Origin: Chitinophaga pinensis
Lineage (GTDB): Bacteria; Verrucomicrobiota; Verrucomicrobiia; Limisphaerales; JAEYXS01
Assembly (NCBI GenBank): GCA_943367715.1
Contig: CALRJY020000029.1
Span: 41-64,040 of the forward strand
Reading direction: 5' to 3'
DNA: 64,000 nt
Program-made: the position numbers and the translations under genes
Shown here: positions 1 through 64,000 of the stretch, one piece after another
Numbering within the stretch: the stretch's first letter is position 1
How the letters are laid out: each line of letters opens with the position of its first letter
Notes under the pieces: generated by a model
Database searches by the model: none
What the model saw: the letters and a program-made list of their open reading frames with translations, nothing else
What the model was told of the DNA's origin: nothing

Positions 1-338
1 TCAGTCCCACACAATGTAATATTGCGTTTCATTGAGCAAATTGTTCCCCGCACCCCGCGCTCCCCTCATCGTCAATTCCCGCCGCATCGTCTCTCGGCCA
101 TTTTTCCTCATCGCCTCGGGCTCATTGATCTTCCCTCCACCCTCCGCCTTTCCTGCTACCCCGTCAAGCCACTCCGTCATCCCTAAAGGGGCCACCCATA
201 TTGCCATATTCTCAAACACCACCAGACCACCAGACCGATCTTACTCCTTTCTGAGTTGTGATTCCTTACTAACCTCCCCACACTCCCGCACCTGACAGCT
301 CTTGATCCAAATCCGTAAAAATCAGTTCCACCTCAGAG

Positions 339-1433
339 ATGAAATCCCCCGCTCTTCTTTGCGCCCTCACCATTTTCCTCTCGGCCATCCTCTCCTCGCC
401 CGCCGCCGAGACCATCAAAACCAACGCCCCCTCCAAACCCCTCCCCATGGGCGTCTATCGCGGCGTGAACGAAACCGAAAAAGTCGATGCCTTCAGCCAA
501 TGGCTCGGCCGTCCCGTCTGGGGCGAGGATTTCATCGGTTGGGAAGCGTGGAGCAATGTCGCCTGGCCCGTCTGGTGGTTGGAGAAATGGTCCAAGTGGG
601 TTCACGCCCAGCCCGGTCGCCGCTTCATCTTCTCCGTCCCCATGCTCGCCGGTCCCAATGACGGCAGCGGCCCCACGAAGGGCGACAGTGGTGTGGGCGA
701 ACCCGTCTCGCTCGAGAAAGGCGCCTCCGGTGCTTACAATCATTACTACAAGACGCTCGCCGAGAACCTCGTTAAGCACAAACTTGCTGATACCATCCTG
801 CGCCCCGGCTGGGAATTCAACGGCAACTGGTATCCGTGGATGGCCAAGGGCAAGGAAGCCGCCTTCGCCGAATACTGGCGGCAGATCGTGAAGACCATGC
901 GCGCCGTGCCCGGCACCGAGAACCTAAAATTCTGCTGGAACCCCACCCTGCGCCTCGAACAATTCCCCTCCGAAAAAGCCTGGCCCGGAGCTGAGTTCGT
1001 GGACTACATCGGCCTCGATGTCTATGACGAATCATGGCAAGAGGGCAGCTACGTCTGGCCCGCTGGGACCAGTGCCGCCGAGATCCAAGTCCGCCAACGT
1101 AAGGTCTGGGAGAAGGAGATCTACGGTGGTGATCACGGCCTCGCCTTCTGGAGCAAATTCGCCAAAGAACAAAAACGTCCCCTCGCCCTCTGCGAATGGG
1201 GCGTGAAGAAACGCCCGACCGGTCACGGCGGCACGGATAACCCCCACTTCATCGAGCAGATGCACCGCTTCATGCAAGACCCGCAGAACAACGTCGCCTT
1301 CCACTGCTACTTCGACTTCAACTGCGAACCGCCCGACGGCCATCACCAGATCTCCCCGGATGCCAAAGGCGGCTACGAATTCCCCCGTTCCTCCGCGAAG
1401 TTCCTCGAACTCTTCGGCGGCAAGAAGAAGTAA
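339..1433 (+). CDS. secreted glycoside hydrolase, GH26-like (clan GH-A TIM barrel)
   Basis: 364-aa ORF with N-terminal signal peptide (MKSPALLCALTIFLSAILSSPAA). Motifs RPGWEFNGNWYPW, VDYIGLDVYD and LCEWGV resemble GH26-type catalytic-core motifs. Family assignment is by motif recall only. Confidence 0.55.
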   Translation: MKSPALLCALTIFLSAILSSPAAETIKTNAPSKPLPMGVYRGVNETEKVDAFSQWLGRPVWGEDFIGWEAWSNVAWPVWWLEKWSKWVHAQPGRRFIFSVPMLAGPNDGSGPTKGDSGVGEPVSLEKGASGAYNHYYKTLAENLVKHKLADTILRPGWEFNGNWYPWMAKGKEAAFAEYWRQIVKTMRAVPGTENLKFCWNPTLRLEQFPSEKAWPGAEFVDYIGLDVYDESWQEGSYVWPAGTSAAEIQVRQRKVWEKEIYGGDHGLAFWSKFAKEQKRPLALCEWGVKKRPTGHGGTDNPHFIEQMHRFMQDPQNNVAFHCYFDFNCEPPDGHHQISPDAKGGYEFPRSSAKFLELFGGKKK

Positions 1434-1605
1434 CTGGCCGCGTTTTCAGCGCCAATTCACCCCGGCCCAGTCGGGGCGGCGCGGCTCAGGTGGAGCGTGG
1501 GCGCCTCGCCCACAGCAACTCCCCTAAGCAAAGACGGGCCACCTTCGCCATCCAATCTCTCGCCCGAAATGCGTCGTTCTTCCGCTTACGGCCCCGCGGC
1601 CATGA

Positions 1606-2460
1606 TCAATCCACCGGAAAGAAATTCTCACACGCCTCCACGAACTTTATCTCCCCCCTCAATTCCAGATTCCCCGTGCGCGCATCCATCCCGATCTCCT
1701 GCGTCAGCACGAACCCCTCCAGTTCACCACGCTCGCAGCACATCGCGATCACCGCATCCGCCGGCAGCAACCCCTCACCCGTTTTCACCGTGCTGAGCTG
1801 GATGCACAGATGCGCCTCGTTCCCCAGCTTGCGTGCCCACGCCGTCACCCGCGCGATGACCTCCTCCTGATTCTTCGCCTCCTCGATCTTCGTCAGCTTC
1901 TGCTCCTCCCCCTCGTGCCAATACACGAACAACGGCAACTGATCATCCGCCAGCCATTGTGCCGCCGCCTTGAATACCGCCACCACCGCCTCCTGCATCT
2001 CCTCGCTCAACATCGGCTCCACCTCCGGCTCCTCCATTTTCGACTGGCTCCACGAACTTTCCGGGAACTCCGAGAAAACCACCGGTATCTCGACGGGCGG
2101 CTGCGTCTTCGTCACCAGATGCGTGATGTTCTGCATCTCCCGGGTGGGCTGCAGCTCACACACCACCTGCACAAAGAAATCCCCTGGTAACGCCCCCGGA
2201 CAGGCATCCGCCAATTGCCCCTTCACCACCGCCTCGCGATAGGTGAGCAATTTCCGTTGCAAGAGCGCGAGTCGCTCAGCCGGCTCCATGGTCACGCCCT
2301 CGTCCATGATGATCAGCCCGAAGCGCCCATCCGTCCCCCGCTGCGTGATCATGTCGATGGCATCAATCTCTTCCAGTGGCATGCGACCAAGGTTCCAACG
2401 ACCCGCCTCCCCCGCAACGCAAAATTCGCCCTCGTCGCAGCGACGCCCCTCACTACCCAT
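1606..2460 (-). CDS. hypothetical acidic cytoplasmic protein (two-domain)
   Basis: 284-aa ORF with ordinary, non-repetitive composition. It diverges from the 2701 gene across an AT-richer intergenic region. Start uncertain (alternative Met at 2382). No family recognised. Confidence 0.45.
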   Translation of the reverse strand: MGSEGRRCDEGEFCVAGEAGRWNLGRMPLEEIDAIDMITQRGTDGRFGLIIMDEGVTMEPAERLALLQRKLLTYREAVVKGQLADACPGALPGDFFVQVVCELQPTREMQNITHLVTKTQPPVEIPVVFSEFPESSWSQSKMEEPEVEPMLSEEMQEAVVAVFKAAAQWLADDQLPLFVYWHEGEEQKLTKIEEAKNQEEVIARVTAWARKLGNEAHLCIQLSTVKTGEGLLPADAVIAMCCERGELEGFVLTQEIGMDARTGNLELRGEIKFVEACENFFPVD

Positions 2461-2700
2461 CTTACTTTCTTAAAAAACTTCTCATTTTTTGCGGCCCGCC
2501 ATCCAATCTTTATTGTCCATTATATTGACATCGCTGCCTTGAATTTAGACTTAAATTCCGCCTCCAAGCCACCGATCGATAATTTTCTGCCCCTCTTTGC
2601 AGCCAAAACCGATCTTTCTCCTCTCTCTTCTGCCATTGGAACACAAACTGCTATTTGGCGGGGGAGCGAAAACGGGTTATTCTGGTTGGCTGATGGGACT

Positions 2701-3168
2701 ATGAAGCGGGCATACGAATCGATTGAAGGTTGGATGGCGCTGGGGAATTTGGAAGAGGCGGATTTGGAATTCCAAAAACTTCCCCGTCGTGCCCTGTCCA
2801 CCAAGCAGGGACTTTGGCTCTGGTTGCGCCTTTCCCGGAAGCTGGGGCGTTGGCTGGAGGTTCAGGCTGCCGCCCGCCAGTTGCAGGCGCTCTTTCCCTC
2901 TGCCACCCTGCCCATCCTGCATGAAGCGGAGGCCCTTCATTATCAGGAACAGACCATTCAGGCAGTGATGCTCCTCGCTTCCCGCGCCCCGGATTTCGCC
3001 GGGGAAAAATGGCCCATCTATCTTGCTTACCTGAAGAAATACGTGGCCTTGGCCGAGCTGACTCCTGAGCAGACCGCCATGTTCCAGGAGATCGTCCACC
3101 GCTCGGAAGCGAACGATCTTTCCTCCGGGGTCGCTATTCCCGTCGCTGTGGTCCCTCTCCCAGTCTGA
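2701..3168 (+). CDS. hypothetical helical (TPR-like) protein
   Basis: ATG at 2701 inside the longer 2215..3168 ORF. The upstream part of that ORF overlaps the 1606..2460 gene antisense and looks non-coding. The downstream part is helix-rich (GWMALGNLEEADLEFQKL...). Confidence 0.4.
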   Translation: MKRAYESIEGWMALGNLEEADLEFQKLPRRALSTKQGLWLWLRLSRKLGRWLEVQAAARQLQALFPSATLPILHEAEALHYQEQTIQAVMLLASRAPDFAGEKWPIYLAYLKKYVALAELTPEQTAMFQEIVHRSEANDLSSGVAIPVAVVPLPV

Positions 3169-3186
3169 TTATCGCCCGCGTTTCTT

Positions 3187-3537
3187 CTACGATAACGGGG
3201 TTTCTCCCTCGTCTTTTGTCTCCGGCGCATCCTTTTCAGCAGACCACAGTGACTCCAGTTTATCGAGGTCTTGCAGCGCGAAGTGCAGCGCCAATCCCCG
3301 ATGAACATTCTCGCTGTAATACCCCTCCACCGTCTTTTTGAGCGTGGTGATGACCGGCCTCATCAACGGCAGCACCCCTTCATACTCCGTCAGCACTCCG
3401 ATCTGGTAATAGGCCTCGGCCCCCTGTTTCGCATAGCTATCAGGCTTGGCCACCAGATCACCTTTGAGCTGAACTCGTAACGCTTCTAAAAGCTGAAGGT
3501 ATTTACTCCGGTTCAAGATGCCGCAACCTCGACCCAA
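3187..3537 (-). CDS. hypothetical protein
   Basis: 116-aa ORF with balanced composition, immediately downstream of and co-directional with the 3599..5119 gene. No family recognised. Confidence 0.35.
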   Translation of the reverse strand: MGRGCGILNRSKYLQLLEALRVQLKGDLVAKPDSYAKQGAEAYYQIGVLTEYEGVLPLMRPVITTLKKTVEGYYSENVHRGLALHFALQDLDKLESLWSAEKDAPETKDEGETPLS

Positions 3538-3598
3538 ATGTGCCTGTTTTCAACCCACAATTGGATGAAATCGGAACAGAATGGAGCCCCTATTCACC

Positions 3599-5119
3599 TT
3601 ACGGGTCCAGCCAGTCCGGCGTCTTCTTCTCCATCACCACTCTTTGCGTGACCGTCTCCGCAGATTTTACCGTTATCACGCCAAACCTCATCTTGGAAAC
3701 CGGCTCCACCGGCATCACCTGGTCATCATGCCAGATTGAGAAGTATTGATCCCCAGGCGGGAGTCCCCTGATGGTCGCTTTGCCCGCCGCATCCGTCCGT
3801 CTGGTGTAACGCCGATTTTGTTCCAGCCTGCCCCGCTTCACCTGCTGAGGATCCAAATTATCTTCGGTCCGAAACTCGTTGCCGAAAAAAACGGAGGAAG
3901 CCACGAAATAACCCACCCCCGGTTGAAAACTGATTGCCGCCCCTTGCACCGGTTTCCCCTCGGCGTCAACTAACCGGAGTTCGCCTTGCGCTTCCGGGAT
4001 CATCCTCACAATCGTATTGTCATCCCGCCACGGCCCTCCGGCCATGTTCTGAGCTTTGTAGAGGGAGGACTTCGGGGCCACATCCCCTTCAGACACATAA
4101 CCATCGCAGATCGCCGTCAGCTCCACATTGATTCGGGGCAGCGAGGTGAAGATGAATCTCCCTTCCTCATCCACCTCAACCCAGGTTTCCCACACACTTT
4201 CACCCGTGGCACACCACGCATGCACCCGCCCGTTTCTGACCGGTCGCGGCACATTGGCCGAAAGGTGCCCCGCCAAACGATGCCCCGGACTCAAGCGCAA
4301 TTCCACCCGGTTGGTATCTCCGGGACGGAGGATCTGGATTAGGCCCGGCCTTCGGCTCAAGACGGGCAGTCCGCTGAACAGCGGATCGCCCTGCTCAGGG
4401 ACATACGCCAGAAAAAAGGCATCCTCTTTCCCCATGGGAATCTGTGCATTGATCAAGGTTCCGTTCTTTGAAACCTTCCACGCCTCGTTTCGTTTGATCA
4501 ATTCCCGGCCGCTCACCACCAGAAGCCGTTTCGGATCGATCGGCGGTTGATCGGGCGCAAGGGTCACCTCCACGGTGATCGCCCGCTCCAGCTTGATGCC
4601 GCTCACCGGGGCACGTTCTCCAAAACTGCTGATGATCGATTGCACGATGTATTCAAAGGCCGCCCACGTGCCGGCCTTGGCGGGCGGTGAGCTGTCCACG
4701 TTACTACTCGTAACCAAAGGGGCATATCCATCCCGCCGGATATTGAGAGTGACCTCTTTGGTTTCCAGATTTTCAAAGACTCGCGTGGGCACATCAAATT
4801 TAACTAATCCGCTCGCGTCGGAAAAGAACGGCCCCTTCATCCCGTACAAATCTTCCTCCCAGGCCCAATAATAACCGCCCGTCTTGGAGGTCAGTCCATG
4901 CATGGTCACTTCGGCACCGGACACCGGCTTGCCCTGCGGATTTTCGATCCGCACGACCGTCATCAATCTTCGCGGCTGCATCACCCACACACCGATCAAC
5001 CCCATTATCAGCAACACATAGAGAACGCGCACCACCCGGTGAAACCAACGCGCCTGCCAACATGCCTGTTTGGAATTGCCTTGTACCGTTGAATTATTTT
5101 CCGGTTGTCCCATGGACAA
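3599..5119 (-). CDS. membrane-anchored protein with carboxypeptidase-regulatory-like beta-sandwich repeats
   Basis: 506-aa ORF. N-terminal TM anchor (VVRVLYVLLIMGLIGVWV). Recurring 'GKPV.GA.V...' strands (NPQGKPVSGAEVTMHG, DAEGKPVQGAAISFQPG) are typical of CarboxypepD_reg-like domains. Confidence 0.5.
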   Translation of the reverse strand: MSMGQPENNSTVQGNSKQACWQARWFHRVVRVLYVLLIMGLIGVWVMQPRRLMTVVRIENPQGKPVSGAEVTMHGLTSKTGGYYWAWEEDLYGMKGPFFSDASGLVKFDVPTRVFENLETKEVTLNIRRDGYAPLVTSSNVDSSPPAKAGTWAAFEYIVQSIISSFGERAPVSGIKLERAITVEVTLAPDQPPIDPKRLLVVSGRELIKRNEAWKVSKNGTLINAQIPMGKEDAFFLAYVPEQGDPLFSGLPVLSRRPGLIQILRPGDTNRVELRLSPGHRLAGHLSANVPRPVRNGRVHAWCATGESVWETWVEVDEEGRFIFTSLPRINVELTAICDGYVSEGDVAPKSSLYKAQNMAGGPWRDDNTIVRMIPEAQGELRLVDAEGKPVQGAAISFQPGVGYFVASSVFFGNEFRTEDNLDPQQVKRGRLEQNRRYTRRTDAAGKATIRGLPPGDQYFSIWHDDQVMPVEPVSKMRFGVITVKSAETVTQRVVMEKKTPDWLDP

Positions 5120-5189
5120 AAACCTCTTTTCGTTAAATCATCGGCGAACGGCATCAATCTGACCGCAATCACCTTTTCCAGCAACAGCT

Positions 5190-5744
5190 ATGATCACGCT
5201 CATCTCAGGAACCAATCGCGCCGACAGCAACACCCGCAAGGTCACCGCTGAGATCGAAGCCATCTACCGTGATCTCAAAGTCCAGACCCAGACGCTGGAC
5301 CTCACGCAACTCCCGGCGGAACTCTTCAACTCCGCCGCCTACGGGACGAAGCCCGCCGCCTTCACCCCTTTCAGCGATGGCGTGTTGAAAGCCGATGGCC
5401 TCGTCATCATCACCCCGGAATACAACGGCGGCATGCCTGGTGTGCTGAAATATTTCATCGATATGCTGAAATTCCCGGAAGCGTTTGAACATCGCCCGGT
5501 TTGCTTCGTGGGCTTGGCTGCCGGTATGTTCGGCGCACTCCGTCCCGTGGAACATCTCCAGCAAATCTTCGGTTACCGCAACGCCTACATCTATCCCAAC
5601 CGCGTCTTCATCCCCGGCGTCATGAACCAGCTCGATGCCACCGGAAAATTCAAAGACGCCGAACTCCGCGAACGCTTCGTCCAACAAGCGTCCGGTTTCG
5701 TCACCTTCGTCGAAAACGTAAAAGGCCTCAAACTCCGCGCCTGA
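5190..5744 (+). CDS. NAD(P)H-dependent FMN reductase family oxidoreductase
   Basis: 184 aa. MITLISGTNR...N-terminus and the ITPEYNGGMPGVLKYFID motif are characteristic of the FMN_red (PF03358-type) family. Confidence 0.8.
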   Translation: MITLISGTNRADSNTRKVTAEIEAIYRDLKVQTQTLDLTQLPAELFNSAAYGTKPAAFTPFSDGVLKADGLVIITPEYNGGMPGVLKYFIDMLKFPEAFEHRPVCFVGLAAGMFGALRPVEHLQQIFGYRNAYIYPNRVFIPGVMNQLDATGKFKDAELRERFVQQASGFVTFVENVKGLKLRA

Positions 5745-5807
5745 TCGTTAGCACTGTTGGGTATTGCACAGCGAGAAATTAAAGTGGCCCGGACACCGGA
5801 TTGTTCC

Positions 5808-6053
5808 ATGATTCAGGTAAGAAAGACATCTCCAAAGGAACTTAAAACACTTGGCGACCATTTGCGGAAAAGGCGGATGGAAACCAGCCTAACCCAAAGC
5901 CAAATCGCCGCCAAACTGGACATTCCACGCCTTCGCAAACAGGAGTTTGAGCGGGATGAAAGAACCCCATCGCAGGCCGACTGGAAGAAGTTATCGGCAG
6001 CGTTTGGGTTGTTAGCCCCTCAAGAACTGACCACACCCATCGGCGGAGTTTAA
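5808..6053 (+). CDS. small XRE-family helix-turn-helix protein (paralog 1)
   Basis: 81 aa from ATG 5808. LGDHLRKRRMETSLTQSQIAAKLDIPRLRKQEFERDERTPSQADWKKLSAAFGL fits the XRE/Cro HTH pattern. A paralog lies at 19723..19944. Confidence 0.55.
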   Translation: MIQVRKTSPKELKTLGDHLRKRRMETSLTQSQIAAKLDIPRLRKQEFERDERTPSQADWKKLSAAFGLLAPQELTTPIGGV

Positions 6054-6092
6054 TGTTGGGCATTACACGCCGTCACAATCGTCATAAGGGCC

Positions 6093-6310
6093 TCAATTAG
6101 AGAGATATGACTTGAGTTGCACCCATACCATCATGGTTTCGCGTATGGCTTCTAGGTGTGTCATTTGCGCGTCCGCCCATGCCTGACGGATACGCAGTAA
6201 CTCGCCCAAGCTAATGTCTCCCGCTGCGTAGCGGGCTTCCGCCAGTTCAGCGCGGTTTCTGCCTCGGGCAACACTTCAGTCTCGTATGCCTTGGAACGAC
6301 TAACGGCGGA
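6093..6310 (-). pseudogene. C-terminal remnant of a TolC/CzcC-family outer-membrane efflux protein (frameshifted)
   Basis: Two minus-strand frames joined by a 1-nt shift near 6232 read ...KAYETEVLPEAETALNWRK / ARYAAGDISLGELLRIRQAWADAQMTHLEAIRETMMVWVQLKSYLSN*. This matches the last ~70 aa pattern of CzcC/TolC-like proteins (..EVLP.AE.AL.....Y.AG.IS..ELL.A.......). No upstream body of the gene is present. Confidence 0.55.
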
Positions 6311-6479
6311 AAACTTGTATCTGCCTGCCTGACAAAAAGAACTAATCCCAAACTGGGGCCTTTTGGGAATCAGACTTAAGTTGTCCGCCACAGAGCTATC
6401 TCAACAGTAGCCTTGCTGACATAGCTCGTTTGTCTCGTTGCCTTTTCAGAAGTGCCCTGTAGTCTCGGACGATTGCGCG

Positions 6480-7229
6480 ATGCAGAGTGACACCGACACT
6501 GCTGGGGATGTAGCCAGGTCGCCACGTACCTTTTGCACTACCATGTGGCTGGTCGTACAGGAGGCCGGCCAGGTGGATTCTCAACGGTCTGCGGAGGCTC
6601 TGGCGCAACTTTGCCATGCCTACTGGTATCCGCTTTATGCCTTCGTACGGCGGCAGGGATATTCCCCCGAACAATCGCAGGATCTTACGCAGGAATTCTT
6701 TCGCCGCCTGATCGAAAAGAAAAGCTTCCAGGCCGCCGACCCCGCTCGCGGACGTTTCCGCTCCTTTCTGCTTTCTTCCCTCCGGAACTTTCTCGCCAAC
6801 GAATGGGAGCGAGCTCGCACCCAGAAACGTGGTGGCAATGCCATCAGCTTTTCCCTCGATGCCGTGAATGCCGAGGAGCAATACCAGCTCGAGCCATCCG
6901 ACGGGCGCACCCCGGAAACCATCTACGACCAGCGTTGGGCCTATGCCTTGTTAGAACGCGTCATGACGCAGCTACGGGAAGAGTTCACCGAATCAGGCAA
7001 AGCCGACCGCTTTGAAGCGTTCAGCACCTTCTTGTTGGACGATAATTCCGCCTCGCAGGCGGAGCTGGCTGTAGCCTTGAGGATGACGGAAAGCGCAGTG
7101 AAGTCGGCGATCCACCGTCTGCGCCAGCGGTATGGTGAACTGTTACGGCAGGAAGTGGCCCACACCGTAAGCCGCCCGGAGGACGTGGAGCGTGAAATTG
7201 TTGAACTATTTGAAAGTTTGGGTCGTTGA
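6480..7229 (+). CDS. ECF-type RNA polymerase sigma-70 family factor (kinase-associated type)
   Basis: ORF 6438..7229; likely ATG at 6480. Region 2 reads YWYPLYAFVRRQGYSPEQSQDLTQEFF. Region 4 HTH reads SQAELAVALRMTESAVKSAIHRLRQRYGE. About 50% identical by eye to the 34146..34994 product. The kinase gene follows after 41 nt. Confidence 0.85.
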   Translation: MQSDTDTAGDVARSPRTFCTTMWLVVQEAGQVDSQRSAEALAQLCHAYWYPLYAFVRRQGYSPEQSQDLTQEFFRRLIEKKSFQAADPARGRFRSFLLSSLRNFLANEWERARTQKRGGNAISFSLDAVNAEEQYQLEPSDGRTPETIYDQRWAYALLERVMTQLREEFTESGKADRFEAFSTFLLDDNSASQAELAVALRMTESAVKSAIHRLRQRYGELLRQEVAHTVSRPEDVEREIVELFESLGR

Positions 7230-7270
7230 TCGCGAAACCTTGGAAGCTTTTTCCGGTATAGCCTGTTGAA

Positions 7271-10200
7271 ATGGCAGTTTCTGCACCCAGTTTGAGATGC
7301 CGTAAATGCGGTGTCGCGCTGTCGTCATCTGGCACTACCGGCTTTTGCGCCCGTTGCCTGCTGGGTGGGGTCATGACTCCAAAACCGGGAACCCCTCCGC
7401 TTACCACCGTCATTCTGCCGAAGGTTCAGGATATTCGCCACCCCAGCCCGCCCATCACTGGCCGGCTCGGCGACTACGAAATCGTCGGGGAGGTCGCTCG
7501 CGGGGGAATGGGCGTGGTTTATAAAGCCCTAGACACCCGGACCGGAAGAACCGTCGCCCTGAAGATGATCCTCGCGGAAAGTCTCGGCGACATCTCCTTG
7601 AAGCGGTTCCAGAGTGAGGCCAGTGCTGCCGCCGCACTGGATCACCCGAACATCGTGCCGATATACGAAGTCGGCGAGACCGGCGGCCAGCCGTTCTTCA
7701 CGATGAAGCTGATTGAAGGCGGGAATCTGTCGTCCCGCCTCACCTCGTTTCATAAACACTTGCGTAAAGGTGTGGCCTTGCTGGCCAAGGTGGCGCGTGC
7801 CGTTCATCACGCTCACCAACGAGGCGTCCTGCACCGTGATCTGAAACCCAGCAACATCCTCGTAAACAATGAGGATGAACCCTTCGTCACCGATTTCGGC
7901 CTGGCGCGCCGGTTCGATGAGCAGAGTAACCTGACCCTGACCGGAACCCTCATTGGCACGCCTAATTTTATTGCTCCCGAGCTGCTGGGAAATCGACGGC
8001 AATCACTCACCACCGCTTCCGATATTTTCAGTCTCGGGGGGATTCTCTACAATGTCCTCACCGGACAGCCGCCCTTTCATTCTGAAAGTCTTTTTGAACT
8101 CCTCCATGGCGTCCAGCATACCGAGCCGCAACGCCCCTCCCTCCTCAATCAGCAGGTGGATGCCGACCTTGAGACGATCTGTTTGAAATGTCTCGAGAAA
8201 GATCCGCGCAACCGTTACCGCTCCGCTTTGGAACTGGCGGAAGATCTGGAGCGCTGGCTGGGGCATGAAACCATCGTGGCCCGTCGCGCCACTCCCGCTG
8301 AACGGGCCGTGAAGTGGGCCCGCCGCCGTCCCTTGGTGGCGGCTTTATCGGCGGCCATCATCTTGGCGGTCATCGGCGGCATTGTCGGAATCACCTTTCA
8401 GTGGCAGGAAGCCGAACACGCCCGAAAAATTGCCGAAGATAATCGCCAGGCGGAAAAACTGGCAAAGGAAGATGCCGAACGACAGCGCGCCAAGGCTGAG
8501 GAAGCCTTGAGCGATACCGCCGCCATGCTGACCGACAGTGAACTGGAAAAAGCAGATGCATTGCTGGCCGCCGGAGATTCCGGCGGCGGCTTGTCCTATC
8601 TGGCCCGCGTTCTCCGTCGCCAACCGGGCAACCTGGTGGCCTCAGGTCGTATCATGTCTTTCCTGCGTCAACGCAGCGTGGCTCTGCCGGAGATCTTAAG
8701 CTCTGCCAATCAATCTATGGTGCTTGATGCCGCCTTAAGCCAAGACGGCAACTGCCTCGTCACCGCTATCGATAAACCGGGCAACAATATCCAGATCACC
8801 CATTTCGATGCTTCAGCTCGCCTCCGAACCGCAACCCATGCTTTCGATACATTAGCCACCACCGCTGGCAAAGGCTCCGGACCATTCTTTGGCAAAGGAG
8901 TCGTCAGAACCAAGGCCCAGGCCAACACTCCCGAAGGAGACGGATTTCGGCTGGGCAACCCAACGGCTGCACGCCCCCGGCTGCCCATCATCGCAGGCTT
9001 TTTTTCCATTTCCTTCAGTCCCGATGATAAGCGCATCGTGTCCGCCGCCAATTCAGGCACCGTGCAGGTGTGGGATGCCTTCACCGGCGCAGCCGTCACG
9101 CCGGTATTGCAAACGGGTTCTCCCGTCGTCAGTGCGGCGCTTACGACAGGGGGCCGGTCGGTAGCGGCCGTGAGCCGCATGGGCAGAATGCAGGTATGGA
9201 ATCTCGCCACGGGTGAAGTCACCCAGGACGTGAAACTCCTCTCCTTGATTATTTCCGCCACGTTCAGCCCGGACGCTTCGCACGTCCTCCTCATCCGGGT
9301 GCCTGGGATTGCGCAGATATGGGATGTCCGTACCGGCAAGGTGGTCACGACACTTGAACACGAAGGCCTGGCTAATCACACGGCTTGGAGCAGTGATGGC
9401 CAAGTCGTTGCTCTCGCTGCGGAATCGGAGGTGAATGTGTGGCGTCTTGATCAGGGAAGTGGCAGTGCCTCGCGCATGAAACATCCACTGCCGGTCGCCA
9501 CACTGGTCTTGAATGCAGATGGTAGCAAGCTCGTCACCGGGTCCGATGATCAGTTTGCCCGGGTCTGGGATACCCGGACCGGCGAGCAATTGGTCCCGCC
9601 GCTGGAACACGCGGATGCCGTCCGTTTCATCACGTTCTCGGCTGACGGCAGGAAAATCGCCACCATCTCCCAAGGCAACGCCATCCGTGTCTTTGACACC
9701 CTCACGGGCCGGCCCGTTTGCGAGCCGATGCAACTTCGCAGCCCGGGTGTCTTCGCCCAGTTCACCCCGGGCGGTCGGGCCTTGATCGTGCTGTGCAGTG
9801 ATAGCACGATTTCACGCCACACCTTTGTCAGCCCGCCACCACCCATCGTTGCTCTGACTGATGCAGGGCGAGTTCGCTCGGCCAGCTTCAGCCCGGATGG
9901 GCGGATGCTCCTCACGGCTTCAGCCAATGGTCGCGCTCAACTTTGGGACGTGACTTCGGGTCGGAGCATACGGACTTTGGATCACGACTCTCCCCTTGTC
10001 AGTGCTGCTATGAATGCCGACGGATCACAGATCGTCACTGCGGGAACGGATCAAATGGTCCGGCTGTGGGAAACCCGTTCCGGCCGGCTGCTGGGACAGT
10101 CATTGCACGAATCCAACCGTATTTTCTCTGTCCGCTTCCGCTCTGACGAGCAGGTGGCCATCTCGACCGTCAGTGGCTTGGGCACTGTGTGGAAGCCCCG

Positions 10201-11026
10201 CACCGGCGAGCAACTCAGTCCTTTTCCCAACTACCCGGTGTGGCGTGAATCCATGATCCACTCATCGACGAACCGGGTGCTCGGCATTCTGGTGGCCGAA
10301 CGGGCCGCCGCCATCTACGACTATGTCACGGGTTCCATGACCGGGCCGCTGCTGAAACATTCGGACGTGATTACCAGTTGCAATTTCAGCCCCGACGGCC
10401 GCTACGCCATCACCACCTCCAGTGATAACACCGCCAACCTCTGGGACACGGCGACGTCACTGCCCCTCACGGGTCCGTTGCGGCACGATGGCGCGGTGTA
10501 CTTCGGAGCGTTTGCTCCGGATAACCAGCAGGCCGTCACCGCCTCCAAGGATAAAACGGCCCGGCTTTGGCGCATCGCTCCTGGTGTCTCCCTCACTCGC
10601 ACACTCCTTCATGAGGCCGGCGTACGTTATGCTGAATTTAGCCAGGACGGAGCGCGATTGCTGACCGTAGCCAGCGACTTCACCGTGCATCTCTGGGATG
10701 TGCGTCTGGGCCGGCGTCTGGCCGACCCGCTGCAGTTCAAGACCGCCGTGGTTTCCGCCCATTTCTCGCCTGACGGCCAGACCATTTTCGCCGCCAGCGA
10801 AGATGGTGACGCACGTCTTTGGTCAGTCCCCGCTCTTCCGCTCCCTGCCCCGGCGTGGCTGGCCGATGTGGCCGAGCAAATCGGCGGCTCGCGGATTGAT
10901 CCCAAAGGCCTGAACCAGCCAGCCCTTCGGCAGAACTTGTCCGAGTTGATCAACATCGCCCCCGGCACAGATCCCTACGCGCGGGAGATCAGGCGCTTGC
11001 TCCTTTCCGCTCCTGCCGCCAAATAA
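7271..11026 (+). CDS. membrane Ser/Thr protein kinase with N-terminal CxxC...CxxC motif and large C-terminal WD40/PD40 beta-propeller region
   Basis: 1251 aa. CRKCGVAL-X11-CARCLL; Hanks kinase motifs GGMGVVYKA, HRDLKPSNIL, DFGLAR, GTPNFIAPE. Single TM (LVAALSAAIILAVIGGIVGITF). Coiled-coil segment, then many FSPDG...WD-type repeats. Confidence 0.9.
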   Translation: MAVSAPSLRCRKCGVALSSSGTTGFCARCLLGGVMTPKPGTPPLTTVILPKVQDIRHPSPPITGRLGDYEIVGEVARGGMGVVYKALDTRTGRTVALKMILAESLGDISLKRFQSEASAAAALDHPNIVPIYEVGETGGQPFFTMKLIEGGNLSSRLTSFHKHLRKGVALLAKVARAVHHAHQRGVLHRDLKPSNILVNNEDEPFVTDFGLARRFDEQSNLTLTGTLIGTPNFIAPELLGNRRQSLTTASDIFSLGGILYNVLTGQPPFHSESLFELLHGVQHTEPQRPSLLNQQVDADLETICLKCLEKDPRNRYRSALELAEDLERWLGHETIVARRATPAERAVKWARRRPLVAALSAAIILAVIGGIVGITFQWQEAEHARKIAEDNRQAEKLAKEDAERQRAKAEEALSDTAAMLTDSELEKADALLAAGDSGGGLSYLARVLRRQPGNLVASGRIMSFLRQRSVALPEILSSANQSMVLDAALSQDGNCLVTAIDKPGNNIQITHFDASARLRTATHAFDTLATTAGKGSGPFFGKGVVRTKAQANTPEGDGFRLGNPTAARPRLPIIAGFFSISFSPDDKRIVSAANSGTVQVWDAFTGAAVTPVLQTGSPVVSAALTTGGRSVAAVSRMGRMQVWNLATGEVTQDVKLLSLIISATFSPDASHVLLIRVPGIAQIWDVRTGKVVTTLEHEGLANHTAWSSDGQVVALAAESEVNVWRLDQGSGSASRMKHPLPVATLVLNADGSKLVTGSDDQFARVWDTRTGEQLVPPLEHADAVRFITFSADGRKIATISQGNAIRVFDTLTGRPVCEPMQLRSPGVFAQFTPGGRALIVLCSDSTISRHTFVSPPPPIVALTDAGRVRSASFSPDGRMLLTASANGRAQLWDVTSGRSIRTLDHDSPLVSAAMNADGSQIVTAGTDQMVRLWETRSGRLLGQSLHESNRIFSVRFRSDEQVAISTVSGLGTVWKPRTGEQLSPFPNYPVWRESMIHSSTNRVLGILVAERAAAIYDYVTGSMTGPLLKHSDVITSCNFSPDGRYAITTSSDNTANLWDTATSLPLTGPLRHDGAVYFGAFAPDNQQAVTASKDKTARLWRIAPGVSLTRTLLHEAGVRYAEFSQDGARLLTVASDFTVHLWDVRLGRRLADPLQFKTAVVSAHFSPDGQTIFAASEDGDARLWSVPALPLPAPAWLADVAEQIGGSRIDPKGLNQPALRQNLSELINIAPGTDPYAREIRRLLLSAPAAK

Positions 11027-11162
11027 CTCAGTCCCCTAAGGCCGCTTCCGTCCTGTTCACCCTCTCGATTTCGGCTTTCTGAAAAATATTTATTTCGCCG
11101 CGAAACCTTTCGGGAATTTTCCGTTAGTAGCCGGTGAAGCCCCACCATGTCGGTGCGGCTGG

Positions 11163-14100
11163 ATGACACATATCATGCAAAACCGGCCTCTGGCATTTGT
11201 ACGCTTACTGCTCGTATTGGCGTTTGCTTTTTTCACGAGCATGGGCTTCGCCCAGACTCCTGTCACCGCCTTCACTTATCAGGGGCGCCTCACTGATAAT
11301 GGCCTGCCTGCCAACGGCACGTATGAATTCCGTTTCACCCTCTATAATGCCCTCACGGTTGGTGCCCAGATCGGCAATGTGGTTACTGCCGCGCCCGTCA
11401 CGGTGACCGATGGCGTCTTTACCCTGCCGCTTGATTTTGGGGCGAGCGCCTTTGATGGCCAGGGCCGCTGGCTGGAGATCGGCGTACGCACCAATGGCGC
11501 TACCGGCTCACACTCAGTGCTGAATCCGCGTCAGGCCATCACCGCTGCCCCCTTCGCACTCTATGCCCTGAACGGAACGCCTGGTCCCACTGGACCTCAG
11601 GGACCTCAAGGTTTGCCAGGCATCCAAGGATTTGTCGGCCCGCAGGGACCTACTGGGTTGCAAGGTCTGGCGGGGCCGACGGGGAACCCCGGCGAGCAGG
11701 GTCCGGCTGGCTCTGTTGGTCCGCAAGGACCGCAGGGCCAGACCGGCGCCACGGGGTCTCAAGGTATTCAAGGCGTGCAAGGGCTCACGGGGCTTCAAGG
11801 ACCCAAAGGTCTCCGTTGGCTAGGCGCTTGGGATCTGGCCACAGTCTATCTCATGGATGATGCCATTCTCTATCAAGGCTCCGCGTGGTTTGCCAAACGC
11901 ATCAACCTCAATGTCCTGCCCGTCGAAGGTGATGACTGGACGCTGCTGGCCAGCAAAGGCACCGATGGCCCGGCTGGTCCCACAGGAGAAGCGGGTCCCC
12001 AAGGTGTCATGGGACCGCAAGGTCCGGCCGGTCAGCAAGGCATTCAAGGTATCCAAGGCATCACCGGAACCACGGGTTCCCAAGGACCGGCCGGCCTCAA
12101 AGGCGTGAACTGGCTCGGCCCTTGGAATTCCGCCACCGCTTACACCACCGATGCCGCCGTCTTCTTCAATGGCTCCGCCTGGATCGCCAAACGCGCCAAC
12201 CTCAATGTCTCTCCCGCCGAAAGTGCGGACTGGACCCTGCTCGCGCAGAAGGGCGATACCGGATTGCAAGGCATTCAGGGCCTTCAAGGTATCCAAGGGT
12301 TGATCGGCCCACAGGGCCCCATCGGACCGATGGGCAATCCCGGCGCGACGGGCTCCACCGGACCCCAAGGCCCCGCTGGCCCGCAAGGCATACGCGGCCT
12401 GCTCTTCCGTGGTGCGTGGGCTTCGGTCACGACTTACGCCGCATACGATGTCACCACCTACAACGGCTCCGCCTGGATCGCCCTGCAAGGTAATCAGAAC
12501 ATCGCTCCCGTCGAAGGCGTGAACTGGACGACCCTCGCCCAGAAAGGCGAACCCGGCGAAGGCTCCAGCAGCATAGGTCCTACGGGCCCGCAAGGTCCGG
12601 CGGGGATGACCTTCCGCAGCGCGTGGAACAGTGCCACCGCTTATGTGGCCAATGACGCCGTGTCCTACAACGGTTCCGCTTGGCTCGCCAAACGACCCAA
12701 CATCGCCATCATCCCCTTGGAAGGCAACGACTGGACCCTCCTCTCTGCGAAAGGCGATGCCGGTACTCAAGGCCCGCAAGGTCTCGCCGGTGCTGCGGGT
12801 GCGCAAGGCCCCATGGGCTTGCAAGGTGTTCAAGGTCCGGCAGGTCCACAGGGATTGCCCGGCACCACCACGGCGGATGGTCTCACCAGCGGCACCTTGG
12901 CAGATGTCCGGCTCAGCGCGAATGTGCCGCTGATGAATGGCGTGAATATTTTCTCTGCCGCCAACCGCTTCAGCGGCGCCGTGGAGATCACCAATGCCAA
13001 TAACATCCTGAACGGCACCTTCACCGGCAACGGCGCGGGCCTGACCAATCTGCCTGGCCAATGGACCGTTGTGGCTGGCACCCAGCAGACCGCCGTTCCC
13101 AACCGCTCGTATGTGCTGACCAACTCGGCCCTGTCCACGGTGAACCTGCCCACCTCGGCGAAGGTGGGCGATACTGTTACTCTTTCCGGCACGGGCGCAA
13201 ACGGATGGCGGGCTGTCACTATCTCGTCCAGCCCGGGAGAAGTATGGGTGCCCCGAGACAGCGATCGCCCTTGGTACTCCATCGCCTCCTCTGCGGATGG
13301 TTCCAAACTTGTGGCCGCAGCCTTTTTTGATCAGATTTACGTCTCCACCGATTCCGGCGTGACTTGGCAGGCCAAAGATACCGCCAGACAGTGGGAATCG
13401 GTTGCCTCCTCCGCCGATGGCACCAAGCTCGTCGCCGTAGTCCTTGACGGTTTTATTTACACTTCCGCCGATTCCGGCGAGTCTTGGCAGCCCAAAAGCA
13501 GTTTCCGTGGTTGGAGATCAGTCGCCTCCTCTGCGGACGGCACCAAACTCGTCGCCGTAGTCCAGGACGGTCAGATTTACACTTCCACCGATTCCGGCGA
13601 GTCTTGGCAGCCCAAAGACAGCATCCGAGGTTGGCGCTCAGTCGCCTCCTCCGCCGATGGCTCCAAACTCGTGGCCGGTGTTTATGGCGGTCAGATTTAT
13701 ATCTCCACCGATTCCGGCGTGACTTGGCAGGCCAAAGACAGCCCGCGAAACTGGATATCAATCGCCTCCTCTGCGGATGGCACCAAACTCGTCGCCGTGG
13801 TCAATGGCGGTCAGATTTATATCTCCAGCGATTCCGGCGTGACTTGGCAGGCCAAAGACAGCCCGCGAAACTGGTGGTCAGTCGCCTCCTCCGCCGATGG
13901 CTCCAAACTCGTCGCCGTGGTCAATGGCGGTCAAATCTATATCTCCACGGATTTCGGCGAGACTTGGCAGCCCAGAGACAGCACACGGTCTTGGCGGTCA
14001 GCCGCCTCTTCCGCCGATGGCTCCAAACTTGTCGCCGGGGAAATTTATGGCCGGATTTACACATCGATTCCGGAGACCGTGATTTCGACCGGCGGGCCCG

Positions 14101-17100
14101 GAAATTCCAGCACCTTGCAGTATCAGGGCGGTGGCCTCTGGCAACCGCTGAAAGAAGCTCAACTTGCCGGGGATGGCTTTCAACTGACCCGCTTGAACGC
14201 CACGAATCTCGTCGGTCAGATTCCAACCGCCTCGCTTTCCGGCACCTATACTGGTGCCGTCACGTTCAGCAATTCCGCCAATTCGTTCACTGGCAACGGA
14301 GCCGGACTGACGAACTTGAACGCAACGAACCTTGCCAGCGGCACCGTCAATGACGCCCGCTTGTCCACCAATATCGCCCGCCTCAATGCCACAAATATTT
14401 TCACCGGCACCAACCGTTTCAGCGGCGCCGTGATCCTTACCAACGCGGCTAACACGATTGCCGGTAACGGCTTCGCTCTGACCAGTCTCAACGCCACCAA
14501 CCTCACCGGCACCATCCATGACTTGCGCCTTTCCCCCAATGTGGCGTTGCGCGATGCGGCTAATGTCTTGAGTGGAGCCAACCGTTTCAGCGGCACCGTG
14601 ATTCTCACCAACGCGGCTAACACCATTGCGGGTAACGGCTTCGCCCTGACCAGTCTCAATACCACCAACCTCACGGGCACCATCCATGACCTGCGCCTGT
14701 CCGCCAATGTGGCCTTGCGGAATGCGAACAATGTTTTCACCGGTGCCAACCAGATCAACGGCACCTTCACCGGTAACGGTGCCGGGCTGACCAATCTGCC
14801 AGGTCAGTGGACTGTCGTAGCCGGAACCCAACAGACCGCCGAACCCAATCGTTCTTATCTGTTGACCAATGCCACATCCACTACCGTCATTTTGCCGGCC
14901 TCCGCCCAAGTTGGCGATGTCGTTACCGTGGCTGGCAGCGGGTTGGGTGGCTGGACCGTTCAGGCAAATACCACCCGTAGTCCTTGGGTTGAGCAGTCCA
15001 ATTATCGGAACTGGCAGAGCGTGGCCGCTTCCGCCGATGGCTCGAAATTGGTTGCCGGTGCCCAAGATGGTCTCTTCATCTCAGTTGATGGTGGCCACAC
15101 GTGGGCCGGAAAAAATCCCGGAGGTGCTGGTGGCGCTATCAAGAGCGTCGCCATTTCTGCGGATGGGAATATCTTGCTCGTCGCAGACTCCAGTCAAATC
15201 CATTCGTCTCGCGATGGTGGGGCGACGTGGTTGACACCGGAAGGAGGGGCTACCTGGAAATCTGTGGCCATGTCATCCGATGGCAGCAAGATGATAGCCC
15301 TGGCGGGCAACGGCACTTGGTTTTCCACGGATTCTGGAGTGACTTGGGAACTCAGTCGCAGCAATGCACCAGCGGGCGAGGATGTGGCCATGTCGAGCGA
15401 TGGCAGCCACATCGCCGTGGCGACCGGAGGAAACTACGTTATTACCTCGGTGGATTTTGGTTATACCTGGACCGCTCGCTTGGTGAATGCGGAGTCTCTT
15501 GCCATCGCTTCCTCTGCTGACGGAACCAAACTGGTGACAGCAGGTTCCAGTGGCATTTTTATCTCCACCAATGCCGGGGCGACTTGGACACAGAGGTTAA
15601 ATTTAAGCGTTGCTTGGAAAAGTGTCGCCTCCTCAGCCAACGGCACCAAACTGGTAGCCGTACATAACGGAGGCAAGATTTATACATCCAACGATTCCGG
15701 ACTTACTTGGATCGCCGAGGAAACGGTTCGTCTCTGGTCCGACTGCGCTATGAGCGCCGATGGCAACCGTCTGTTTGCGGTGGTGGCTGATACTGGCGGG
15801 GCCATCTGCATTTCAGCGATCGATGGCGCCTCCTTCAGCGGTGCGGCGGGCGGCTCCATCCGGCTGCAGAACGTCGGGGCTGGGCTTTGGCAGGCTGTGG
15901 GAGAAACGCAAGTGGCTCCAGGCTCCGTGGGGAATGCGCAGATCACCAGTCTGGATGCCGCCAAGCTCACGGGCATTGTCCCGGACTCACGGCTTACGGC
16001 CAATGTGGCGCTGCGCAATGCCGATAATATCTTCAGCAGTTCAAACCGGTTCAGCGGAGCAGTAACGATCACCAATGCCGATAACCTCGTCAACGGCACC
16101 TTCACCGGCAACGGTGCGGGCCTGACTGGTTTGAACGCTGCCAATCTTACGACTGGAATCCTTGCCGATGCCCGCTTGTCCGCCAATGTCTCCCGGCTCG
16201 ACGGCACGAACGTCTTCACCGGCACCAACCGTTTTAGCGGGGCAGTAACGATCACCAATGCCAATAATCTCGTCAACGGCACCTTCACCGGCAACGGAGC
16301 GGGCCTGACTGGTATGAACGCTGCCAATCTTACGACCGGAAGCCTGGCCGATGCCCGCTTGTCCGCCAATGTCTCCCGGCTCGATGGCACGAACGTCTTC
16401 ACAGGCACCAATCGTTTCAGCGGGGCAGTGACGATCACCAATGCCAATAACATCGTCAACGGCACCTTCACTGGCGATGGCGCGGGCCTCACCAACCTTC
16501 CGGGCCAACAATGGCTCACCGTGGCTGGCACCGCGCAAACAGCCCAGCCCAACCGTTCCTATGTGCTGACCAACTCAGCCCTGTCCACCGTGACCTTGCC
16601 CACCTCGGCCAACGTTGGCGATACCGTCAGTGTTTTCGGCACTGGCACGGGTGGCTGGCGGGCGTTGGCATCAGGCAGCACTAGCTGGACAACCCGGGAG
16701 AGCAGCCGTAATTGGCAGGCACTTGCTTCTTCTGCTGATGGCAACAAACTTGTCGCGGGAGTTTCAAACGGCCAAATCTATACCTCAACGGATGCCGGTG
16801 TGACCTGGACGCCCAGAGACAGCGACCGCGATTGGCGCACCGTCGCTTCTTCCGCCGATGGCTCCAAGCTTGTCGCCGCGGTCAATGGCGGCCTGATTTA
16901 TACTTCCACCGATTCCGGTGCGACTTGGACTCCCAGAGAGAGCAACAAGAATTGGTGGTCGGTCGCCTCATCCGCTGACGGCACCAAACTCGCGGCCGCC
17001 GTGCAAGGTGGCCAGATTTACACCTCAATCGATTCGGGGATCACTTGGACACCTAGAGAGAGCAATAGAACTTGGAATTCGGTCGCCTCGTCCGCCGATG

Positions 17101-19127
17101 GTTCCAAGCTTGTCGCCGCTGTCAATGGCGGCCTGATCTATACTTCTACCGATTCGGGCACGACGTGGACCCCGAGTGGAAACAATGGATCTTGGCGTTC
17201 CGTCGCCTCCTCCACCGATGGGTCCAAACTCGTCGCTGCCGGTCCCGGCCTGATTTATACTTCGACCGATTCTGGGGTGACTTGGACGGCTCGTGACAGC
17301 AGCAGAAATTGGTGGGCGGTCACTTCCTCAGCCGATGGTGCCAAACTCGCCGCGGTAGTCCTTACCGGTCAGATCTACATTTCGACTGATTCCGGCGGGA
17401 CTTGGACACCGGTCGAAAGCACCCGCGAGTGGCGGGCAGTGGCCTCATCTGCGGACGGCTCCAAGCTGGCAGCCGCAGTCTTTGCCGGTCAGATTTACAC
17501 CTTATCAGGCTCCTTTGTCTGGACTGGTGGCCCGGGGACTTCCACGACGCTCCAATATCTGGGTAACGGAACTTGGCTGCCGTTGAAAGAATCCCAACTT
17601 GCCGGGGATGGTTCCCAATTGACCGGTTTGCCCGCCGCAAACCTCACTGGCACCGTTCCATCCGCTTCCTTGGGCGGCACCTATTCCAGTGCGGTCACGT
17701 TCAGCAGTTCCGGCAATTCATTCACTGGTAATGGCGCAGGATTGACCAGCCTGAACGCCACCAACCTCACCGGCTCGGTTCAGAGCGCAAATCTGGCCGG
17801 CACGTATGCTGGCACGGTGACCTTCAACAATGCCGCGAACAGCTTCACCGGCAGCAGTTTTTCGGGAGGCACTTTCTCTGGCACCACCTTTACCGGCACC
17901 GCTTTTACCGGCACCACCTTCACCGGCAACGGCGCCCTCCCGTGGTCGGTCGTTTCCGCCACATCGGTCACCGCATCTTCTGGTCGTGGTTACGTGCTCG
18001 CCAATGATACGATGAGCACCATCACCTTGCCGGCTTCACCCAATGTAGGCGAGATCGTCCGCATCACCGGCACCGGCACCAACGGTTACCTCATCGCCCA
18101 AAACGCTGGACAATCCATCCGCACGCGTTTCTTACCCACCTATGTGGTCGGCAACACCTGGACCGCGCGCGATTCCAGCCGCCTTTGGTCAGGCGTGGCT
18201 TCCTCTACTGATGGCACCAAACTGGTAGCCGTCGTGAACAATGGCCAGATCTACACCTCATCCAACTCCGGCTCCACCTGGACTGCTCGCGATTCAGTCC
18301 GTTTGTGGTCCGGCGTCGCTTCCTCCGCCTCCGGCACCAAACTGGTCGCGATCGTTACTGGTGGTCAGATCTACACCTCGTCCAATTCCGGTTCCACCTG
18401 GACCGCCCGTGACAGCGCCCGCGAATGGTTCGCCGTGGCCTCCTCTGCGGATGGCACCAAGCTGGTCGCCGCCGTGCGCAACGGCCTGATCTACACCTCC
18501 ACGGATTCCGGGGCCACTTGGACCGTCCGGAACGGCTCTGGCTCGCGCGACTGGCGTTGCATCGCCTCCTCTGCCGACGGCACCAAACTGGTGGCGGGCG
18601 TCAACAGCGGCCAGCTCTACACCTCCACGGACTCCGGGGTTACATGGACCGCCCGGGCGACCGCACTATCATGGCGTTCGATCGCCTCCTCGGAAGATGG
18701 TACCAAGCTCCTTGCGAGCGCCGGCAACCAGGTCTATCGCTCCGCCGATTCCGGGGTCACATGGACGCTGCATACCAGCGTCCAAGGTGATATCGTCACC
18801 ACCTCAGCTGATGGGTCCAAGCTCGTAGCCTACAGCAACAACGGCCAAGGTTATTTCTCCAGCAATTCCGGCGGCACCTGGATCAACCGCTCCGGTCCCG
18901 ATTTGGATTACCTCGTTTCCTCGGCGGACGGCTTGAAACTGTTGGGCGCGAAGGTTAGTGGCACCCTCCAGACGTCCACCTTGGAAAGCGTCACCTCACC
19001 CACCAGCACCACTACCGGCACCGGCGGTTACCTCATCGGCGACGCTGAATCCACCGTGGAACTCCAATACATTGGCAGCGGAAAATTCCTGCCGCTGAGC
19101 TTCCAAGGCGTCTTCTTCGTGAACTGA
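11163..19127 (+). CDS. giant secreted fibre-like protein: N-terminal beta domain, collagen-like Gly-X-Y tracts alternating with CBM5/12-like modules, tail-fibre-like repeats and four BNR/Asp-box beta-propellers
   Basis: 2654-aa ORF. Signal peptide ([23 protein letters not shown]). The [22 protein letters not shown]...RWLEIGVR domain is followed by 5 Gly-X-Y tracts and 4 'W..AT.Y...D.V.YNGSAW.AK....I.P......WTLL' modules. Repeats of the [26 protein letters not shown] type follow. About 28 'IYTS.DSG.TW..R.S...[13 protein letters not shown]' blades carry the SxDxGxTW Asp-box. Confidence 0.85.
11574..12866 (+). repeat. collagen-like (Gly-X-Y)n tracts interleaved with four CBM5/12-like modules (coding)
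   Basis: aa 138-568 of the giant ORF. The first tract has about 26 uninterrupted GXY triplets ([19 protein letters not shown]...GLQGPKG). Confidence 0.8.
13245..14057 (+). repeat. BNR/Asp-box propeller 1, 120-bp (40-aa) in-frame tandem repeats, about 7 copies
   Basis: Successive 120-bp units (e.g. 13681-13800 vs 13801-13920) are about 90% or more identical at DNA level by eye. Analogous propeller blocks lie at about 14985-15812, 16680-17507 and 18150-18962. Confidence 0.8.
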
Positions 19128-19136
19128 GATAACGTC

Positions 19137-19613
19137 ATGAAAATCACTCTGTTTAAACAGCACGGTCTCATTTCCTGGCTTGGGGTCATCCTGTTCCTGC
19201 TCTTGGCATCAGCCGCCCAAGCTCAGTCTTATGCCATCGATAATCCCACCATCAGCAATGGCGGCGGCACCAGCAGCAACAGCCAATACACCCTGAGCGG
19301 CACCATCGGCCAACCTGCGAGCGACTCCGCGAACAGCAGCGGATACGGCCTCGCCACCGGTTTCTGGAGCGCCGTCATCCCGCTGAACACGCCCGATGCC
19401 CCTTTGCTCACCATCACTAGAATCGGCGGCAACATCATGCTCTCCTGGTCCGCATCCGCTGGAGTTTTCAAACTCGAAGAGACCACCGACCTAAACGCAC
19501 CAATCATCTGGACATTATCCAAAGCCACCATCGTGACCGAAAACGAAGTCAGCACCGCCACCCTGCCAAACAACGGTGGCCTGCGTTTCTTCCGCCTGTC
19601 CCAGACCAAGTAA
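19137..19613 (+). CDS. small secreted protein co-transcribed with the giant gene
   Basis: 158 aa, starting 9 nt after the giant ORF stop. Signal peptide (WLGVILFLLLASAAQAQS). GGGTSSNSQYTLSGTIGQP...GYGLATGFWS motif. C-terminal beta domain ends GGLRFFRLSQ. No family name recalled. Confidence 0.6.
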   Translation: MKITLFKQHGLISWLGVILFLLLASAAQAQSYAIDNPTISNGGGTSSNSQYTLSGTIGQPASDSANSSGYGLATGFWSAVIPLNTPDAPLLTITRIGGNIMLSWSASAGVFKLEETTDLNAPIIWTLSKATIVTENEVSTATLPNNGGLRFFRLSQTK

Positions 19614-19640
19614 GACCATTAAAGGACAATTAAATTCATC

Positions 19641-19668
19641 GCAAGATTCTGACACAGAACGTTTAGCA
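19641..19668. repeat. cassette-tail motif, copy 1 (gcaagattctgacacagaacgtttagca)
   Basis: 25/28 identical to 35287..35314. Contains the small palindrome ttctg-N3-cagaa. Abuts the head repeat copy B. Confidence 0.6.
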
Positions 19669-28000: not shown

Positions 28001-30517
28001 GCTGACCACCGTGGACAGATCACCATTCACCAGACCGCTATAACCAGCCGAGAACGTCGGATTGGCCGCACCATAGGTCTTGCTGGTGTTAACCGGGGTG
28101 ATCGTCAACGGAGCCTGATCTATCGTCAGTGTGCTGCTCACTAAAGCGATCCCATACCCCATGTCGGTGAGTGACAGTGTGCCATTCGCCGTGGAGATCG
28201 GCGCTGTGCCGGAACTGGTTCCAGCAGTAGCCGAAGTGGAAAGCGCGGGCGTGCCAGTAATGGCCGCACCCAAGGTGTCGCCGCTCAGCAAGCCACTCAC
28301 TGAATAGGTCAACGCCGGGTTGGCAGCGCCATAAGTCTTGGACTTGCTCTCCGCTGTGAAGGTGAGCACCGGAGCCAAGCTGTAAAGGAAACGATCCCCC
28401 GTCGCACTGATGGTCGCAGGTGCATTCGCATCGTAGGTCTTATTGTAAGTCGTCGCTCCCGTCAGACCGCCCTTGATCGTATTCACCGGAGCATCGCTGT
28501 AAATAAGGTAACGTCCGCTACCGCTCGCCTCCACGGCGGTAGCACCAGAGTTGTTGACGAAACTACCGCCCCGCGCGGCCAGCACAAGGTCACTGGCACC
28601 CGTGTTCTTGACCAATGCCCCAGAACCCAGAGTGAGATTACCGCCCGTGACAATTTCCACCGCACCCGCCACGCCGCTGAAATCACCGTTCACCATCAAG
28701 CCACCCGCGCTATCATACACTTTGAGATTGCCCCCGATTGTGCCCTCATTGCCGATCGTCTCCAGTGCACCGATGGTGTTGTTCACATTGTTGATCAACA
28801 CATCCGCAGCAAAGCCACCGAACTCGCGCGACAGGAAAACGGAACCGGCATTCACCGTGCCAGCAAGGTTTACGGTGCCGACGTTCAGATTGTCCGGCGC
28901 AGCAATCATGCTTTTACCCAACGTCAACGAGCCGACACTGATCGACTTGTTCGCCGCCAGCGAAATGGTGCCCACGGAACTATTCGCCAGGCTGGGCACG
29001 CCGGCATATAGATTCAGGCTGCTGCCCGTGCCACCGCTGATGTTCGCGTTGATGGCGATGGTGTCGCCGGAAGCCAAGGTGAGGCCGGAAGCAGTCGTCC
29101 AGTTCACATCAGCGTTGACGCTGATGCCGTTGTAGCCCGCAGGCCCGCTGGTGTAGATTTCAACATCGGTAAAACCGAGTGTTGAATTCAAAGTGGAAAC
29201 ATTCAGGTAAGACGGGATGGCTCCTGCTTGGAAGTAGCCGCCTTGGTTGAAGATATCCTGACCGGCATCGGTCGTGATGATAATCGAGTCAGGGTCCAGA
29301 AGCAGTCTGCCCTTTTTGCCAAATGGAGCGGAGGTGTCGGCGGTGCCAGAAAAATCAAGCACCCGTTTGCCTGAAACTTCCAGCAAACCGCCGTCCCCGC
29401 CTTCACTCCCACCCTTGGCTAAAATAGTACCTTTGAATTGCGTTGCCCCATCCGCCCAGACAATCGCTTTGCCGCCATTCCCCATCGTAGCATTGGCACT
29501 GACATCGAGCTTCGCCGATTCAGTCACGATGGTAGTGGCCGCGTTCGCCACGGCACTGTTCTTTCCTTGGTAGTCACCGCCGACAAGGATCTCGCCACCG
29601 CTGCCATTGGCGTTATGCGCGCTGATCTCCCCGGAAACTTTCACCTTGCCGCCATCGGCCGTAAGCAACACCCGGCCATTCTTTTCCTCCACGCCGGTGG
29701 CGCGGATGATACCGGATTGGTTCACCGCCAGTTCATAGATGCTGCCGCCTGCAGCTTTCAATTCCGCTTGCGCCGCTTTCATCAGCCCGGAGTTCTCCAC
29801 CCCTTGCTCCAACCCATCCGCCTGCAGACCACTTTTAACCAAAATGCGCTGATCCCCTTGATGGGTGAGCAACACTTCGGAACCGGCAGCCAATCCCGCC
29901 ACGCCTTTGGGCGCATTGATCTCGCCCGCGTTCTTCACTGTGTAGGCGATAAGCATGACGTCGCCATTTTGCGCGTTGATGGTGCCGAGGTTGTGGATGC
30001 CTGCTTTGGAATCACCTGAAAAAAGCAGATTGCCCTGCTTGAGAAAATCATTGTCCGAGATATTCAACGTGGAAGCAAAGAAAGCTCCGACATCGATGCG
30101 ACCTTGTGGGCCGACCACGATGCCATTCGGGTTGATCAGGTAGACTTGGCCATTGGCTTGAAGCTGGCCTAGGATCAAGGACGGATTGCCTCCGAGGACG
30201 CGATTAAGCGTAGCGCTATCGACGCCTGGCTGGATGAAGCGCGTGATGTCACCCGCCTTGATGTCAAACCCCTGCCAGTTGATCACCGCTGCGCCAGTTT
30301 GCTGCTCGATGGTGCGAACGTTGCCGTTCTGTTGGAAAGTCGCCGCACCGACCACTACCTGCGGTGCACCTACGATATCGGCCGCTTGCATCATGCTGGG
30401 CGCCAGCACGAGAAAAACAGCCAGCCAAGTCATCGCCTGCAAAGGCAAGGAAAGCGGGCGAAAACGATAACGACTCTTCTCTTGCTGTGCTGGCGTTGCT
30501 GAACACATTGAGCTCAT
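22073..30517 (-). CDS. giant two-partner-secretion exoprotein (TpsA / filamentous-haemagglutinin-like) with about 20 MBG repeats and a hydrophobic Gly/Ala-rich C-terminus
   Basis: 2814 aa. TPS domain motifs: INWQGFDI, LNRVLGGNPSLILGQL, YLINPNGIVVG. Beta-helix region carries GGDGGLLEVSGK...GRLLLDPD. A long array follows of '..K.YG.ANP.F.A.Y.GLVNGD..SVVSGL...T.A...SGVG.Y.I...GASA.NY.ISY..GTLTI' (MBG/YG-type) repeats. Confidence 0.9.
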   Translation of the reverse strand: MSSMCSATPAQQEKSRYRFRPLSLPLQAMTWLAVFLVLAPSMMQAADIVGAPQVVVGAATFQQNGNVRTIEQQTGAAVINWQGFDIKAGDITRFIQPGVDSATLNRVLGGNPSLILGQLQANGQVYLINPNGIVVGPQGRIDVGAFFASTLNISDNDFLKQGNLLFSGDSKAGIHNLGTINAQNGDVMLIAYTVKNAGEINAPKGVAGLAAGSEVLLTHQGDQRILVKSGLQADGLEQGVENSGLMKAAQAELKAAGGSIYELAVNQSGIIRATGVEEKNGRVLLTADGGKVKVSGEISAHNANGSGGEILVGGDYQGKNSAVANAATTIVTESAKLDVSANATMGNGGKAIVWADGATQFKGTILAKGGSEGGDGGLLEVSGKRVLDFSGTADTSAPFGKKGRLLLDPDSIIITTDAGQDIFNQGGYFQAGAIPSYLNVSTLNSTLGFTDVEIYTSGPAGYNGISVNADVNWTTASGLTLASGDTIAINANISGGTGSSLNLYAGVPSLANSSVGTISLAANKSISVGSLTLGKSMIAAPDNLNVGTVNLAGTVNAGSVFLSREFGGFAADVLINNVNNTIGALETIGNEGTIGGNLKVYDSAGGLMVNGDFSGVAGAVEIVTGGNLTLGSGALVKNTGASDLVLAARGGSFVNNSGATAVEASGSGRYLIYSDAPVNTIKGGLTGATTYNKTYDANAPATISATGDRFLYSLAPVLTFTAESKSKTYGAANPALTYSVSGLLSGDTLGAAITGTPALSTSATAGTSSGTAPISTANGTLSLTDMGYGIALVSSTLTIDQAPLTITPVNTSKTYGAANPTFSAGYSGLVNGDLSTVVSGLLMGTPATASSGVGTYAITGSGASAANYSISYLPGTLTINQAPLTITANNNNKIYGSANPTFSASFGGLVNGDLSTVVSGLALGTTATASSGAGTYPITGSGASAANYSISYSPGVLTIDRALLTITANDASRAFGAANPTFSALYGGLVNGDNSSVVSGLSLATTADAASPVGNYSIIAAGASAANYSISYVPGTLSVANAILTITADNFSRIYGSANPTFTAGYAGFINGDTVSIVSGLQFNTSATINSGIGTYSITPFGASAPNYGINYVAGSLSISPADLVIRANNASRIYGAVDPTFTANYSGLVAGDTAANISGLTLTPAATVTSGVGDYAITASGAANPNYNISYAPGTLTIDKAPLTIAADNKSKTYGAVNPALTATFTGLKNGENDSVVSGLSLATTAATGSGAGNYAITASGASAANYSISYGAGTLTIGKAPLIITANDASRTYGAVNPSFSASYNGLVNSDLSSVVSGLLLGTTATSSTGVGGYPITASGASAVNYNISYAPGTLTINQAPLTITANSLNKTYGSANPTLTASYSGLMNGESSGVVSGLSLGTTATSSTGVGGYAITASGASAANYSISYAPGTLTIDKAPLAITADNQSKIYGSANPTLTASYSGLVNNDLSSVVSGLSIVTAATANSGVGDYGITVSGASAPNYSISYTAGTLSVNPATLTVRADNQTRFYGDANPTFGGTVSGFVLGENTSVLTSLPTYSTTAGLTTGVGGYAITPSGGSAANYNIVRQNGTLTINPAILAVNADNTVRTYGDANPTLTYTVSGLKNGDSADGKFFIFTHGSVAAPNSPVGNYNIIFNGNDTPNDNYSTFFANGTLTVQPRALTIRTDAISREYGLANPAFTATFTGLASFDTPSVIPTLGFNTLATTASGVGDYTVTPTSGNNANYVITRLPSLMSITPAPLTIAAGSLFRDYGDANPTFTPFIAGGSLRNGDTAVGVNLRIVTGATQSSPVGTYNLAGAITSPNYTIVNSVAGSLQILPAILNVTVGNGTRLYGDANPGVSVSATGLKLSDTAAAQVTLTHSATAQAPVGTYSISAVGNSANYQINSVTPGNLQIFPAPLNVTVGNTSRGYGDANPTTAPLTVTGFKFGEAGNTAVQIIHSATLQSSVGSYPITATGINPNYFLSAVTPGALQITPAQLNVRLFNADRIYGDANPTPAFETITGLKFGETFASVVSRGNSATLQSGVGSYPFTATSISPNYQVNSVEGSLRILPAPLNVTAANTTRFYGDPNPATALQSVVGLKFGETPASIVTLNSEASLQQLVGTYDILATSQSPNYQITLVSGTMRVNPRPITLIGNDASKIFGENNPSLSYSVGGSGVASFDNAATLLAGVGVSTTAELTSTVGGYPIAITGPTVPNPNYAVTLQPGTLTVNPRPISLDVQGFTRFYYDANPEVVTTIGGMGLASFDTLADVISWIDKTPALAADIGAYPLFPRILDSHNYDITLRGNLATIVPRNLTIYVDSIKVDEGATVPGFSAVVGNLPTGLTMADVLPNLTYGTVDDAASFRPEVRPVSALTDHPIANPFAAANLSAMEVDADGNILKAPNTAGGLSGLATKFLIFAKDPAPVPPVVLDPDTTFLIPVDFVTGGTLVSRKTITVSGYNENPNYAVTYVSGGRLEVIIPNAATLAAREMEAIAESKAHLEVTTTPPATPFKMPEAFKAPAMQPYLEQAAQTLMAQLISAGDTVTLDLYFKDGISSFLSGFNDDPTRQTMLMGRLSEVVIKYAKLPADQQPPELAFIIQEATIKAKQVKIDQAQEVVRLYDEWLAGPDPSIPQIVNPGDMNLVPNFAHQVKVSYAKDAAIVIGTSLGAGATVGALMCAVPVSAITSAVATGGALSGASLGFTASTTIGAAITATTTSGAGAVSGIGMAVVAPALVAALAVATITIAAVQLAKQPEIKASIAAAQSLAVAAPAGVSLDLNDVDDQAAFTSGFLSFMSGGAL
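23528..28375 (-). repeat. MBG-type repeat array (about 80 aa / 240 bp period, about 20 copies, coding)
   Basis: aa ~715-2330 of TpsA. Neighbouring central copies (e.g. aa 1281-1360 vs 1361-1440) are highly similar; distal copies are more diverged. Confidence 0.8.
29618..30382 (-). other. TPS (haemagglutination-activity) secretion domain of TpsA
   Basis: aa ~46-300 of the TpsA ORF. NPNG(I) and N-x-V-x-G-x-x-x-S motifs are present. Confidence 0.8.
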
Positions 30518-30680
30518 ATTTTAACGGCGCGCATAGTGTGGTCCTAACGACAGACAGCAAGCGCTATCCCTTCCTGAACCATTTAAGGGGGAGAGTTTCG
30601 CAAGAAATGAAGAATCATCCTTATTCGGATGAGGTAAGCTCGCCGGACGGCTAACCCTTTTTTGCCACCAGTCTATCCGC

Positions 30681-33600
30681 TTACTTCAATCGTTCTTTGG
30701 CCGTAGCGAGGCGGCTTAGAAGTGGGACGTCATCGCGATTGAGTGCGAGCAGTCGCTCCAAATGAAAGGCGGCGGTAAACCATTCCCCCTGCATTTCCGC
30801 GACCGCCGAGCAGTGCCGGTGCCAGTCCGTCGGATCGCTGTTCCAGATGAAATCCTGTGGCTGGACCGCCTGCAATCCGGCAAAGGTCTGCGCCAGTTCA
30901 GCCGAGGAAACCATGATCCGGCGGCCTTGGTCATCCAGCTTTACGCCATTGAGGCAAACTGCTAATTGACGCCAAGAATTGGCTGGCCACGCAGCCTGGC
31001 GGAAGTGAAAAAAACTCGTAGCCCCGCGCGCCGAACCGAACAGCAAAGTTTCACCATCAGATGTGAACTGGATCGATTGCGGCGCGTATCCCAAGACCAG
31101 CGGCGGCGCCATCAACTCGCCGCGTGCCGTGTCCCACAGGCGGATAGCATTATCCGCAGCGGAGGTGGCCAACACATTCCTGCCCGGTTGAAAATTCTGG
31201 GTAACTAAAAGGCCACCGTGATGAAAATCCGGCGCGGCCGGGCTGCCATCGCTCACTCGCCAGAGACGCACCACACTGTCCTGACCCGAGGTGACCAGCA
31301 CATCCCCTTTGTTAGAAAACATAGCGCCAGTCACCCCGTCACCATGCCTCAGGGGCGGGCCCAGTGCGCGCAAGGTGGGCAGTTCATACATTTGCGCATA
31401 AGCCGGCTCGATATTGCGGTCATTGAACGCGATCACCATGCGGCCGTTATCCGGACTGAAGCTGACCGCCCGCACTTCGCCGTCAGAGAAAATCGGATCA
31501 CCAACCGGCGTGCCCGTGGCCGCATCCCATACTGTGGCACAATTGACTCCGCCAGCCACTACGATCCAGCGACCATCCGGACTCCAGGTGGAGACGGAAC
31601 CTTTGACGCCATAAGTCCACTGCGCCGACAGCGGGCGGCCATCGGAATAGGTCTTGCGATCCATCACCGGCCCGCTGGCGCAGCGTTCCGCAATACTCCA
31701 CACTTGAGCCGTATTGTTGTCCAATGCCACGAGCAATTTAGTCCCGTCCGGGTTGAAGGCCACGGCGGCCACCGTGCCTAGATCTGGCAGATCAAGCACC
31801 ACCCGGCTGGTCGGGATATCCCAGACCTGCACGCCCTCTTTGCCACAAGCGACTGCAAGCCGACGACCGGAAGCGTCAAAGATCGTCTGCGCTGCCGCCC
31901 CCCTGCTTTTCAACACTTCCCCGACCGGCCGTTGGGCTGCGATATCCCAAAACTGCAACTGGCGGCCGTTGCTGACCAGCACGGCGGATTTCCCGTCCGG
32001 GCTGATGGCTGTCTTACGGGCAAAGGTGGCGCCAGTCGGCACGAAATTCTGCCGGAGAAACAGATCGAACACGCGCACGGTGCCCCACGCATCACCGGTC
32101 GCCAGGAAGCGCCCGTCCGCGCTGAAGGCCAACGCCTCCACCAGCGCGCCATTTTGAAAGGTGGGCAGGGCCTGACGCAGTTCGCGGGTGTAATGTACGC
32201 GCACCTGATAATCAAACCCGGCGGTGGCGAGAAACCGGCCGTCCGGACTGAAGAGCACCCGGTTAGCGCCATTGTGATGGCGGATGGAAAAGCGATACCG
32301 GTTGCCATCTGGAACCGTGCGCACCTCCGCTTGATCATTGAATGCAGCGGTCGCAAAATACTTTCCGTCCGGGCTGAAATCCTGATCCAAGAATGCGCTG
32401 CTGGGCTTGACCTGAAAGAGCTGAGGGCCGCCGTGAGTATCACTGACACGGGTGGACGCACCATCGGCCACCGCCACCCAACGCCCGTCGGCGCTCACCA
32501 GCCTGCCCACATGAGCGATTGGCCCCGTCGTCTGTTTCGGACCGCTTTCCGTCGCGGAGATTTCGCGCCCCGTATCCAACTGCCAGACCCGTTCCCCACC
32601 CGTCCGCATGATCGCGGTGAGCCGCGAGTTATCCGGTGCAAAGGAAAGCGTCACCGGCGTGCCGCGCGCATCCCACATCCTCAACAGATGAGGTGCAAAC
32701 TGCCACGTCAGACTGAGACGCTCCAGACTCTGCGGCATGGCCCCCGCCTCCTGCTGCTCCAAAGCGAGGGCCTCAACCAAAGGCAGCATCGCCGCGTAGC
32801 AATCGTGGTCAGCCGTGAGCAGTGACGCTTCGTGCAAGTGCTGCGATACCAGTTCGCGACGAGTCTCTCGCGCGCTGGCTTCCAAGGCATGGCGGGTCTG
32901 CGAGAGTGAAACATTGAACCACAGTGAGCCTGCCGTAATGATGAGCAGCAGCAACGGCACGAGCACGGCGAGCGCGGCTTTCGCCGGGTGACGGCGCATC
33001 CATTTCACGCCCCGTTCCAAAGAAGTGCTCGCCCGGGCCAGCACCGGTTCACCACGTAACCAATTCTCAAGATCATCCGCCAGAGCAGCCGCGCTGGAAT
33101 AACGGTGCTCGGGATCTTTCTCCAGACATTTGAGACAGATGATCTCCAAATCGATATCCAACGCGGTAGCGCGCCGAAAGGATGGTGCCTCGTCCTCGAT
33201 GATCTGGCGGAGCAACGCCGGCGTGTTCGTGGCGGCAAACGGCAGGTGACCGGCGAGCATTTCGTAAAGCATCGCTCCGAGCCCATACACGTCGGCACCC
33301 ACGGTCACATCACGCGTCTGTCCGAGCGCTTGCTCAGGCGACATATAAGCGGGCGTGCCCAGCACGGCAGCGGAATGGGTGAGATCCCGGCTCTCCTCCA
33401 CCATCTTCGCGAGGCCGAAGTCTGTGAGATGCGGCTCACCATGAGCGTCGAGCAGGATGTTAGTCGGCTTGAGATCGCGATGCAGGACGCCATGCAGATG
33501 GGCGTGATGAACCGCCCGGGCAACCTTCACCAGCAAACGCGCGGCCTCCTCCGGCTTGAAACGCATCTCGACCATCCGCGCCGCCAGCGTGCCGCCTTCG

Positions 33601-34022
33601 ATCAGGCGCATGGAGAAAAAATGCCAGCCGTCGTGATGGCCCACTTCCAGGATGGGAACGATGTTCGGATGGGCCAGCTTGGCGGCTGATTCGGCCTCGG
33701 TGCGGAACCGCTCAACCATCCGGGGCGACGCCAGCTCTCCAGCGGCGATTACCTTGAGCGCCACCATACGGTTCAGTTTTACCTGCCGCGCGCGGAAGAC
33801 GACCCCCATGCCGCCACGCGCAATTTCCCCGAGCAATTCGTAGCCTGCGAACGTACGACGCTGCAACAATTGCTCTGGCGCCTGCAGTTCCACCAACTCC
33901 GCCTCGGAATCCGCCACGGCGTTGATCAGGAGACAGCGCACGCAGAGCGCGTCGGCGGTGGCGTCGGCAAGCGACGCCCCGCAACGCGGGCAAAGTCCTG
34001 ATTTAACGTGCGTGTCCGACAT
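30681..34022 (-). CDS. membrane Ser/Thr protein kinase with CxxC...CxxC motif and WD40/PD40 beta-propeller region (paralog of 7271..11026)
   Basis: ORF extends to 34130. Met at 34022 (MSDTHVKSGLCPRCG...) matches the N-terminus of the paralog. Kinase motifs: GGMGVVFRA, HRDLKPTNIL, DFGLAK, GTPAYMSPE. TM segment ALAVLVPLLLLIITAGSLWF, then many FSPDG-type repeats and a helical C-terminal tail. Confidence 0.85.
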   Translation of the reverse strand: MSDTHVKSGLCPRCGASLADATADALCVRCLLINAVADSEAELVELQAPEQLLQRRTFAGYELLGEIARGGMGVVFRARQVKLNRMVALKVIAAGELASPRMVERFRTEAESAAKLAHPNIVPILEVGHHDGWHFFSMRLIEGGTLAARMVEMRFKPEEAARLLVKVARAVHHAHLHGVLHRDLKPTNILLDAHGEPHLTDFGLAKMVEESRDLTHSAAVLGTPAYMSPEQALGQTRDVTVGADVYGLGAMLYEMLAGHLPFAATNTPALLRQIIEDEAPSFRRATALDIDLEIICLKCLEKDPEHRYSSAAALADDLENWLRGEPVLARASTSLERGVKWMRRHPAKAALAVLVPLLLLIITAGSLWFNVSLSQTRHALEASARETRRELVSQHLHEASLLTADHDCYAAMLPLVEALALEQQEAGAMPQSLERLSLTWQFAPHLLRMWDARGTPVTLSFAPDNSRLTAIMRTGGERVWQLDTGREISATESGPKQTTGPIAHVGRLVSADGRWVAVADGASTRVSDTHGGPQLFQVKPSSAFLDQDFSPDGKYFATAAFNDQAEVRTVPDGNRYRFSIRHHNGANRVLFSPDGRFLATAGFDYQVRVHYTRELRQALPTFQNGALVEALAFSADGRFLATGDAWGTVRVFDLFLRQNFVPTGATFARKTAISPDGKSAVLVSNGRQLQFWDIAAQRPVGEVLKSRGAAAQTIFDASGRRLAVACGKEGVQVWDIPTSRVVLDLPDLGTVAAVAFNPDGTKLLVALDNNTAQVWSIAERCASGPVMDRKTYSDGRPLSAQWTYGVKGSVSTWSPDGRWIVVAGGVNCATVWDAATGTPVGDPIFSDGEVRAVSFSPDNGRMVIAFNDRNIEPAYAQMYELPTLRALGPPLRHGDGVTGAMFSNKGDVLVTSGQDSVVRLWRVSDGSPAAPDFHHGGLLVTQNFQPGRNVLATSAADNAIRLWDTARGELMAPPLVLGYAPQSIQFTSDGETLLFGSARGATSFFHFRQAAWPANSWRQLAVCLNGVKLDDQGRRIMVSSAELAQTFAGLQAVQPQDFIWNSDPTDWHRHCSAVAEMQGEWFTAAFHLERLLALNRDDVPLLSRLATAKERLK

Positions 34023-34145
34023 AGTGGCAGAGCCATAGGATACCTGAACCGGATTCAGGGGCAAAGTTTCGCGAACCGTGCGGATTTCCCGTCTCCACTG
34101 GTGATTTCGGGAAAGGCGGTGCGGCCACAATATCCTTCGCTCGTT

Positions 34146-34994
34146 TCAAGGATTGCCCAACAACGTGATGAGATACTGGATCTCTGCCTCGACTTCGGCA
34201 GGCGATGATACCGTCTGCGCGATCTCCTCCCGGATGAGTTCACCATAGCGGCGCCGCAGCCGGAAGATGGCGGATTTCGTGGCCGCTTCGGAAAGCCCCA
34301 GCCGTGCGGCAACAGTAGCGTAAGAGTCCATGCCACCATTGCCTTGAAGAAAAACCTTCAATGCAGCGAAGCGTTCCGACAGGCCCTCGCGACGCGACTC
34401 CGCTTCCAGCTCAGCCAGCGCGTTGCTGACCACGGCCTGTGCCCAACGCCGGTCATAGAGGGACTCCGCCGAGGCATCATCCATCGGCTCCAACGCATAA
34501 CGCCGCTCGGGTTCCAGTTCATCCCACGAAATGAATTCCGTGCCACCGCCGCGCTTGAGCCGCTGGGAATCACGCCAGTCGTTGGCGAGAAAATGCTTCA
34601 ACGCCCCCAGCAGAAACGTGCGGAACCGCCCCCGTTCCGGTTGCGCCGTCTTCAGCGAATCGCCGACCAGCAAACGCGCGAAGAATTCCTGGGTCAGATC
34701 CTGTGCCTGATGTTCATCGTAGCCACGCCGACGGACAAATACATACAACGGATACCAATACTGACGGCAGAGAATCTCCAAAGCCGGACGCGCCGTATCA
34801 TCACCACCGCCCGCTTCCATTACCAAGCTCCAGCGCGTCGTTTGAAACACCGCGCGTTGCGATAGGGAAGGGTTACTCCCTTCGGCTGATTGGCTGACAA
34901 CTGGCACGCGTAACCTGTAATCAATCTCCCACAGAATATCCAGCACATCCCAACCCCTTGTTTCAGATAGAAAGAAGACCTCATCGGCACGCAA
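34146..34994 (-). CDS. ECF-type sigma-70 family factor (paralog of 6480..7229)
   Basis: YWYPLYVFVRRRGYDEHQAQDLTQEFF (region 2). ATVAARLGLSEAATKSAIFRLRRRYGE (region 4). Start uncertain: the conserved core begins at ..TTRWSLV, and a GTG at 34914 is an alternative to the ATG at 34994. Confidence 0.8.
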   Translation of the reverse strand: MRADEVFFLSETRGWDVLDILWEIDYRLRVPVVSQSAEGSNPSLSQRAVFQTTRWSLVMEAGGGDDTARPALEILCRQYWYPLYVFVRRRGYDEHQAQDLTQEFFARLLVGDSLKTAQPERGRFRTFLLGALKHFLANDWRDSQRLKRGGGTEFISWDELEPERRYALEPMDDASAESLYDRRWAQAVVSNALAELEAESRREGLSERFAALKVFLQGNGGMDSYATVAARLGLSEAATKSAIFRLRRRYGELIREEIAQTVSSPAEVEAEIQYLITLLGNP

Positions 34995-35286
34995 TCCGCA
35001 CCCTCGACTCTAACTGATGGTTCATCAGCAACATACTACACATTCCATCCTTCCCATCTTCGATACTTGCCCACCCGATAGGATAGACGTGAATTCCACC
35101 CCGTTGACCATAAGTCCCACGTAAGGAATTTGAGCGCTAAGACAGGTGCCCCTGATGGAGAGTGCGTCGCAAGGAAGCAAAGCCCCGTCGATATGTTTGC
35201 GAACGAATAACAGCACCCTTGACCAGAGGAATACGCGCAAATTGCAAATCGCTGAGTCAACCTTCTATCACAAGCATAGGTTCTCT

Positions 35287-35314
35287 GCAAGATTCTGCCG
35301 CAGAACGTGTAGCA
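35287..35314. repeat. cassette-tail motif, copy 2 (gcaagattctgccgcagaacgtgtagca)
   Basis: 25/28 identical to 19641..19668. Followed by unrelated sequence leading to the Gfo/Idh/MocA gene. Confidence 0.6.
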
Positions 35315-35419
35315 GCCGACGTGAGGAGGCTCTGACTAAATTTGAGCTTTGGCCATTCTTTGGTGTTTTGATTCTTTGGATTTTGAGTTTTATCCGTATC
35401 TGTGGTTAAAAATCTTCCC

Positions 35420-36463
35420 ATGATCAACGTCGGCATCGTCGGGCTCGGCTTCATGGCCGCCACGCATATTAAGGCTTACCGCCAAGTTGAGGGCATTTGC
35501 GTCGCCGCCCTCTGCAGCCCCAGCGGCCGCCGCCTGGACGGTGATTTCTCCGACGTGGCCGGCAACATCGGCACGCAAGAACCGCTCAAACTAGATATGA
35601 CCCAAGTGCGCGGCTATCGCGACTTCGCAGAAATGCTCGCCGACTCGGACATACACGCCATCGACATCTGCACCCCCACCCTTGCCCATAAAGATCAGGC
35701 CATCGCCGCGTTGAAAGCGGGCAAGCACGTCCTCTGCGAGAAACCCCTCGCCCGCACCTCCGCGCAAGCCCGCGAGATTCTCGCCGTCGCCAGCGTGACC
35801 GATCGCGTTTTCCTCCCGGCCATGTGCGCCCGTTGGTGGCCCGGTTGGTCGTGGCTGAAGCAAACGATTGATAGCGGCCTCTACGGCAAAGTCCTCGGCG
35901 CCCGTTTCCGCCGCGTCGCGCAACCTCCGGGTTGGGGTCAGCACAACTTCCTTGAAGGCGCTAAGTCCGGCGGTGCTCTGCTTGACCTCCACATCCACGA
36001 TGTCGATTTCGTGCAATGGTGTTTCGGTGCACCCAAGAGCGTTTACGCCACCGGCTATTCCAGCCTCAGCGGAGCCATCGATCACGTCTTGGTGCAATAC
36101 ACTTACGCCAGCGGCGCGATGGTACATGCCGAAGGTTCCTGGGCCTTCGCCGATGGCTTCGGTTTCAACAAGGCTTACACCGTGAATTTCGAGCGCGCCA
36201 CCGCGGACTTCGACCTCGCCCGCGGAAAAGAAGCTCACAAACTCTTTGTGAAAGGTGAACCCCCTCAAGTCCTCTCCACCGACGGCCCCGATGGCTACAT
36301 CGGCGAGATCACCCACTTCCGCGATTGCATCCAGACGGGCAAGCAACCCACCGTCGTCACCGTCGTCGATGCCCTGAACGACCTCCTCCTCTGCGAAGCC
36401 GAGGAACAATCCATCCGCACGGGCGCTGTGGTTGAGTTCACTTTTCCCGCCAGCTTGGACTAG
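35420..36463 (+). CDS. Gfo/Idh/MocA family NAD(P)-dependent oxidoreductase
   Basis: MINVGIVGLGFMAATHIKAY Rossmann N-terminus and the EKPLA motif (VLCEKPLARTSAQA). ORF opens at GTG 35402, but ATG 35420 is preferred. Confidence 0.8.
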   Translation: MINVGIVGLGFMAATHIKAYRQVEGICVAALCSPSGRRLDGDFSDVAGNIGTQEPLKLDMTQVRGYRDFAEMLADSDIHAIDICTPTLAHKDQAIAALKAGKHVLCEKPLARTSAQAREILAVASVTDRVFLPAMCARWWPGWSWLKQTIDSGLYGKVLGARFRRVAQPPGWGQHNFLEGAKSGGALLDLHIHDVDFVQWCFGAPKSVYATGYSSLSGAIDHVLVQYTYASGAMVHAEGSWAFADGFGFNKAYTVNFERATADFDLARGKEAHKLFVKGEPPQVLSTDGPDGYIGEITHFRDCIQTGKQPTVVTVVDALNDLLLCEAEEQSIRTGAVVEFTFPASLD

Positions 36464-36580
36464 CAGCCATATTCTTTGAACCAAATCCCCCTCCCCACCG
36501 TCCAATGAGCGACATTTGACACCGGTGCCAGTTCGGCTAGCTTGCCGCTGTTCACCATCGCTAATCACTAAACTAGCATT

Positions 36581-37102
36581 ATGAAACTTAGCACTCTCTT
36601 GGCCTGCGCTGCGGCACTGGTCATGACCCTCAACGCCCACGCTGCCACGCCCAAGGTCGGCGATAAAGCTCCCGCCGTGGAAGGCAAAGACCAAGACGGC
36701 AAGCCCTGGAAGCTCGCCGACCAGACCGGCAAGAAAGCCATCCTCCTCTACTTCTACCCGAAGGACGACACCCCCGGCTGCACCAAGCAGGCCTGCGGCC
36801 TCCGCGATCGCATGGGCGACCTGAAGAAGGACGGCATCGAGGTGATTGGCGTCAGCTTTGACTCCTCCGAGAGCCACAAGGCATTCATCGCCAAGCACAA
36901 CCTGAACTTCCCGTTGCTGGCTGACACGGATGGCAAGATTGCCGATGCCTATGGCGTGCGCCGTGAAGCGGGCAAGAACATCGCCCGCCGCGCCTCCTTC
37001 CTTATCGACAAGGATGGCAAAATCGCCCACGTCACGGACGTGCCCAGCGCCGATGTCCATCTGACCGAAATGAAAGACGCCGCCGCCAAGCTGAAAAAGT
37101 AA
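36581..37102 (+). CDS. bcp: secreted thioredoxin-dependent peroxiredoxin (Bcp-type)
   Basis: Signal peptide (LLACAAALVMTLNAHA). LLYFYPKDDTPGCTKQACGLRD active-site motif. AhpC/TSA fold length. Confidence 0.8.
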   Translation: MKLSTLLACAAALVMTLNAHAATPKVGDKAPAVEGKDQDGKPWKLADQTGKKAILLYFYPKDDTPGCTKQACGLRDRMGDLKKDGIEVIGVSFDSSESHKAFIAKHNLNFPLLADTDGKIADAYGVRREAGKNIARRASFLIDKDGKIAHVTDVPSADVHLTEMKDAAAKLKK

Positions 37103-37128
37103 GCGGGGCGCGATATTCAATCACCAAA

Positions 37129-37156
37129 GCCAGCCCTCATCGGCTGGCCTTTTTCA
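37129..37156. terminator. possible bidirectional hairpin terminator between bcp and the convergent membrane-protein gene
   Basis: gccagcc-ctcatc-ggctggc stem-loop followed by ctttttcatttt. Confidence 0.4.
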
Positions 37157-38776
37157 TTTTGGAGAGGACGTTTGTTTCCTCAGATAAACATCTCCCCAAT
37201 AACTGGCCTGCGGTGTTGCTTCCAGATCAAAGGCCACTATCCGCTCCTGCAAGAAAACCGTGTTCGTCCTCTGTGCCCCCGCAACGATCATCGCCCCGAT
37301 GCGTTCCTCAGGCGTCAAGCCACCGATCACTGTGCGCATCCGCTCATCCGTCAGCGGCCAGTAATTCTTATCTATGATCGCCTTGCGCTGGCCATAGAAC
37401 GCGACCGAGGGATCCCAATCCCGCCCATACACCAGCAATGTCTGCCGGGCCTCCAATCGCGCATCGAGCATCCGTCGGAAATCGGTTTCGTAGTGCTGTC
37501 GCTCCGGAATCTCCGCGATGAGCAATGAATGATAACGTGGATAACCATACAGTTGCCCCACAATGATCAGCCCTAGAAAAAGCATCGCTACCCGCTGCAT
37601 CCAAGCACGTGAATCCTCCCACGCTGCCAAGCCCGCCAGACCTAACGCCAGCAAAAGCAGATAACCATTCGCCACGAAATAATACTCATGGATATGGTAA
37701 AGATTGGTGAACACCACGGGCCCGGCCATGAACGCCAGGAGCAGTATTGCTTGCTGCAAAAGACGCCGACGTGTCAGCAACGCCGCCACCAGCCAGAGTA
37801 ACAACGGCAGCTTGTAACCGAGCCCGGGCGTCTGGCTGGAAAATCCCAAAGTGACGTTGCTCAGCAGATGCCGCCAGGTGTCACCCGCCAGCTTTTGCTG
37901 GATGGTTCCGTAATTCCATTCCTTTAAGGCCTGCGTGGTGATCGTCTCGCGTGCCATCACGTTGCGTTCCTTCAAACGATCCGCCCAGGCCGCCCAACCT
38001 AAACCGACGGCCAAAGTCCACACACCAAGCAGAAGAAAGAACACTAAGTTTTTCGCTGCCCGTCGTTTCGCTTCAGGACTCCTCCACTGCGATACCAGCA
38101 GCGTCACCAAGATCATCCCCAACAAGACCTCCATCACAAACAACGTCGTGATCTTCTGCAACGCAGCCAAAGCTCCGAACATTACCGCCCATCCCCACGC
38201 CGACCGCTTGCCCTCCATTACCGCACTTAAGACCCGCCCGCCAAACGCCAGCGCCAGATAGAGCGCGCATGTCTCGATCATGAAACTCCGCGACCAATAG
38301 ATGGACGCCGGGGCCGCAGCGACCCCCAGCAGCAAGGCCGCCCGGTGGACCTTGCCCGGCACGAAATGACGCAACGCCCGGAACAGCTCAAACAACGCCA
38401 GCCACCAGAACATCAGACTGACCAACCGCCCTGTAAGTTCCAAAGACAAGCCCGTGACCTTCACCATTGCCGCCACCAGCCATTGGTAAAGCGGGAATTC
38501 CATCGGGATGGACCAGGGTGGCCCCATCACCGGCGTGATATAGGGAAACCACGCCCCTTCGCTCAGCATGTAGTGCACCGAGATGGCCGTCTGCGTTTGC
38601 CGGTGCGAATGCCGGTCCAGCAACGGGTCCTGGATATCGCGAAAGGTGAACCAGAGGATGACCGCTCCGCATACCAGCACCACCAGCCAGGCCCACTTGG
38701 GAAATGCCTCAGTTGAAGCCTCGCCCGGGGCCGGTTTATCGCTGGTAGTAACGGTATCCAAAACGCCGTTAATCAT
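37154..38776 (-). CDS. polytopic membrane protein, ArnT/PMT-like (GT-C fold) glycosyltransferase candidate
   Basis: About 540 aa from ATG 38776 (MINGVLDTV...). The ORF extends to 38947, but that part overlaps the rnr leader. About 11 or more hydrophobic helices with a soluble C-terminal domain. The family call is weak. Confidence 0.45.
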   Translation of the reverse strand: MINGVLDTVTTSDKPAPGEASTEAFPKWAWLVVLVCGAVILWFTFRDIQDPLLDRHSHRQTQTAISVHYMLSEGAWFPYITPVMGPPWSIPMEFPLYQWLVAAMVKVTGLSLELTGRLVSLMFWWLALFELFRALRHFVPGKVHRAALLLGVAAAPASIYWSRSFMIETCALYLALAFGGRVLSAVMEGKRSAWGWAVMFGALAALQKITTLFVMEVLLGMILVTLLVSQWRSPEAKRRAAKNLVFFLLLGVWTLAVGLGWAAWADRLKERNVMARETITTQALKEWNYGTIQQKLAGDTWRHLLSNVTLGFSSQTPGLGYKLPLLLWLVAALLTRRRLLQQAILLLAFMAGPVVFTNLYHIHEYYFVANGYLLLLALGLAGLAAWEDSRAWMQRVAMLFLGLIIVGQLYGYPRYHSLLIAEIPERQHYETDFRRMLDARLEARQTLLVYGRDWDPSVAFYGQRKAIIDKNYWPLTDERMRTVIGGLTPEERIGAMIVAGAQRTNTVFLQERIVAFDLEATPQASYWGDVYLRKQTSSPK

Positions 38777-38909
38777 GCTTCCCCGCCCCGTCTTATCAAT
38801 CGAATAGTCACCTTTGAAAACCAAGCCACCCGTCCCCGTCTGCCACTTAATTCCACTCCGTGCTGGCAGTCCGCCGGAATTTGGCGCATATTCGGAAAAA
38901 CGCCAAAGA

Positions 38910-41483
38910 ATGAGCGAAGAGAATCTCCCCCTGAAACGTGCGGCCAAGCCCGCCCGCCGTCCCGAGCAACTTAACGACCGAGTCCTCCAGTTGCTGGGCC
39001 AAAAGAACTACACCCCGGCCAATGTCCCCGAAATGCTGCGGTTCCTGCATCTGGCGCCCAATCGCCAGCAGGACTTGCAAGTCGTGCTTCAGGAACTGGA
39101 ACAAGGCGGCAAGATCGCCCGGGTCAAAGGCAACCGTTACATCATCCCCCTCGAGGCCGATCTGATCCCCGGCCGCCTGCGCATCAATCGCGGCGGCAAA
39201 GGCTTCCTCCAGCCTGATGACGGCAACATGAAGGAGGTCGTCATCCTGGATAGCGACACCGGCACCGCCATGGATGGCGACCGCGTCCTCATCCGCCTGA
39301 ACATCAAAGCCCAAGGCTTGCGCACGCAGGGAGAGGCCGTGCAAACCGGCAAGGTCATCCGCATCCTCGACCGCAAGCGCATGCGCATGGTCGGCACCCT
39401 CAAGCGGGGCGATCGTTTCCTCTACGTCATCCCCGATGATCCGCGCATGCAGCATGACATTTACGTGTCTGAACCGCGCGATGTCGGCCGCCCGGCCAAT
39501 ATCGGTGACAAGGTGGTCGTGGAGATGAAGGAGTGGGAATCCCGTCACACGAATCCGGAAGGCGAGATCGTGGAAGTACTCGGCGCGCCCGATGCCGAGG
39601 GCGTGGACATGCTCTCCGTCCTGCGCCAATACAATCTGCCACTCAGCTTTCCGCACGAAGTCCTCTCCGAAGCCCGCGCTTACGGCAACCAGGTGAAGCC
39701 GGAGGAGATCGCGGAACGTGAAGATTGCCGCCAGCACCTCGTCATCACCATCGATCCCGATGATGCCAAAGATTTCGATGACGCCATCTGCTTGCAACGC
39801 CTCTCTGCTTCCCAATGGAAGCTCTGGGTGCACATCGCTGATGTCTCGCATTACGTGAAGCCGGGCACCGCGCTGGACACTGAAGCCCGCAAGCGTGGCA
39901 ACTCCACCTATCTCGTGGATCGCGTCATCCCGATGCTACCCGAGGCCTTGAGCAATGAGCTCTGCTCGCTCAAGCCGAACGTCGAGCGTCTGACCAAGTG
40001 CGTGGAATTCCTCGTCTCCGATGATGGTCGCGTGTTGAAGAGCCGCTTCTATCCTGCCGTCATCCATTCGCAACGCCGCTTCAGCTATCAGGAAGTGCTC
40101 GCCATTCTCCAACGTGAACCCGCTGATGACGACATCGAGCGCATGCTCCATGCCGCGCATCAGCTCGCGCAAAAGATCCGCCGTCGTCGTTTCGATGCTG
40201 GCTCGCTGGAACTGGATTTCCCGGAAACCAAGATCCGCCTCGATGAAAAAGGCAAGGTCCTGCGCATCGAGAAGACGGAGAACGATGTCTCCCATCAATT
40301 GATCGAGGAATACATGCTCCTCGCCAATGAAGCCGTGGCCACCGAACTGATGCGCCGCAATATCCCGGCTATTTACCGAGTGCATGAGGAACCGGATCCC
40401 AAGCGCCTCGCGGAATACCGGGAAGATGTGCTCACGCAAAACATCCCGTGCGGCAATCTGAGCAAGAAGGAAGAAGTGCAGAAACTTCTTCACAAGCTCG
40501 GCACCTTGCCCATCGGTCCGGCGTTGAAGATCGGTTTCCTGAAATCGCTCATGCGCGCGCGTTACGCCATGGAGCCGCTCGGCCATTACGGTCTGGCCAA
40601 GCCGAAGTACACGCACTTCACCTCGCCCATCCGGCGCTACTCCGATCTCGTGGTGCATCGCGCCCTGTTCGAGACAGGTCACGGCAAGCAGCATTCGCTC
40701 AAGGAAACTTCCGAACACATCTCCGAGACGGAACGCAACTCCGCCGACGCCGAGCGCGACAGCAAGGACGTGAAGATGTACGCCTACCTGCGCGCCCAGT
40801 TGGAGATGGAGGTACCGCCGCGCTATCCCGCGCTGGTCACTGACGTGCGCAACTTCGGTTTCTTCGTGGATGTCACCGGCCTCTCCATGAGCGGGCTCGT
40901 GCCGCTCTCGACGGTTGAGGACGATTTCTACGTCTTCGATTCGGGCCGCAATCATCTCGTGGGCCGTCGCACTCGCAAGATCATCCGTCTGGGTGATCGC
41001 GTGGAAGTGCAGATCGCCAAGGTGGACAGCTTCAAGAAGCAGGTGGACTTCAAGCTGGCCAGCGATGCCAAAGCGAGCGCGGGCAAACCCAAAGGCAAAT
41101 TTGGCCCCGAACGTCGTCCTTCTGGCCAACCTCAACGTGGCCGCGACAATCAACGTGACGGAGAGAATCAACGCGCTGGAGGCAATCAAGGCTCCGGACG
41201 CTCTTCCCGTCCGGAAGGAGCCAACCGTGGTGGTCGCAAATTCTCAGATCGCCCGGCACGTCCTGGTGACTCAGCCCGTCCGGGTGCTCCGGTACGGCCG
41301 CAAGGCCCTTCCCGTCCGCAAGGTTCAGGTTCGGCCCCAAGACCATCCGGTGGTGGCAGCGGTGGACGTCGTCCCCTGCCCTCGAGCGGCAAACAACTGC
41401 CCTCGTCGCAAGGCGGTCGTGCCCCCTTGCCCAGCGGCAACCGTTCCTTCGGCGGTCCGAATCGCAGCAAGGGACGCCGGTAA
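38910..41483 (+). CDS. rnr: ribonuclease R
   Basis: Start at MSEENLPLKR. Cold-shock-like N-terminal domains. RNB catalytic domain (ITIDPDDAKDFDDAI, HIADVSHYV, STYLVDRVIPMLPE). S1 domain (GFFVDV...). Long basic low-complexity tail. Confidence 0.9.
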   Translation: MSEENLPLKRAAKPARRPEQLNDRVLQLLGQKNYTPANVPEMLRFLHLAPNRQQDLQVVLQELEQGGKIARVKGNRYIIPLEADLIPGRLRINRGGKGFLQPDDGNMKEVVILDSDTGTAMDGDRVLIRLNIKAQGLRTQGEAVQTGKVIRILDRKRMRMVGTLKRGDRFLYVIPDDPRMQHDIYVSEPRDVGRPANIGDKVVVEMKEWESRHTNPEGEIVEVLGAPDAEGVDMLSVLRQYNLPLSFPHEVLSEARAYGNQVKPEEIAEREDCRQHLVITIDPDDAKDFDDAICLQRLSASQWKLWVHIADVSHYVKPGTALDTEARKRGNSTYLVDRVIPMLPEALSNELCSLKPNVERLTKCVEFLVSDDGRVLKSRFYPAVIHSQRRFSYQEVLAILQREPADDDIERMLHAAHQLAQKIRRRRFDAGSLELDFPETKIRLDEKGKVLRIEKTENDVSHQLIEEYMLLANEAVATELMRRNIPAIYRVHEEPDPKRLAEYREDVLTQNIPCGNLSKKEEVQKLLHKLGTLPIGPALKIGFLKSLMRARYAMEPLGHYGLAKPKYTHFTSPIRRYSDLVVHRALFETGHGKQHSLKETSEHISETERNSADAERDSKDVKMYAYLRAQLEMEVPPRYPALVTDVRNFGFFVDVTGLSMSGLVPLSTVEDDFYVFDSGRNHLVGRRTRKIIRLGDRVEVQIAKVDSFKKQVDFKLASDAKASAGKPKGKFGPERRPSGQPQRGRDNQRDGENQRAGGNQGSGRSSRPEGANRGGRKFSDRPARPGDSARPGAPVRPQGPSRPQGSGSAPRPSGGGSGGRRPLPSSGKQLPSSQGGRAPLPSGNRSFGGPNRSKGRR

Positions 41484-41555
41484 GAATTGATTCTCTCACA
41501 ATTCTTTTACACTTAATTGTTCGCGGGGAGCGAGGGCGGATCGCATGATAAATTC

Positions 41556-43325
41556 ATGCAATCAAGACTCTCGCTCTCCTTTTTCCCCCTGCTGGTCGCC
41601 GGGCTGCTGGCGACTGGCCTAGCCTCGCTCCATGCCGCAGAAAAAGCCGCCCAGCTCAGCACGCTGGGCCGGATGACCGTCAAGGAGATCACTGTCTTCA
41701 AGGACGGCCACTGCTTCATCGCGCAGGAAGGCCAGCTCCCCACCGATCCAGAAGGCAACGTGCTGCTGGACCAGTTGCCCCAGCCCGTTATCGGCACGTT
41801 CTGGCCATATACCAGTGAGCGCACAGCCAAGCTCACAGGTGTCGTCGCCAGCCAGCGTCGTGTCATCATTCCGCGTACGGCTCTGACTTTGCGTGAGTTG
41901 CTGGAGGCCAATGTCGGCAGTGACGCCCTGATCACGGAGGTGGACAGTAACCGCTATTCCGCCACCATCGTGGGATTCCCCATCCGCAGCGCCGAGGAAC
42001 AGGAATCAATCAATCCGCCTAACAGCCCCGCCCGCTTGCCCGAAAAAGGCAACGTGCTGCTGCTGCGCACGGCTGATGGCACCAAAGCCCTGGATATCGG
42101 CCGCATCATGGATGTCACGTTCAAGAACCAGCCCAAGTCCACCGCGACCACCGAGGAATTCCGTAATCTCCTGACATTAAAACTGGATTGGAACAATCGT
42201 GCTCGTGCGGCCAAGGCGCAGGTGGGCGTGTTCTACCTGCAGAAAGGTGTCCGCTGGATACCCAGCTACAAAGTGGAACTGGATGGCAAAGGGCAGGCCA
42301 CGTTGAAGCTGCAGGCCACCATCATCAATGAACTCACGGACTTGGTAGATACCGACCTGAATCTCGTCATCGGCGTGCCCACATTCGCCTTCAAAGACAC
42401 GTTGGACCCGATGGCCCTGCAGCAGACCTTGGCGCAACTCTCCGAATATTTCCAAGGCCGGGGCGATGACAACCGCATCGGCAACAATTTCTCCAATGCC
42501 ATCATGAGCCAGAGTGCGCGCATGACAGAGCATCGGGCGAGCAGTCCGGCCACCGACATCGGCCCCGATCTGCCTGAAGGCACCAAGAGCGAAGATCTCT
42601 TCATCTTCAGCCTGAAAAAGATAACGTTGAAAAAGGGCGAACGTATGGTCGTGCCCGTGGCCGAATACACCTTGCCGTATCGCGATGTCTTCACCTTGGA
42701 TCTTCCTTTCGCTCCACCGCCGGAAGTGCGCGGCAACTTGAATACCCAGCAGCAGCAGGAACTCGCTCGCCTGTTCAATTCACCGAAGGTGGCGCACAAG
42801 GTCCGGCTCACGAACAAGAGCAAGCAGCCGCTCACCACCGCCCCAGCCCTTATCCTCAGCGAAGGCCGGGTGCTCGCCCAGGGCATGATGACCTACACCG
42901 CTCCCGGTGCGGAATCCGATCTCAACGTCACCACGGCCGTGGACATTTCCGTGAAGAAAAGCGATGTGGAAAGTGAACGGGTGGCCAACGCCCTCAAGAA
43001 TGATTCTTACAGCTTCTTCCGCATCAATCTTAACGGTGAGATCAAAGTCACCAACCATCGCGCCCAGCCAGTCACTCTGGAAGTCACCCGTCACGTCCTG
43101 GGCAACGCCACTCAGGCCAACATGGACGGTAAAGCAGAGAAGATGAACGTGTTTGAAAATGGCGACAATATCGGCTCGGGAGATTATCCGTCGTGGTGGC
43201 AATGGTATGGCTGGCCCAACTGGTGGCACCACGTAAACGGTTTAAGCCGGGTGACTTGGAAGCTGACCTTGGAGCCGTCCAAGACTTCCGAGCTGACCTA
43301 TCAATGGCACTATCACTGGAGATAG
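41556..43325 (+). CDS. secreted hypothetical protein (possibly DUF4139-like)
   Basis: Start at MQSRLSLSFFPLLVAGLLATGLASLHA (signal peptide). About 590 aa with a beta-rich composition. The family assignment is only a vague recollection. Confidence 0.55.
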   Translation: MQSRLSLSFFPLLVAGLLATGLASLHAAEKAAQLSTLGRMTVKEITVFKDGHCFIAQEGQLPTDPEGNVLLDQLPQPVIGTFWPYTSERTAKLTGVVASQRRVIIPRTALTLRELLEANVGSDALITEVDSNRYSATIVGFPIRSAEEQESINPPNSPARLPEKGNVLLLRTADGTKALDIGRIMDVTFKNQPKSTATTEEFRNLLTLKLDWNNRARAAKAQVGVFYLQKGVRWIPSYKVELDGKGQATLKLQATIINELTDLVDTDLNLVIGVPTFAFKDTLDPMALQQTLAQLSEYFQGRGDDNRIGNNFSNAIMSQSARMTEHRASSPATDIGPDLPEGTKSEDLFIFSLKKITLKKGERMVVPVAEYTLPYRDVFTLDLPFAPPPEVRGNLNTQQQQELARLFNSPKVAHKVRLTNKSKQPLTTAPALILSEGRVLAQGMMTYTAPGAESDLNVTTAVDISVKKSDVESERVANALKNDSYSFFRINLNGEIKVTNHRAQPVTLEVTRHVLGNATQANMDGKAEKMNVFENGDNIGSGDYPSWWQWYGWPNWWHHVNGLSRVTWKLTLEPSKTSELTYQWHYHWR

Positions 43326-43334
43326 CTTGGCACG

Positions 43335-43934
43335 CTATTTAACGCTCTTTAGTAAAGGCGCGACACGTTCGCGCAAGGCGGGCAACACCTCCGTATCAAA
43401 CCACGGACGCTGCCGCAGCCAGAGCCGGTTGCGCGGACTGGGATGCGGCAGCGGAAAAAACTCCGGCAGATACTCCGCGTAAGCTCGCACCGTATCGGAA
43501 AGGCTGCCCTTGCTCCGTTTGCCCAAATAATACGCCTGCGCGTAGCTGCCTACGAGCAAGGTCAGCTCCACCTTCGGCAACGCTGCTCTCAATAGCGGAT
43601 GCCAAAGCGGCGCGCACTCCGGGCGTGGCGGTGAATCCCCTGACTTGCCTTTGCCCGGATAGCAAAACCCAGTGGGGATGATCGCGATCTGCGATTCATC
43701 GTAGAATTCGTCGCGGCTTAATTGGAGCCAGTCACGCAAGCGATCACCGGATGGATCGTTCCAAGGAATACCTGTCTCCTGCACTTTGCGGCCCGGCGCC
43801 TGCCCCACTATCATCAGGCGCGCCGAGGGCAACGCACGCAATACCGGCTTGGGCGCGAACGGCAGATGCGCTGCACAAACGGTGCAGGCACGCACCCGCT
43901 TGAGCAATTGATCCAGAGTTTCCGGCCGGGCCAT
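43335..43934 (-). CDS. uracil-DNA glycosylase family protein
   Basis: 199 aa. CTVC N-terminal Cys motif, GQAPGRKVQETGIPWNDPSGDRL and HPSPRN motifs are typical of the UDG superfamily (family 4/5-like). Confidence 0.75.
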   Translation of the reverse strand: MARPETLDQLLKRVRACTVCAAHLPFAPKPVLRALPSARLMIVGQAPGRKVQETGIPWNDPSGDRLRDWLQLSRDEFYDESQIAIIPTGFCYPGKGKSGDSPPRPECAPLWHPLLRAALPKVELTLLVGSYAQAYYLGKRSKGSLSDTVRAYAEYLPEFFPLPHPSPRNRLWLRQRPWFDTEVLPALRERVAPLLKSVK

Positions 43935-44121
43935 ACCCTAACAATACACCCTAAAACTGACTCTGAACAAGCGGCTGGACTAAAAGAGGCAAATAATGTA
44001 CATCTTTAAACAATTCAGACGGTTAACAACGCCGGGAAACCGTCGAAACTTACCCCAATGACATGCTGCCGGATGAAAGGGCGATTTACGTCCAGAAACA
44101 GCAGCGAAACCTTAGATCAAT

Positions 44122-44694
44122 ATGAAGAAAATTGACGAATCACGGTTGGAGACTGATCTCGAATATCGCTTTAACTACCTGTGCGATTTCATCGGCTTCG
44201 GGGAACAGGACATCAAGGTCATCCACAGCGCCGCTCCTCTGCTGGCCCCAGTGGTGCCAGCCTTGGTGGATGCGGTCTACAATAAGCTCATCGGCTATGA
44301 TGCCACCTGGCGCCATTTTGTTCCCCCGCAGCATGGTTACACCGGTGAAACGCCCGTCTCCCTCGAAACGCTGAACATGGATCATCCTCAGATCCAGTTC
44401 CGTAAACAACATCTGGCTCGCTACCTGGAGAAGCTGGTCACCGCACCTTATGACGGCAAGTTGGTGAACTACCTGAACTTCGTCGGCAAGATGCACACAC
44501 CCAAGGCTGGCAACCCGCATCTCAACGTGCCGCTCATCCAGATGAATTCATTGATGGGCTTCGTGGCGGACGCGGTGAATGCCACGATCATGGGCTTCGA
44601 CATCCCCAACGACCTGAAGACGGCGGCTATCCGTGCCTTCAGCAAGTTGCTGTGGATACAGAATGACCTGATCGTGCGGCACTACGCTGCTTAA
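44122..44694 (+). CDS. protoglobin-domain protein (stand-alone sensor-globin fold)
   Basis: 190 aa. LEYRFNYL..FGEQDIKVIHSAAPLLAPVVPALVDAVYNKL...QFRKQHLARYL pattern of the protoglobin/globin-coupled-sensor N-terminal domain. No output domain is attached. Confidence 0.6.
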   Translation: MKKIDESRLETDLEYRFNYLCDFIGFGEQDIKVIHSAAPLLAPVVPALVDAVYNKLIGYDATWRHFVPPQHGYTGETPVSLETLNMDHPQIQFRKQHLARYLEKLVTAPYDGKLVNYLNFVGKMHTPKAGNPHLNVPLIQMNSLMGFVADAVNATIMGFDIPNDLKTAAIRAFSKLLWIQNDLIVRHYAA

Positions 44695-44767
44695 GAATAC
44701 TTTGGTTTACGGGCAAGCGGGAGTATTCCTGCTTGCCCGTTTTGCTTTCTGCCGCTTGCATAAGCCC

Positions 44768-46372
44768 ATGCGTCCCCTGCTCCTCGCCTTGGTGCTTTTG
44801 CTCACCGGATGGTCGTCCTCTGCCGTGTCTGCGGCGGATTACAAGCTGTGGCTCTACGTCCCCACAAACCTGCAAGTGGACAAATATGTGGACGACTTGG
44901 ATGTGCTCTTCCGTCGGGCGAAGAAAGCCGGTTACACCACCATCTTGCTGGCGGATTCAAAATTCGGCCGCCTGCATGACGTCATCCCGCGCTATTATCA
45001 GAACGTGGAGCGGGTCAAAAAGCTGGCGGCAGAGCTTGGCTTGGAGATTGTCCCCGCCGTCTTTCCGATCGGTTATTCAAACGACATCTTGTATCAGGAC
45101 CCGAATCTGGCCGAGGCCTTGCCGGTAAAGGACGCCTTGTTCGTGGTGAAAGAGGGCATAGCAAAGCTTCAGGCGGATGTGCCGATGACCTTGCCCGGCG
45201 GTGATTTCTCGGACCTGAAGAAGTGGAGCTGGAAGGATGATGCGGTCGTGGCCGATAATGGCGCGGCCAAGGTCGCTGATTTCAAGGAGAACGCGCGGCT
45301 CAATCAAAAGCTAAAGGTGCAACCCTTCCGCCAGTATCACGTCTCCGTCCGCATCAAAACACAGAACTTCACCGGAACGCCAGAGATCAAGGCCATCGGA
45401 AAAAATCTGTTGAATTTCGCGGGACTCGGTGTGAAACCGACACAAGATTGGACCACGCATCATGCGGTCTTTAACTCCCTTGAGAACACTGAGGTGAATC
45501 TCTATTTCGGCATGTGGGGCGGTGGCAAAGGTGCGCTGTGGTGGGATGATGCGAAGATCGAAGAGATCGGCTTGCAGAACCTCGTGCGCCGTCCGGGTGC
45601 TCCGCTGGTCGTGAAGAAAGAAGGCGGTGAAGTCTTGATGGAAGGCAAAGACTTCGAGGCCGTGCGTGACCCGGGTATGGGGAACAAACCTTATGCGGGC
45701 GAATACTCCGTCTGGCACGAACCGCCGGTCATCCGCACCAAGCTGCCGGATGGCACGAAGCTCCGCGTGTCCTACTATCACGTCGTCACTATTCATGAGG
45801 GTCAGGCGATGATCTGCCCCTCCGAGCCGAAGACGATGGCTCTGCTCAAAGACCAAGGCGAGCGCATGCTCAAGCTCTGGCAACCCAAAGCGTGGATGAT
45901 GTCCCACGATGAGATCCGCGTGCTGAACTGGTGCGATGCGTGCCAGCAACGGCATCTGGATGCCGGCGCCTTGCTCGCCGAGAACGCCAAAGCCTGCACG
46001 AAAATCCTGCGAGACCTTACCCCCGATGCCCGCATCTATGTGTGGAACGACATGTTCGATCCAGCTCACAATGCCCGGGATAACTATTACCTCGTGCGCG
46101 GCAATCTCGCCGGTTCCTGGGAGGGGCTGGACAAGAATGTGACCATCGTGAACTGGCACAGCGGCAAGGCGAAGGTGAACGTGCCTTGGTTCGCCGGTCG
46201 CGGGCACAAACAAGTGCTTGCCGGTTTCTACGATGCGCCCGCTGAACGCGTGCAAGTCTGGCTGGATGCGGCCAAGGGTGTAGAGGGCATCGAAGGCATC
46301 ATGTATACGACTTGGAAACAGGACTACCGGCAGTTGGAAAGGTTTGCGGAATTGGTGAAAGCGGCGAAGTAG
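44768..46372 (+). CDS. secreted hypothetical protein (possible glycoside-hydrolase-like TIM barrel with inserted beta module)
   Basis: Start at MRPLLLALVLLLTGWSSSAVSA (signal peptide). 534 aa with no confident family. Confidence 0.55.
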   Translation: MRPLLLALVLLLTGWSSSAVSAADYKLWLYVPTNLQVDKYVDDLDVLFRRAKKAGYTTILLADSKFGRLHDVIPRYYQNVERVKKLAAELGLEIVPAVFPIGYSNDILYQDPNLAEALPVKDALFVVKEGIAKLQADVPMTLPGGDFSDLKKWSWKDDAVVADNGAAKVADFKENARLNQKLKVQPFRQYHVSVRIKTQNFTGTPEIKAIGKNLLNFAGLGVKPTQDWTTHHAVFNSLENTEVNLYFGMWGGGKGALWWDDAKIEEIGLQNLVRRPGAPLVVKKEGGEVLMEGKDFEAVRDPGMGNKPYAGEYSVWHEPPVIRTKLPDGTKLRVSYYHVVTIHEGQAMICPSEPKTMALLKDQGERMLKLWQPKAWMMSHDEIRVLNWCDACQQRHLDAGALLAENAKACTKILRDLTPDARIYVWNDMFDPAHNARDNYYLVRGNLAGSWEGLDKNVTIVNWHSGKAKVNVPWFAGRGHKQVLAGFYDAPAERVQVWLDAAKGVEGIEGIMYTTWKQDYRQLERFAELVKAAK

Positions 46373-46424
46373 CTCGCTTTCAGGAAGTTGCCAGGCCCCT
46401 ATTTCAGAAAGTTCCTTGTGCCGC

Positions 46425-46469
46425 TTGACAAATAGCCTCGTATTCTCTAATTTCTGTTTAGACAGAAAT
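46425..46469 (+). promoter_or_regulatory. candidate sigma70-like promoter (TTGACA-17-TAATTT) overlapping an 8-4-8 palindromic operator
   Basis: ttgaca at 46425-46430 and taattt at 46448-46453. Perfect inverted repeat atttctgt-ttag-acagaaat at 46450-46469, 10 nt upstream of the GbsR/MarR-type regulator ATG. Confidence 0.4.
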
Positions 46470-46479
46470 AGAAGAAGCC

Positions 46480-47016
46480 ATGAACACACTCACACCAGTC
46501 CAGCAGAAGTTCATCCTCCACTGGGGGGAGATGGGGACCCGGTGGGGGATCAACCGGACCGTGGCCCAGATCCATGCCCTGCTCTATCTCTCGCCCAAGC
46601 CGCTCCACGCAGAAGAGATCGCCGATACGCTGGCCGTAGCCCGCTCGAACGTGAGTAACAGCCTGAAGGAGCTCCAGGGCTGGGGCATTGTGAAGCTGGT
46701 GCATGTGCTGGGGGACAAACGGGATCATTTTGAATCGATGAAGGACGTATGGGAGATGTTCCGCGTGGTATTGGACGAGCGGAAGAAACGGGAGATCGAC
46801 CCCACCCTCACGATGCTGCGCGAATGTCTCATCGAGCTGGAAGATGAGAAGTCGAAGGATACCTATGTCCGCGAGCGTATCCACTCGATGCGGGATTTCT
46901 TTGAGACGACGACGGCCTGGTATCAACAGGTCCGCGCCTGGCCCACGAATGCGGTGGTCCGCTTTGTGAAGCTGGGGGACAAGGTTTTGCGAGTGTTAGG
47001 AATCGGGGGAAATTAA
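46480..47016 (+). CDS. GbsR/MarR-family transcriptional regulator
   Basis: 178 aa. FILHWGEMGTRWGINRTVAQIHALLYLSPKPLHAEEIADTLAVARSNVSNSLKELQGWGIV is the typical GbsR-type winged-helix N-terminus. Confidence 0.75.
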   Translation: MNTLTPVQQKFILHWGEMGTRWGINRTVAQIHALLYLSPKPLHAEEIADTLAVARSNVSNSLKELQGWGIVKLVHVLGDKRDHFESMKDVWEMFRVVLDERKKREIDPTLTMLRECLIELEDEKSKDTYVRERIHSMRDFFETTTAWYQQVRAWPTNAVVRFVKLGDKVLRVLGIGGN

Positions 47017-47020
47017 AGTT

Positions 47021-47167
47021 ATGCCTCCAGTGGTCATAGTCATGGGATTCGGATTAGGAACGTTGTTTCTGACCATGTTTTTGGTCAGCAATCCAACGAT
47101 GGCAGCGGCAATCGGTGCCGGATCGCTGGTGATAGCGGGTATTTTGAAATGGCGGAAGCGGGTTTGA
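47021..47167 (+). CDS. small (48-aa) two-helix membrane protein
   Basis: Not in the ORF track because it is under 60 aa. The ATG lies 4 nt after the regulator stop. MPPVVIVMGFGLGTLFLTMFLVSNPTMAAAIGAGSLVIAGILKWRKRV. Operon position supports it. Confidence 0.35.
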   Translation: MPPVVIVMGFGLGTLFLTMFLVSNPTMAAAIGAGSLVIAGILKWRKRV

Positions 47168-47190
47168 TTTTTTTTTGAAAGGATATTTCT

Positions 47191-47613
47191 GTGAATACTG
47201 AAATTACAGACACGGTTAACGGAGCGGTGTTCTTCGATGGCGAATGCCCGATGTGCCAACGCTTGGCCCGGCGGTTCGGTCCCCTGCTCCATCGGCGTGG
47301 GTTTGAAATGGTGCCACTGCAAGCTGACTGGGTGGCCACGACGCTGAAAGTGACGCGGACTGAGCTGCTGGAGGAGATGCACCTGCTCTGCACGGATGGT
47401 CGGGTCTTGCGCGGCGTGGAGGCCTATCTGGAATTCGCCCGGCATGGCTGGCTCACCCGCTGGCTGGTGCCCGTGGCGCGCCTGCCGCTCATCTATCCGC
47501 TGCTCAATCGCATTTACCGCTATGCGGCAGCACATCGGCATTGCACCGGCGGCCACTGCAAGATTCACCGGCCTGTTCACCACCGCACCATCCCCTTTCT
47601 GGATATGCCATGA
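47191..47613 (+). CDS. DCC1-like thiol-disulfide oxidoreductase (DUF393)
   Basis: The FFDGECPMCQRL motif (DGxCxxC) near the N-terminus and the 140-aa length are typical for the family. Confidence 0.7.
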   Translation: MNTEITDTVNGAVFFDGECPMCQRLARRFGPLLHRRGFEMVPLQADWVATTLKVTRTELLEEMHLLCTDGRVLRGVEAYLEFARHGWLTRWLVPVARLPLIYPLLNRIYRYAAAHRHCTGGHCKIHRPVHHRTIPFLDMP

Positions 47614-48485
47614 ATGCGACCACCCACAGAACATTCGCCGCTGCGCTGCTCGTCTGCCTGACAGTCTTGCCGTTCGGTGTGCGTGAGCACTTGCCCGCCT
47701 GGGTGTTTATGTGGGCTTTGGCCTTCGCACTCTATTTCGGCTGCAAGGTGCTGACCTTGGCTGAAGCCGGACCAGCCTTCACCACCATGAATGGTCTTCG
47801 CACCCTTGGTTACTTGCTGCTATGGCCGGGCATGGACCCGAAACCATTTGAGCAAGCGACACGTAATTTCCCTGCTCCAGCTTTAAAAACTTGGGGCCAA
47901 GCATTGTTCAGGACATTACACGGCGCGGTCTTGATCTGGGTCGTGGTGCCTCGGATCGACGAAGCACATTGGATACCTCGCGCCGCTGTCGGCATGCTGG
48001 GCATCATCCTGCTGCTTCATTTCGGTCTGTTCCGTCTGCTGGCGTTGGGCTGGCAGGCGCGGCATATCCCGGTGCGCCCCTTGATGGATAATCCCATCCG
48101 GGCGACGAGTCTCACGGAATTCTGGGGACGGCGCTGGAACAGCGGCTTCCATGATCTTATGCACCGCTACATCTTCCGTCCGGGGGCAAGACGGTTCGGC
48201 GTTCGAGCGGCGATGATGCTGGTTTTCCTGGCTTCGGGCCTCATTCACGAATTGGTCATCACCGTGCCGACTGGTGGCGGTTATGGATTGCCGACGCTCT
48301 ATTTTTTGCTGCAAGGGCTGGGTGTGGAATTTGAACGGAGCACATTAGGTCGTAACTGGCATTTAGGCCAAGGTATCAAAGGCTGGTGTTTTGTGCTTCT
48401 CGTGACGGCTGGGCCCATTGCCCTGCTGTTTCCGCCGCTATTCCTACACCATATCATTTTGCCGATGCTGAAAACCATCACCTAA
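47610..48485 (+). CDS. MBOAT/wax-synthase-like membrane acyltransferase
   Basis: ATGA start/stop overlap with the DCC gene. Multi-TM protein. EFWGRRWNSGFHDLMHRYIF and SGLIHE (conserved His) motifs. Confidence 0.6.
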   Translation: MNATTHRTFAAALLVCLTVLPFGVREHLPAWVFMWALAFALYFGCKVLTLAEAGPAFTTMNGLRTLGYLLLWPGMDPKPFEQATRNFPAPALKTWGQALFRTLHGAVLIWVVVPRIDEAHWIPRAAVGMLGIILLLHFGLFRLLALGWQARHIPVRPLMDNPIRATSLTEFWGRRWNSGFHDLMHRYIFRPGARRFGVRAAMMLVFLASGLIHELVITVPTGGGYGLPTLYFLLQGLGVEFERSTLGRNWHLGQGIKGWCFVLLVTAGPIALLFPPLFLHHIILPMLKTIT

Positions 48486-48494
48486 AGGAGATTT

Positions 48495-48920
48495 ATGAAC
48501 ACCGACCTCATCATCACTTTGTTAAAAGCCGCCGGGTTGTTGCATTTCGGCATTCTCTGCGCCGGGCTGACCATGCCGCAGGTCATCGGACTAAAACGGC
48601 ATCTCACACCGTTGCCGCCTTTCATCCGCAATCTGTTCTGGGTTTACTACACCTTCATCGGCACGTGTTTGATCGGGTTCGGGCTGTTCACTTATATCAT
48701 GGCGGAGCAACTTGCCACAGGCGATGGCATCGCCCGGGCGGTGCTCGCCTTCTTCGCGCTCTTCTGGTTGCTGCGCGTGGTGGTTGCGGTGTTCATCTTC
48801 GATGTCACCCCGTATCTCACCAGCCGGATGATGCGGGTGGGTTACTGGTGCACGAACCTGGTGTTCGTTTATTTCACGACAGTTTACGCGGTAGCGGCCT
48901 GGAAAGGTGGAACTCTATGA
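48495..48920 (+). CDS. hypothetical 4-TM membrane protein
   Basis: 141 aa, four hydrophobic helices. Its stop overlaps the next start (ATGA at 48917). Confidence 0.5.
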   Translation: MNTDLIITLLKAAGLLHFGILCAGLTMPQVIGLKRHLTPLPPFIRNLFWVYYTFIGTCLIGFGLFTYIMAEQLATGDGIARAVLAFFALFWLLRVVVAVFIFDVTPYLTSRMMRVGYWCTNLVFVYFTTVYAVAAWKGGTL

Positions 48921-49879
48921 AAATAGCGATCACTGGTGGAACTGGATTTGTGGGGAAACACCTGGCCCGGAAGCTGGTGGCGGCAGGTCATGAGGTGGTG
49001 CTCATCGCGCGCGGTGTGGATACCCGCGATACGCGCACGCCCGGACTGCCGCACACCACTTTCCGGCCAGTTGGTACCGGCGATGTGGCGGCACTGACTG
49101 AGGCGTTTCAAGGGTGCGATGGTGTGGCGCATTGCGCGGGGATCAATCGCGAGATCGGTGAACAAACCTATGCACGCGTGCATGTGCAAGGGACAAAGAA
49201 CGTCGTGGCGGCAGCGCGAAAGGCCGGGGTGAAACGGATCACGCTGATGAGCTTCTTGCGCGCCCGGCCAGATTGCGGCTCGGGCTATCATGAATCGAAG
49301 TGGGCAGCGGAAGAAGTTATCCGCGCTTCGGGACTGGATTACACCATTCTCAAGGCGGGTGTCATCTATGGTGAAGGCGATCACATGCTGGATCATTTGA
49401 GCCATGCATTTCATACGTTTCCGTTGTTTGCCTTCGTCGGATTTAATGAGCAATTGGTGCGACCTTGCGAGGTGGAGGATGTGGCGACCATCCTGGAAGC
49501 AGCGCTGGTGAAAGGTCGGCTGGCGAAAGCGACGGTAGCGGTCACAGGGCCGGAGGAACTTACTCTGAGCAACGCTGTCCGGCGGGTGGCCAAAGTGGTA
49601 GCCAAACGGCCCTTCTGGTTCCGGGCACCGTTGTGGCTTCACTATGCATTCGGATGGGTGCTGGAACGGACGATGACGATACCGCTCATCGCGACAGCAC
49701 AGGTGCGGATCCTTTCGGAAGGCGTGGTGGTGCCCCTGCCCTATGCAGAGGAATTGCCGGAAGATTTACGGCCGCAGCTTCCTTTCTCGGAGGCACAGAT
49801 TCGCAAAGGGTTGCCGGAGCCGAAAGGGTTTGGGCGGGAGGATTGTTTGTGCTGGAACGCCTTGTTTGGGAAGGCTTAG
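48917..49879 (+). CDS. NAD-dependent epimerase/dehydratase-type SDR (NDUFA9/complex-I-like atypical SDR)
   Basis: MKIAITGGTGFVGKHL Rossmann motif. YHESKWAAE (YxxxK). The long 48386 ORF upstream part is overlap noise. Confidence 0.75.
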   Translation: MKIAITGGTGFVGKHLARKLVAAGHEVVLIARGVDTRDTRTPGLPHTTFRPVGTGDVAALTEAFQGCDGVAHCAGINREIGEQTYARVHVQGTKNVVAAARKAGVKRITLMSFLRARPDCGSGYHESKWAAEEVIRASGLDYTILKAGVIYGEGDHMLDHLSHAFHTFPLFAFVGFNEQLVRPCEVEDVATILEAALVKGRLAKATVAVTGPEELTLSNAVRRVAKVVAKRPFWFRAPLWLHYAFGWVLERTMTIPLIATAQVRILSEGVVVPLPYAEELPEDLRPQLPFSEAQIRKGLPEPKGFGREDCLCWNALFGKA

Positions 49880-49951
49880 GGAACGAAGGATTGGAACAGG
49901 AGCTAACAGAGGGAACGGAGAAAAAATCGGGGATGAGGGCGATTGGGAACT

Positions 49952-50887
49952 ATGAAACAGAAGATTGTCATCGCGGGAGGTAGCGGCTTTCTAGGGCGGG
50001 CGCTGGCGGAATATTTTACAGCCAAGGAGTGTGAGGTGGTGATCTTGACACGCCATCCCAGTCCGCTCTGTCCGCACGGGCGGGAGGTGTACTGGGATGG
50101 CTGCACGTTGGGGGATTGGGCGAAGGAGTTGGAGGGTGCAGATGCGTTGGTCAATCTCGCGGGCGTGTCGGTGGATTGCCGGTACACGGCGAAGAACCGG
50201 CGGCTCATCATGGATTCGCGGATCGATTCGACGCGGGTGCTGAGTGAGGCGGTCACGCGCTGCCAGCATGCACCACGGGTATGGTTGAACTCGAGCACAG
50301 CCACGATCTACAAGCACACATATGGTCGTCCGTGGGATGAAGCGGGTGAAATCGGAGCGACGGCAGAGGCTAAGGATGCGTTCTCGATTGAGGTCGCCAC
50401 GGCTTGGGAAAGAGTTTTCAATGAAGTCCAGACTCCCTGCACGCGCAAAGTGGCACTACGGACGGCGATGGTGATGGGGCATGGGCGGAACAGCGTGTTC
50501 CCGGTGATGCGGCGGATGATCCGGTTCGGTCTGGGCGGACAGATGGGGGACGGGCGGCAGTATATGTCGTGGATCCATGAGGTGGATTTCTGCCGGGCGA
50601 TCGAGTGGTTAATCGCGCGTGAGGATGTCAGCGGCGTGGTGAATCTCGCGGCGCCGAATCCAGTAACGAATGCCGAGATGATGCGGACGTTTCGCGAGGT
50701 GTGCGGAGTGCCGTTCGGTTTGCCAGCAGCGAAGTGGATGCTAGAGATCGGTGCGGTGTTTCTGCGGACGGAGACGGAGTTGATCATCAAGAGCCGACGG
50801 GTGGTGCCGGGACGATTATTGCACGAAGGGTTTCAATTTAAGTTCAGTGAGGTGAGGATGGCGCTGGAAAATTTGACGAGGATTTGA
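49952..50887 (+). CDS. TIGR01777/YfcH-like epimerase-family protein (SDR N-domain plus DUF1731-like C-domain)
   Basis: MKQKIVIAGGSGFLGRAL. C-terminal ...RRVVPGRLLHEGFQFKF is typical of YfcH-like proteins. Confidence 0.7.
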   Translation: MKQKIVIAGGSGFLGRALAEYFTAKECEVVILTRHPSPLCPHGREVYWDGCTLGDWAKELEGADALVNLAGVSVDCRYTAKNRRLIMDSRIDSTRVLSEAVTRCQHAPRVWLNSSTATIYKHTYGRPWDEAGEIGATAEAKDAFSIEVATAWERVFNEVQTPCTRKVALRTAMVMGHGRNSVFPVMRRMIRFGLGGQMGDGRQYMSWIHEVDFCRAIEWLIAREDVSGVVNLAAPNPVTNAEMMRTFREVCGVPFGLPAAKWMLEIGAVFLRTETELIIKSRRVVPGRLLHEGFQFKFSEVRMALENLTRI

Positions 50888-50926
50888 CGCGAATAAGCGC
50901 GAATTGGGAAACGACGGAAAGGTTAT

Positions 50927-51709
50927 ATGAATGCTTTAGACGTCGAAAGGGATGCAGGGGTGGAGCTGAATCTGGCAGCGAGCGAGCGCATGCTGTCGCT
51001 GCGGGGGGAGCCGTTGTTCGTGGCGGATTGGGTGGAGTTGTTCTTTTTGCATTTCGAGGTGCCGGTAGAGGTATTAGAGCGCGAGGTCCCCTTCCCTTTG
51101 GATCTGTATGAAGGGCGGGCGTTTGTGAGTCTCGTATCGTTTCAGTTGGAGCAGTTGCGGTTGTTTGAGGCACCGACGCTGACGGAGGCGGTGTTTCGGC
51201 CGTTCACGCGGAGTCACTTTCTGAATGTGCGGGCGTATGTGACGCATCGCGGCGAGCCGGGCATCTATTTCATGCAGGAGTTTCTCTCGAACCGGTTGAG
51301 CATTCCGTTTGGGCGGCCGGTGTATGGGTTGCCGTATCATCATGCGGCGGCGCAACGGCAAATTGATCTCAAGCGCGGCGATATGAAGCTGGAGCTGAAT
51401 GCAGCGAAGGAACGGCGGCTGGAGTTGCAGGCGAGCTTTGATACGGCAGAAAGGCCGTCTCCGTGTGAAGCGGGTTCGCTCACCGAATTTTTACTGGAGC
51501 GGCATACGGCGTATACGTGTCACCGGGGGAACAAGCGGCGGTTTCGGATTTGGCATCCGCCGTGGCAACAACGCGCGGTGGAGTTTCAAGCTAAGGACGA
51601 GGGATTGTTGGGAAACGCGGGCGGATGGTTTACGGAAGCGGAGCCCATCGGCGGGCATCTGGCGTTGTTAGGCAAAGATGTGTGGATGGGCAGGCCGTGT
51701 GGAGTGTGA
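50927..51709 (+). CDS. DUF2071-like protein
   Basis: 260 aa. WVELFFLHFEVP...LDLYEGRAFVSLVSF pattern recalled from the DUF2071 (YqjF-like) family. Last gene of the co-directional operon. Confidence 0.45.
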   Translation: MNALDVERDAGVELNLAASERMLSLRGEPLFVADWVELFFLHFEVPVEVLEREVPFPLDLYEGRAFVSLVSFQLEQLRLFEAPTLTEAVFRPFTRSHFLNVRAYVTHRGEPGIYFMQEFLSNRLSIPFGRPVYGLPYHHAAAQRQIDLKRGDMKLELNAAKERRLELQASFDTAERPSPCEAGSLTEFLLERHTAYTCHRGNKRRFRIWHPPWQQRAVEFQAKDEGLLGNAGGWFTEAEPIGGHLALLGKDVWMGRPCGV

Positions 51710-51725
51710 GTCCACACGGCTTTTA
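51695..51725. terminator. hairpin terminator at the convergent gene junction
   Basis: ccgtgtgga-gtgtgag-tccacacgg (9-bp stem) followed by ctttta. Overlaps the stop codon at 51707-51709. Confidence 0.45.
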
Positions 51726-51754
51726 CATTCACATCGCAATTATTTTCTCATGCC

Positions 51755-54076
51755 TTACGGCACTTTCAGCAGCATGAAGGAATCGAGTTCCGTGCCGCCT
51801 TCCCGGCCGTAGATGTCCACATCCAGCACGCCGGTGGTGAGGCTCATGTTGGTGCCGACAGCGCGCCAGGTCCATGAGTTGGTGCTGAGCGGGACGGACC
51901 AAAGCTGGTTCGCCCCGCCGTTGAGGGAGATGAAGAAGCTGTCCGAATTGCCGTTCTGCGCGCGGGTGCGACCGAGGAGCAGATAGTTGCCGTTTGCATA
52001 AACCGGGATCTGGAAGCTCGCCGCGTTGGTGGCTTGATTGCTGCCGAAGGGTGACGTGAGGGAAGCGCCCGTGACGGATGCGACATTATTCGTCAGCACG
52101 AAGCCTTGATAAGTGTCGGGCGAGAGCGACGGCGCCTTCGCGGTGCTAGGCCGGTTCAACCACAGATAGTCGAGCTTCGCTCCGGGTTCACGCGCGATGA
52201 GTTTCAACGTGTAAGTGCCAGGCGCGAGGCTGAAGCGCGTCATCGCTTTTACCGAACCATACGTCACGGGCTGGTATTCCCAACGCCCGCGCACATGCCA
52301 ATCCACCATGGGTCCTCCCGCGACCTGCACGTAAAAGCTGTCGTCGGTATCGGTCACCGAGTGAGTCGAGCCGCCCAAGACATAGTCCGAAGCGTAATCC
52401 ACCGTGAAGGTCCATTGGGCGTAGTTCGTACTGCCGGTGACCGAACTCGACAGATAAGAGCCGAACGGCCGCTTGGCATCCGTGGTCAAGGCCATCGAGC
52501 CGGCTCGGGTGGCGGCGGCAGGTTTGAACAGGATGCCGGTCACCTTCGCGGCACTGTCCCGCTGGGGCACGCCCAGCTCAGATTGCGTCCGGTAGAGGCG
52601 CAGCGTGGAGGGCGGCGGATTGATGGGATTCCCGTTACCATCCAGGCGAGGCGCATCGCGATAGGGGGGCAACGTTTCCCAGCGCAGGTAATAGTGATGG
52701 TCCGCGTAAGCGAGACCGCCGGAGCGCAACCGCCGCACGGCCATCGAGTCGCCATCATGGGTGTAATTGATCTCCGGCGTGCTGCTGTCGAAGTAAGCGT
52801 TGGTGGACGTGGGCGAGTTCGCGGAGAGATAGGTGCCTGTATTCGGATAGGTGAGAATCACCTTCTTCAACATCGCTTCATCCAGCAGATACGGACCGCT
52901 GTTGGTATCCATGACGCCCGTTTCGGTGACCATCGAGACACTCACCGTGGTGAGGCCGTCCACCGGATCATCCGCGCCGAAGGAATTCGCAACGCTGCCT
53001 CCCGGCGGCAAACTGCCGCCACCCGAGAATTCCCAATGCCACGAAGAACTCGTCAACTTCACGATGTTCCACACGTTCGATCCGGGAATCGGCCGCGCGA
53101 CATACACCTGGGAATTACCGCTTCCATCGTATTTGTGATAGGCCACGAGCGGCACGCCATCGCGATCGAAGGAGAGCTTGGGCTGGCCGTTCAGTAGGCC
53201 GCCCAACTGCGGCACGTTATCGATCGTCGTGAACGACTGGCTGGGCGTCACTGGCAGAGTCACCGCGCGACCGAAGGCATCGGTCCAGTTCGTGAAGTTG
53301 GCGGTGCGCATGTAGGAGAGCCGGTAATTGCTTTCCGCACCGCCGGTGCCGCGCCAGACCCACAGGCAATGCACATAACCCCGATCCACCACGAACCCCG
53401 GATAGACACTGTAATTGTTCGTCCAATTGAAGATCGCGGGACCGCCGGTCGCCTTCGCGAACGTCTTCGGCGAGGCCGCGTAGCTCAGGAGATACCAGCT
53501 TCCCGCATTATCCGCCGTGTGATTGCGATAGGAGAAGATGAACTCCTCTTTCGGCCCCAGGAAGAACGAGGGATACGTTGATTGACTCTCCGTGGTGGTG
53601 CTGACGAGCGAGGTAAGCTTCGTCATGAAACCGGCGACGAATTGCGACGACGAAGTCACCGGCGAAGCCGAGCGCCAATAGTTCATCGGGTTGCGATGCA
53701 GGTTCCCGGACAAGTGCAGGTAGCCGAGCGAATCCACCGTCATCGTAAGGTAATTGTGACTGTCCCAGCCTACGTTCGAGGCCAGGGCGACCTTGACCCA
53801 GTTCGTGGAAGTCATATTCCGCGCGGCCAACGTCACCTGCCGATACTGGTTGTAGTAGGCCGCGATCTGCACGTCCTTCAACGTGATGAAAGAAAAGCCG
53901 ACGTAGTGTCCGGACCACGCCGGATCGATGTTCAAGGAACCACCCTTGGCCAGCGGATCATTGGGGAAGTCATCATTCGCCGCGGCCTGACTGAGCTGCG
54001 GATTGGCCAGCGCCAATAGTGCCATCAGCAGGAGGAACAACTTGGGAATACTCGGATTGGTTTTTTGCGCATTCAT
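51755..54076 (-). CDS. secreted BNR_4-like beta-propeller protein with two C-terminal carbohydrate-binding-like modules
   Basis: Start at MNAQKTNPSIPKLFLLLMALLALANPQLSQA (signal peptide). HNYLTMTVDSLGYLHLSGNLHRNPMNYWRS resembles the BNR_4 family. C-terminal modules end in ..GAKLDYLWLN and ..GTELDSFMLLKV (CBM-like). Confidence 0.5.
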   Translation of the reverse strand: MNAQKTNPSIPKLFLLLMALLALANPQLSQAAANDDFPNDPLAKGGSLNIDPAWSGHYVGFSFITLKDVQIAAYYNQYRQVTLAARNMTSTNWVKVALASNVGWDSHNYLTMTVDSLGYLHLSGNLHRNPMNYWRSASPVTSSSQFVAGFMTKLTSLVSTTTESQSTYPSFFLGPKEEFIFSYRNHTADNAGSWYLLSYAASPKTFAKATGGPAIFNWTNNYSVYPGFVVDRGYVHCLWVWRGTGGAESNYRLSYMRTANFTNWTDAFGRAVTLPVTPSQSFTTIDNVPQLGGLLNGQPKLSFDRDGVPLVAYHKYDGSGNSQVYVARPIPGSNVWNIVKLTSSSWHWEFSGGGSLPPGGSVANSFGADDPVDGLTTVSVSMVTETGVMDTNSGPYLLDEAMLKKVILTYPNTGTYLSANSPTSTNAYFDSSTPEINYTHDGDSMAVRRLRSGGLAYADHHYYLRWETLPPYRDAPRLDGNGNPINPPPSTLRLYRTQSELGVPQRDSAAKVTGILFKPAAATRAGSMALTTDAKRPFGSYLSSSVTGSTNYAQWTFTVDYASDYVLGGSTHSVTDTDDSFYVQVAGGPMVDWHVRGRWEYQPVTYGSVKAMTRFSLAPGTYTLKLIAREPGAKLDYLWLNRPSTAKAPSLSPDTYQGFVLTNNVASVTGASLTSPFGSNQATNAASFQIPVYANGNYLLLGRTRAQNGNSDSFFISLNGGANQLWSVPLSTNSWTWRAVGTNMSLTTGVLDVDIYGREGGTELDSFMLLKVP

Positions 54077-54342
54077 AGATAGTCGAATCGTCGGATCAGT
54101 TCGGTTCTGTTCTGAGCAAGTGGGTGGCGGTACGACGATGCACATTCGATGAAACGCCTTTCGAAGGAGCAAGACTGCTTGCCACGGCCACGGGTGATTG
54201 AGGGGAAGATAGCAGCGTTTTTGAAAAATGCCAGTAACCTTAAACCAACTCCCCTGCTCCTCCCTCAACGTTCAACACAAACTCCGCGCATGGATCGCTT
54301 TGCAACTGGATTTAACCACCTTATTTCACCTAACCTCCCCGC

Positions 54343-54795
54343 ATGCCACAATCACTGAGCATGGTTGTCCTCCATGTGATCTTCAGCACCAAGGACCGGC
54401 AACAATTCATCGGAACGGATCTCCGCCCCCGTCTGCATGCCTACCTCGCCACCATCGCCCGCGATACAGGTTGTGAATCCTATCGCGTCGGTGGCGTCGC
54501 CGATCACGTCCATCTGGCCATCCGGTTATCCCGTACCCTCACTATTGCCGATCTCATCGAGAACCTGAAAACCACATCCACTAAATGGGTGAGAGTGCAA
54601 TCCGCCGATCTCTCGACCTTTGCCTGGCAACCCGGCTATGCTTGCTTCTCCGTCGGCCCCACCGATCTGGACGCCCTCTGCACCTACATCGACAAGCAAG
54701 AGGAACACCACCGCACCCGCACCTTTCAAGACGAGTTCCGCATGTTCCTCAAAAAATACGGCGTCGATTATGACGAAGCCTACGTCTGGGATTAA
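54343..54795 (+). CDS. IS200/IS605-family-like Y1 (HUH) transposase, RAYT-like
   Basis: 150 aa. LHVIFSTKDR N-terminus, HUH motif (ADHVHLAI), catalytic Tyr motif YIDKQEEHH. No TnpB partner is present. Confidence 0.75.
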   Translation: MPQSLSMVVLHVIFSTKDRQQFIGTDLRPRLHAYLATIARDTGCESYRVGGVADHVHLAIRLSRTLTIADLIENLKTTSTKWVRVQSADLSTFAWQPGYACFSVGPTDLDALCTYIDKQEEHHRTRTFQDEFRMFLKKYGVDYDEAYVWD

Positions 54796-54895
54796 CCGAC
54801 CAAACGGATTGTGAATGACCGCCAACCGAAGTGATTCCGTTCCAATCCCCTAAAAGTGGGCGCAGCCCACGCTTGCCTCCGAGCACCAACGGTGC

Positions 54896-55095
54896 GGCCT
54901 CATACCAGCCTAGGCCAACGGCCTAGGTAATGGCCTCCCGCACCATAAGGGCTGAAAGCCCGATTCATGCACCCACGCGCCCAATCATTCCATACCGCCA
55001 CCCATTCTACCCGCACGGTGCATGAATCGCACTTTCAGTGCTTCTGCTTCTCTCCGGACTAATCCTAGGCCGTTGGCCTAGGCTGGTATGAGGCC
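54896..55095. repeat. 200-bp nested palindromic (REP-like) element next to the Y1 transposase
   Basis: Perfect 32-bp inverted repeat: ggcctcataccagcctaggccaacggcctagg (54896-54927) and cctaggccgttggcctaggctggtatgaggcc (55064-55095). Each arm contains its own cctaggcc-N3-ggcctagg hairpin. The inner imperfect inverted repeat is ctgaaagcccgattcatgcacc / ggtgcatgaatcgcactttcag. Confidence 0.8.
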
Positions 55096-55319
55096 GGGCC
55101 TTTGGCCCTCATAGAGACGCCGGAGGCATCGACGCTACGCCCCAAACCCTTTTCCCTATCCCCTCCCCTTGATCCACCGTCTAGCTACGTCCCCAAACCC
55201 CGAAATTTATCTCTGTCCCCCCGTCCCCCAATCCGTTACAAAGGGGGCTGGACGCTCGTTTCCAGAGGTTGTCCAAATCCCCCATTTTGACGGGATCATT
55301 TACTTAATTTGTTTGTGTC

Positions 55320-56930
55320 ATGCTGACGATTCGTAATCTGAAGAAGGGTTTTGGTGGTCGCACTTTGTTCGAGGGTGCGAACATGCAGATCAATTATGGT
55401 GACCGTGTGGTGCTCGTGGGCCCTAACGGCGCGGGCAAGTCCACGTTGTTCTCGCTCATCTTGAAAAAGGATGAGCCGGACGAAGGCGAAGTGACGCGCG
55501 ATGAGTGGACGACGGTGGGCTTCCTGCCGCAGGAGAGCGAGCCGGTGGGGAACGAGACGGTGATTGAGGTGGCGACGGGGCGCGCGGGCGAGATGGAGAA
55601 GCTGGAGAAGACGCTGCATGAGCTGGAGAAGGCGGGCACGGTGGATATCCCGGAATACTTCGAGGCGCAGAGCAAGTTCGATGCGTTGAACAATCCGGAG
55701 TTCGAGGCGCGCGCGAAACGCATCCTGGTGGGGATGGGTTACAAGCAGACGGATTTCGACCGGCCGGCACGCGAGATGAGCGGTGGCTGGATCATGCGGG
55801 CGCACTTGGCGCGGCTGCTGGTGATGGAGCCGGATCTCTTGATGCTGGACGAGCCGACGAATCATTTGGACCTGATGGCGCTCTTGTGGTTGCAGGATTA
55901 TCTGAAGGGTTTCCCGGGCGCGCTGCTGATGATCTCGCATGATCGCCAGTTCATGGATGAGTTGTGCAAGAACATCTTCGAGATCAATGAAGCGAAGTTG
56001 ATCGCGTACACGGGGAATTACACGGATTACCTACGGCAACGGGAGGAGAATTACGAGAACCAGCTCGCAGCGTACAAGAATCAGCAGAAGGAGATCGCGA
56101 ACTTGCAGGAGTTCGTGAGCCGGTTCCGCTCGGTGGCGTCGAAGGCGTCGCAGGCGATGAGCAAGCTCAAGGCGATCGAGCGCATGGAGCTGATCGAGAA
56201 GCCGAAGCAGCCGCGCAAGCCGTTCCGGTTCCAATTCCCGCAACCGCAACGCGGCGGTCAGCGGGCGATCTCGCTGGAGAACGTCCACATGGCCTACGGG
56301 AGTCATGTGGTGTATCGCGGACTCGATCTGACGGTGGAACGCGGCGAACGCACGGTGCTCGTGGGACCGAATGGCGCCGGCAAATCGACGCTCCTAAAAA
56401 TCCTCGCGGGCGAGGTGCCCTTCCAACAGGGCGTGCGTGACCTCGGTCACAATGCGAAGATCGGTTACTTCAGCCAGCATCGCTCGGCCACGCTGGACCC
56501 GAACAACAGTGTGCTGGAGGAGATCATGGCGGCCGCCCCGGCCCTCGGGGAAGAGGAGGCGCGCGGTATCTTGGGCTCGTTCATGTTCCGCAAGGAAGAG
56601 ATCTTCAAGAAGACGGCAGTGCTGAGCGGCGGCGAGAAGAGCCGGTTGAACCTGGTGAAATTCCTCGTGGATCCGCCAAACCTCCTGCTGATGGATGAGC
56701 CGACGACGCATTTGGACATCCTGACGGTGGAATCGCTGATCCTCGCGCTCGAGAAGTATGAGGGCACACTGGTCTTCATCTCGCATGATGTGCGCTTCAT
56801 CCGCAAGCTGGCGGCGAAGGTGCTCCACATCAATAACGGCCAGGTGACGCCGTACGTGGGCAACTTCGACTACTATCTGGAGAAGACCGGTGCCGAGGGC
56901 AATGCCCGGGCGGCGTTGACGGCAGGTTGA
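55320..56930 (+). CDS. ABC-F family ATPase (translation-factor type, no TM domain)
   Basis: Two Walker A motifs (GPNGAGKST twice), two signature motifs (MSGGW.., LSGGEKSRL), and a charged inter-domain linker. Confidence 0.85.
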   Translation: MLTIRNLKKGFGGRTLFEGANMQINYGDRVVLVGPNGAGKSTLFSLILKKDEPDEGEVTRDEWTTVGFLPQESEPVGNETVIEVATGRAGEMEKLEKTLHELEKAGTVDIPEYFEAQSKFDALNNPEFEARAKRILVGMGYKQTDFDRPAREMSGGWIMRAHLARLLVMEPDLLMLDEPTNHLDLMALLWLQDYLKGFPGALLMISHDRQFMDELCKNIFEINEAKLIAYTGNYTDYLRQREENYENQLAAYKNQQKEIANLQEFVSRFRSVASKASQAMSKLKAIERMELIEKPKQPRKPFRFQFPQPQRGGQRAISLENVHMAYGSHVVYRGLDLTVERGERTVLVGPNGAGKSTLLKILAGEVPFQQGVRDLGHNAKIGYFSQHRSATLDPNNSVLEEIMAAAPALGEEEARGILGSFMFRKEEIFKKTAVLSGGEKSRLNLVKFLVDPPNLLLMDEPTTHLDILTVESLILALEKYEGTLVFISHDVRFIRKLAAKVLHINNGQVTPYVGNFDYYLEKTGAEGNARAALTAG

Positions 56931-57272
56931 TTTCAGCAGGGCGTCAAGCCGGGAGATGGTCAAAGTTGACGTAGCCAGCTGCTCTTGGGCGGCTGAGAAC
57001 GCACGCGCCCGATTCATTGTAAGCCCTTTCATTTAGCGAAGTTAAGTAGGTTTTCACCCCAGCAACCCCATTAGCTTTTCCCACCCCGGGAGGAGCAAAA
57101 ATAATGGTTGCCTTTGGAATTGGAAAACCCCATGTTACGATTCCGTTATGTTAGATTGCTCAACGGTTCGAGAGCTGGTGAATCTTCAGGTGAACGAGTT
57201 TTCAGTGATGATTTGAAACCCGGCGGTCGGGAACGGTCTGCGACGAAGTGAGTATCTAATAACAAATCATCA

Positions 57273-57704
57273 ATGAGTACTAAGTTGTTCGTAGGAAATC
57301 TTTCCTTCAACACGATCGAAAACGATCTCCATGACCTGTTCGCTGCTCATGGCGGCGTGATCGAGGTCAACCTGATGGTGGACAAGTTCACGGGCCGTCC
57401 CCGTGGCTTCGCCTTCGTCACCATGGAATCCCCGGAAGCGGCTGAAGCTGCGATCCAGGCCCTGCACGGCAAGAATTTCGACGGTCGCGACCTGACCGTG
57501 AACATCGCCCGCCCGCGTGAAGAGCGTCCTCCGGGCGGCGGCGGTGGTGGTGGTTTCCGCGGCGGTGGCGGTGGTGAACGCCGTGGTGGCGGCGGCGGCG
57601 GATACGGTGGTGGCGGCGAACGCCGTGGCGGTGGTGGCGGCGGATACGGTGGTGGCGGCGAACGCCGTGGCGGTGGCGGCGGCGACCGTGGTGGCCGCTA
57701 CTAA
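57273..57704 (+). CDS. RRM-type RNA-binding protein with Gly/Arg-rich tail
   Basis: RNP2 KLFVGNLSF and RNP1 RGFAFVTM. C-terminal ([14 protein letters not shown])x3-like repeats. Confidence 0.9.
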
Positions 57705-57732
57705 TTGACGCCGATCAATTAGCGTTTTCACG

Positions 57733-57777
57733 GGTGTGGGGCGCCGTTCTAAAGCGCTCCACACCTTTTGTTTTTTG
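57733..57777 (+). terminator. rho-independent terminator after the RRM gene
   Basis: 12-bp stem ggtgtggggcgc / gcgctccacacc (one G-U pair), 9-nt loop, then ttttgtttttt. Confidence 0.65.
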
Positions 57778-57826
57778 GTTTAACGAAATCAGCAGCAAAT
57801 AACAGCGTAAGAAAGACCTGTTTCAA

Positions 57827-58048
57827 GTGGAAGAGCCCATCACAGTAGAAGGCAGCATATTGACCGTTTTGCCCGGCACGATGTTCCGGGTGAAGCTCGA
57901 CAACAATCACGAAGTCCTCGCCCATATCTCCGGCAAGATGCGGAAACATTTCGTCCGCCTCACCATCGGTGACCGTGTGCGGATGGAGATGTCCCCCTAC
58001 GACCTGACTAAAGGCCGTATCGTTTTCCGTTTGCGGACCCAGTCATAA
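57827..58048 (+). CDS. infA: translation initiation factor IF-1
   Basis: 73 aa. [64 protein letters not shown] is canonical IF-1 (S1-like OB fold). Apparent GTG start. Confidence 0.9.
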
Positions 58049-58066
58049 CCCGAACCTCATTTTACC

Positions 58067-58104
58067 CTCCAACCTCCCTCCGTGGCGGTTGGAGTTTTTG
58101 TTTT
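58067..58104 (+). terminator. rho-independent terminator after infA
   Basis: ctccaacc-N12-ggttggag stem-loop followed by tttttgtttt. Confidence 0.6.
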
Positions 58105-58176
58105 GGGATTTGTCATTTCCATTACTTTTCCCATTGCAATCTTGGCGGACTCAATGCAAGTTCCGTTCCTCTGGTT

Positions 58177-58254
58177 CGGGGCGTAGCGTAGCTTGGCTAG
58201 CGCGCTTGTTTCGGGTACAAGAGGTCGTGAGTTCAAATCTCACCGCCCCGACCA
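58177..58254 (+). tRNA. tRNA-Pro (anticodon CGG)
   Basis: Manual cloverleaf. Acceptor cggggcg/cgccccg. D arm gcgt-agcttggcta-gcgc. Anticodon arm cttgt-ttCGGgt-acaag. Variable loop aggtc. T arm gtgag-ttcaaat-ctcac. Discriminator A and encoded CCA. Confidence 0.85.
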
Positions 58255-58270
58255 TTTCCCTTCTTTATCC

Positions 58271-61126
58271 ATGATGCAGTCTACCAACAGGTTGCTTCGT
58301 TCCTTGGTTCACCTCGCCTTGATAAGCACGTTTCTGCCCGCGCTTACCGCCGCCGAGTTTTTACCCCCGGGACATCGCCCAAAAGCACTGGGCATCCACG
58401 CGCTGACGAATGCCACCATCATTCCCCAGCCTGGACAATCCCTGAACAACGCCACCGTGGTCATTCGGAATGGCAAGATCGAGGCCGTGGGGAAGGACGT
58501 CGCCATCCCCGCCGATGCCCGTGTCCATGACCTCACCGGCTGCACCATTTACGCCGGATTCATCGATGCCGCCCTCGCCTTGGGCACCAACAGTGGTGCG
58601 TCCCTCGATACCAGCGGTTCAGAACCCATCCGTTTCGCCTCCGGTAACATCAATTTCTTCGGCGTGCCCGGCGAAGAAAAAGACCCCGGCACCGCGGGCC
58701 CCGGTTACGAACTGAAACGCATCACGCCTGAGTTCCGCGTCGCCGCCACCTATCGCCCGAATGCCAAGGTGTTCGAGACGATGCGCGACCTCGGCTTCAC
58801 GGCCGGTAACGTGATCCCCAATGGCGGCATCATCCAAGGCACCAGCGCGTTCGTGCAATTGAACGATGCCAACCCCAACGATGCCGTTCTCCGCGCGAAT
58901 GTCTTCCAACACATCGTCTTCGATCCCACCACGAAAGATGACAGCTACCCCGGCTCCCTCATGGGCGTCATCTCCGCCGTGCGCCAAACCTTCTTTGACG
59001 CCCAGTATTACGCCTCGGTGAAAGCCGCGCCAGACAAGGCCCGCCTAGAATTCAACCCCGCCCTCGAAGCTCTTCAGCCCGTTCTGAAGCAGGACCTTTC
59101 CGTCTGGTTCGAACCCGGCAGCGTCCTGATGGTCGATCGCGCTACGCAGGTCGCCCGTGAACTAAAGCTGAAATTCGTCATCTACTCCAGCGGCCAGGAA
59201 TGGCGCCGCCCGGAACTCGCTGCCGCCACCGGCGCGAGCTTCATCGTCCCTTTGAATTTCCCCGCCGCTCCCAAGCTCCCCACCGATGATGACTGGCTTG
59301 ATGTCAGTCTCGATCAACTCCGTGTCTGGGACTGGGCCGCTGAAAATCCCGCCGTGCTGCGCCAGCAAGGCCGCGACATCGCTCTCACTACCCGTGAACT
59401 CGCCGAGAAAAAAGATTTCCGTAAGAACACCAAGCTCGCCCTGCTTCGCGGCCTTTCCACTGACGACGCCCTTGCCGCCCTCACCACCATTCCTGCAAAA
59501 CTGTGCGGTGTAGATGGCCAGCTCGGCACTATCACGGCAGGCAAGCTCGCGAATCTCACCATCGTGAAGGGCGCCAGCTACTTCAATCCCGAAGACCCCG
59601 TGCAGGAAGTCTGGATCGAAGGCGAACGCTTCAGTGCCAGCGAAAAATCCAAAGAGGCCGAGAAGAAAAAGGATGACGCGAAAGAGAAAGAAAAAAAGGA
59701 CAAGGAGCCCAAGGGCGAAGACCTGAAGCGCACCGCTCGCGCACCCTTGGAAGACCGCCAGGTGCTCGCCACGCCCAAGTTCGTCCTCATCCACAGCGCG
59801 ACCATCTGGACCTCGGGTCCACAAGGCATCCTCACCAACGCCTCACTCTTGGTAAGTGACGGAAAGATTCAAGCGGTCGGTGTCTTCAAGGCCGAACTCA
59901 GCGCCGACACGCAAGTCATCGATGCTCAAGGCAAGCACATCACCGCGGGTCTCATTGATGCCCACAGCCACAGCATGATCCTCGGTGATGTGAATGAATC
60001 CACCCTGCCCTCCACCGCCATGGTGCGCATCGCCGACGTGGTAAATTCCGAGACCGAGAACATCTACAAACAACTCGCCGGCGGCCTGACCGTAGCGAAT
60101 CTCCTGCACGGTTCTGCCAATCCCATCGGCGGCCAAAACCAGATCATCAAGCTCAAACAAGGCGCCGCGCCCGAAGACCTGAAATTTCCCGATGCGCCGA
60201 AAGGCATCAAATTCGCCCTCGGCGAAAACGTGAAACAATCCAACTGGGGCGAGAAACAGGTGAAACGCTTCCCGCAATCCCGCATGGGCGTGCCCACTTT
60301 CATGGCCAATCGCTTCCTCGCCGCCCAGCAGTATTTGGCCTCATGGGATACTTTTCGTCGCGATGGTGGCCTGACCCCGAAACGCAATCTGGAACTCGAA
60401 GCCATCGGCGAGATTCTCAATGGCCAGCGCTGGATCCACTGCCACTCCTATCGTCAGGACGAAATCCTCGCCTTCTTGCGCGTGATGGAATCGTTCAAGG
60501 TCAAGGTCGGCACTCTCCAACACGTCCTCGAGGGCTACAAGGTCGCCGATGAGATTGCCAAACATGGTGCCGGCGGCTCCTGCTTCTCAGATTGGTGGGG
60601 TTACAAATTTGAAGTCTACGATGCCATTCCCCACGCAGGCAGCCTGATGCGTGACCGCGGCGTGCTCGTCTCGTTCAACTCCGATTCTTCCGATCTCGCC
60701 CGCCGCATGAATCTGGAAGCTGCGAAAGCCGTGAAGTATGGCAACACACCGGAAATCGAAGCGCTGAACTTCGTCACCATCAATCCCGCCAAACAACTGC
60801 GCATCGATAAACGCGTTGGCTCGCTGGAAGTGGGTAAGGACGCGGATTTCGCGCTCTGGTCCAAGTCCCCGCTCGACGATACCACAGTCTGCTTAGAAAC
60901 TTGGATTGAGGGCAAAAAGTATTTCGACCGCTCTCTCGATGCCACCCGCACCGACAAACTCGTGAAAGAACGCGACGCGCTCATAGCAAAAGCGAAGAAA
61001 CTCGGCGGCGACAAGAAAGACTCGGACAGCGCCCGTGCCGCCTTCTTCCGCCGCGCCTTGGAAACCGCCAAAGAACTTGAACCCGTCCACTGCCTCGACT
61101 GCACCAAGATCGGAGGCCAACCGTGA
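58271..61126 (+). CDS. secreted large amidohydrolase-family protein (two-lobed, with Lys/Glu-rich internal linker)
   Basis: Start at MMQSTNRLLRSLVHLALISTFLPALTAAEF. The ORF track start at 58193 overlaps the tRNA. Motifs: VVIRNGKIEAVG, GFIDAA.., GLIDAHSH (metal-binding HxH), DADFALW. Confidence 0.75.
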   Translation: MMQSTNRLLRSLVHLALISTFLPALTAAEFLPPGHRPKALGIHALTNATIIPQPGQSLNNATVVIRNGKIEAVGKDVAIPADARVHDLTGCTIYAGFIDAALALGTNSGASLDTSGSEPIRFASGNINFFGVPGEEKDPGTAGPGYELKRITPEFRVAATYRPNAKVFETMRDLGFTAGNVIPNGGIIQGTSAFVQLNDANPNDAVLRANVFQHIVFDPTTKDDSYPGSLMGVISAVRQTFFDAQYYASVKAAPDKARLEFNPALEALQPVLKQDLSVWFEPGSVLMVDRATQVARELKLKFVIYSSGQEWRRPELAAATGASFIVPLNFPAAPKLPTDDDWLDVSLDQLRVWDWAAENPAVLRQQGRDIALTTRELAEKKDFRKNTKLALLRGLSTDDALAALTTIPAKLCGVDGQLGTITAGKLANLTIVKGASYFNPEDPVQEVWIEGERFSASEKSKEAEKKKDDAKEKEKKDKEPKGEDLKRTARAPLEDRQVLATPKFVLIHSATIWTSGPQGILTNASLLVSDGKIQAVGVFKAELSADTQVIDAQGKHITAGLIDAHSHSMILGDVNESTLPSTAMVRIADVVNSETENIYKQLAGGLTVANLLHGSANPIGGQNQIIKLKQGAAPEDLKFPDAPKGIKFALGENVKQSNWGEKQVKRFPQSRMGVPTFMANRFLAAQQYLASWDTFRRDGGLTPKRNLELEAIGEILNGQRWIHCHSYRQDEILAFLRVMESFKVKVGTLQHVLEGYKVADEIAKHGAGGSCFSDWWGYKFEVYDAIPHAGSLMRDRGVLVSFNSDSSDLARRMNLEAAKAVKYGNTPEIEALNFVTINPAKQLRIDKRVGSLEVGKDADFALWSKSPLDDTTVCLETWIEGKKYFDRSLDATRTDKLVKERDALIAKAKKLGGDKKDSDSARAAFFRRALETAKELEPVHCLDCTKIGGQP

Positions 61127-62430
61127 AAAATATTTTGCGCTCAAGCTTCGCGTTGTTCGCTGCTTCGTTACTTTTCAGCTCCAACGCATTTGCCGAAACC
61201 CTCGTCCTGAAGAACGCCACCGTCCACACCGTCACCGGCGAAACCCTTTCCCCCGGCAACGTCGTCGTGACCGATGGCAAGATCACCGCCGTCAGCAAAG
61301 ATGCCACCGCCGCGGGCGCTAAAGTCATCGACCTCACCGGCCTGCACCTTTATCCCGGCCTGATCCTTCCCGCCAGTTCGCTGGGACTTACAGAAATCAA
61401 CGCCGTGCGCGCTACACAAGACACCACAGAAGTCGGCTCCTTCACGCCTGATGTGAAAGCCTGGCTCGCCGTAAATCCCGATTCCGAGCTGCTGCCCGTC
61501 GCTCGCGCCAACGGCATCACGCACTTCAATGTCGCTCCCATCGGCGGTGTTGTCGCCGGTTATTCCGGCCTCATGCAGATGACCGGTTGGACCATTGAGA
61601 GCATGGCCATCCGAACGCCCGCCGGTTTGCATCTCTACTGGCCGCAGATGGGCTTGAACGTGCGCCCGAAAGAGTTCACTGCCGACCGCAGCAAATGGAA
61701 ATCGCCGGAGGACCAGGCCAAGGAACGCGATAAAAAGCTGAAGGAGATCGATGATTTCTTCGATGACGCCGAAGCCTATCGCAAAGCCCGCTCTTTGGCG
61801 GACAAGACGAAGTCTCCCCTGCCCGTCCCCGCTTGGGAAGCCATGCTGCCGATGCTGGAAGGCAAGGCACCCATCTTCATCCATGCCGATGAAACCCGCC
61901 AGATCAAGGCCGCGCTCGCGTGGGCCGAGAAACGCAAATACTCCATCGTCATCGAAGGTGCCCGCGATGCCTGGCGCGTGGCGGATATTCTCGCGAAACA
62001 AAAAGTCCCCGTCATCTACGACCGCCTGAACGATCAACCGCCGCAAGACACCGACTCTTACGATGTGCAGTTCAAAGCGCCTGCCGTGTTGCAGAAAGCT
62101 GGTGTGAAAGTCCTCTTCAATGAAGGCATGGATTCCGGCAACGCCACCTTCGCCCGGAATCTCCCCCACTCCGCCGGTACGGCCATCGCGTATGGATTGC
62201 CCGAAGCAGAAGCCTTAAAGAGCATCACCCTCTATCCCGCGCAAGTGTTAGGCGTAGCCGACAGACTCGGCTCTATCGAAGCGGGTAAGGAAGCCTCCCT
62301 CATCGCCAGCAGCGGCCCCATCCTCGACATCCGCTCCACTGTGAAACATATGTGGATCAAAGGCAGCGAAGTGAGCCTCGAAAGCCGCCATACCAAGCTC
62401 TATGAGAAGTATAAGAGCCGGCCGAAATAA
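61123..62430 (+). CDS. secreted amidohydrolase-family protein
   Basis: GTGA overlap with the upstream gene. Signal peptide (SSFALFAASLLFSSNAFA). VVVTDGKITAVS and GSIEAGKEASLIA motifs are typical of imidazolonepropionase-like amidohydrolases. Confidence 0.7.
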   Translation: MKNILRSSFALFAASLLFSSNAFAETLVLKNATVHTVTGETLSPGNVVVTDGKITAVSKDATAAGAKVIDLTGLHLYPGLILPASSLGLTEINAVRATQDTTEVGSFTPDVKAWLAVNPDSELLPVARANGITHFNVAPIGGVVAGYSGLMQMTGWTIESMAIRTPAGLHLYWPQMGLNVRPKEFTADRSKWKSPEDQAKERDKKLKEIDDFFDDAEAYRKARSLADKTKSPLPVPAWEAMLPMLEGKAPIFIHADETRQIKAALAWAEKRKYSIVIEGARDAWRVADILAKQKVPVIYDRLNDQPPQDTDSYDVQFKAPAVLQKAGVKVLFNEGMDSGNATFARNLPHSAGTAIAYGLPEAEALKSITLYPAQVLGVADRLGSIEAGKEASLIASSGPILDIRSTVKHMWIKGSEVSLESRHTKLYEKYKSRPK

Positions 62431-62436
62431 CCTGTC

Positions 62437-62817
62437 TCATTTCCCGGTAGATTCAGCGAGCACCTCGCTGACCGTTTGCTGTAGCAGCTCGATGGAAAAA
62501 GGCTTTTTCAGGACCGCCTTTGCGCCCATTTGTTTGGCGATGGGCAGATAATTTTCCGGTCCGCTGCGACCGCCTCCGGACATGGCGATGATCTTGATCG
62601 CCTTGTTGGCTTTGCGCAGGGACATGATCAGTTCCAGCCCTTCCTTCTCGGGCATGATCAGATCGGTCAGCACCAGATCCACCTTTGCGGGATCATAAAG
62701 CCGCAGCGCTTCGTTGCCATTGGCCGCCCGGATCACCTGATGCCCTGCCCGGAGCAGCGCCTTTTCCAGCATACGTGCCAGCAACTCATCATCGTCCGCC
62801 ACCAATATTGTAGCCAT
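62437..62817 (-). CDS. single-domain response regulator (CheY-like receiver)
   Basis: 126 aa. ILVADDDELLARML...DLVLTDLIMPEKEGLE...KIIAMSG receiver motifs. Confidence 0.85.
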   Translation of the reverse strand: MATILVADDDELLARMLEKALLRAGHQVIRAANGNEALRLYDPAKVDLVLTDLIMPEKEGLELIMSLRKANKAIKIIAMSGGGRSGPENYLPIAKQMGAKAVLKKPFSIELLQQTVSEVLAESTGK

Positions 62818-62818
62818 G

Positions 62819-64000
62819 TCAGCGTTGCTCCTGTTTTAAGACTCGATGGACGGCTTCACACAAAGTGCGGGCGGTATTGGGTTTGAGCAGCAGCTCCTTA
62901 AAACCCGCCTCCCGCGCGGTTTCTGCCGTCATCGTGCCGCTGTATCCCGTGGTTAGGATGATGGGCAGAGTGGGCCGGATTTTCAGCAGCTCACGGGCTA
63001 GGGCCGCCCCGTTCATGGACGGCATGGTGTAATCCGTGAGGACCAGATCAAAATCGGAAGGACGCTCTCGAAAAACAGACAGCGCCGTCAGCGCACTATT
63101 CTGCACGGTTACGCGATACCCCTGCCGCTCCAGCACCGTCTTGGCGACAGTTGCCAAAGGCACCTCATCGTCCACAAAGAGGATTCGTTCACCACCGCCA
63201 GCAGGCGACGGGGACAATTTAGGTTCGGCCTCTACCGATCCGTCTTCATACGCCGGAAAATAAAGATGAAACGTGGTTCCCTGACCGGGCTGACTATGCA
63301 CGGAGATGCCGCCGTCATGGCTTTTCATGATGCCATGCACCACCGAAAGACCGAGTCCCGTGCCTTCACCGGGCGCCTTGGTGGTGAAGAAAGGTTCGTA
63401 GATACGGTCCTGAGTGGTTTGATCCATGCCGCACCCCGTATCACTCACAGATAACCGGACATAGTTCCCCGGACGCAGCTCGGGATGGTCCCGCACAAAA
63501 TTTTCATCTACTTTGAAATCAGCCAGCTCCACGCTCAAGGTTCCGGACGTTTCTCGCATGGCATGCCAGGCGTTTGTTCCCAGATTCATCACTGCTTGAT
63601 GAACCTCAGTAGGATCGGCCAGAGTGATCCGCGTTTTGGCGAGCTTGCTCTGGAACTCGATGGTGGCCGGGACCGTGGCGCGTAACAGCTTTAGCACCTC
63701 CCGCACCACGTGCTGCAGTTGTGCTGGCTGGCGTTTCTGTTCTCGCCTGCTGCTGAACGCCAAAATCTGCTTCACCAGATCCGTCGCGCGTCGTGAGGCC
63801 TGCGTCACGGCGTCCAGAGACTCCGTCACCGCCGGATTATCCCCCGCATCAAGCCGCGCCATTTCCGTGTAACCAAGGATGGCCCCTAAAATATTGTTAA
63901 AATCATGGGCTACGCCGCCGGCCAGCTGGCCGATGGCTTCCATCTTTTGCGCCTGCCGCAACTGCTGCTCCAGTTTGGCCCGCTCGGCTTGCGAAAGCAG
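62819..64000 (-). CDS. hybrid sensor histidine kinase (HisKA plus HATPase plus receiver), 5' end outside the window
   Basis: H-box [13 protein letters not shown] boxes ([24 protein letters not shown]). C-terminal receiver ILFVDDE...[14 protein letters not shown]. The reading frame stays open upstream of the Met at 63961 to the window edge. Confidence 0.85.

Follow-up and report, generated by a model that had tools for sequence, protein, structure and literature searches.

Two tandem islands that look inserted by site-specific recombination, though they carry no recombinase of their own

Introduction

IMEX, such as the CTX/RS1/TLC arrays and the gonococcal genetic island, have no recombinase of their own and use a host enzyme (Xer), forming tandem arrays at a short, partly palindromic site of about 28 nt. 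Integron cassettes are likewise recombinase-less, lie in one orientation and are joined by a recurring junction containing GTT. In CIMEs, the direct repeats span tens of bp. Known from the tandem accretion of ICESt1-type elements in Streptococcus thermophilus, CIMEs are integrase-less, keep attL and attR, and follow one another head to tail at a single chromosomal site immediately 3′ of a gene, with an internal att site; they can be mobilised only in cis or trans by the recombinase of another element (PMC5704250).

Here we describe a 64,000-nt stretch of DNA (the window), in which a 29.6 kb insert consists of two related units, 14-16 kb each, arranged head to tail. Like CIMEs, these units are integrase-less and lie in tandem at one site 3′ of a gene, with an att-like site between them. 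They look like islands inserted by site-specific recombination, though without a recombinase of their own.

Results

The insert is flanked on the left by an FMN reductase gene (5190-5744, + strand; Pfam FMN_red, E 6e-32; stop codon TGA at 5742-5744) and on the right by a Gfo/Idh/MocA oxidoreductase gene (35420-36463, + strand; Pfam). The first-pass annotation of this DNA had predicted an empty site linking these two genes directly, and that site is real: in three verrucomicrobial relatives (L013, L016 and L017-L019) the FMN reductase gene directly adjoins the orthologous Gfo/Idh/MocA gene, whose product is 90-91% identical to that of the window in L013 and L016. Orthologues of the flanking genes are 80-91% identical in the empty-site relatives. 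In the L017 group the spacer reads FMN reductase stop TAG-ttca-TAGCA-GCCGACGTGAGGAGGCTCTGAC, and matches window positions 35310-35336 (+ strand; TAGCA plus 22 nt of native spacer, the putative right arm of attB) at 27/27 bases, compared with 81-86% nucleotide identity for the neighbouring genes; in L017, downstream synteny with the window extends over AhpC, a 540-aa protein, RNB, UDG and protoglobin. The FMN reductase has 184 amino acids, as do all its homologues, so the insertion did not shorten it; 4 nt separate its stop codon from the left TAGCA. This comparison shows that the window carries 29,561 inserted bases, from the FMN reductase stop to the Gfo/Idh/MocA gene, in a spacer that close relatives have intact.

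The predicted sequence of the empty site, ..ctccgcgcctgat-cgtNtagca-gccgacgtgaggagg.., recurs almost base for base in L017-L019 as ..ctccgcggctag-ttcaTAGCA-gccgacgtgaggagg.., so that the TAGCA part of the shared core cgtNtagca is borne out, whereas cgtN is absent there. No site with one or three units was found among the relatives, nor did either unit turn up elsewhere with the same ends. In L020/L021 the same spacer is occupied by an unrelated insert of 6.2 kb, which has neither TAGCA nor the head sequence described below, and the site is therefore a general hotspot. The region to the left of the FMN reductase gene also differs between relatives. Both observations favour an alternative without any dedicated att system, in which accessory operons were pasted into a hotspot spacer by illegitimate or homology-assisted joining, through TAGCA microhomology or recombination between dispersed HTH modules, the unit ends being nothing other than the 5′ end and operator of an XRE gene. 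We regard this account as unlikely, though it deserves serious weighing.

The three junctions proposed at first pass can all be read directly. At junction A, the FMN reductase stop codon is followed by t-cgtTAGCA (5746-5753) and then ctgttgggtattgcacagcgagaaat; at junction B, gcaagattctgacacagaa-cgttTAGCA (19641-19668) precedes the same head as at A; and at junction C, gcaagattctgccgcagaa-cgtgTAGCA (35287-35314) is followed by gccgacgtgagg, which runs up to the Gfo/Idh/MocA gene. TAGCA, present once in the L017 empty site, thus occurs three times in the window, at both flanks of the insert and between its two units; the left copy (5749-5753, + strand) is attL-like. Junction B joins the tail seen at C to the head seen at A, a circular permutation. 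Since the outer ends of the insert are contiguous at B, the donor presumably had tail-TAGCA-head joined. Together with the empty site in L017-L019, the junctions make up a complete attL / attP-like / attR / attB set, and the B-O-P′ / P-O-P′ / P-O-B′ pattern claimed for the locus is upheld. Illegitimate joining sits poorly with this arrangement: both donor breakpoints fall at the identical point, the tail/head boundary at TAGCA, and the break in the target is likewise at its one copy of TAGCA. Random microhomology would not give the same join three times, and homologous recombination cannot account for A and C, which have 5 nt in common.

Each unit ends in a 23-nt palindromic tail followed by TAGCA. 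A pattern scan located tail 1 with its core, GCAAGATTCTG-ACA-CAGAACGT-T-TAGCA, at junction B (19641-19668, + strand, attP-like; palindrome at 19647-19659) and tail 2, GCAAGATTCTG-CCG-CAGAACGT-G-TAGCA, at junction C (35287-35314, + strand, attR-like). The pattern occurs exactly twice in 64 kb (0.01 copies expected), and the search for further copies, suggested earlier, yielded none in an exact-pattern scan of JGI metagenome contigs. The two 28-nt tails differ at three positions, all within four spacer positions (two in the 3-nt loop of the palindrome and one in the base before TAGCA), a distribution with a chance probability of 4/3276. In the joined form, whether at B or in a circle, the tail lies 12 nt upstream of an HTH start codon; it is an operator-like palindrome, and probably serves as operator for a dimeric XRE protein. 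Because the tail has this position only when joined, integration would part it from HTH1 and place a copy before the Gfo/Idh/MocA gene.

The heads (TAGCACTGTTGGGTATTGCACAGCGAGAAAT; head 1, 5749-5780; head 2, 19664-19695; both + strand) form a 32-nt exact repeat, and head 1 contains the TTG start (5757) of XRE-type HTH gene 1 (5757-6053, + strand), which encodes 98 amino acids beginning LGIAQREIK... (Pfam HTH_3). HTH gene 2 (19672-19944, + strand; Pfam HTH_31/HTH_3) encodes 90, and the two proteins are 60% identical. Alignments of HTH1 to related loci (tblastn) begin at residue 1, and JGI gene calls use the same TTG start. The head motif TGTTGGGYATTRCAC has five copies in the window against 0.36 expected, all of them on the + strand and confined to the two HTH modules. 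In unit 1 the second copy, TGTTGGGCATTACAC (6054-6068, + strand), lies 299 nt after the first and directly 3′ of the HTH1 stop, and a spacing of 298-299 nt is also seen in L004, L006, L010, L025 and L027. A motif scan of unit 2 placed the second copy at 19968-19982 and a degenerate third at 20224-20238, both on the + strand.

Six HTH loci from at least five organisms show no identity (0%) before cGTTAGCA, complete identity (100%) for about 33 nt and 30-55% within the coding sequence, with similarity ending after the second motif. Other Limisphaerales MAGs have the XRE module at unrelated loci that lack ECF/kinase cargo. The head is thus not, as had been claimed, an end specific to these cassettes; it is the start (TTG, LGIAQR...) of a dispersed XRE family with an invariant 5′ region, which speaks for the illegitimate-joining account. 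Taken as a discrete module end, the head would at the same time count in favour of insertion by site-specific recombination. TAGCA is found before the head in other genomes as well, and so behaves as part of the module, not as a duplicated target. A comparable situation, again in favour of insertion by site-specific recombination, is seen in another HTH subfamily: L003 and L008 (one MAG) and L002 (another MAG) share 84-97 nt upstream of the head, and in L007 similarity is lost 7 nt before it. We know of no counterpart to an invariant 33-nt 5′ region with a second motif 299 nt downstream.

As the first reading had it, the units encode no integrase, transposase or relaxase: gene calls and Pfam gave no such domain between 5745 and 35314. 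No recombinase was found in or next to the units, nor consistently near the HTH modules at ten other loci; together with a core of just 5 nt, this favours illegitimate joining. Comparison of k-mer composition, another suggested check, gave no difference between insert and flanks. The window also has a transposase gene of the Y1 (IS200-like) type at 54343-54795, whose locus has no sequence link to head or tail. Target-specific transposition with a 5-bp target duplication (TAGCA) would make head and tail transposon ends, with the transposase acting in trans and the second copy landing in the target duplicate left by the first. In its favour, TAGCA borders each unit but has one copy in the empty site, the direct motif repeats inside the left end resemble multiple transposase-binding sites, and the window contains the Y1 gene. 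We nevertheless consider transposition improbable, as terminal inverted repeats are absent, neither right end has an inverted copy of the motif, the junctions show no significant single-strand structure or subterminal hairpin (z about 0), the Y1 locus is unlinked in sequence, and TAGCA belongs with the head elsewhere.

Pfam confirmed the gene content given at first pass (FMN_red, two HTH_3, two ECF sigma factors, two Pkinase+WD40 proteins, two giant proteins and Gfo/Idh/MocA), and called genes leave only about 1.3 kb of the insert non-coding. In unit 1, all on the + strand, ECF sigma factor 1 (6480-7229; Sigma70_r2, Sigma70_ECF; 41.9 bits against the NCBIfam sigma70-ECF superfamily, just under the cutoff of 42.9) is followed by Ser/Thr kinase 1 with WD40 propellers (7271-11026; Pkinase, WD40), a giant secreted protein of 2654 aa with collagen triplets and BNR/sortilin-type repeats (11163-19127; Pfam, 120-nt repeat families) and a last gene for a 158-aa protein (19137-19613) with no Pfam family and an N terminus that is signal-peptide-like by eye. 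The operon of unit 2 is indeed inverted relative to unit 1 and lies on the − strand: a TpsB-type transporter (20313-22070; ShlB/FhaC, POTRA), a giant TpsA exoprotein of 2814 aa with a TPS domain and 19 MBG_2 repeats (22073-30517), Ser/Thr kinase 2 with WD40 propellers (30681-34130) and ECF sigma factor 2 (34146-34820, also called in L012), all assigned by Pfam. A conserved non-coding block directly upstream of ECF1 (6335-6470, + strand) is 82% identical to a second (19990-20130, + strand) that is not beside an ECF gene; the first has no Rfam match, and the consensus fold is weak. Each unit appears to be a self-contained signalling-plus-surface-protein module, in which the kinase probably controls the ECF sigma factor and the sigma factor then probably drives the adjacent exoprotein operon.

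The two units are distant relatives. ECF1 and ECF2 are 48% identical, the kinases 29-44%, and the giant proteins are unrelated. Orthologues of ECF2, STK2 and TPS2 (77-81%, 74.5% and 60-77%, respectively) lie beside comM in three lineages (L029, L031 and L034), without head, HTH or tail; occurrence of this operon apart from the unit ends again suits illegitimate joining. It had been proposed that the pair might stem from a microhomology-mediated tandem duplication that later diverged. Such an in-situ duplication of one ancestral unit via a short repeat, with subsequent divergence, cargo replacement and inversion, would yield the exact A/B/C pattern if it took place between two cgtNTAGCA copies, and both units share the order HTH, block, and ECF and kinase types. 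The paralogues, at 29-60% amino acid identity, are nevertheless old, far below the 80-91% of flank orthologues in insert-free relatives, and STK2 is closer to the comM-locus kinase of other lineages (74.5%, L029) than to STK1. In-situ duplication is therefore disfavoured, and we hold it to be very improbable.

On both sides, the 32-nt head repeat is the exact breakpoint of independent Logan contigs from the same sample: L001 ends at window position 5777, and the contig behind L012 starts at about 19665. The evidence that unit 1 precedes unit 2 is therefore the assembly of the window itself. Since the de Bruijn graph admits both resolutions, unit 2 might be the only one integrated, with unit 1, located elsewhere or on a free circle, threaded into the contig by mistake. 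We give this reading scarcely any probability: the repeat is shorter than an ordinary read, junctions A and B differ by one base just left of it, so that a read-based assembler can resolve them, and the window comes from an 82.5 kb contig.

Discussion

We judge it somewhat more probable than the opposite that circular DNA integrated at TAGCA through a recombinase supplied in trans, leaving an integrase-less, CIME-like tandem array. The donor would have been a circle or concatemer recombining with TAGCA in the chromosome, and either conservative site-specific recombination or insertion that is target-specific would then produce attL (A), the attP-like site (B) and attR (C), through two integrations at this one site or through a single integration of a circle that already held both units. 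As the units have no recombinase, the putative enzyme must act in trans. Counted against this reading are a shared 5-nt core that is also within reach of microhomology-mediated joining, the lack of a single-unit relative, a tail found only at B and C, flank-like composition, the missing recombinase, the hotspot nature of the spacer, junctions without significant single-strand structure and a unit order taken from one assembly.

CIMEs can be recognised as decayed ICEs or IMEs, elements with a known tyrosine or serine integrase. The present units contain no ICE/IME remnants, known integrase or conjugation genes, have a core of 5 nt in common and begin, at the left end, with the start of an XRE gene. 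Integron cassettes resemble them in lacking a recombinase, in their single orientation and in a recurring junction with GTT. They differ in that there is no intI or attI here, each unit is a multi-operon block of 14-16 kb, folding as attC hairpins is not seen at the junctions and GTTAGCA does not fit GTTRRRY. With IMEX the units share the absence of a recombinase, tandem arrangement at one site and a partly palindromic site of about 28 nt; however, the target, an ordinary intergenic spacer, is not dif-like, no palindrome is present in the empty site, and the palindrome centre measures 3 nt as opposed to 6-8 nt.

The cargo, too, has described relatives. An ECF sigma gene that stands immediately before the gene for a Hanks-type kinase and has no anti-sigma gene recalls the Ser/Thr-kinase-associated ECFs (ECF43, ECF59-62, ECF217/267/283), some groups of which are proposed to be activated by phosphorylation, although links to a giant exoprotein operon and an XRE module are not among their described features (PMC7826278). 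The TPS-domain exoprotein of unit 2 beside a ShlB/POTRA transporter corresponds to two-partner secretion (TpsA/TpsB, FhaB/FhaC type), but its passenger consists of 19 MBG_2 repeats and the operon is coupled to an ECF/kinase pair. In PDB and NCBIfam, the HTH proteins are most similar to small XRE/Cro regulators of mobile elements, namely ImmR of ICEBs1, RstR of CTX phage and the controller C proteins of R-M systems; all matches fall below family cutoffs, so the proteins are classed as generic HTH_3. What they have in common with these regulators is small size, a place at the end of an element and a palindrome shortly before the start codon.

Junctions of the insert and the empty site

The first-pass annotation had described three att-like junctions bounding two tandem units between an FMN reductase gene and a Gfo/Idh/MocA gene, and all three read exactly as claimed. 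At junction A, the left end, t-cgtTAGCA (5746-5753) comes after the reductase stop codon TGA (5742-5744) and is itself followed by ctgttgggtattgcacagcgagaaat. Junction B, between the units, reads gcaagattctgacacagaa-cgttTAGCA (19641-19668), followed by 27 bases identical to those after TAGCA at A. Junction C, the right end, reads gcaagattctgccgcagaa-cgtgTAGCA (35287-35314), followed by gccgacgtgaggagg... up to the Gfo/Idh/MocA gene. Junction B is made up of the tail of C (the palindromic right end before TAGCA; 25/28 matches), TAGCA and the head of A (the start of a unit; 35/36 matches). The insert is 29,561 bases long, with TAGCA directly repeated at its two ends (5749-5753 and 35310-35314). 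Further copies of cgtNTAGCA occur only at chance level in the window and in 34 other fetched loci. A search of junction B for a sigma-70 promoter or terminator consensus found neither, and by-eye attempts to fit ECF-type, sigma-54, dif-like, attC-like and core-type inverted-repeat patterns to the junctions gave nothing convincing. Logan contigs of the same sample end at the 32-nt head repeat, so the order of the units rests on the window's own assembly.

Tracing FMN reductase homologues back to their contigs led to relatives in which the reductase gene is directly followed by the Gfo/Idh/MocA gene: L013 (a 5.7 Mb contig), L016, and L017, L018 and L019. The Gfo/Idh/MocA genes of L013 and L016 are 90–91% identical to that of the window, and L017 has its downstream gene order in common with the window (AhpC, 540 aa, RNB, UDG, protoglobin). 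The L017 spacer reads ...ctccgcggcTAG-ttca-TAGCA-GCCGACGTGAGGAGGCTCTGAC-..., with ttca directly after the stop codon; in L017–L019 the last 27 bases of this stretch, from TAGCA onwards, match window 35310-35336 at 27/27 positions. The L017 flanking genes are just 81–86% identical to those of the window at the nucleotide level, and the spacer outside the 27-mer is not alignable. The empty site holds a single TAGCA, and each of the window junctions A, B and C has one; the wider cgtNTAGCA of A and C is missing from the empty site. The predicted empty site thus exists in a form very close to that proposed, with the correction that only TAGCA, and not cgtNtagca, is native. A hypothetical restored attB join would read CTCCGCGCCTGATCGTTAGCAGCCGACGTGAGGAGG, and the reductase beside the insert retains its normal length of 184 aa. 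The empty site of L017 (10540-10600) can be read as an imperfect palindrome (CCTCCGCGGCTA / TAGCAGCCG..GGAGG) whose centre lies just to the left of TAGCA. Its folding energy of −10.1 kcal/mol is not significant (z −1.5); the window insertion point falls at its centre.

A different insert, 6.2 kb long and on the minus strand, occupies the same spacer in a further relative (L020, 6235-12448; L021, 2398-8671). It carries sulfatase, DeoC, AP endonuclease (AP_endonuc_2), Gfo-like and GntR genes, and contains neither TAGCA nor the head or tail; the neighbouring FMN reductase is 79% identical to that of the window. Since this unrelated insert sits there, the spacer is a general insertion hotspot.

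Gene content and divergence of the two units

The first-pass annotation had assigned each unit an XRE-type HTH gene, an ECF sigma factor, a WD40 Ser/Thr kinase and a giant-exoprotein operon, which Pfam searches bear out. Unit 1 (5754-19668) encodes HTH_3, an ECF sigma factor, a Pkinase+WD40 protein, a 2654-aa collagen/BNR protein and a 158-aa protein. Unit 2 (19669-35314) begins with HTH_3, followed on the minus strand by ShlB/POTRA, a 2814-aa TPS/MBG_2 exoprotein, Pkinase+WD40 and an ECF sigma factor; its exoprotein operon is a two-partner secretion pair, with a TPS domain (PF05860, E 3e-30) adjoining PF03865 and POTRA_2. Upstream of the insert lie the FMN_red gene and a gene for a CarboxypepD_reg protein. 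No integrase, transposase or relaxase domain was found in either unit, in agreement with the original reading, and little non-coding space remains.

Both sigma factors score above the Pfam cutoff for Sigma70_r2, with a weak r4_2 match, and fall just below the cutoff of the generic NCBIfam sigma70-ECF superfamily model (41.8–41.9 bits vs 42.9). In unit 1 the Pkinase gene begins 42 nt past the sigma gene and in unit 2 16 nt past it; neither gap holds an anti-sigma gene. ECF sigma factors paired with a Hanks-type kinase and no anti-sigma factor are known from ECF groups for which activation by phosphorylation is proposed (PMC7826278), and both units match this arrangement of sigma followed by kinase. 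Judging cargo function from protein families, the WD40 propellers of the kinase probably sense a signal, upon which the kinase would activate the sigma factor and the sigma factor would transcribe the exoprotein operon.

In the k-mer comparison proposed as a check, the units do not differ in composition from their flanks. Tetranucleotide correlations of units with flanks (~0.77–0.91) overlap those of flank with flank (0.84–0.92) and GC content is equal; a foreign composition was accordingly rejected. The HTH genes alone stand out, with a low GC3 of 0.48–0.52.

The alternative first raised, a microhomology-mediated tandem duplication that later diverged, would make the two units copies of one another. 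Their ECF sigma factors are 48% identical, their HTH genes 60%, and their kinases 29% overall and 44% over the catalytic domain; the two giant proteins bear no relation to each other. Orthologues of the flanking genes in genomes lacking the insert are 80–91% identical. With paralogues at 29–60% against flanks at 80–91%, the units must have diverged long before reaching this site, which speaks against duplication in situ.

Orthologues of the sigma–kinase–exoprotein operon of unit 2 occur in three other lineages (L029, 9500-20747; L031, 2944-15320; L034, 1-8953), with identities of 77–81% for the sigma factor, 74.5% for the kinase and 60–77% for the exoprotein. There the operon lies directly downstream of a comM/Mg-chelatase gene, reduced to a remnant in L029, with no HTH gene, head or tail. 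Around 80 nt upstream of the operon are conserved between L029 and L031 and missing from the window, and no comM fragment brought along with unit 2 was found.

The head is the edge of a dispersed XRE module

The motif TGTTGGGYATTRCAC occurs five times in the 64 kb (0.36 expected), always on the plus strand and within the two HTH regions. The 20-mer CTGTTGGGTATTGCACAGCG is present in nine Verrucomicrobia subdivision 3 / Limisphaerales MAGs, at unrelated loci, and always forms the start of an HTH-gene homologue, with tblastn alignments beginning at residue 1. For homologues found by protein similarity alone (L025–L028), JGI gene calls begin at the same TTG. By reading of the sequences, changes downstream of the motif fall at third codon positions, which shows it to be translated sequence there. 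Six aligned loci from at least five organisms have 0% identity left of cGT(T)AGCA and 100% over ~33 nt, synonymous positions included; the coding sequence is then 30–55% identical, and similarity stops immediately after a second motif copy. The spacing between the two copies is 298–299 nt in the window (twice) and in L004, L006, L010, L025 and L027.

The head is therefore the left edge of a discrete ~330-nt XRE module found at unrelated loci, and its earlier interpretation as a cassette end gives way to that of a gene start. Very large secreted proteins are often its neighbours: a YDG/PATR protein in L003, a Laminin_G_3 protein in L010 and a homologue of giant protein 1 in L027. A conserved recombinase was never found beside the HTH modules at other loci. 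In L027 (6365-9217) and L028 (2030-5768) the head-HTH module lies ~20 nt past the terminator of two AhpC genes, and is followed by a 79-aa ORF and then a minus-strand homologue of giant protein 1 (51–56% identical); the JGI sample that yielded L027 also yielded L016, with its empty FMN_red/Gfo site. The HTH homologue of L006 (head-oriented 2385-2640) has an in-frame TAG where its relatives have TCG, and is likely a pseudogene or the product of a sequencing error.

The HTH proteins are generic XRE regulators: HTH_3 and HTH_31 score above the Pfam cutoff, while no specific NCBIfam family, RstR, HipB and DicA included, reaches its cutoff. Among the solved structures closest to them are ImmR of ICEBs1 and restriction-modification controller proteins. 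The head had no match in viral contigs, nor the HTH protein in plasmids and phages; a search of metagenome contigs using a 7-sequence alignment of the family gave 526 pattern matches, none confirmed by tblastn.

A second HTH subfamily provides a parallel case. L003 and L008, from one MAG, and L002 have 84–97 nt upstream of the head in common; in L007 the similarity ends 7 nt before the head, at a break at GGGTCAA adjoining two N's. The modules of the single MAG (L003, 5541-6161; L008, head-oriented 5732-6350, equivalent to 1651-2269 on the minus strand of the locus) are ~620 nt long and 82% identical, including 97 nt upstream of the head. The L003 module comes after the 1826-aa YDG/PATR protein.

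The tail as a putative operator

The tail pattern occurs twice in the 64 kb (0.01 expected). The two 28-nt tails differ at three positions, all in spacer positions: two among the central 3 nt of the palindrome AAGATTCTG-NNN-CAGAACGT and one at the base before TAGCA. The chance of all three falling there is 4/3276, and the pattern fits a protein-binding palindrome under selection. At B the tail is followed, 12 nt downstream, by the HTH2 start codon, and the tail is most simply read as a putative operator for a dimeric XRE protein. The head recurs at unrelated loci in at least nine MAGs. For the tail, the exact pattern GATTCTGNNNCAGAACGTNTAGCA had 0 matches in JGI metagenome contigs, and in the window and 34 fetched loci further copies of the palindrome were at chance level only.

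Conserved non-coding block downstream of the HTH genes

Each unit contains a ~140-nt non-coding block (6335-6470 and 19990-20130) that is 82% identical between units, more conserved than the adjoining HTH genes (just ~60% at the nucleotide level). Block 1 abuts the sigma gene of unit 1 and block 2 faces the 3′ end of the convergent ShlB gene. The block has no Rfam match, its consensus fold is weak (−13 kcal/mol, one covarying pair), and reading of both strands revealed no convincing or conserved small ORF. A role as an ECF promoter was rejected, as the block has no significant similarity to the conserved promoter region of the ECF2 orthologues. The present upstream region of ECF2 likewise lacks significant similarity to that region, and none was seen between the ECF2 and ECF1 upstream regions. 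Searches of the window and both head regions for known RNA families returned a single chance-level match (CRISPR-DR21, 20311-20340; 18.3 bits vs a gathering score of 48, E 3.1). About 95 nt after block 2 lies a third, degenerate copy of the motif (TGTCGGGTATTACAT, 20224-20238), which may be a remnant of another HTH module start.

A model for assembly of the insert

As junction B directly joins what are the outer ends of the insert, the head of A and the tail of C, the donor had tail-TAGCA-head joined. Such a donor would have been a circle or concatemer, and its recombination with the chromosome would have taken place precisely at the one native TAGCA, either twice or once as a two-unit circle, with the recombining enzyme acting in trans. 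Homologous recombination cannot explain A and C because just 5 nt are in common there. Random microhomology could in principle join sequences over so short a match; it would hardly yield three joins that all fall at the corresponding position. On the sequences compared here, the best reading would be conservative site-specific recombination or target-specific insertion by an enzyme supplied in trans. The att-like reading of these integrase-less tandem islands is supported both by the arrangement of the junctions and by the empty site; their mobility and its mechanism are putative.

A more far-reaching proposal, which we consider unlikely, is that these represent an undescribed family of recombinase-less Limisphaerales islands moved by a host enzyme in trans. 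Their att site would lie between the XRE operator and start codon, such that integration and excision would switch the regulator between operator-less and operator-bearing states; the 33-nt head and its copy 299 nt downstream would form a recombinase-recognition element, and arbitrary ECF/kinase/giant-adhesin cargo would be captured and stacked in tandem.

To our knowledge, there is almost no information on how Verrucomicrobia exchange their very large sets of surface-protein and signalling genes. The locus offers a clean, testable case: the empty site is exact to the base, the two stacked islands have matching ends, and a small conserved regulator module lies at the boundary. Should the junctions be real recombination sites for a trans-acting enzyme, they would represent a new mode of mobilisation of 15-kb operon blocks in a poorly studied phylum, and would also account for an opening stretch of 33 nt being frozen across species in an XRE gene that otherwise evolves fast; if not, the site is still a well-documented integration hotspot for giant exoprotein operons under ECF-sigma/kinase control.

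Comparison with known mobile systems

No cognate recombinase was found in the units or the 64 kb window. The sole recombinase-like gene of the window, at 54343-54795, encodes an unrelated 150-aa Y1/IS200-like transposase (Y1_Tnp; PF01797, E 1e-23) and is followed by nested palindromes, such as CCTAGGCCAACGGCCTAGG; the region 54343-55110 has the appearance of an IS200 or REP-associated (RAYT-type) locus. This locus has no 9-mer in common with the head or tail beyond chance. Elsewhere in the window are an RRM_1 protein with a Gly/Arg-rich tail encoded by 18–21-nt repeats (57273-57704), tRNA-Pro(CGG) (58177-58254) just upstream of two amidohydrolase genes, and a sign change in GC skew (~44000-53000; cumulative minimum near 44 kb).

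Single-strand DNA folds of the junctions gave z-scores of +1.96 (A), +0.10 (B) and +0.64 (C). None of the three has significant single-strand structure, which argues against attC-like or IS200-like sites. IS200/IS605-type trans-mobilised transposition is disfavoured, as the junctions lack significant subterminal hairpins and the Y1 locus has no sequence link to the ends. Nor does the insert resemble an integron cassette array in this respect: there is no intI or attI by the first unit, and A, B and C do not fold into attC hairpins with R″ and R′ boxes. IMEX elements use Xer at dif sites, with two ~11-nt arms and a 6–8-nt centre; the 3-nt centre of the tail and the absence of the palindrome from the empty site argue against a dif/Xer mechanism. 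In CIME-type tandem accretion (PMC5704250) the core is longer and a parent ICE or IME is recognisable, and neither applies here, where the core is very short and there is no sign of such a parent; the geometry is the same, with attL at A, an internal att site at B and attR at C.

Follow-up and report, generated by a model that had tools for sequence, protein, structure and literature searches.

The ECF sigma factors EcfP of Vibrio parahaemolyticus and EcfK of Xanthomonas citri, both of group ECF43, are activated through direct phosphorylation by the kinases PknT and PknS respectively, and EcfK controls the T6SS; in ECF43 sigma factors the DAED motif is replaced by uncharged residues (STTA in EcfP), among which a threonine is phosphorylated (PMC8999054, PMC13147305). 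ECF sigma/Ser-Thr kinase pairs that lack an anti-sigma factor form a described class comprising ECF43, ECF59–ECF62, ECF217, ECF267 and ECF283, and, ECF43 apart, the kinase-associated groups are said to retain an acidic motif resembling DAED (PMC7826278, PMC8999054). ECF59–ECF62 and ECF217, from Planctomycetes and their relatives, are genome predictions, and the published promoter predictions assumed that these sigma factors regulate their own genes. In planctomycetes, Ser/Thr kinases that cross the membrane once and bear WD40 or TPR repeats in the periplasm have been described, with a cytoplasmic Pkinase domain and a C-terminal WD40 region predicted to lie outside, as in the kinases considered here; the accessible portion of that account draws no link to ECF sigma genes or target promoters, unlike the arrangement that we describe (PMC11032199).

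The window, the whole stretch of 64,000 nt that was analysed, contains two sigma–kinase pairs, each next to a gene for a giant secreted protein. In module 1, on the forward strand, ECF sigma factor 1 (sigma1, 249 aa, 6480..7229) has QSQD at the DAED position and a KRGG loop; the ORF spans 6438–7229 and 6480 was taken as the probable ATG. Ser/Thr kinase 1 (kinase1, 1251 aa, 7271..11026, forward strand) has its ATG at 7271, so that the two genes are separated by 41 nt, as an earlier note on this DNA had reported. The product carries a Zn-ribbon (residues 10–29), a kinase domain (69–317), a transmembrane segment (356–374), a charged helix (about 377–420) and WD40 propellers (about 575–1190), and its Hanks core is complete, with RGGMG at 77, VALK at 95, HRDLKPSN at 188, DFG at 208 and APE at 235. 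The segment at 356–374 is the only hydrophobic one and is flanked on its N-terminal side by five Lys/Arg residues, and kinase1 is therefore predicted to be oriented N-in/C-out, with about 875 extracytoplasmic residues. The earlier description of a Hanks domain, one transmembrane helix and a coiled-coil/WD40 region of about 850 residues is thus sound, and its placing of the WD40 region outside the cytoplasm holds as a prediction, although the spacing of the N-terminal cysteine motif is CxxC-X12-CxxC rather than X13.

Among the neighbours of the sigma genes are a divergent gene for a Gfo/Idh/MocA oxidoreductase and a small HTH gene of the XRE type. The latter (XRE/HTH_3 type, 5808..6053, forward strand) lies upstream of sigma1, has 60 % identity to an HTH_3 gene in the same position of the orthologous locus L085, and is found also in the orthologous locus L087; among the orthologous loci compared it is seen in the sigma1 clade only, and it may be part of module 1. 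A separate conserved block at 6419–6446, also upstream of sigma1, is unlike the motif of the kinase and giant genes described below. Beside sigma1 and sigma2 there is no anti-sigma-like ORF and no Pfam or NCBIfam match to an anti-sigma domain, and inspection of the neighbouring ORFs agrees with what had been claimed on this point. Downstream of kinase1 is the gene for giant secreted protein 1 (giant1, 2654 aa, 11163..19127, forward strand), with a signal peptide, collagen repeats and Sortilin/BNR repeats, followed by an ORF of 158 aa (19137..19613, forward strand) that has its own signal peptide and no Pfam match; the segment 11163..19613, previously treated as a single giant gene, consists of these two ORFs.

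Module 2 lies on the reverse strand and is convergent with module 1. Its sigma–kinase pair (34907–30681) consists of ECF sigma factor 2 (sigma2, 34146..34907, with a probable GTG start at 34907 in an ORF extending to 34994) and Ser/Thr kinase 2 (kinase2, 30681..34022, 1113 aa from the ATG at 34022), which has a Zn-ribbon, a kinase domain, one transmembrane helix and WD40/PD40 repeats. As the earlier note had proposed, this pair is a paralogue of the first, with 48 % identity between the sigma factors and 44 % between the kinase domains. Both kinases match Pkinase (E=4.6e-49 and 2.1e-48) and have the Gly-rich loop, VALK, HRDLKP(S/T)N and DFG, with APE in kinase1 and SPE at the aligned position of kinase2. 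Giant secreted protein 2 (giant2, 2814 aa, 22073..30517, reverse strand) is of the TpsA type, with a TPS secretion domain (E=3.2e-30) and 19 MBG_2 repeats, and its partner is a TpsB-type transporter (20313..22070, reverse strand) with POTRA and ShlB/FhaC domains (matches to POTRA_2, POTRA and ShlB), so that module 2 encodes a two-partner secretion system. Both sigma genes have a kinase neighbour and no co-encoded anti-sigma factor, which are the features of the general kinase-associated ECF class.

The window sigma factor belongs to the group 4 ECF proteins, with scores of 25.8 bits to Sigma70_r2 (cut-off 24) and 24.4 to Sigma70_ECF (cut-off 21.1); that to TIGR02937 (41.9) is slightly under the cut-off of 42.9. 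The sigma profile alignment to Mycobacterium tuberculosis SigE spans residues 42–224, and a Foldseek search with the sigma model returned ECF sigma factors only, the matches being weak and uninformative as to the extensions. The family is very abundant, with 3,210 clusters (50 % identity, E≤1e-30) distributed among the Verrucomicrobiota, Planctomycetota and Acidobacteriota, and the best species-representative matches are 53–54 % identical and mostly from Verrucomicrobiota. At the DAED position of region 2.2 sigma1 has QSQD and sigma2 QAQD, and 59 of 120 relatives have DAQD or EAQD; the last Asp is kept in all 120, and there is no conserved Ser/Thr at this position in sigma1, sigma2 or these relatives, the family pattern being xAQD. 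The earlier note had cited ECF43 as a known group linked to Ser/Thr kinases; membership of the window sigma factors in it was rejected on this motif, which takes the place of the uncharged Ser/Thr motif. ECF43 resembles the window system in that the gene of a membrane Hanks kinase adjoins that of an ECF sigma factor lacking an anti-sigma factor, and is best regarded as a functional analogue only, since STTA with a phospho-Thr contrasts with xAQD without a conserved Ser/Thr, the window kinases have a Zn-ribbon and WD40 repeats, and the host taxa differ. The xAQD pattern fits instead the DAED-like acidic motif of the other kinase-associated groups, and ECF59–ECF62 and ECF217 share with the window, in a comparison of traits rather than of group HMMs, the kinase neighbour, the absence of an anti-sigma factor, the PVC-type lineages and the DAED-like motif.

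Three additions further set the family apart from ECF43: an N-terminal FxTTxW segment, which is invariant and predicted to be disordered, a KRGGG loop, and a C-terminal helix, with the pattern TVxxPxDVExEI in sigma1, that is confidently predicted in the structure model. The tail after region 4.2 that had been noticed in both sigma factors is conserved throughout the family, with T229, V230 and E239 invariant or nearly so. Candidate phospho-acceptors are T20/T21 in the disordered N-terminal segment, S66, T70 and T229. When kinase-linked and unlinked sigma factors were compared, the FxTTxW segment, DAED position, KRGG loop and tail showed no difference and therefore offer no clue to a phosphosite, which counts against the circuit proposed below. 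The ECF43 mechanism does not transfer directly to the window sigma factor, because xAQD occurs family-wide without a conserved Ser/Thr; no phosphosite can be named, and this too counts against the circuit.

An ECF-type bipartite motif, GCGAAAC-N15/16-(CGTTAG or GTTCAGG), precedes both kinase genes and both giant genes of the window and neither sigma gene. In module 1 the promoter-like site P_k1 (GCGAAAC-N15-CGGTAT, 7232..7261, forward strand) is 39 nt before the kinase1 ATG, and P_g1 (GCGAAAC-N15-CGTTAG, 11100..11130, forward strand) is 63 nt before the giant1 ATG; both are conserved in the loci L085, L087, L088 and L004, and P_g1 also in L001. In module 2 P_g2 (GCGAAAC-N15-GTTCAGG, 30573..30601, reverse strand) is 84 nt before the giant2 ATG, and P_k2 (GCGAAAC-N16-GTTCAGG, 34043..34072, reverse strand) is 50 nt before that of kinase2 and is retained as CGAAACTT-N12-CGGTTCAGG in L089 and L090. 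The −10-like half differs between the modules and is common to both sites within each, and the sites are kept in orthologues in which the flanks have diverged. Of the 17 copies of GCGAAAC in the window, four are on the coding strand of the short intergenic regions before kinase1, giant1, kinase2 and giant2, which total 466 nt and would be expected to contain 0.06 occurrences (Poisson P ~6e-7). The simple pattern GAAAC-N14-17-CGTT is not enriched in the window (four matches against 2.7 expected), so that the information lies solely in where the extended motif is placed. A scan of 5600–20400 for sigma-70 consensus promoters and terminators gave nothing informative, and the GCGAAAC that stands 18 nt ahead of a protoglobin gene, at 44104, was attributed to chance. 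Since P_k1 is very near the kinase1 ATG, its transcript would be nearly leaderless, a point against the proposed circuit.

The motif is conserved across the family in the sigma-to-kinase spacer, which has cTGTAACCTTT-N8-TTTnCTTcAGTAA in 47 of 62 loci; a cassette of the cultured Lacipirellula limnantheis I41 (L021) shows it as well. The best match in the whole window to a position weight matrix trained on sigma-to-kinase spacers only is at 11100, before giant1 (17.9, against a maximum of 11.9 over 20 shuffles), and P_g2 is its highest-scoring match on the minus strand. Across 1.2 Mb of loci the matrix gave 31 matches with a score of at least 12 outside the locus's own sigma-to-kinase spacer; 29 of these are on the sigma strand (binomial P 5e-7), a single one is upstream of a sigma gene, and about 12 precede non-kinase ORFs, at least seven of which (in L001, L026, L028, L039, L042, L044 and L050) have a signal-peptide-like or prepilin-type N-terminus, with the Pfam domains Kelch, Ig and DUF1559 in three of them. 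The 250 nt upstream of 79 sigma genes contained no bipartite or 6-mer motif above the reverse-strand control; a position between the sigma and kinase genes would explain why the search for a target motif upstream of the sigma gene was empty.

The geometry and placement of this motif, and the way it co-varies with the sigma paralogue, suggest that it is read by the adjacent sigma factor. The motif might instead be a site for some other factor, or a translational or RNA element of the kinase leader, given that in kinase spacers an SD-like GGTG and the ATG follow within a few bases of its end and that its link to the sigma factor is one of sequence only; this seems very improbable, however, since the motif has an AAC-type −35 geometry with a fixed spacer of 15–16 nt of free sequence, shows no consensus RNA pairing (a search for consensus RNA structure on it found none), stands 35 to 164 nt from the start of non-kinase genes, varies in its −10 half with the sigma paralogue and, in the 1.2 Mb of loci, occurs almost exclusively beside cassettes of this sigma family. 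The earlier proposal that the sigma factor is wired to the giant gene is accordingly plausible as far as both giant genes share the motif of the kinase genes, with reading of the motif by the sigma factor as the step that we infer.

We consider it fairly probable that the window holds two paralogous copies of a widespread cassette in which a kinase-gated sigma factor directs transcription of the kinase gene and of the exoprotein genes beside it. Such a cassette comprises an ECF sigma factor with no anti-sigma factor encoded beside it and a single-pass Hanks kinase, whose Zn-ribbon and catalytic domain are predicted to be cytoplasmic and whose sensor, here an array of WD40 propellers, is placed outside. 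The sigma gene would be transcribed from its own promoter, different from the motif, and its product would remain inactive, or have poor competence for core RNA polymerase, until an envelope or extracellular cue is sensed by the kinase, which then acts on the sigma factor, most likely by phosphorylation, as the analogy with the known kinase-activated sigma factors suggests. The active sigma factor would then use GCGAAAC-N15/16 promoters, with the CGTTAG half in module 1 and the GTTCAGG half in module 2. One such promoter ahead of the kinase gene would provide feedback on the sensor, and the others would direct expression of the collagen/BNR fibre-like giant of module 1 and the TpsA–TpsB pair of module 2.

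The conserved gene order bears on whether the kinase acts on the sigma factor at all. A Zn-ribbon kinase is encoded directly downstream of the sigma gene in 49 of 69 species-representative loci (~71 %) from three phyla, 13 of these kinases having WD40 repeats as in the window, and an adjacent kinase is absent from the other 20, which counts against the proposed circuit. Both window modules and every orthologous locus compared have the kinase at position +1, the order HTH gene, sigma gene, WD40 kinase gene and giant gene is retained in orthologous loci, and as many as four sigma–kinase pairs can stand in tandem. Against the proposed circuit, the kinase might be no more than an output of the regulon and not its input; sigma activity would then be set elsewhere, for instance through control of sigma transcription by the XRE-type HTH protein or by the C-terminal helix, and the kinase, a member of the regulon like the exoproteins, would signal to other substrates. 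Such a role accords with the presence of the ECF-type motif ahead of the kinase gene and its absence ahead of the sigma gene, the different conserved block and the conserved small HTH gene upstream of sigma1, the confident prediction of the sigma C-terminal helix, and the lack of a conserved Ser/Thr in place of the DAED motif. It is nevertheless distinctly unlikely, as the retained order and the tandem arrays are what would be expected if the two were cognate partners in need of specificity within each pair, the regulator of an ECF sigma factor is normally a regulon member itself, and the HTH gene was observed in the sigma1 clade only.

The Zn-ribbon raises the further question of how a regulatory kinase would act. 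It is present in 78 of 82 kinases adjoining a sigma gene, and also in 12 of 17 kinases away from one, and was therefore rejected as a sigma-exclusive marker; it persists beside the sigma gene in three loci (L007, L073 and L079) in which the kinase domain is degenerate or missing. The kinase may thus be a membrane tether resembling an anti-sigma factor, whose Zn-ribbon, perhaps together with the kinase domain, sequesters the sigma factor until a WD40 signal releases it, in which case phosphorylation would be secondary or autoregulatory only, and the promoter before the kinase gene would provide homeostatic negative feedback as in sigma/anti-sigma operons. Membrane anti-sigma factors have the same topology, with a cytoplasmic module at the N-terminus, a single transmembrane helix and a sensor outside, and the near-constant Zn-ribbon, its persistence in the three loci and a promoter that serves the gene of the regulator instead of that of the sigma factor likewise agree with sequestration. 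We regard it as rather unlikely, however, because the catalytic motifs are intact in both kinases, so that kinase activity is under selection, because the ribbon is not specific to sigma-adjacent kinases and, as a 20-residue CxxC-X12-CxxC element without Pfam or NCBIfam anti-sigma matches, is unlike known anti-sigma domains, and because the three loci derive from MAGs and could be assembly errors. A mechanism distinct from that of ECF43 is conceivable, if doubtful, in which the Zn-ribbon serves as a sigma-docking or anti-sigma-like module and control is exerted through the FxTTxW segment and/or the C-terminal TVxxPxEVExEI helix instead of within region 2.2, this control making up for the replacement of Glu by Gln in the DAED motif throughout the family. 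The wiring would be unusual as well: with the sigma-dependent promoter ahead of the sensor kinase and exoprotein genes and none ahead of the sigma gene, the output would adjust the amount of the sensor and not that of the sigma factor.

Under the kinase-gated circuit that we favour, the arrangement is closely comparable to RpoE/RseA and FecI/FecR, classical pairs whose single-pass regulator likewise has its N-terminus in the cytoplasm and its sensor outside, is the product of the gene directly after the sigma gene and is a member of the regulon; it differs in that a kinase judged catalytically intact from its motifs replaces the anti-sigma domain, and in that the sigma gene is without a cognate promoter. 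The novelty implied earlier for the system as such is not upheld, since kinase-linked ECF sigma factors and kinases with periplasmic WD40 arrays are already described and the sigma family is very abundant. The statement that this is not a characterized circuit is correct in so far as no member of the class outside ECF43 had been tested experimentally according to a 2022 review (PMC8999054), although the class itself is otherwise a described one. What is new here is the bipartite promoter motif and its placement before the kinase and giant genes; in this family the motif is placed in the sigma-to-kinase spacer, whereas auto-regulation of the sigma gene was assumed in the predictions for ECF59–ECF62 and ECF217, and a full-text literature search for TGTAACC together with ECF found nothing relevant, judging by title or abstract.

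ECF sigma/Ser-Thr kinase pairs are among the most expanded signalling cassettes of the Verrucomicrobiota, Planctomycetota and Acidobacteriota. The window does not reveal a new principle but is a clean test case for them, with two paralogous cassettes that each have a candidate promoter pair and target genes, and the motif between the sigma and kinase genes would make the regulons of this family readable from genome sequence.

The sigma1 gene (ORF 6438-7229, + strand, probable ATG 6480) encodes a 249 aa protein whose domain matches are to sigma-2 and sigma-4 only (Sigma70_r2, Sigma70_ECF and TIGR02937), and residues 42-224 align to M. tuberculosis SigE in the family profile. A second, convergent copy, sigma2 (34907-34146, − strand), is 48 % identical to it. 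The family to which they belong has four signatures: an N-terminal FxTTxW segment, xAQD at the position of the acidic DAED motif of sigma-2.2, a KRGGG loop in the linker and a C-terminal tail, TVxxPxEVExEI. Of the 112 top matches with a readable motif, 88 have Gln in place of the Glu of DAED and only 2 keep the Glu. The tail, noticed in the earlier note as shared by the two paralogues, is real and a trait of the whole family, since it is among these family-wide signatures; in an AlphaFold sigma model (pTM 0.76) it forms a confident helix (234-248, pLDDT about 87), with residues 1-21 (including F18, T20 and T21) and the KRGGG loop disordered.

No ORF adjoining sigma1 or sigma2 has anti-sigma character, and a kinase gene begins 41 nt downstream of sigma1, just as the earlier note reported. 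ECF groups encoded beside Ser/Thr kinase genes and lacking an anti-sigma are established (ECF43, ECF59-62, ECF217, 267 and 283; PMC7826278), and phosphorylation-dependent activation has been shown in ECF43, for EcfP/PknT, a Hyphomonas pair and EcfK/PknS (PMC8999054, PMC13147305). In ECF43, however, uncharged residues replace DAED and a Thr there is phosphorylated, a signature that the sigma factors of the window lack; ECF43, suggested previously, is thus a functional analogue but not the fitting group. The xAQD sequence is DAED-like, and by description the two sigma factors fit the other kinase-linked groups, in which such a motif is reportedly retained and the mechanism may differ (PMC8999054, PMC8103513).

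The family is very abundant: more than 6,600 of 8,000 scored candidates match at E≤1e-5, and an exhaustive search gave 3,210 clusters at 50 % identity (E≤1e-30). Among the species-representative genomes that carry it, Verrucomicrobiota predominate, and Planctomycetota and Acidobacteriota are also well represented. Among 69 representative loci with enough downstream sequence, a kinase directly follows the sigma gene in 49, nearly always with the same Zn-ribbon; WD40 repeats like those of the window occur in 13 of these 49 kinases, the rest having other C-terminal regions. Tandem sigma-kinase arrays are present in four loci (L027, L023, L056 and L025), with up to four pairs in 20 kb (L027). The sigma-kinase pair is therefore an ordinary cassette of a known kind; the earlier note described it correctly, but it is not a new circuit, since kinase-linked ECF groups are already established.

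Kinase1 (7271-11026, + strand, 1251 aa) has a CxxC-X12-CxxC ribbon at residues 10-29 (the cysteine motif noted before, with its spacer corrected from X13) and a complete Hanks core (RGGMG, VALK, HRDLKPSN, DFG and APE). Its single hydrophobic segment, at 356-374, is preceded by KWARRRP (five K/R in the flank) and followed by a charged helical stretch and, from about 575 to 1190, by WD40 repeats. Since a kinase domain requires ATP, and the positively charged flank is on its side of the membrane, the C-terminal ~875 residues are predicted to be extracytoplasmic, in agreement with the earlier proposal that the WD40 region lies outside. WD40 kinases of planctomycetes are described with the same topology (PMC11032199). 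The kinase domain of kinase2 (34022-30681, − strand) is 44 % identical to that of kinase1. In three related loci, the gene immediately downstream of the sigma homologue encodes a different form of ribbon protein: in L073 (from 2075) and L079 (from 10796) the ribbon is fused straight to WD40 repeats, with neither a kinase domain nor a TM helix, and in L007 (from 10763) it is joined to a degenerate kinase of 258 aa. Such forms may be genuine derivatives or may reflect errors in MAG assembly.

Three points make the kinase the obvious candidate for a gate on the sigma factor: it is conserved at +1, no anti-sigma is present, and ECF43 offers a precedent. Our best guess is that gating would occur by phosphorylation of the sigma factor, with candidate sites in the disordered N-terminal Thr pair, at S66 or T70 close to the weakened DAED motif, and at T229, where the tail begins. 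The main alternative is that the kinase tethers the sigma factor through its Zn-ribbon in the manner of an anti-sigma. The topology would suit such a tether, as would the presence of the ribbon in 78 of 82 sigma-adjacent kinases and its persistence beside the sigma gene in the three loci with a degenerate or absent kinase domain; however, 12 of 17 non-adjacent kinases also carry the ribbon, and the catalytic motifs of the kinases are intact. A second alternative is that the kinase is no more than an output of the regulon.

The window has 17 copies of the heptamer GCGAAAC. Four of them, all in the coding orientation, fall within the short spacers ahead of kinase1 (7232, +), giant1 (11100, +), giant2 (30601, −) and kinase2 (34072, −); in the 466 nt that these four spacers add up to, 0.06 copies are expected (P about 6e-7). 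A second box follows after 15-16 nt at all four sites, reading CGGTAT or CGTTAG in module 1 and, at both module 2 sites, GTTCAGG. Both module 1 sites are retained in L085, L087, L088, L001 and L004 (sigmas 56-87 % identical), in which the surrounding spacer sequence diverges, and the kinase2 site is retained in L089 and L090. The sigma2 and kinase2 ORFs share a reading frame, with one stop codon and 41 sense codons between them (34146-34022, −) and the motif inside this spacer; the common frame, a 1 in 3 chance, is probably coincidental. A further candidate, GCGAAACCTT at 44104-44110 (+), 18 nt from the ATG of a protoglobin gene (44122-44694), lacks a matching −10 box, is too near the start and was judged a chance match.

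Across the family, the sigma-to-kinase spacer contains cTGTAACCTTT-N8-TTTnCTTcAGTAA in 47 of 62 loci, mostly 36-70 nt ahead of the kinase start, and in tandem arrays the motif precedes each kinase gene. When a weight matrix trained on these spacers only was run over both strands of the whole 64-kb window, its top match was the giant1 site (17.9; the highest score among 20 shuffles was 11.9). Run over related loci totalling 1.2 Mb, it gave 75 matches scoring ≥12, 44 of them in the locus's own sigma-to-kinase spacer. Twenty-nine of the remaining 31 are on the sigma strand (P 5e-7); several belong to neighbouring pairs in tandem arrays, and about 12 precede non-kinase ORFs, at least seven of which have a signal-peptide-like or prepilin-type N-terminus and three of which have Pfam domains (Kelch, Ig and DUF1559). 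No consensus RNA structure of the motif was found. With its AAC-containing −35, fixed spacer of free sequence and −10 varying with the sigma paralogue, the motif looks like a cognate ECF promoter, and we infer from these sequence features that the adjacent sigma factor reads it.

Only one of the 31 matches is upstream of a sigma gene, and a direct search for motifs upstream of sigma genes found nothing. A block unlike the ECF-type motif, ACATAGCTCGTTTGTCTCGTTGCCTTTT at 6419-6446 (+), lies 35-60 nt ahead of the sigma1 ATG, is common to L085 and L087, and may be the gene's own promoter or leader. Farther upstream, a small XRE/HTH_3-type gene (5808-6053, +) has equivalents in the same position in L085 (9637-9861; 60 % identity) and L087 (1330-1485); the orthologous loci that keep it have different other flanks, and it may control sigma1. 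The upstream neighbour of sigma2 is a divergent, well-supported Gfo/Idh/MocA oxidoreductase gene (35402-36463, +). The 509 aa ORF that overlaps it (35591-37120, −) has no family match and is probably spurious.

Giant1 (11163-19127, +), which follows kinase1, encodes a signal peptide, collagen repeats and Sortilin/BNR repeats. The range 11163..19613 of the earlier note proves to be two ORFs, the second (19137-19613, +; 158 aa) having its own signal peptide and no match in Pfam, and lying in the same frame three codons past the giant1 stop (19125-19127). Giant2 (30517-22073, −), after kinase2, is a TpsA protein with a TPS domain and 19 MBG_2 repeats, directly followed by its TpsB gene (22070-20313, −). 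Giant1 is orthologous to the post-kinase gene of L085 (61-70 % identity), and its N-terminal module, a signal peptide and common segment without a Pfam model (11163-11500), is shared with the predicted targets in L001 (14941-17145) and L042 (15366-17027). Since the predicted targets vary widely in size and domains, a giant surface protein is a trait of the window and its close relatives and not of the whole family; the common theme is a predicted exported protein.

We propose that the sigma gene would be transcribed from its own promoter region, perhaps the distinct block, and that the sigma-dependent promoter would boost the kinase and exoprotein genes. What this analysis adds is the promoter motif, its unusual placement, and a pair of paralogous modules whose −10 boxes are module-specific; in combination they make a directly testable regulon prediction.
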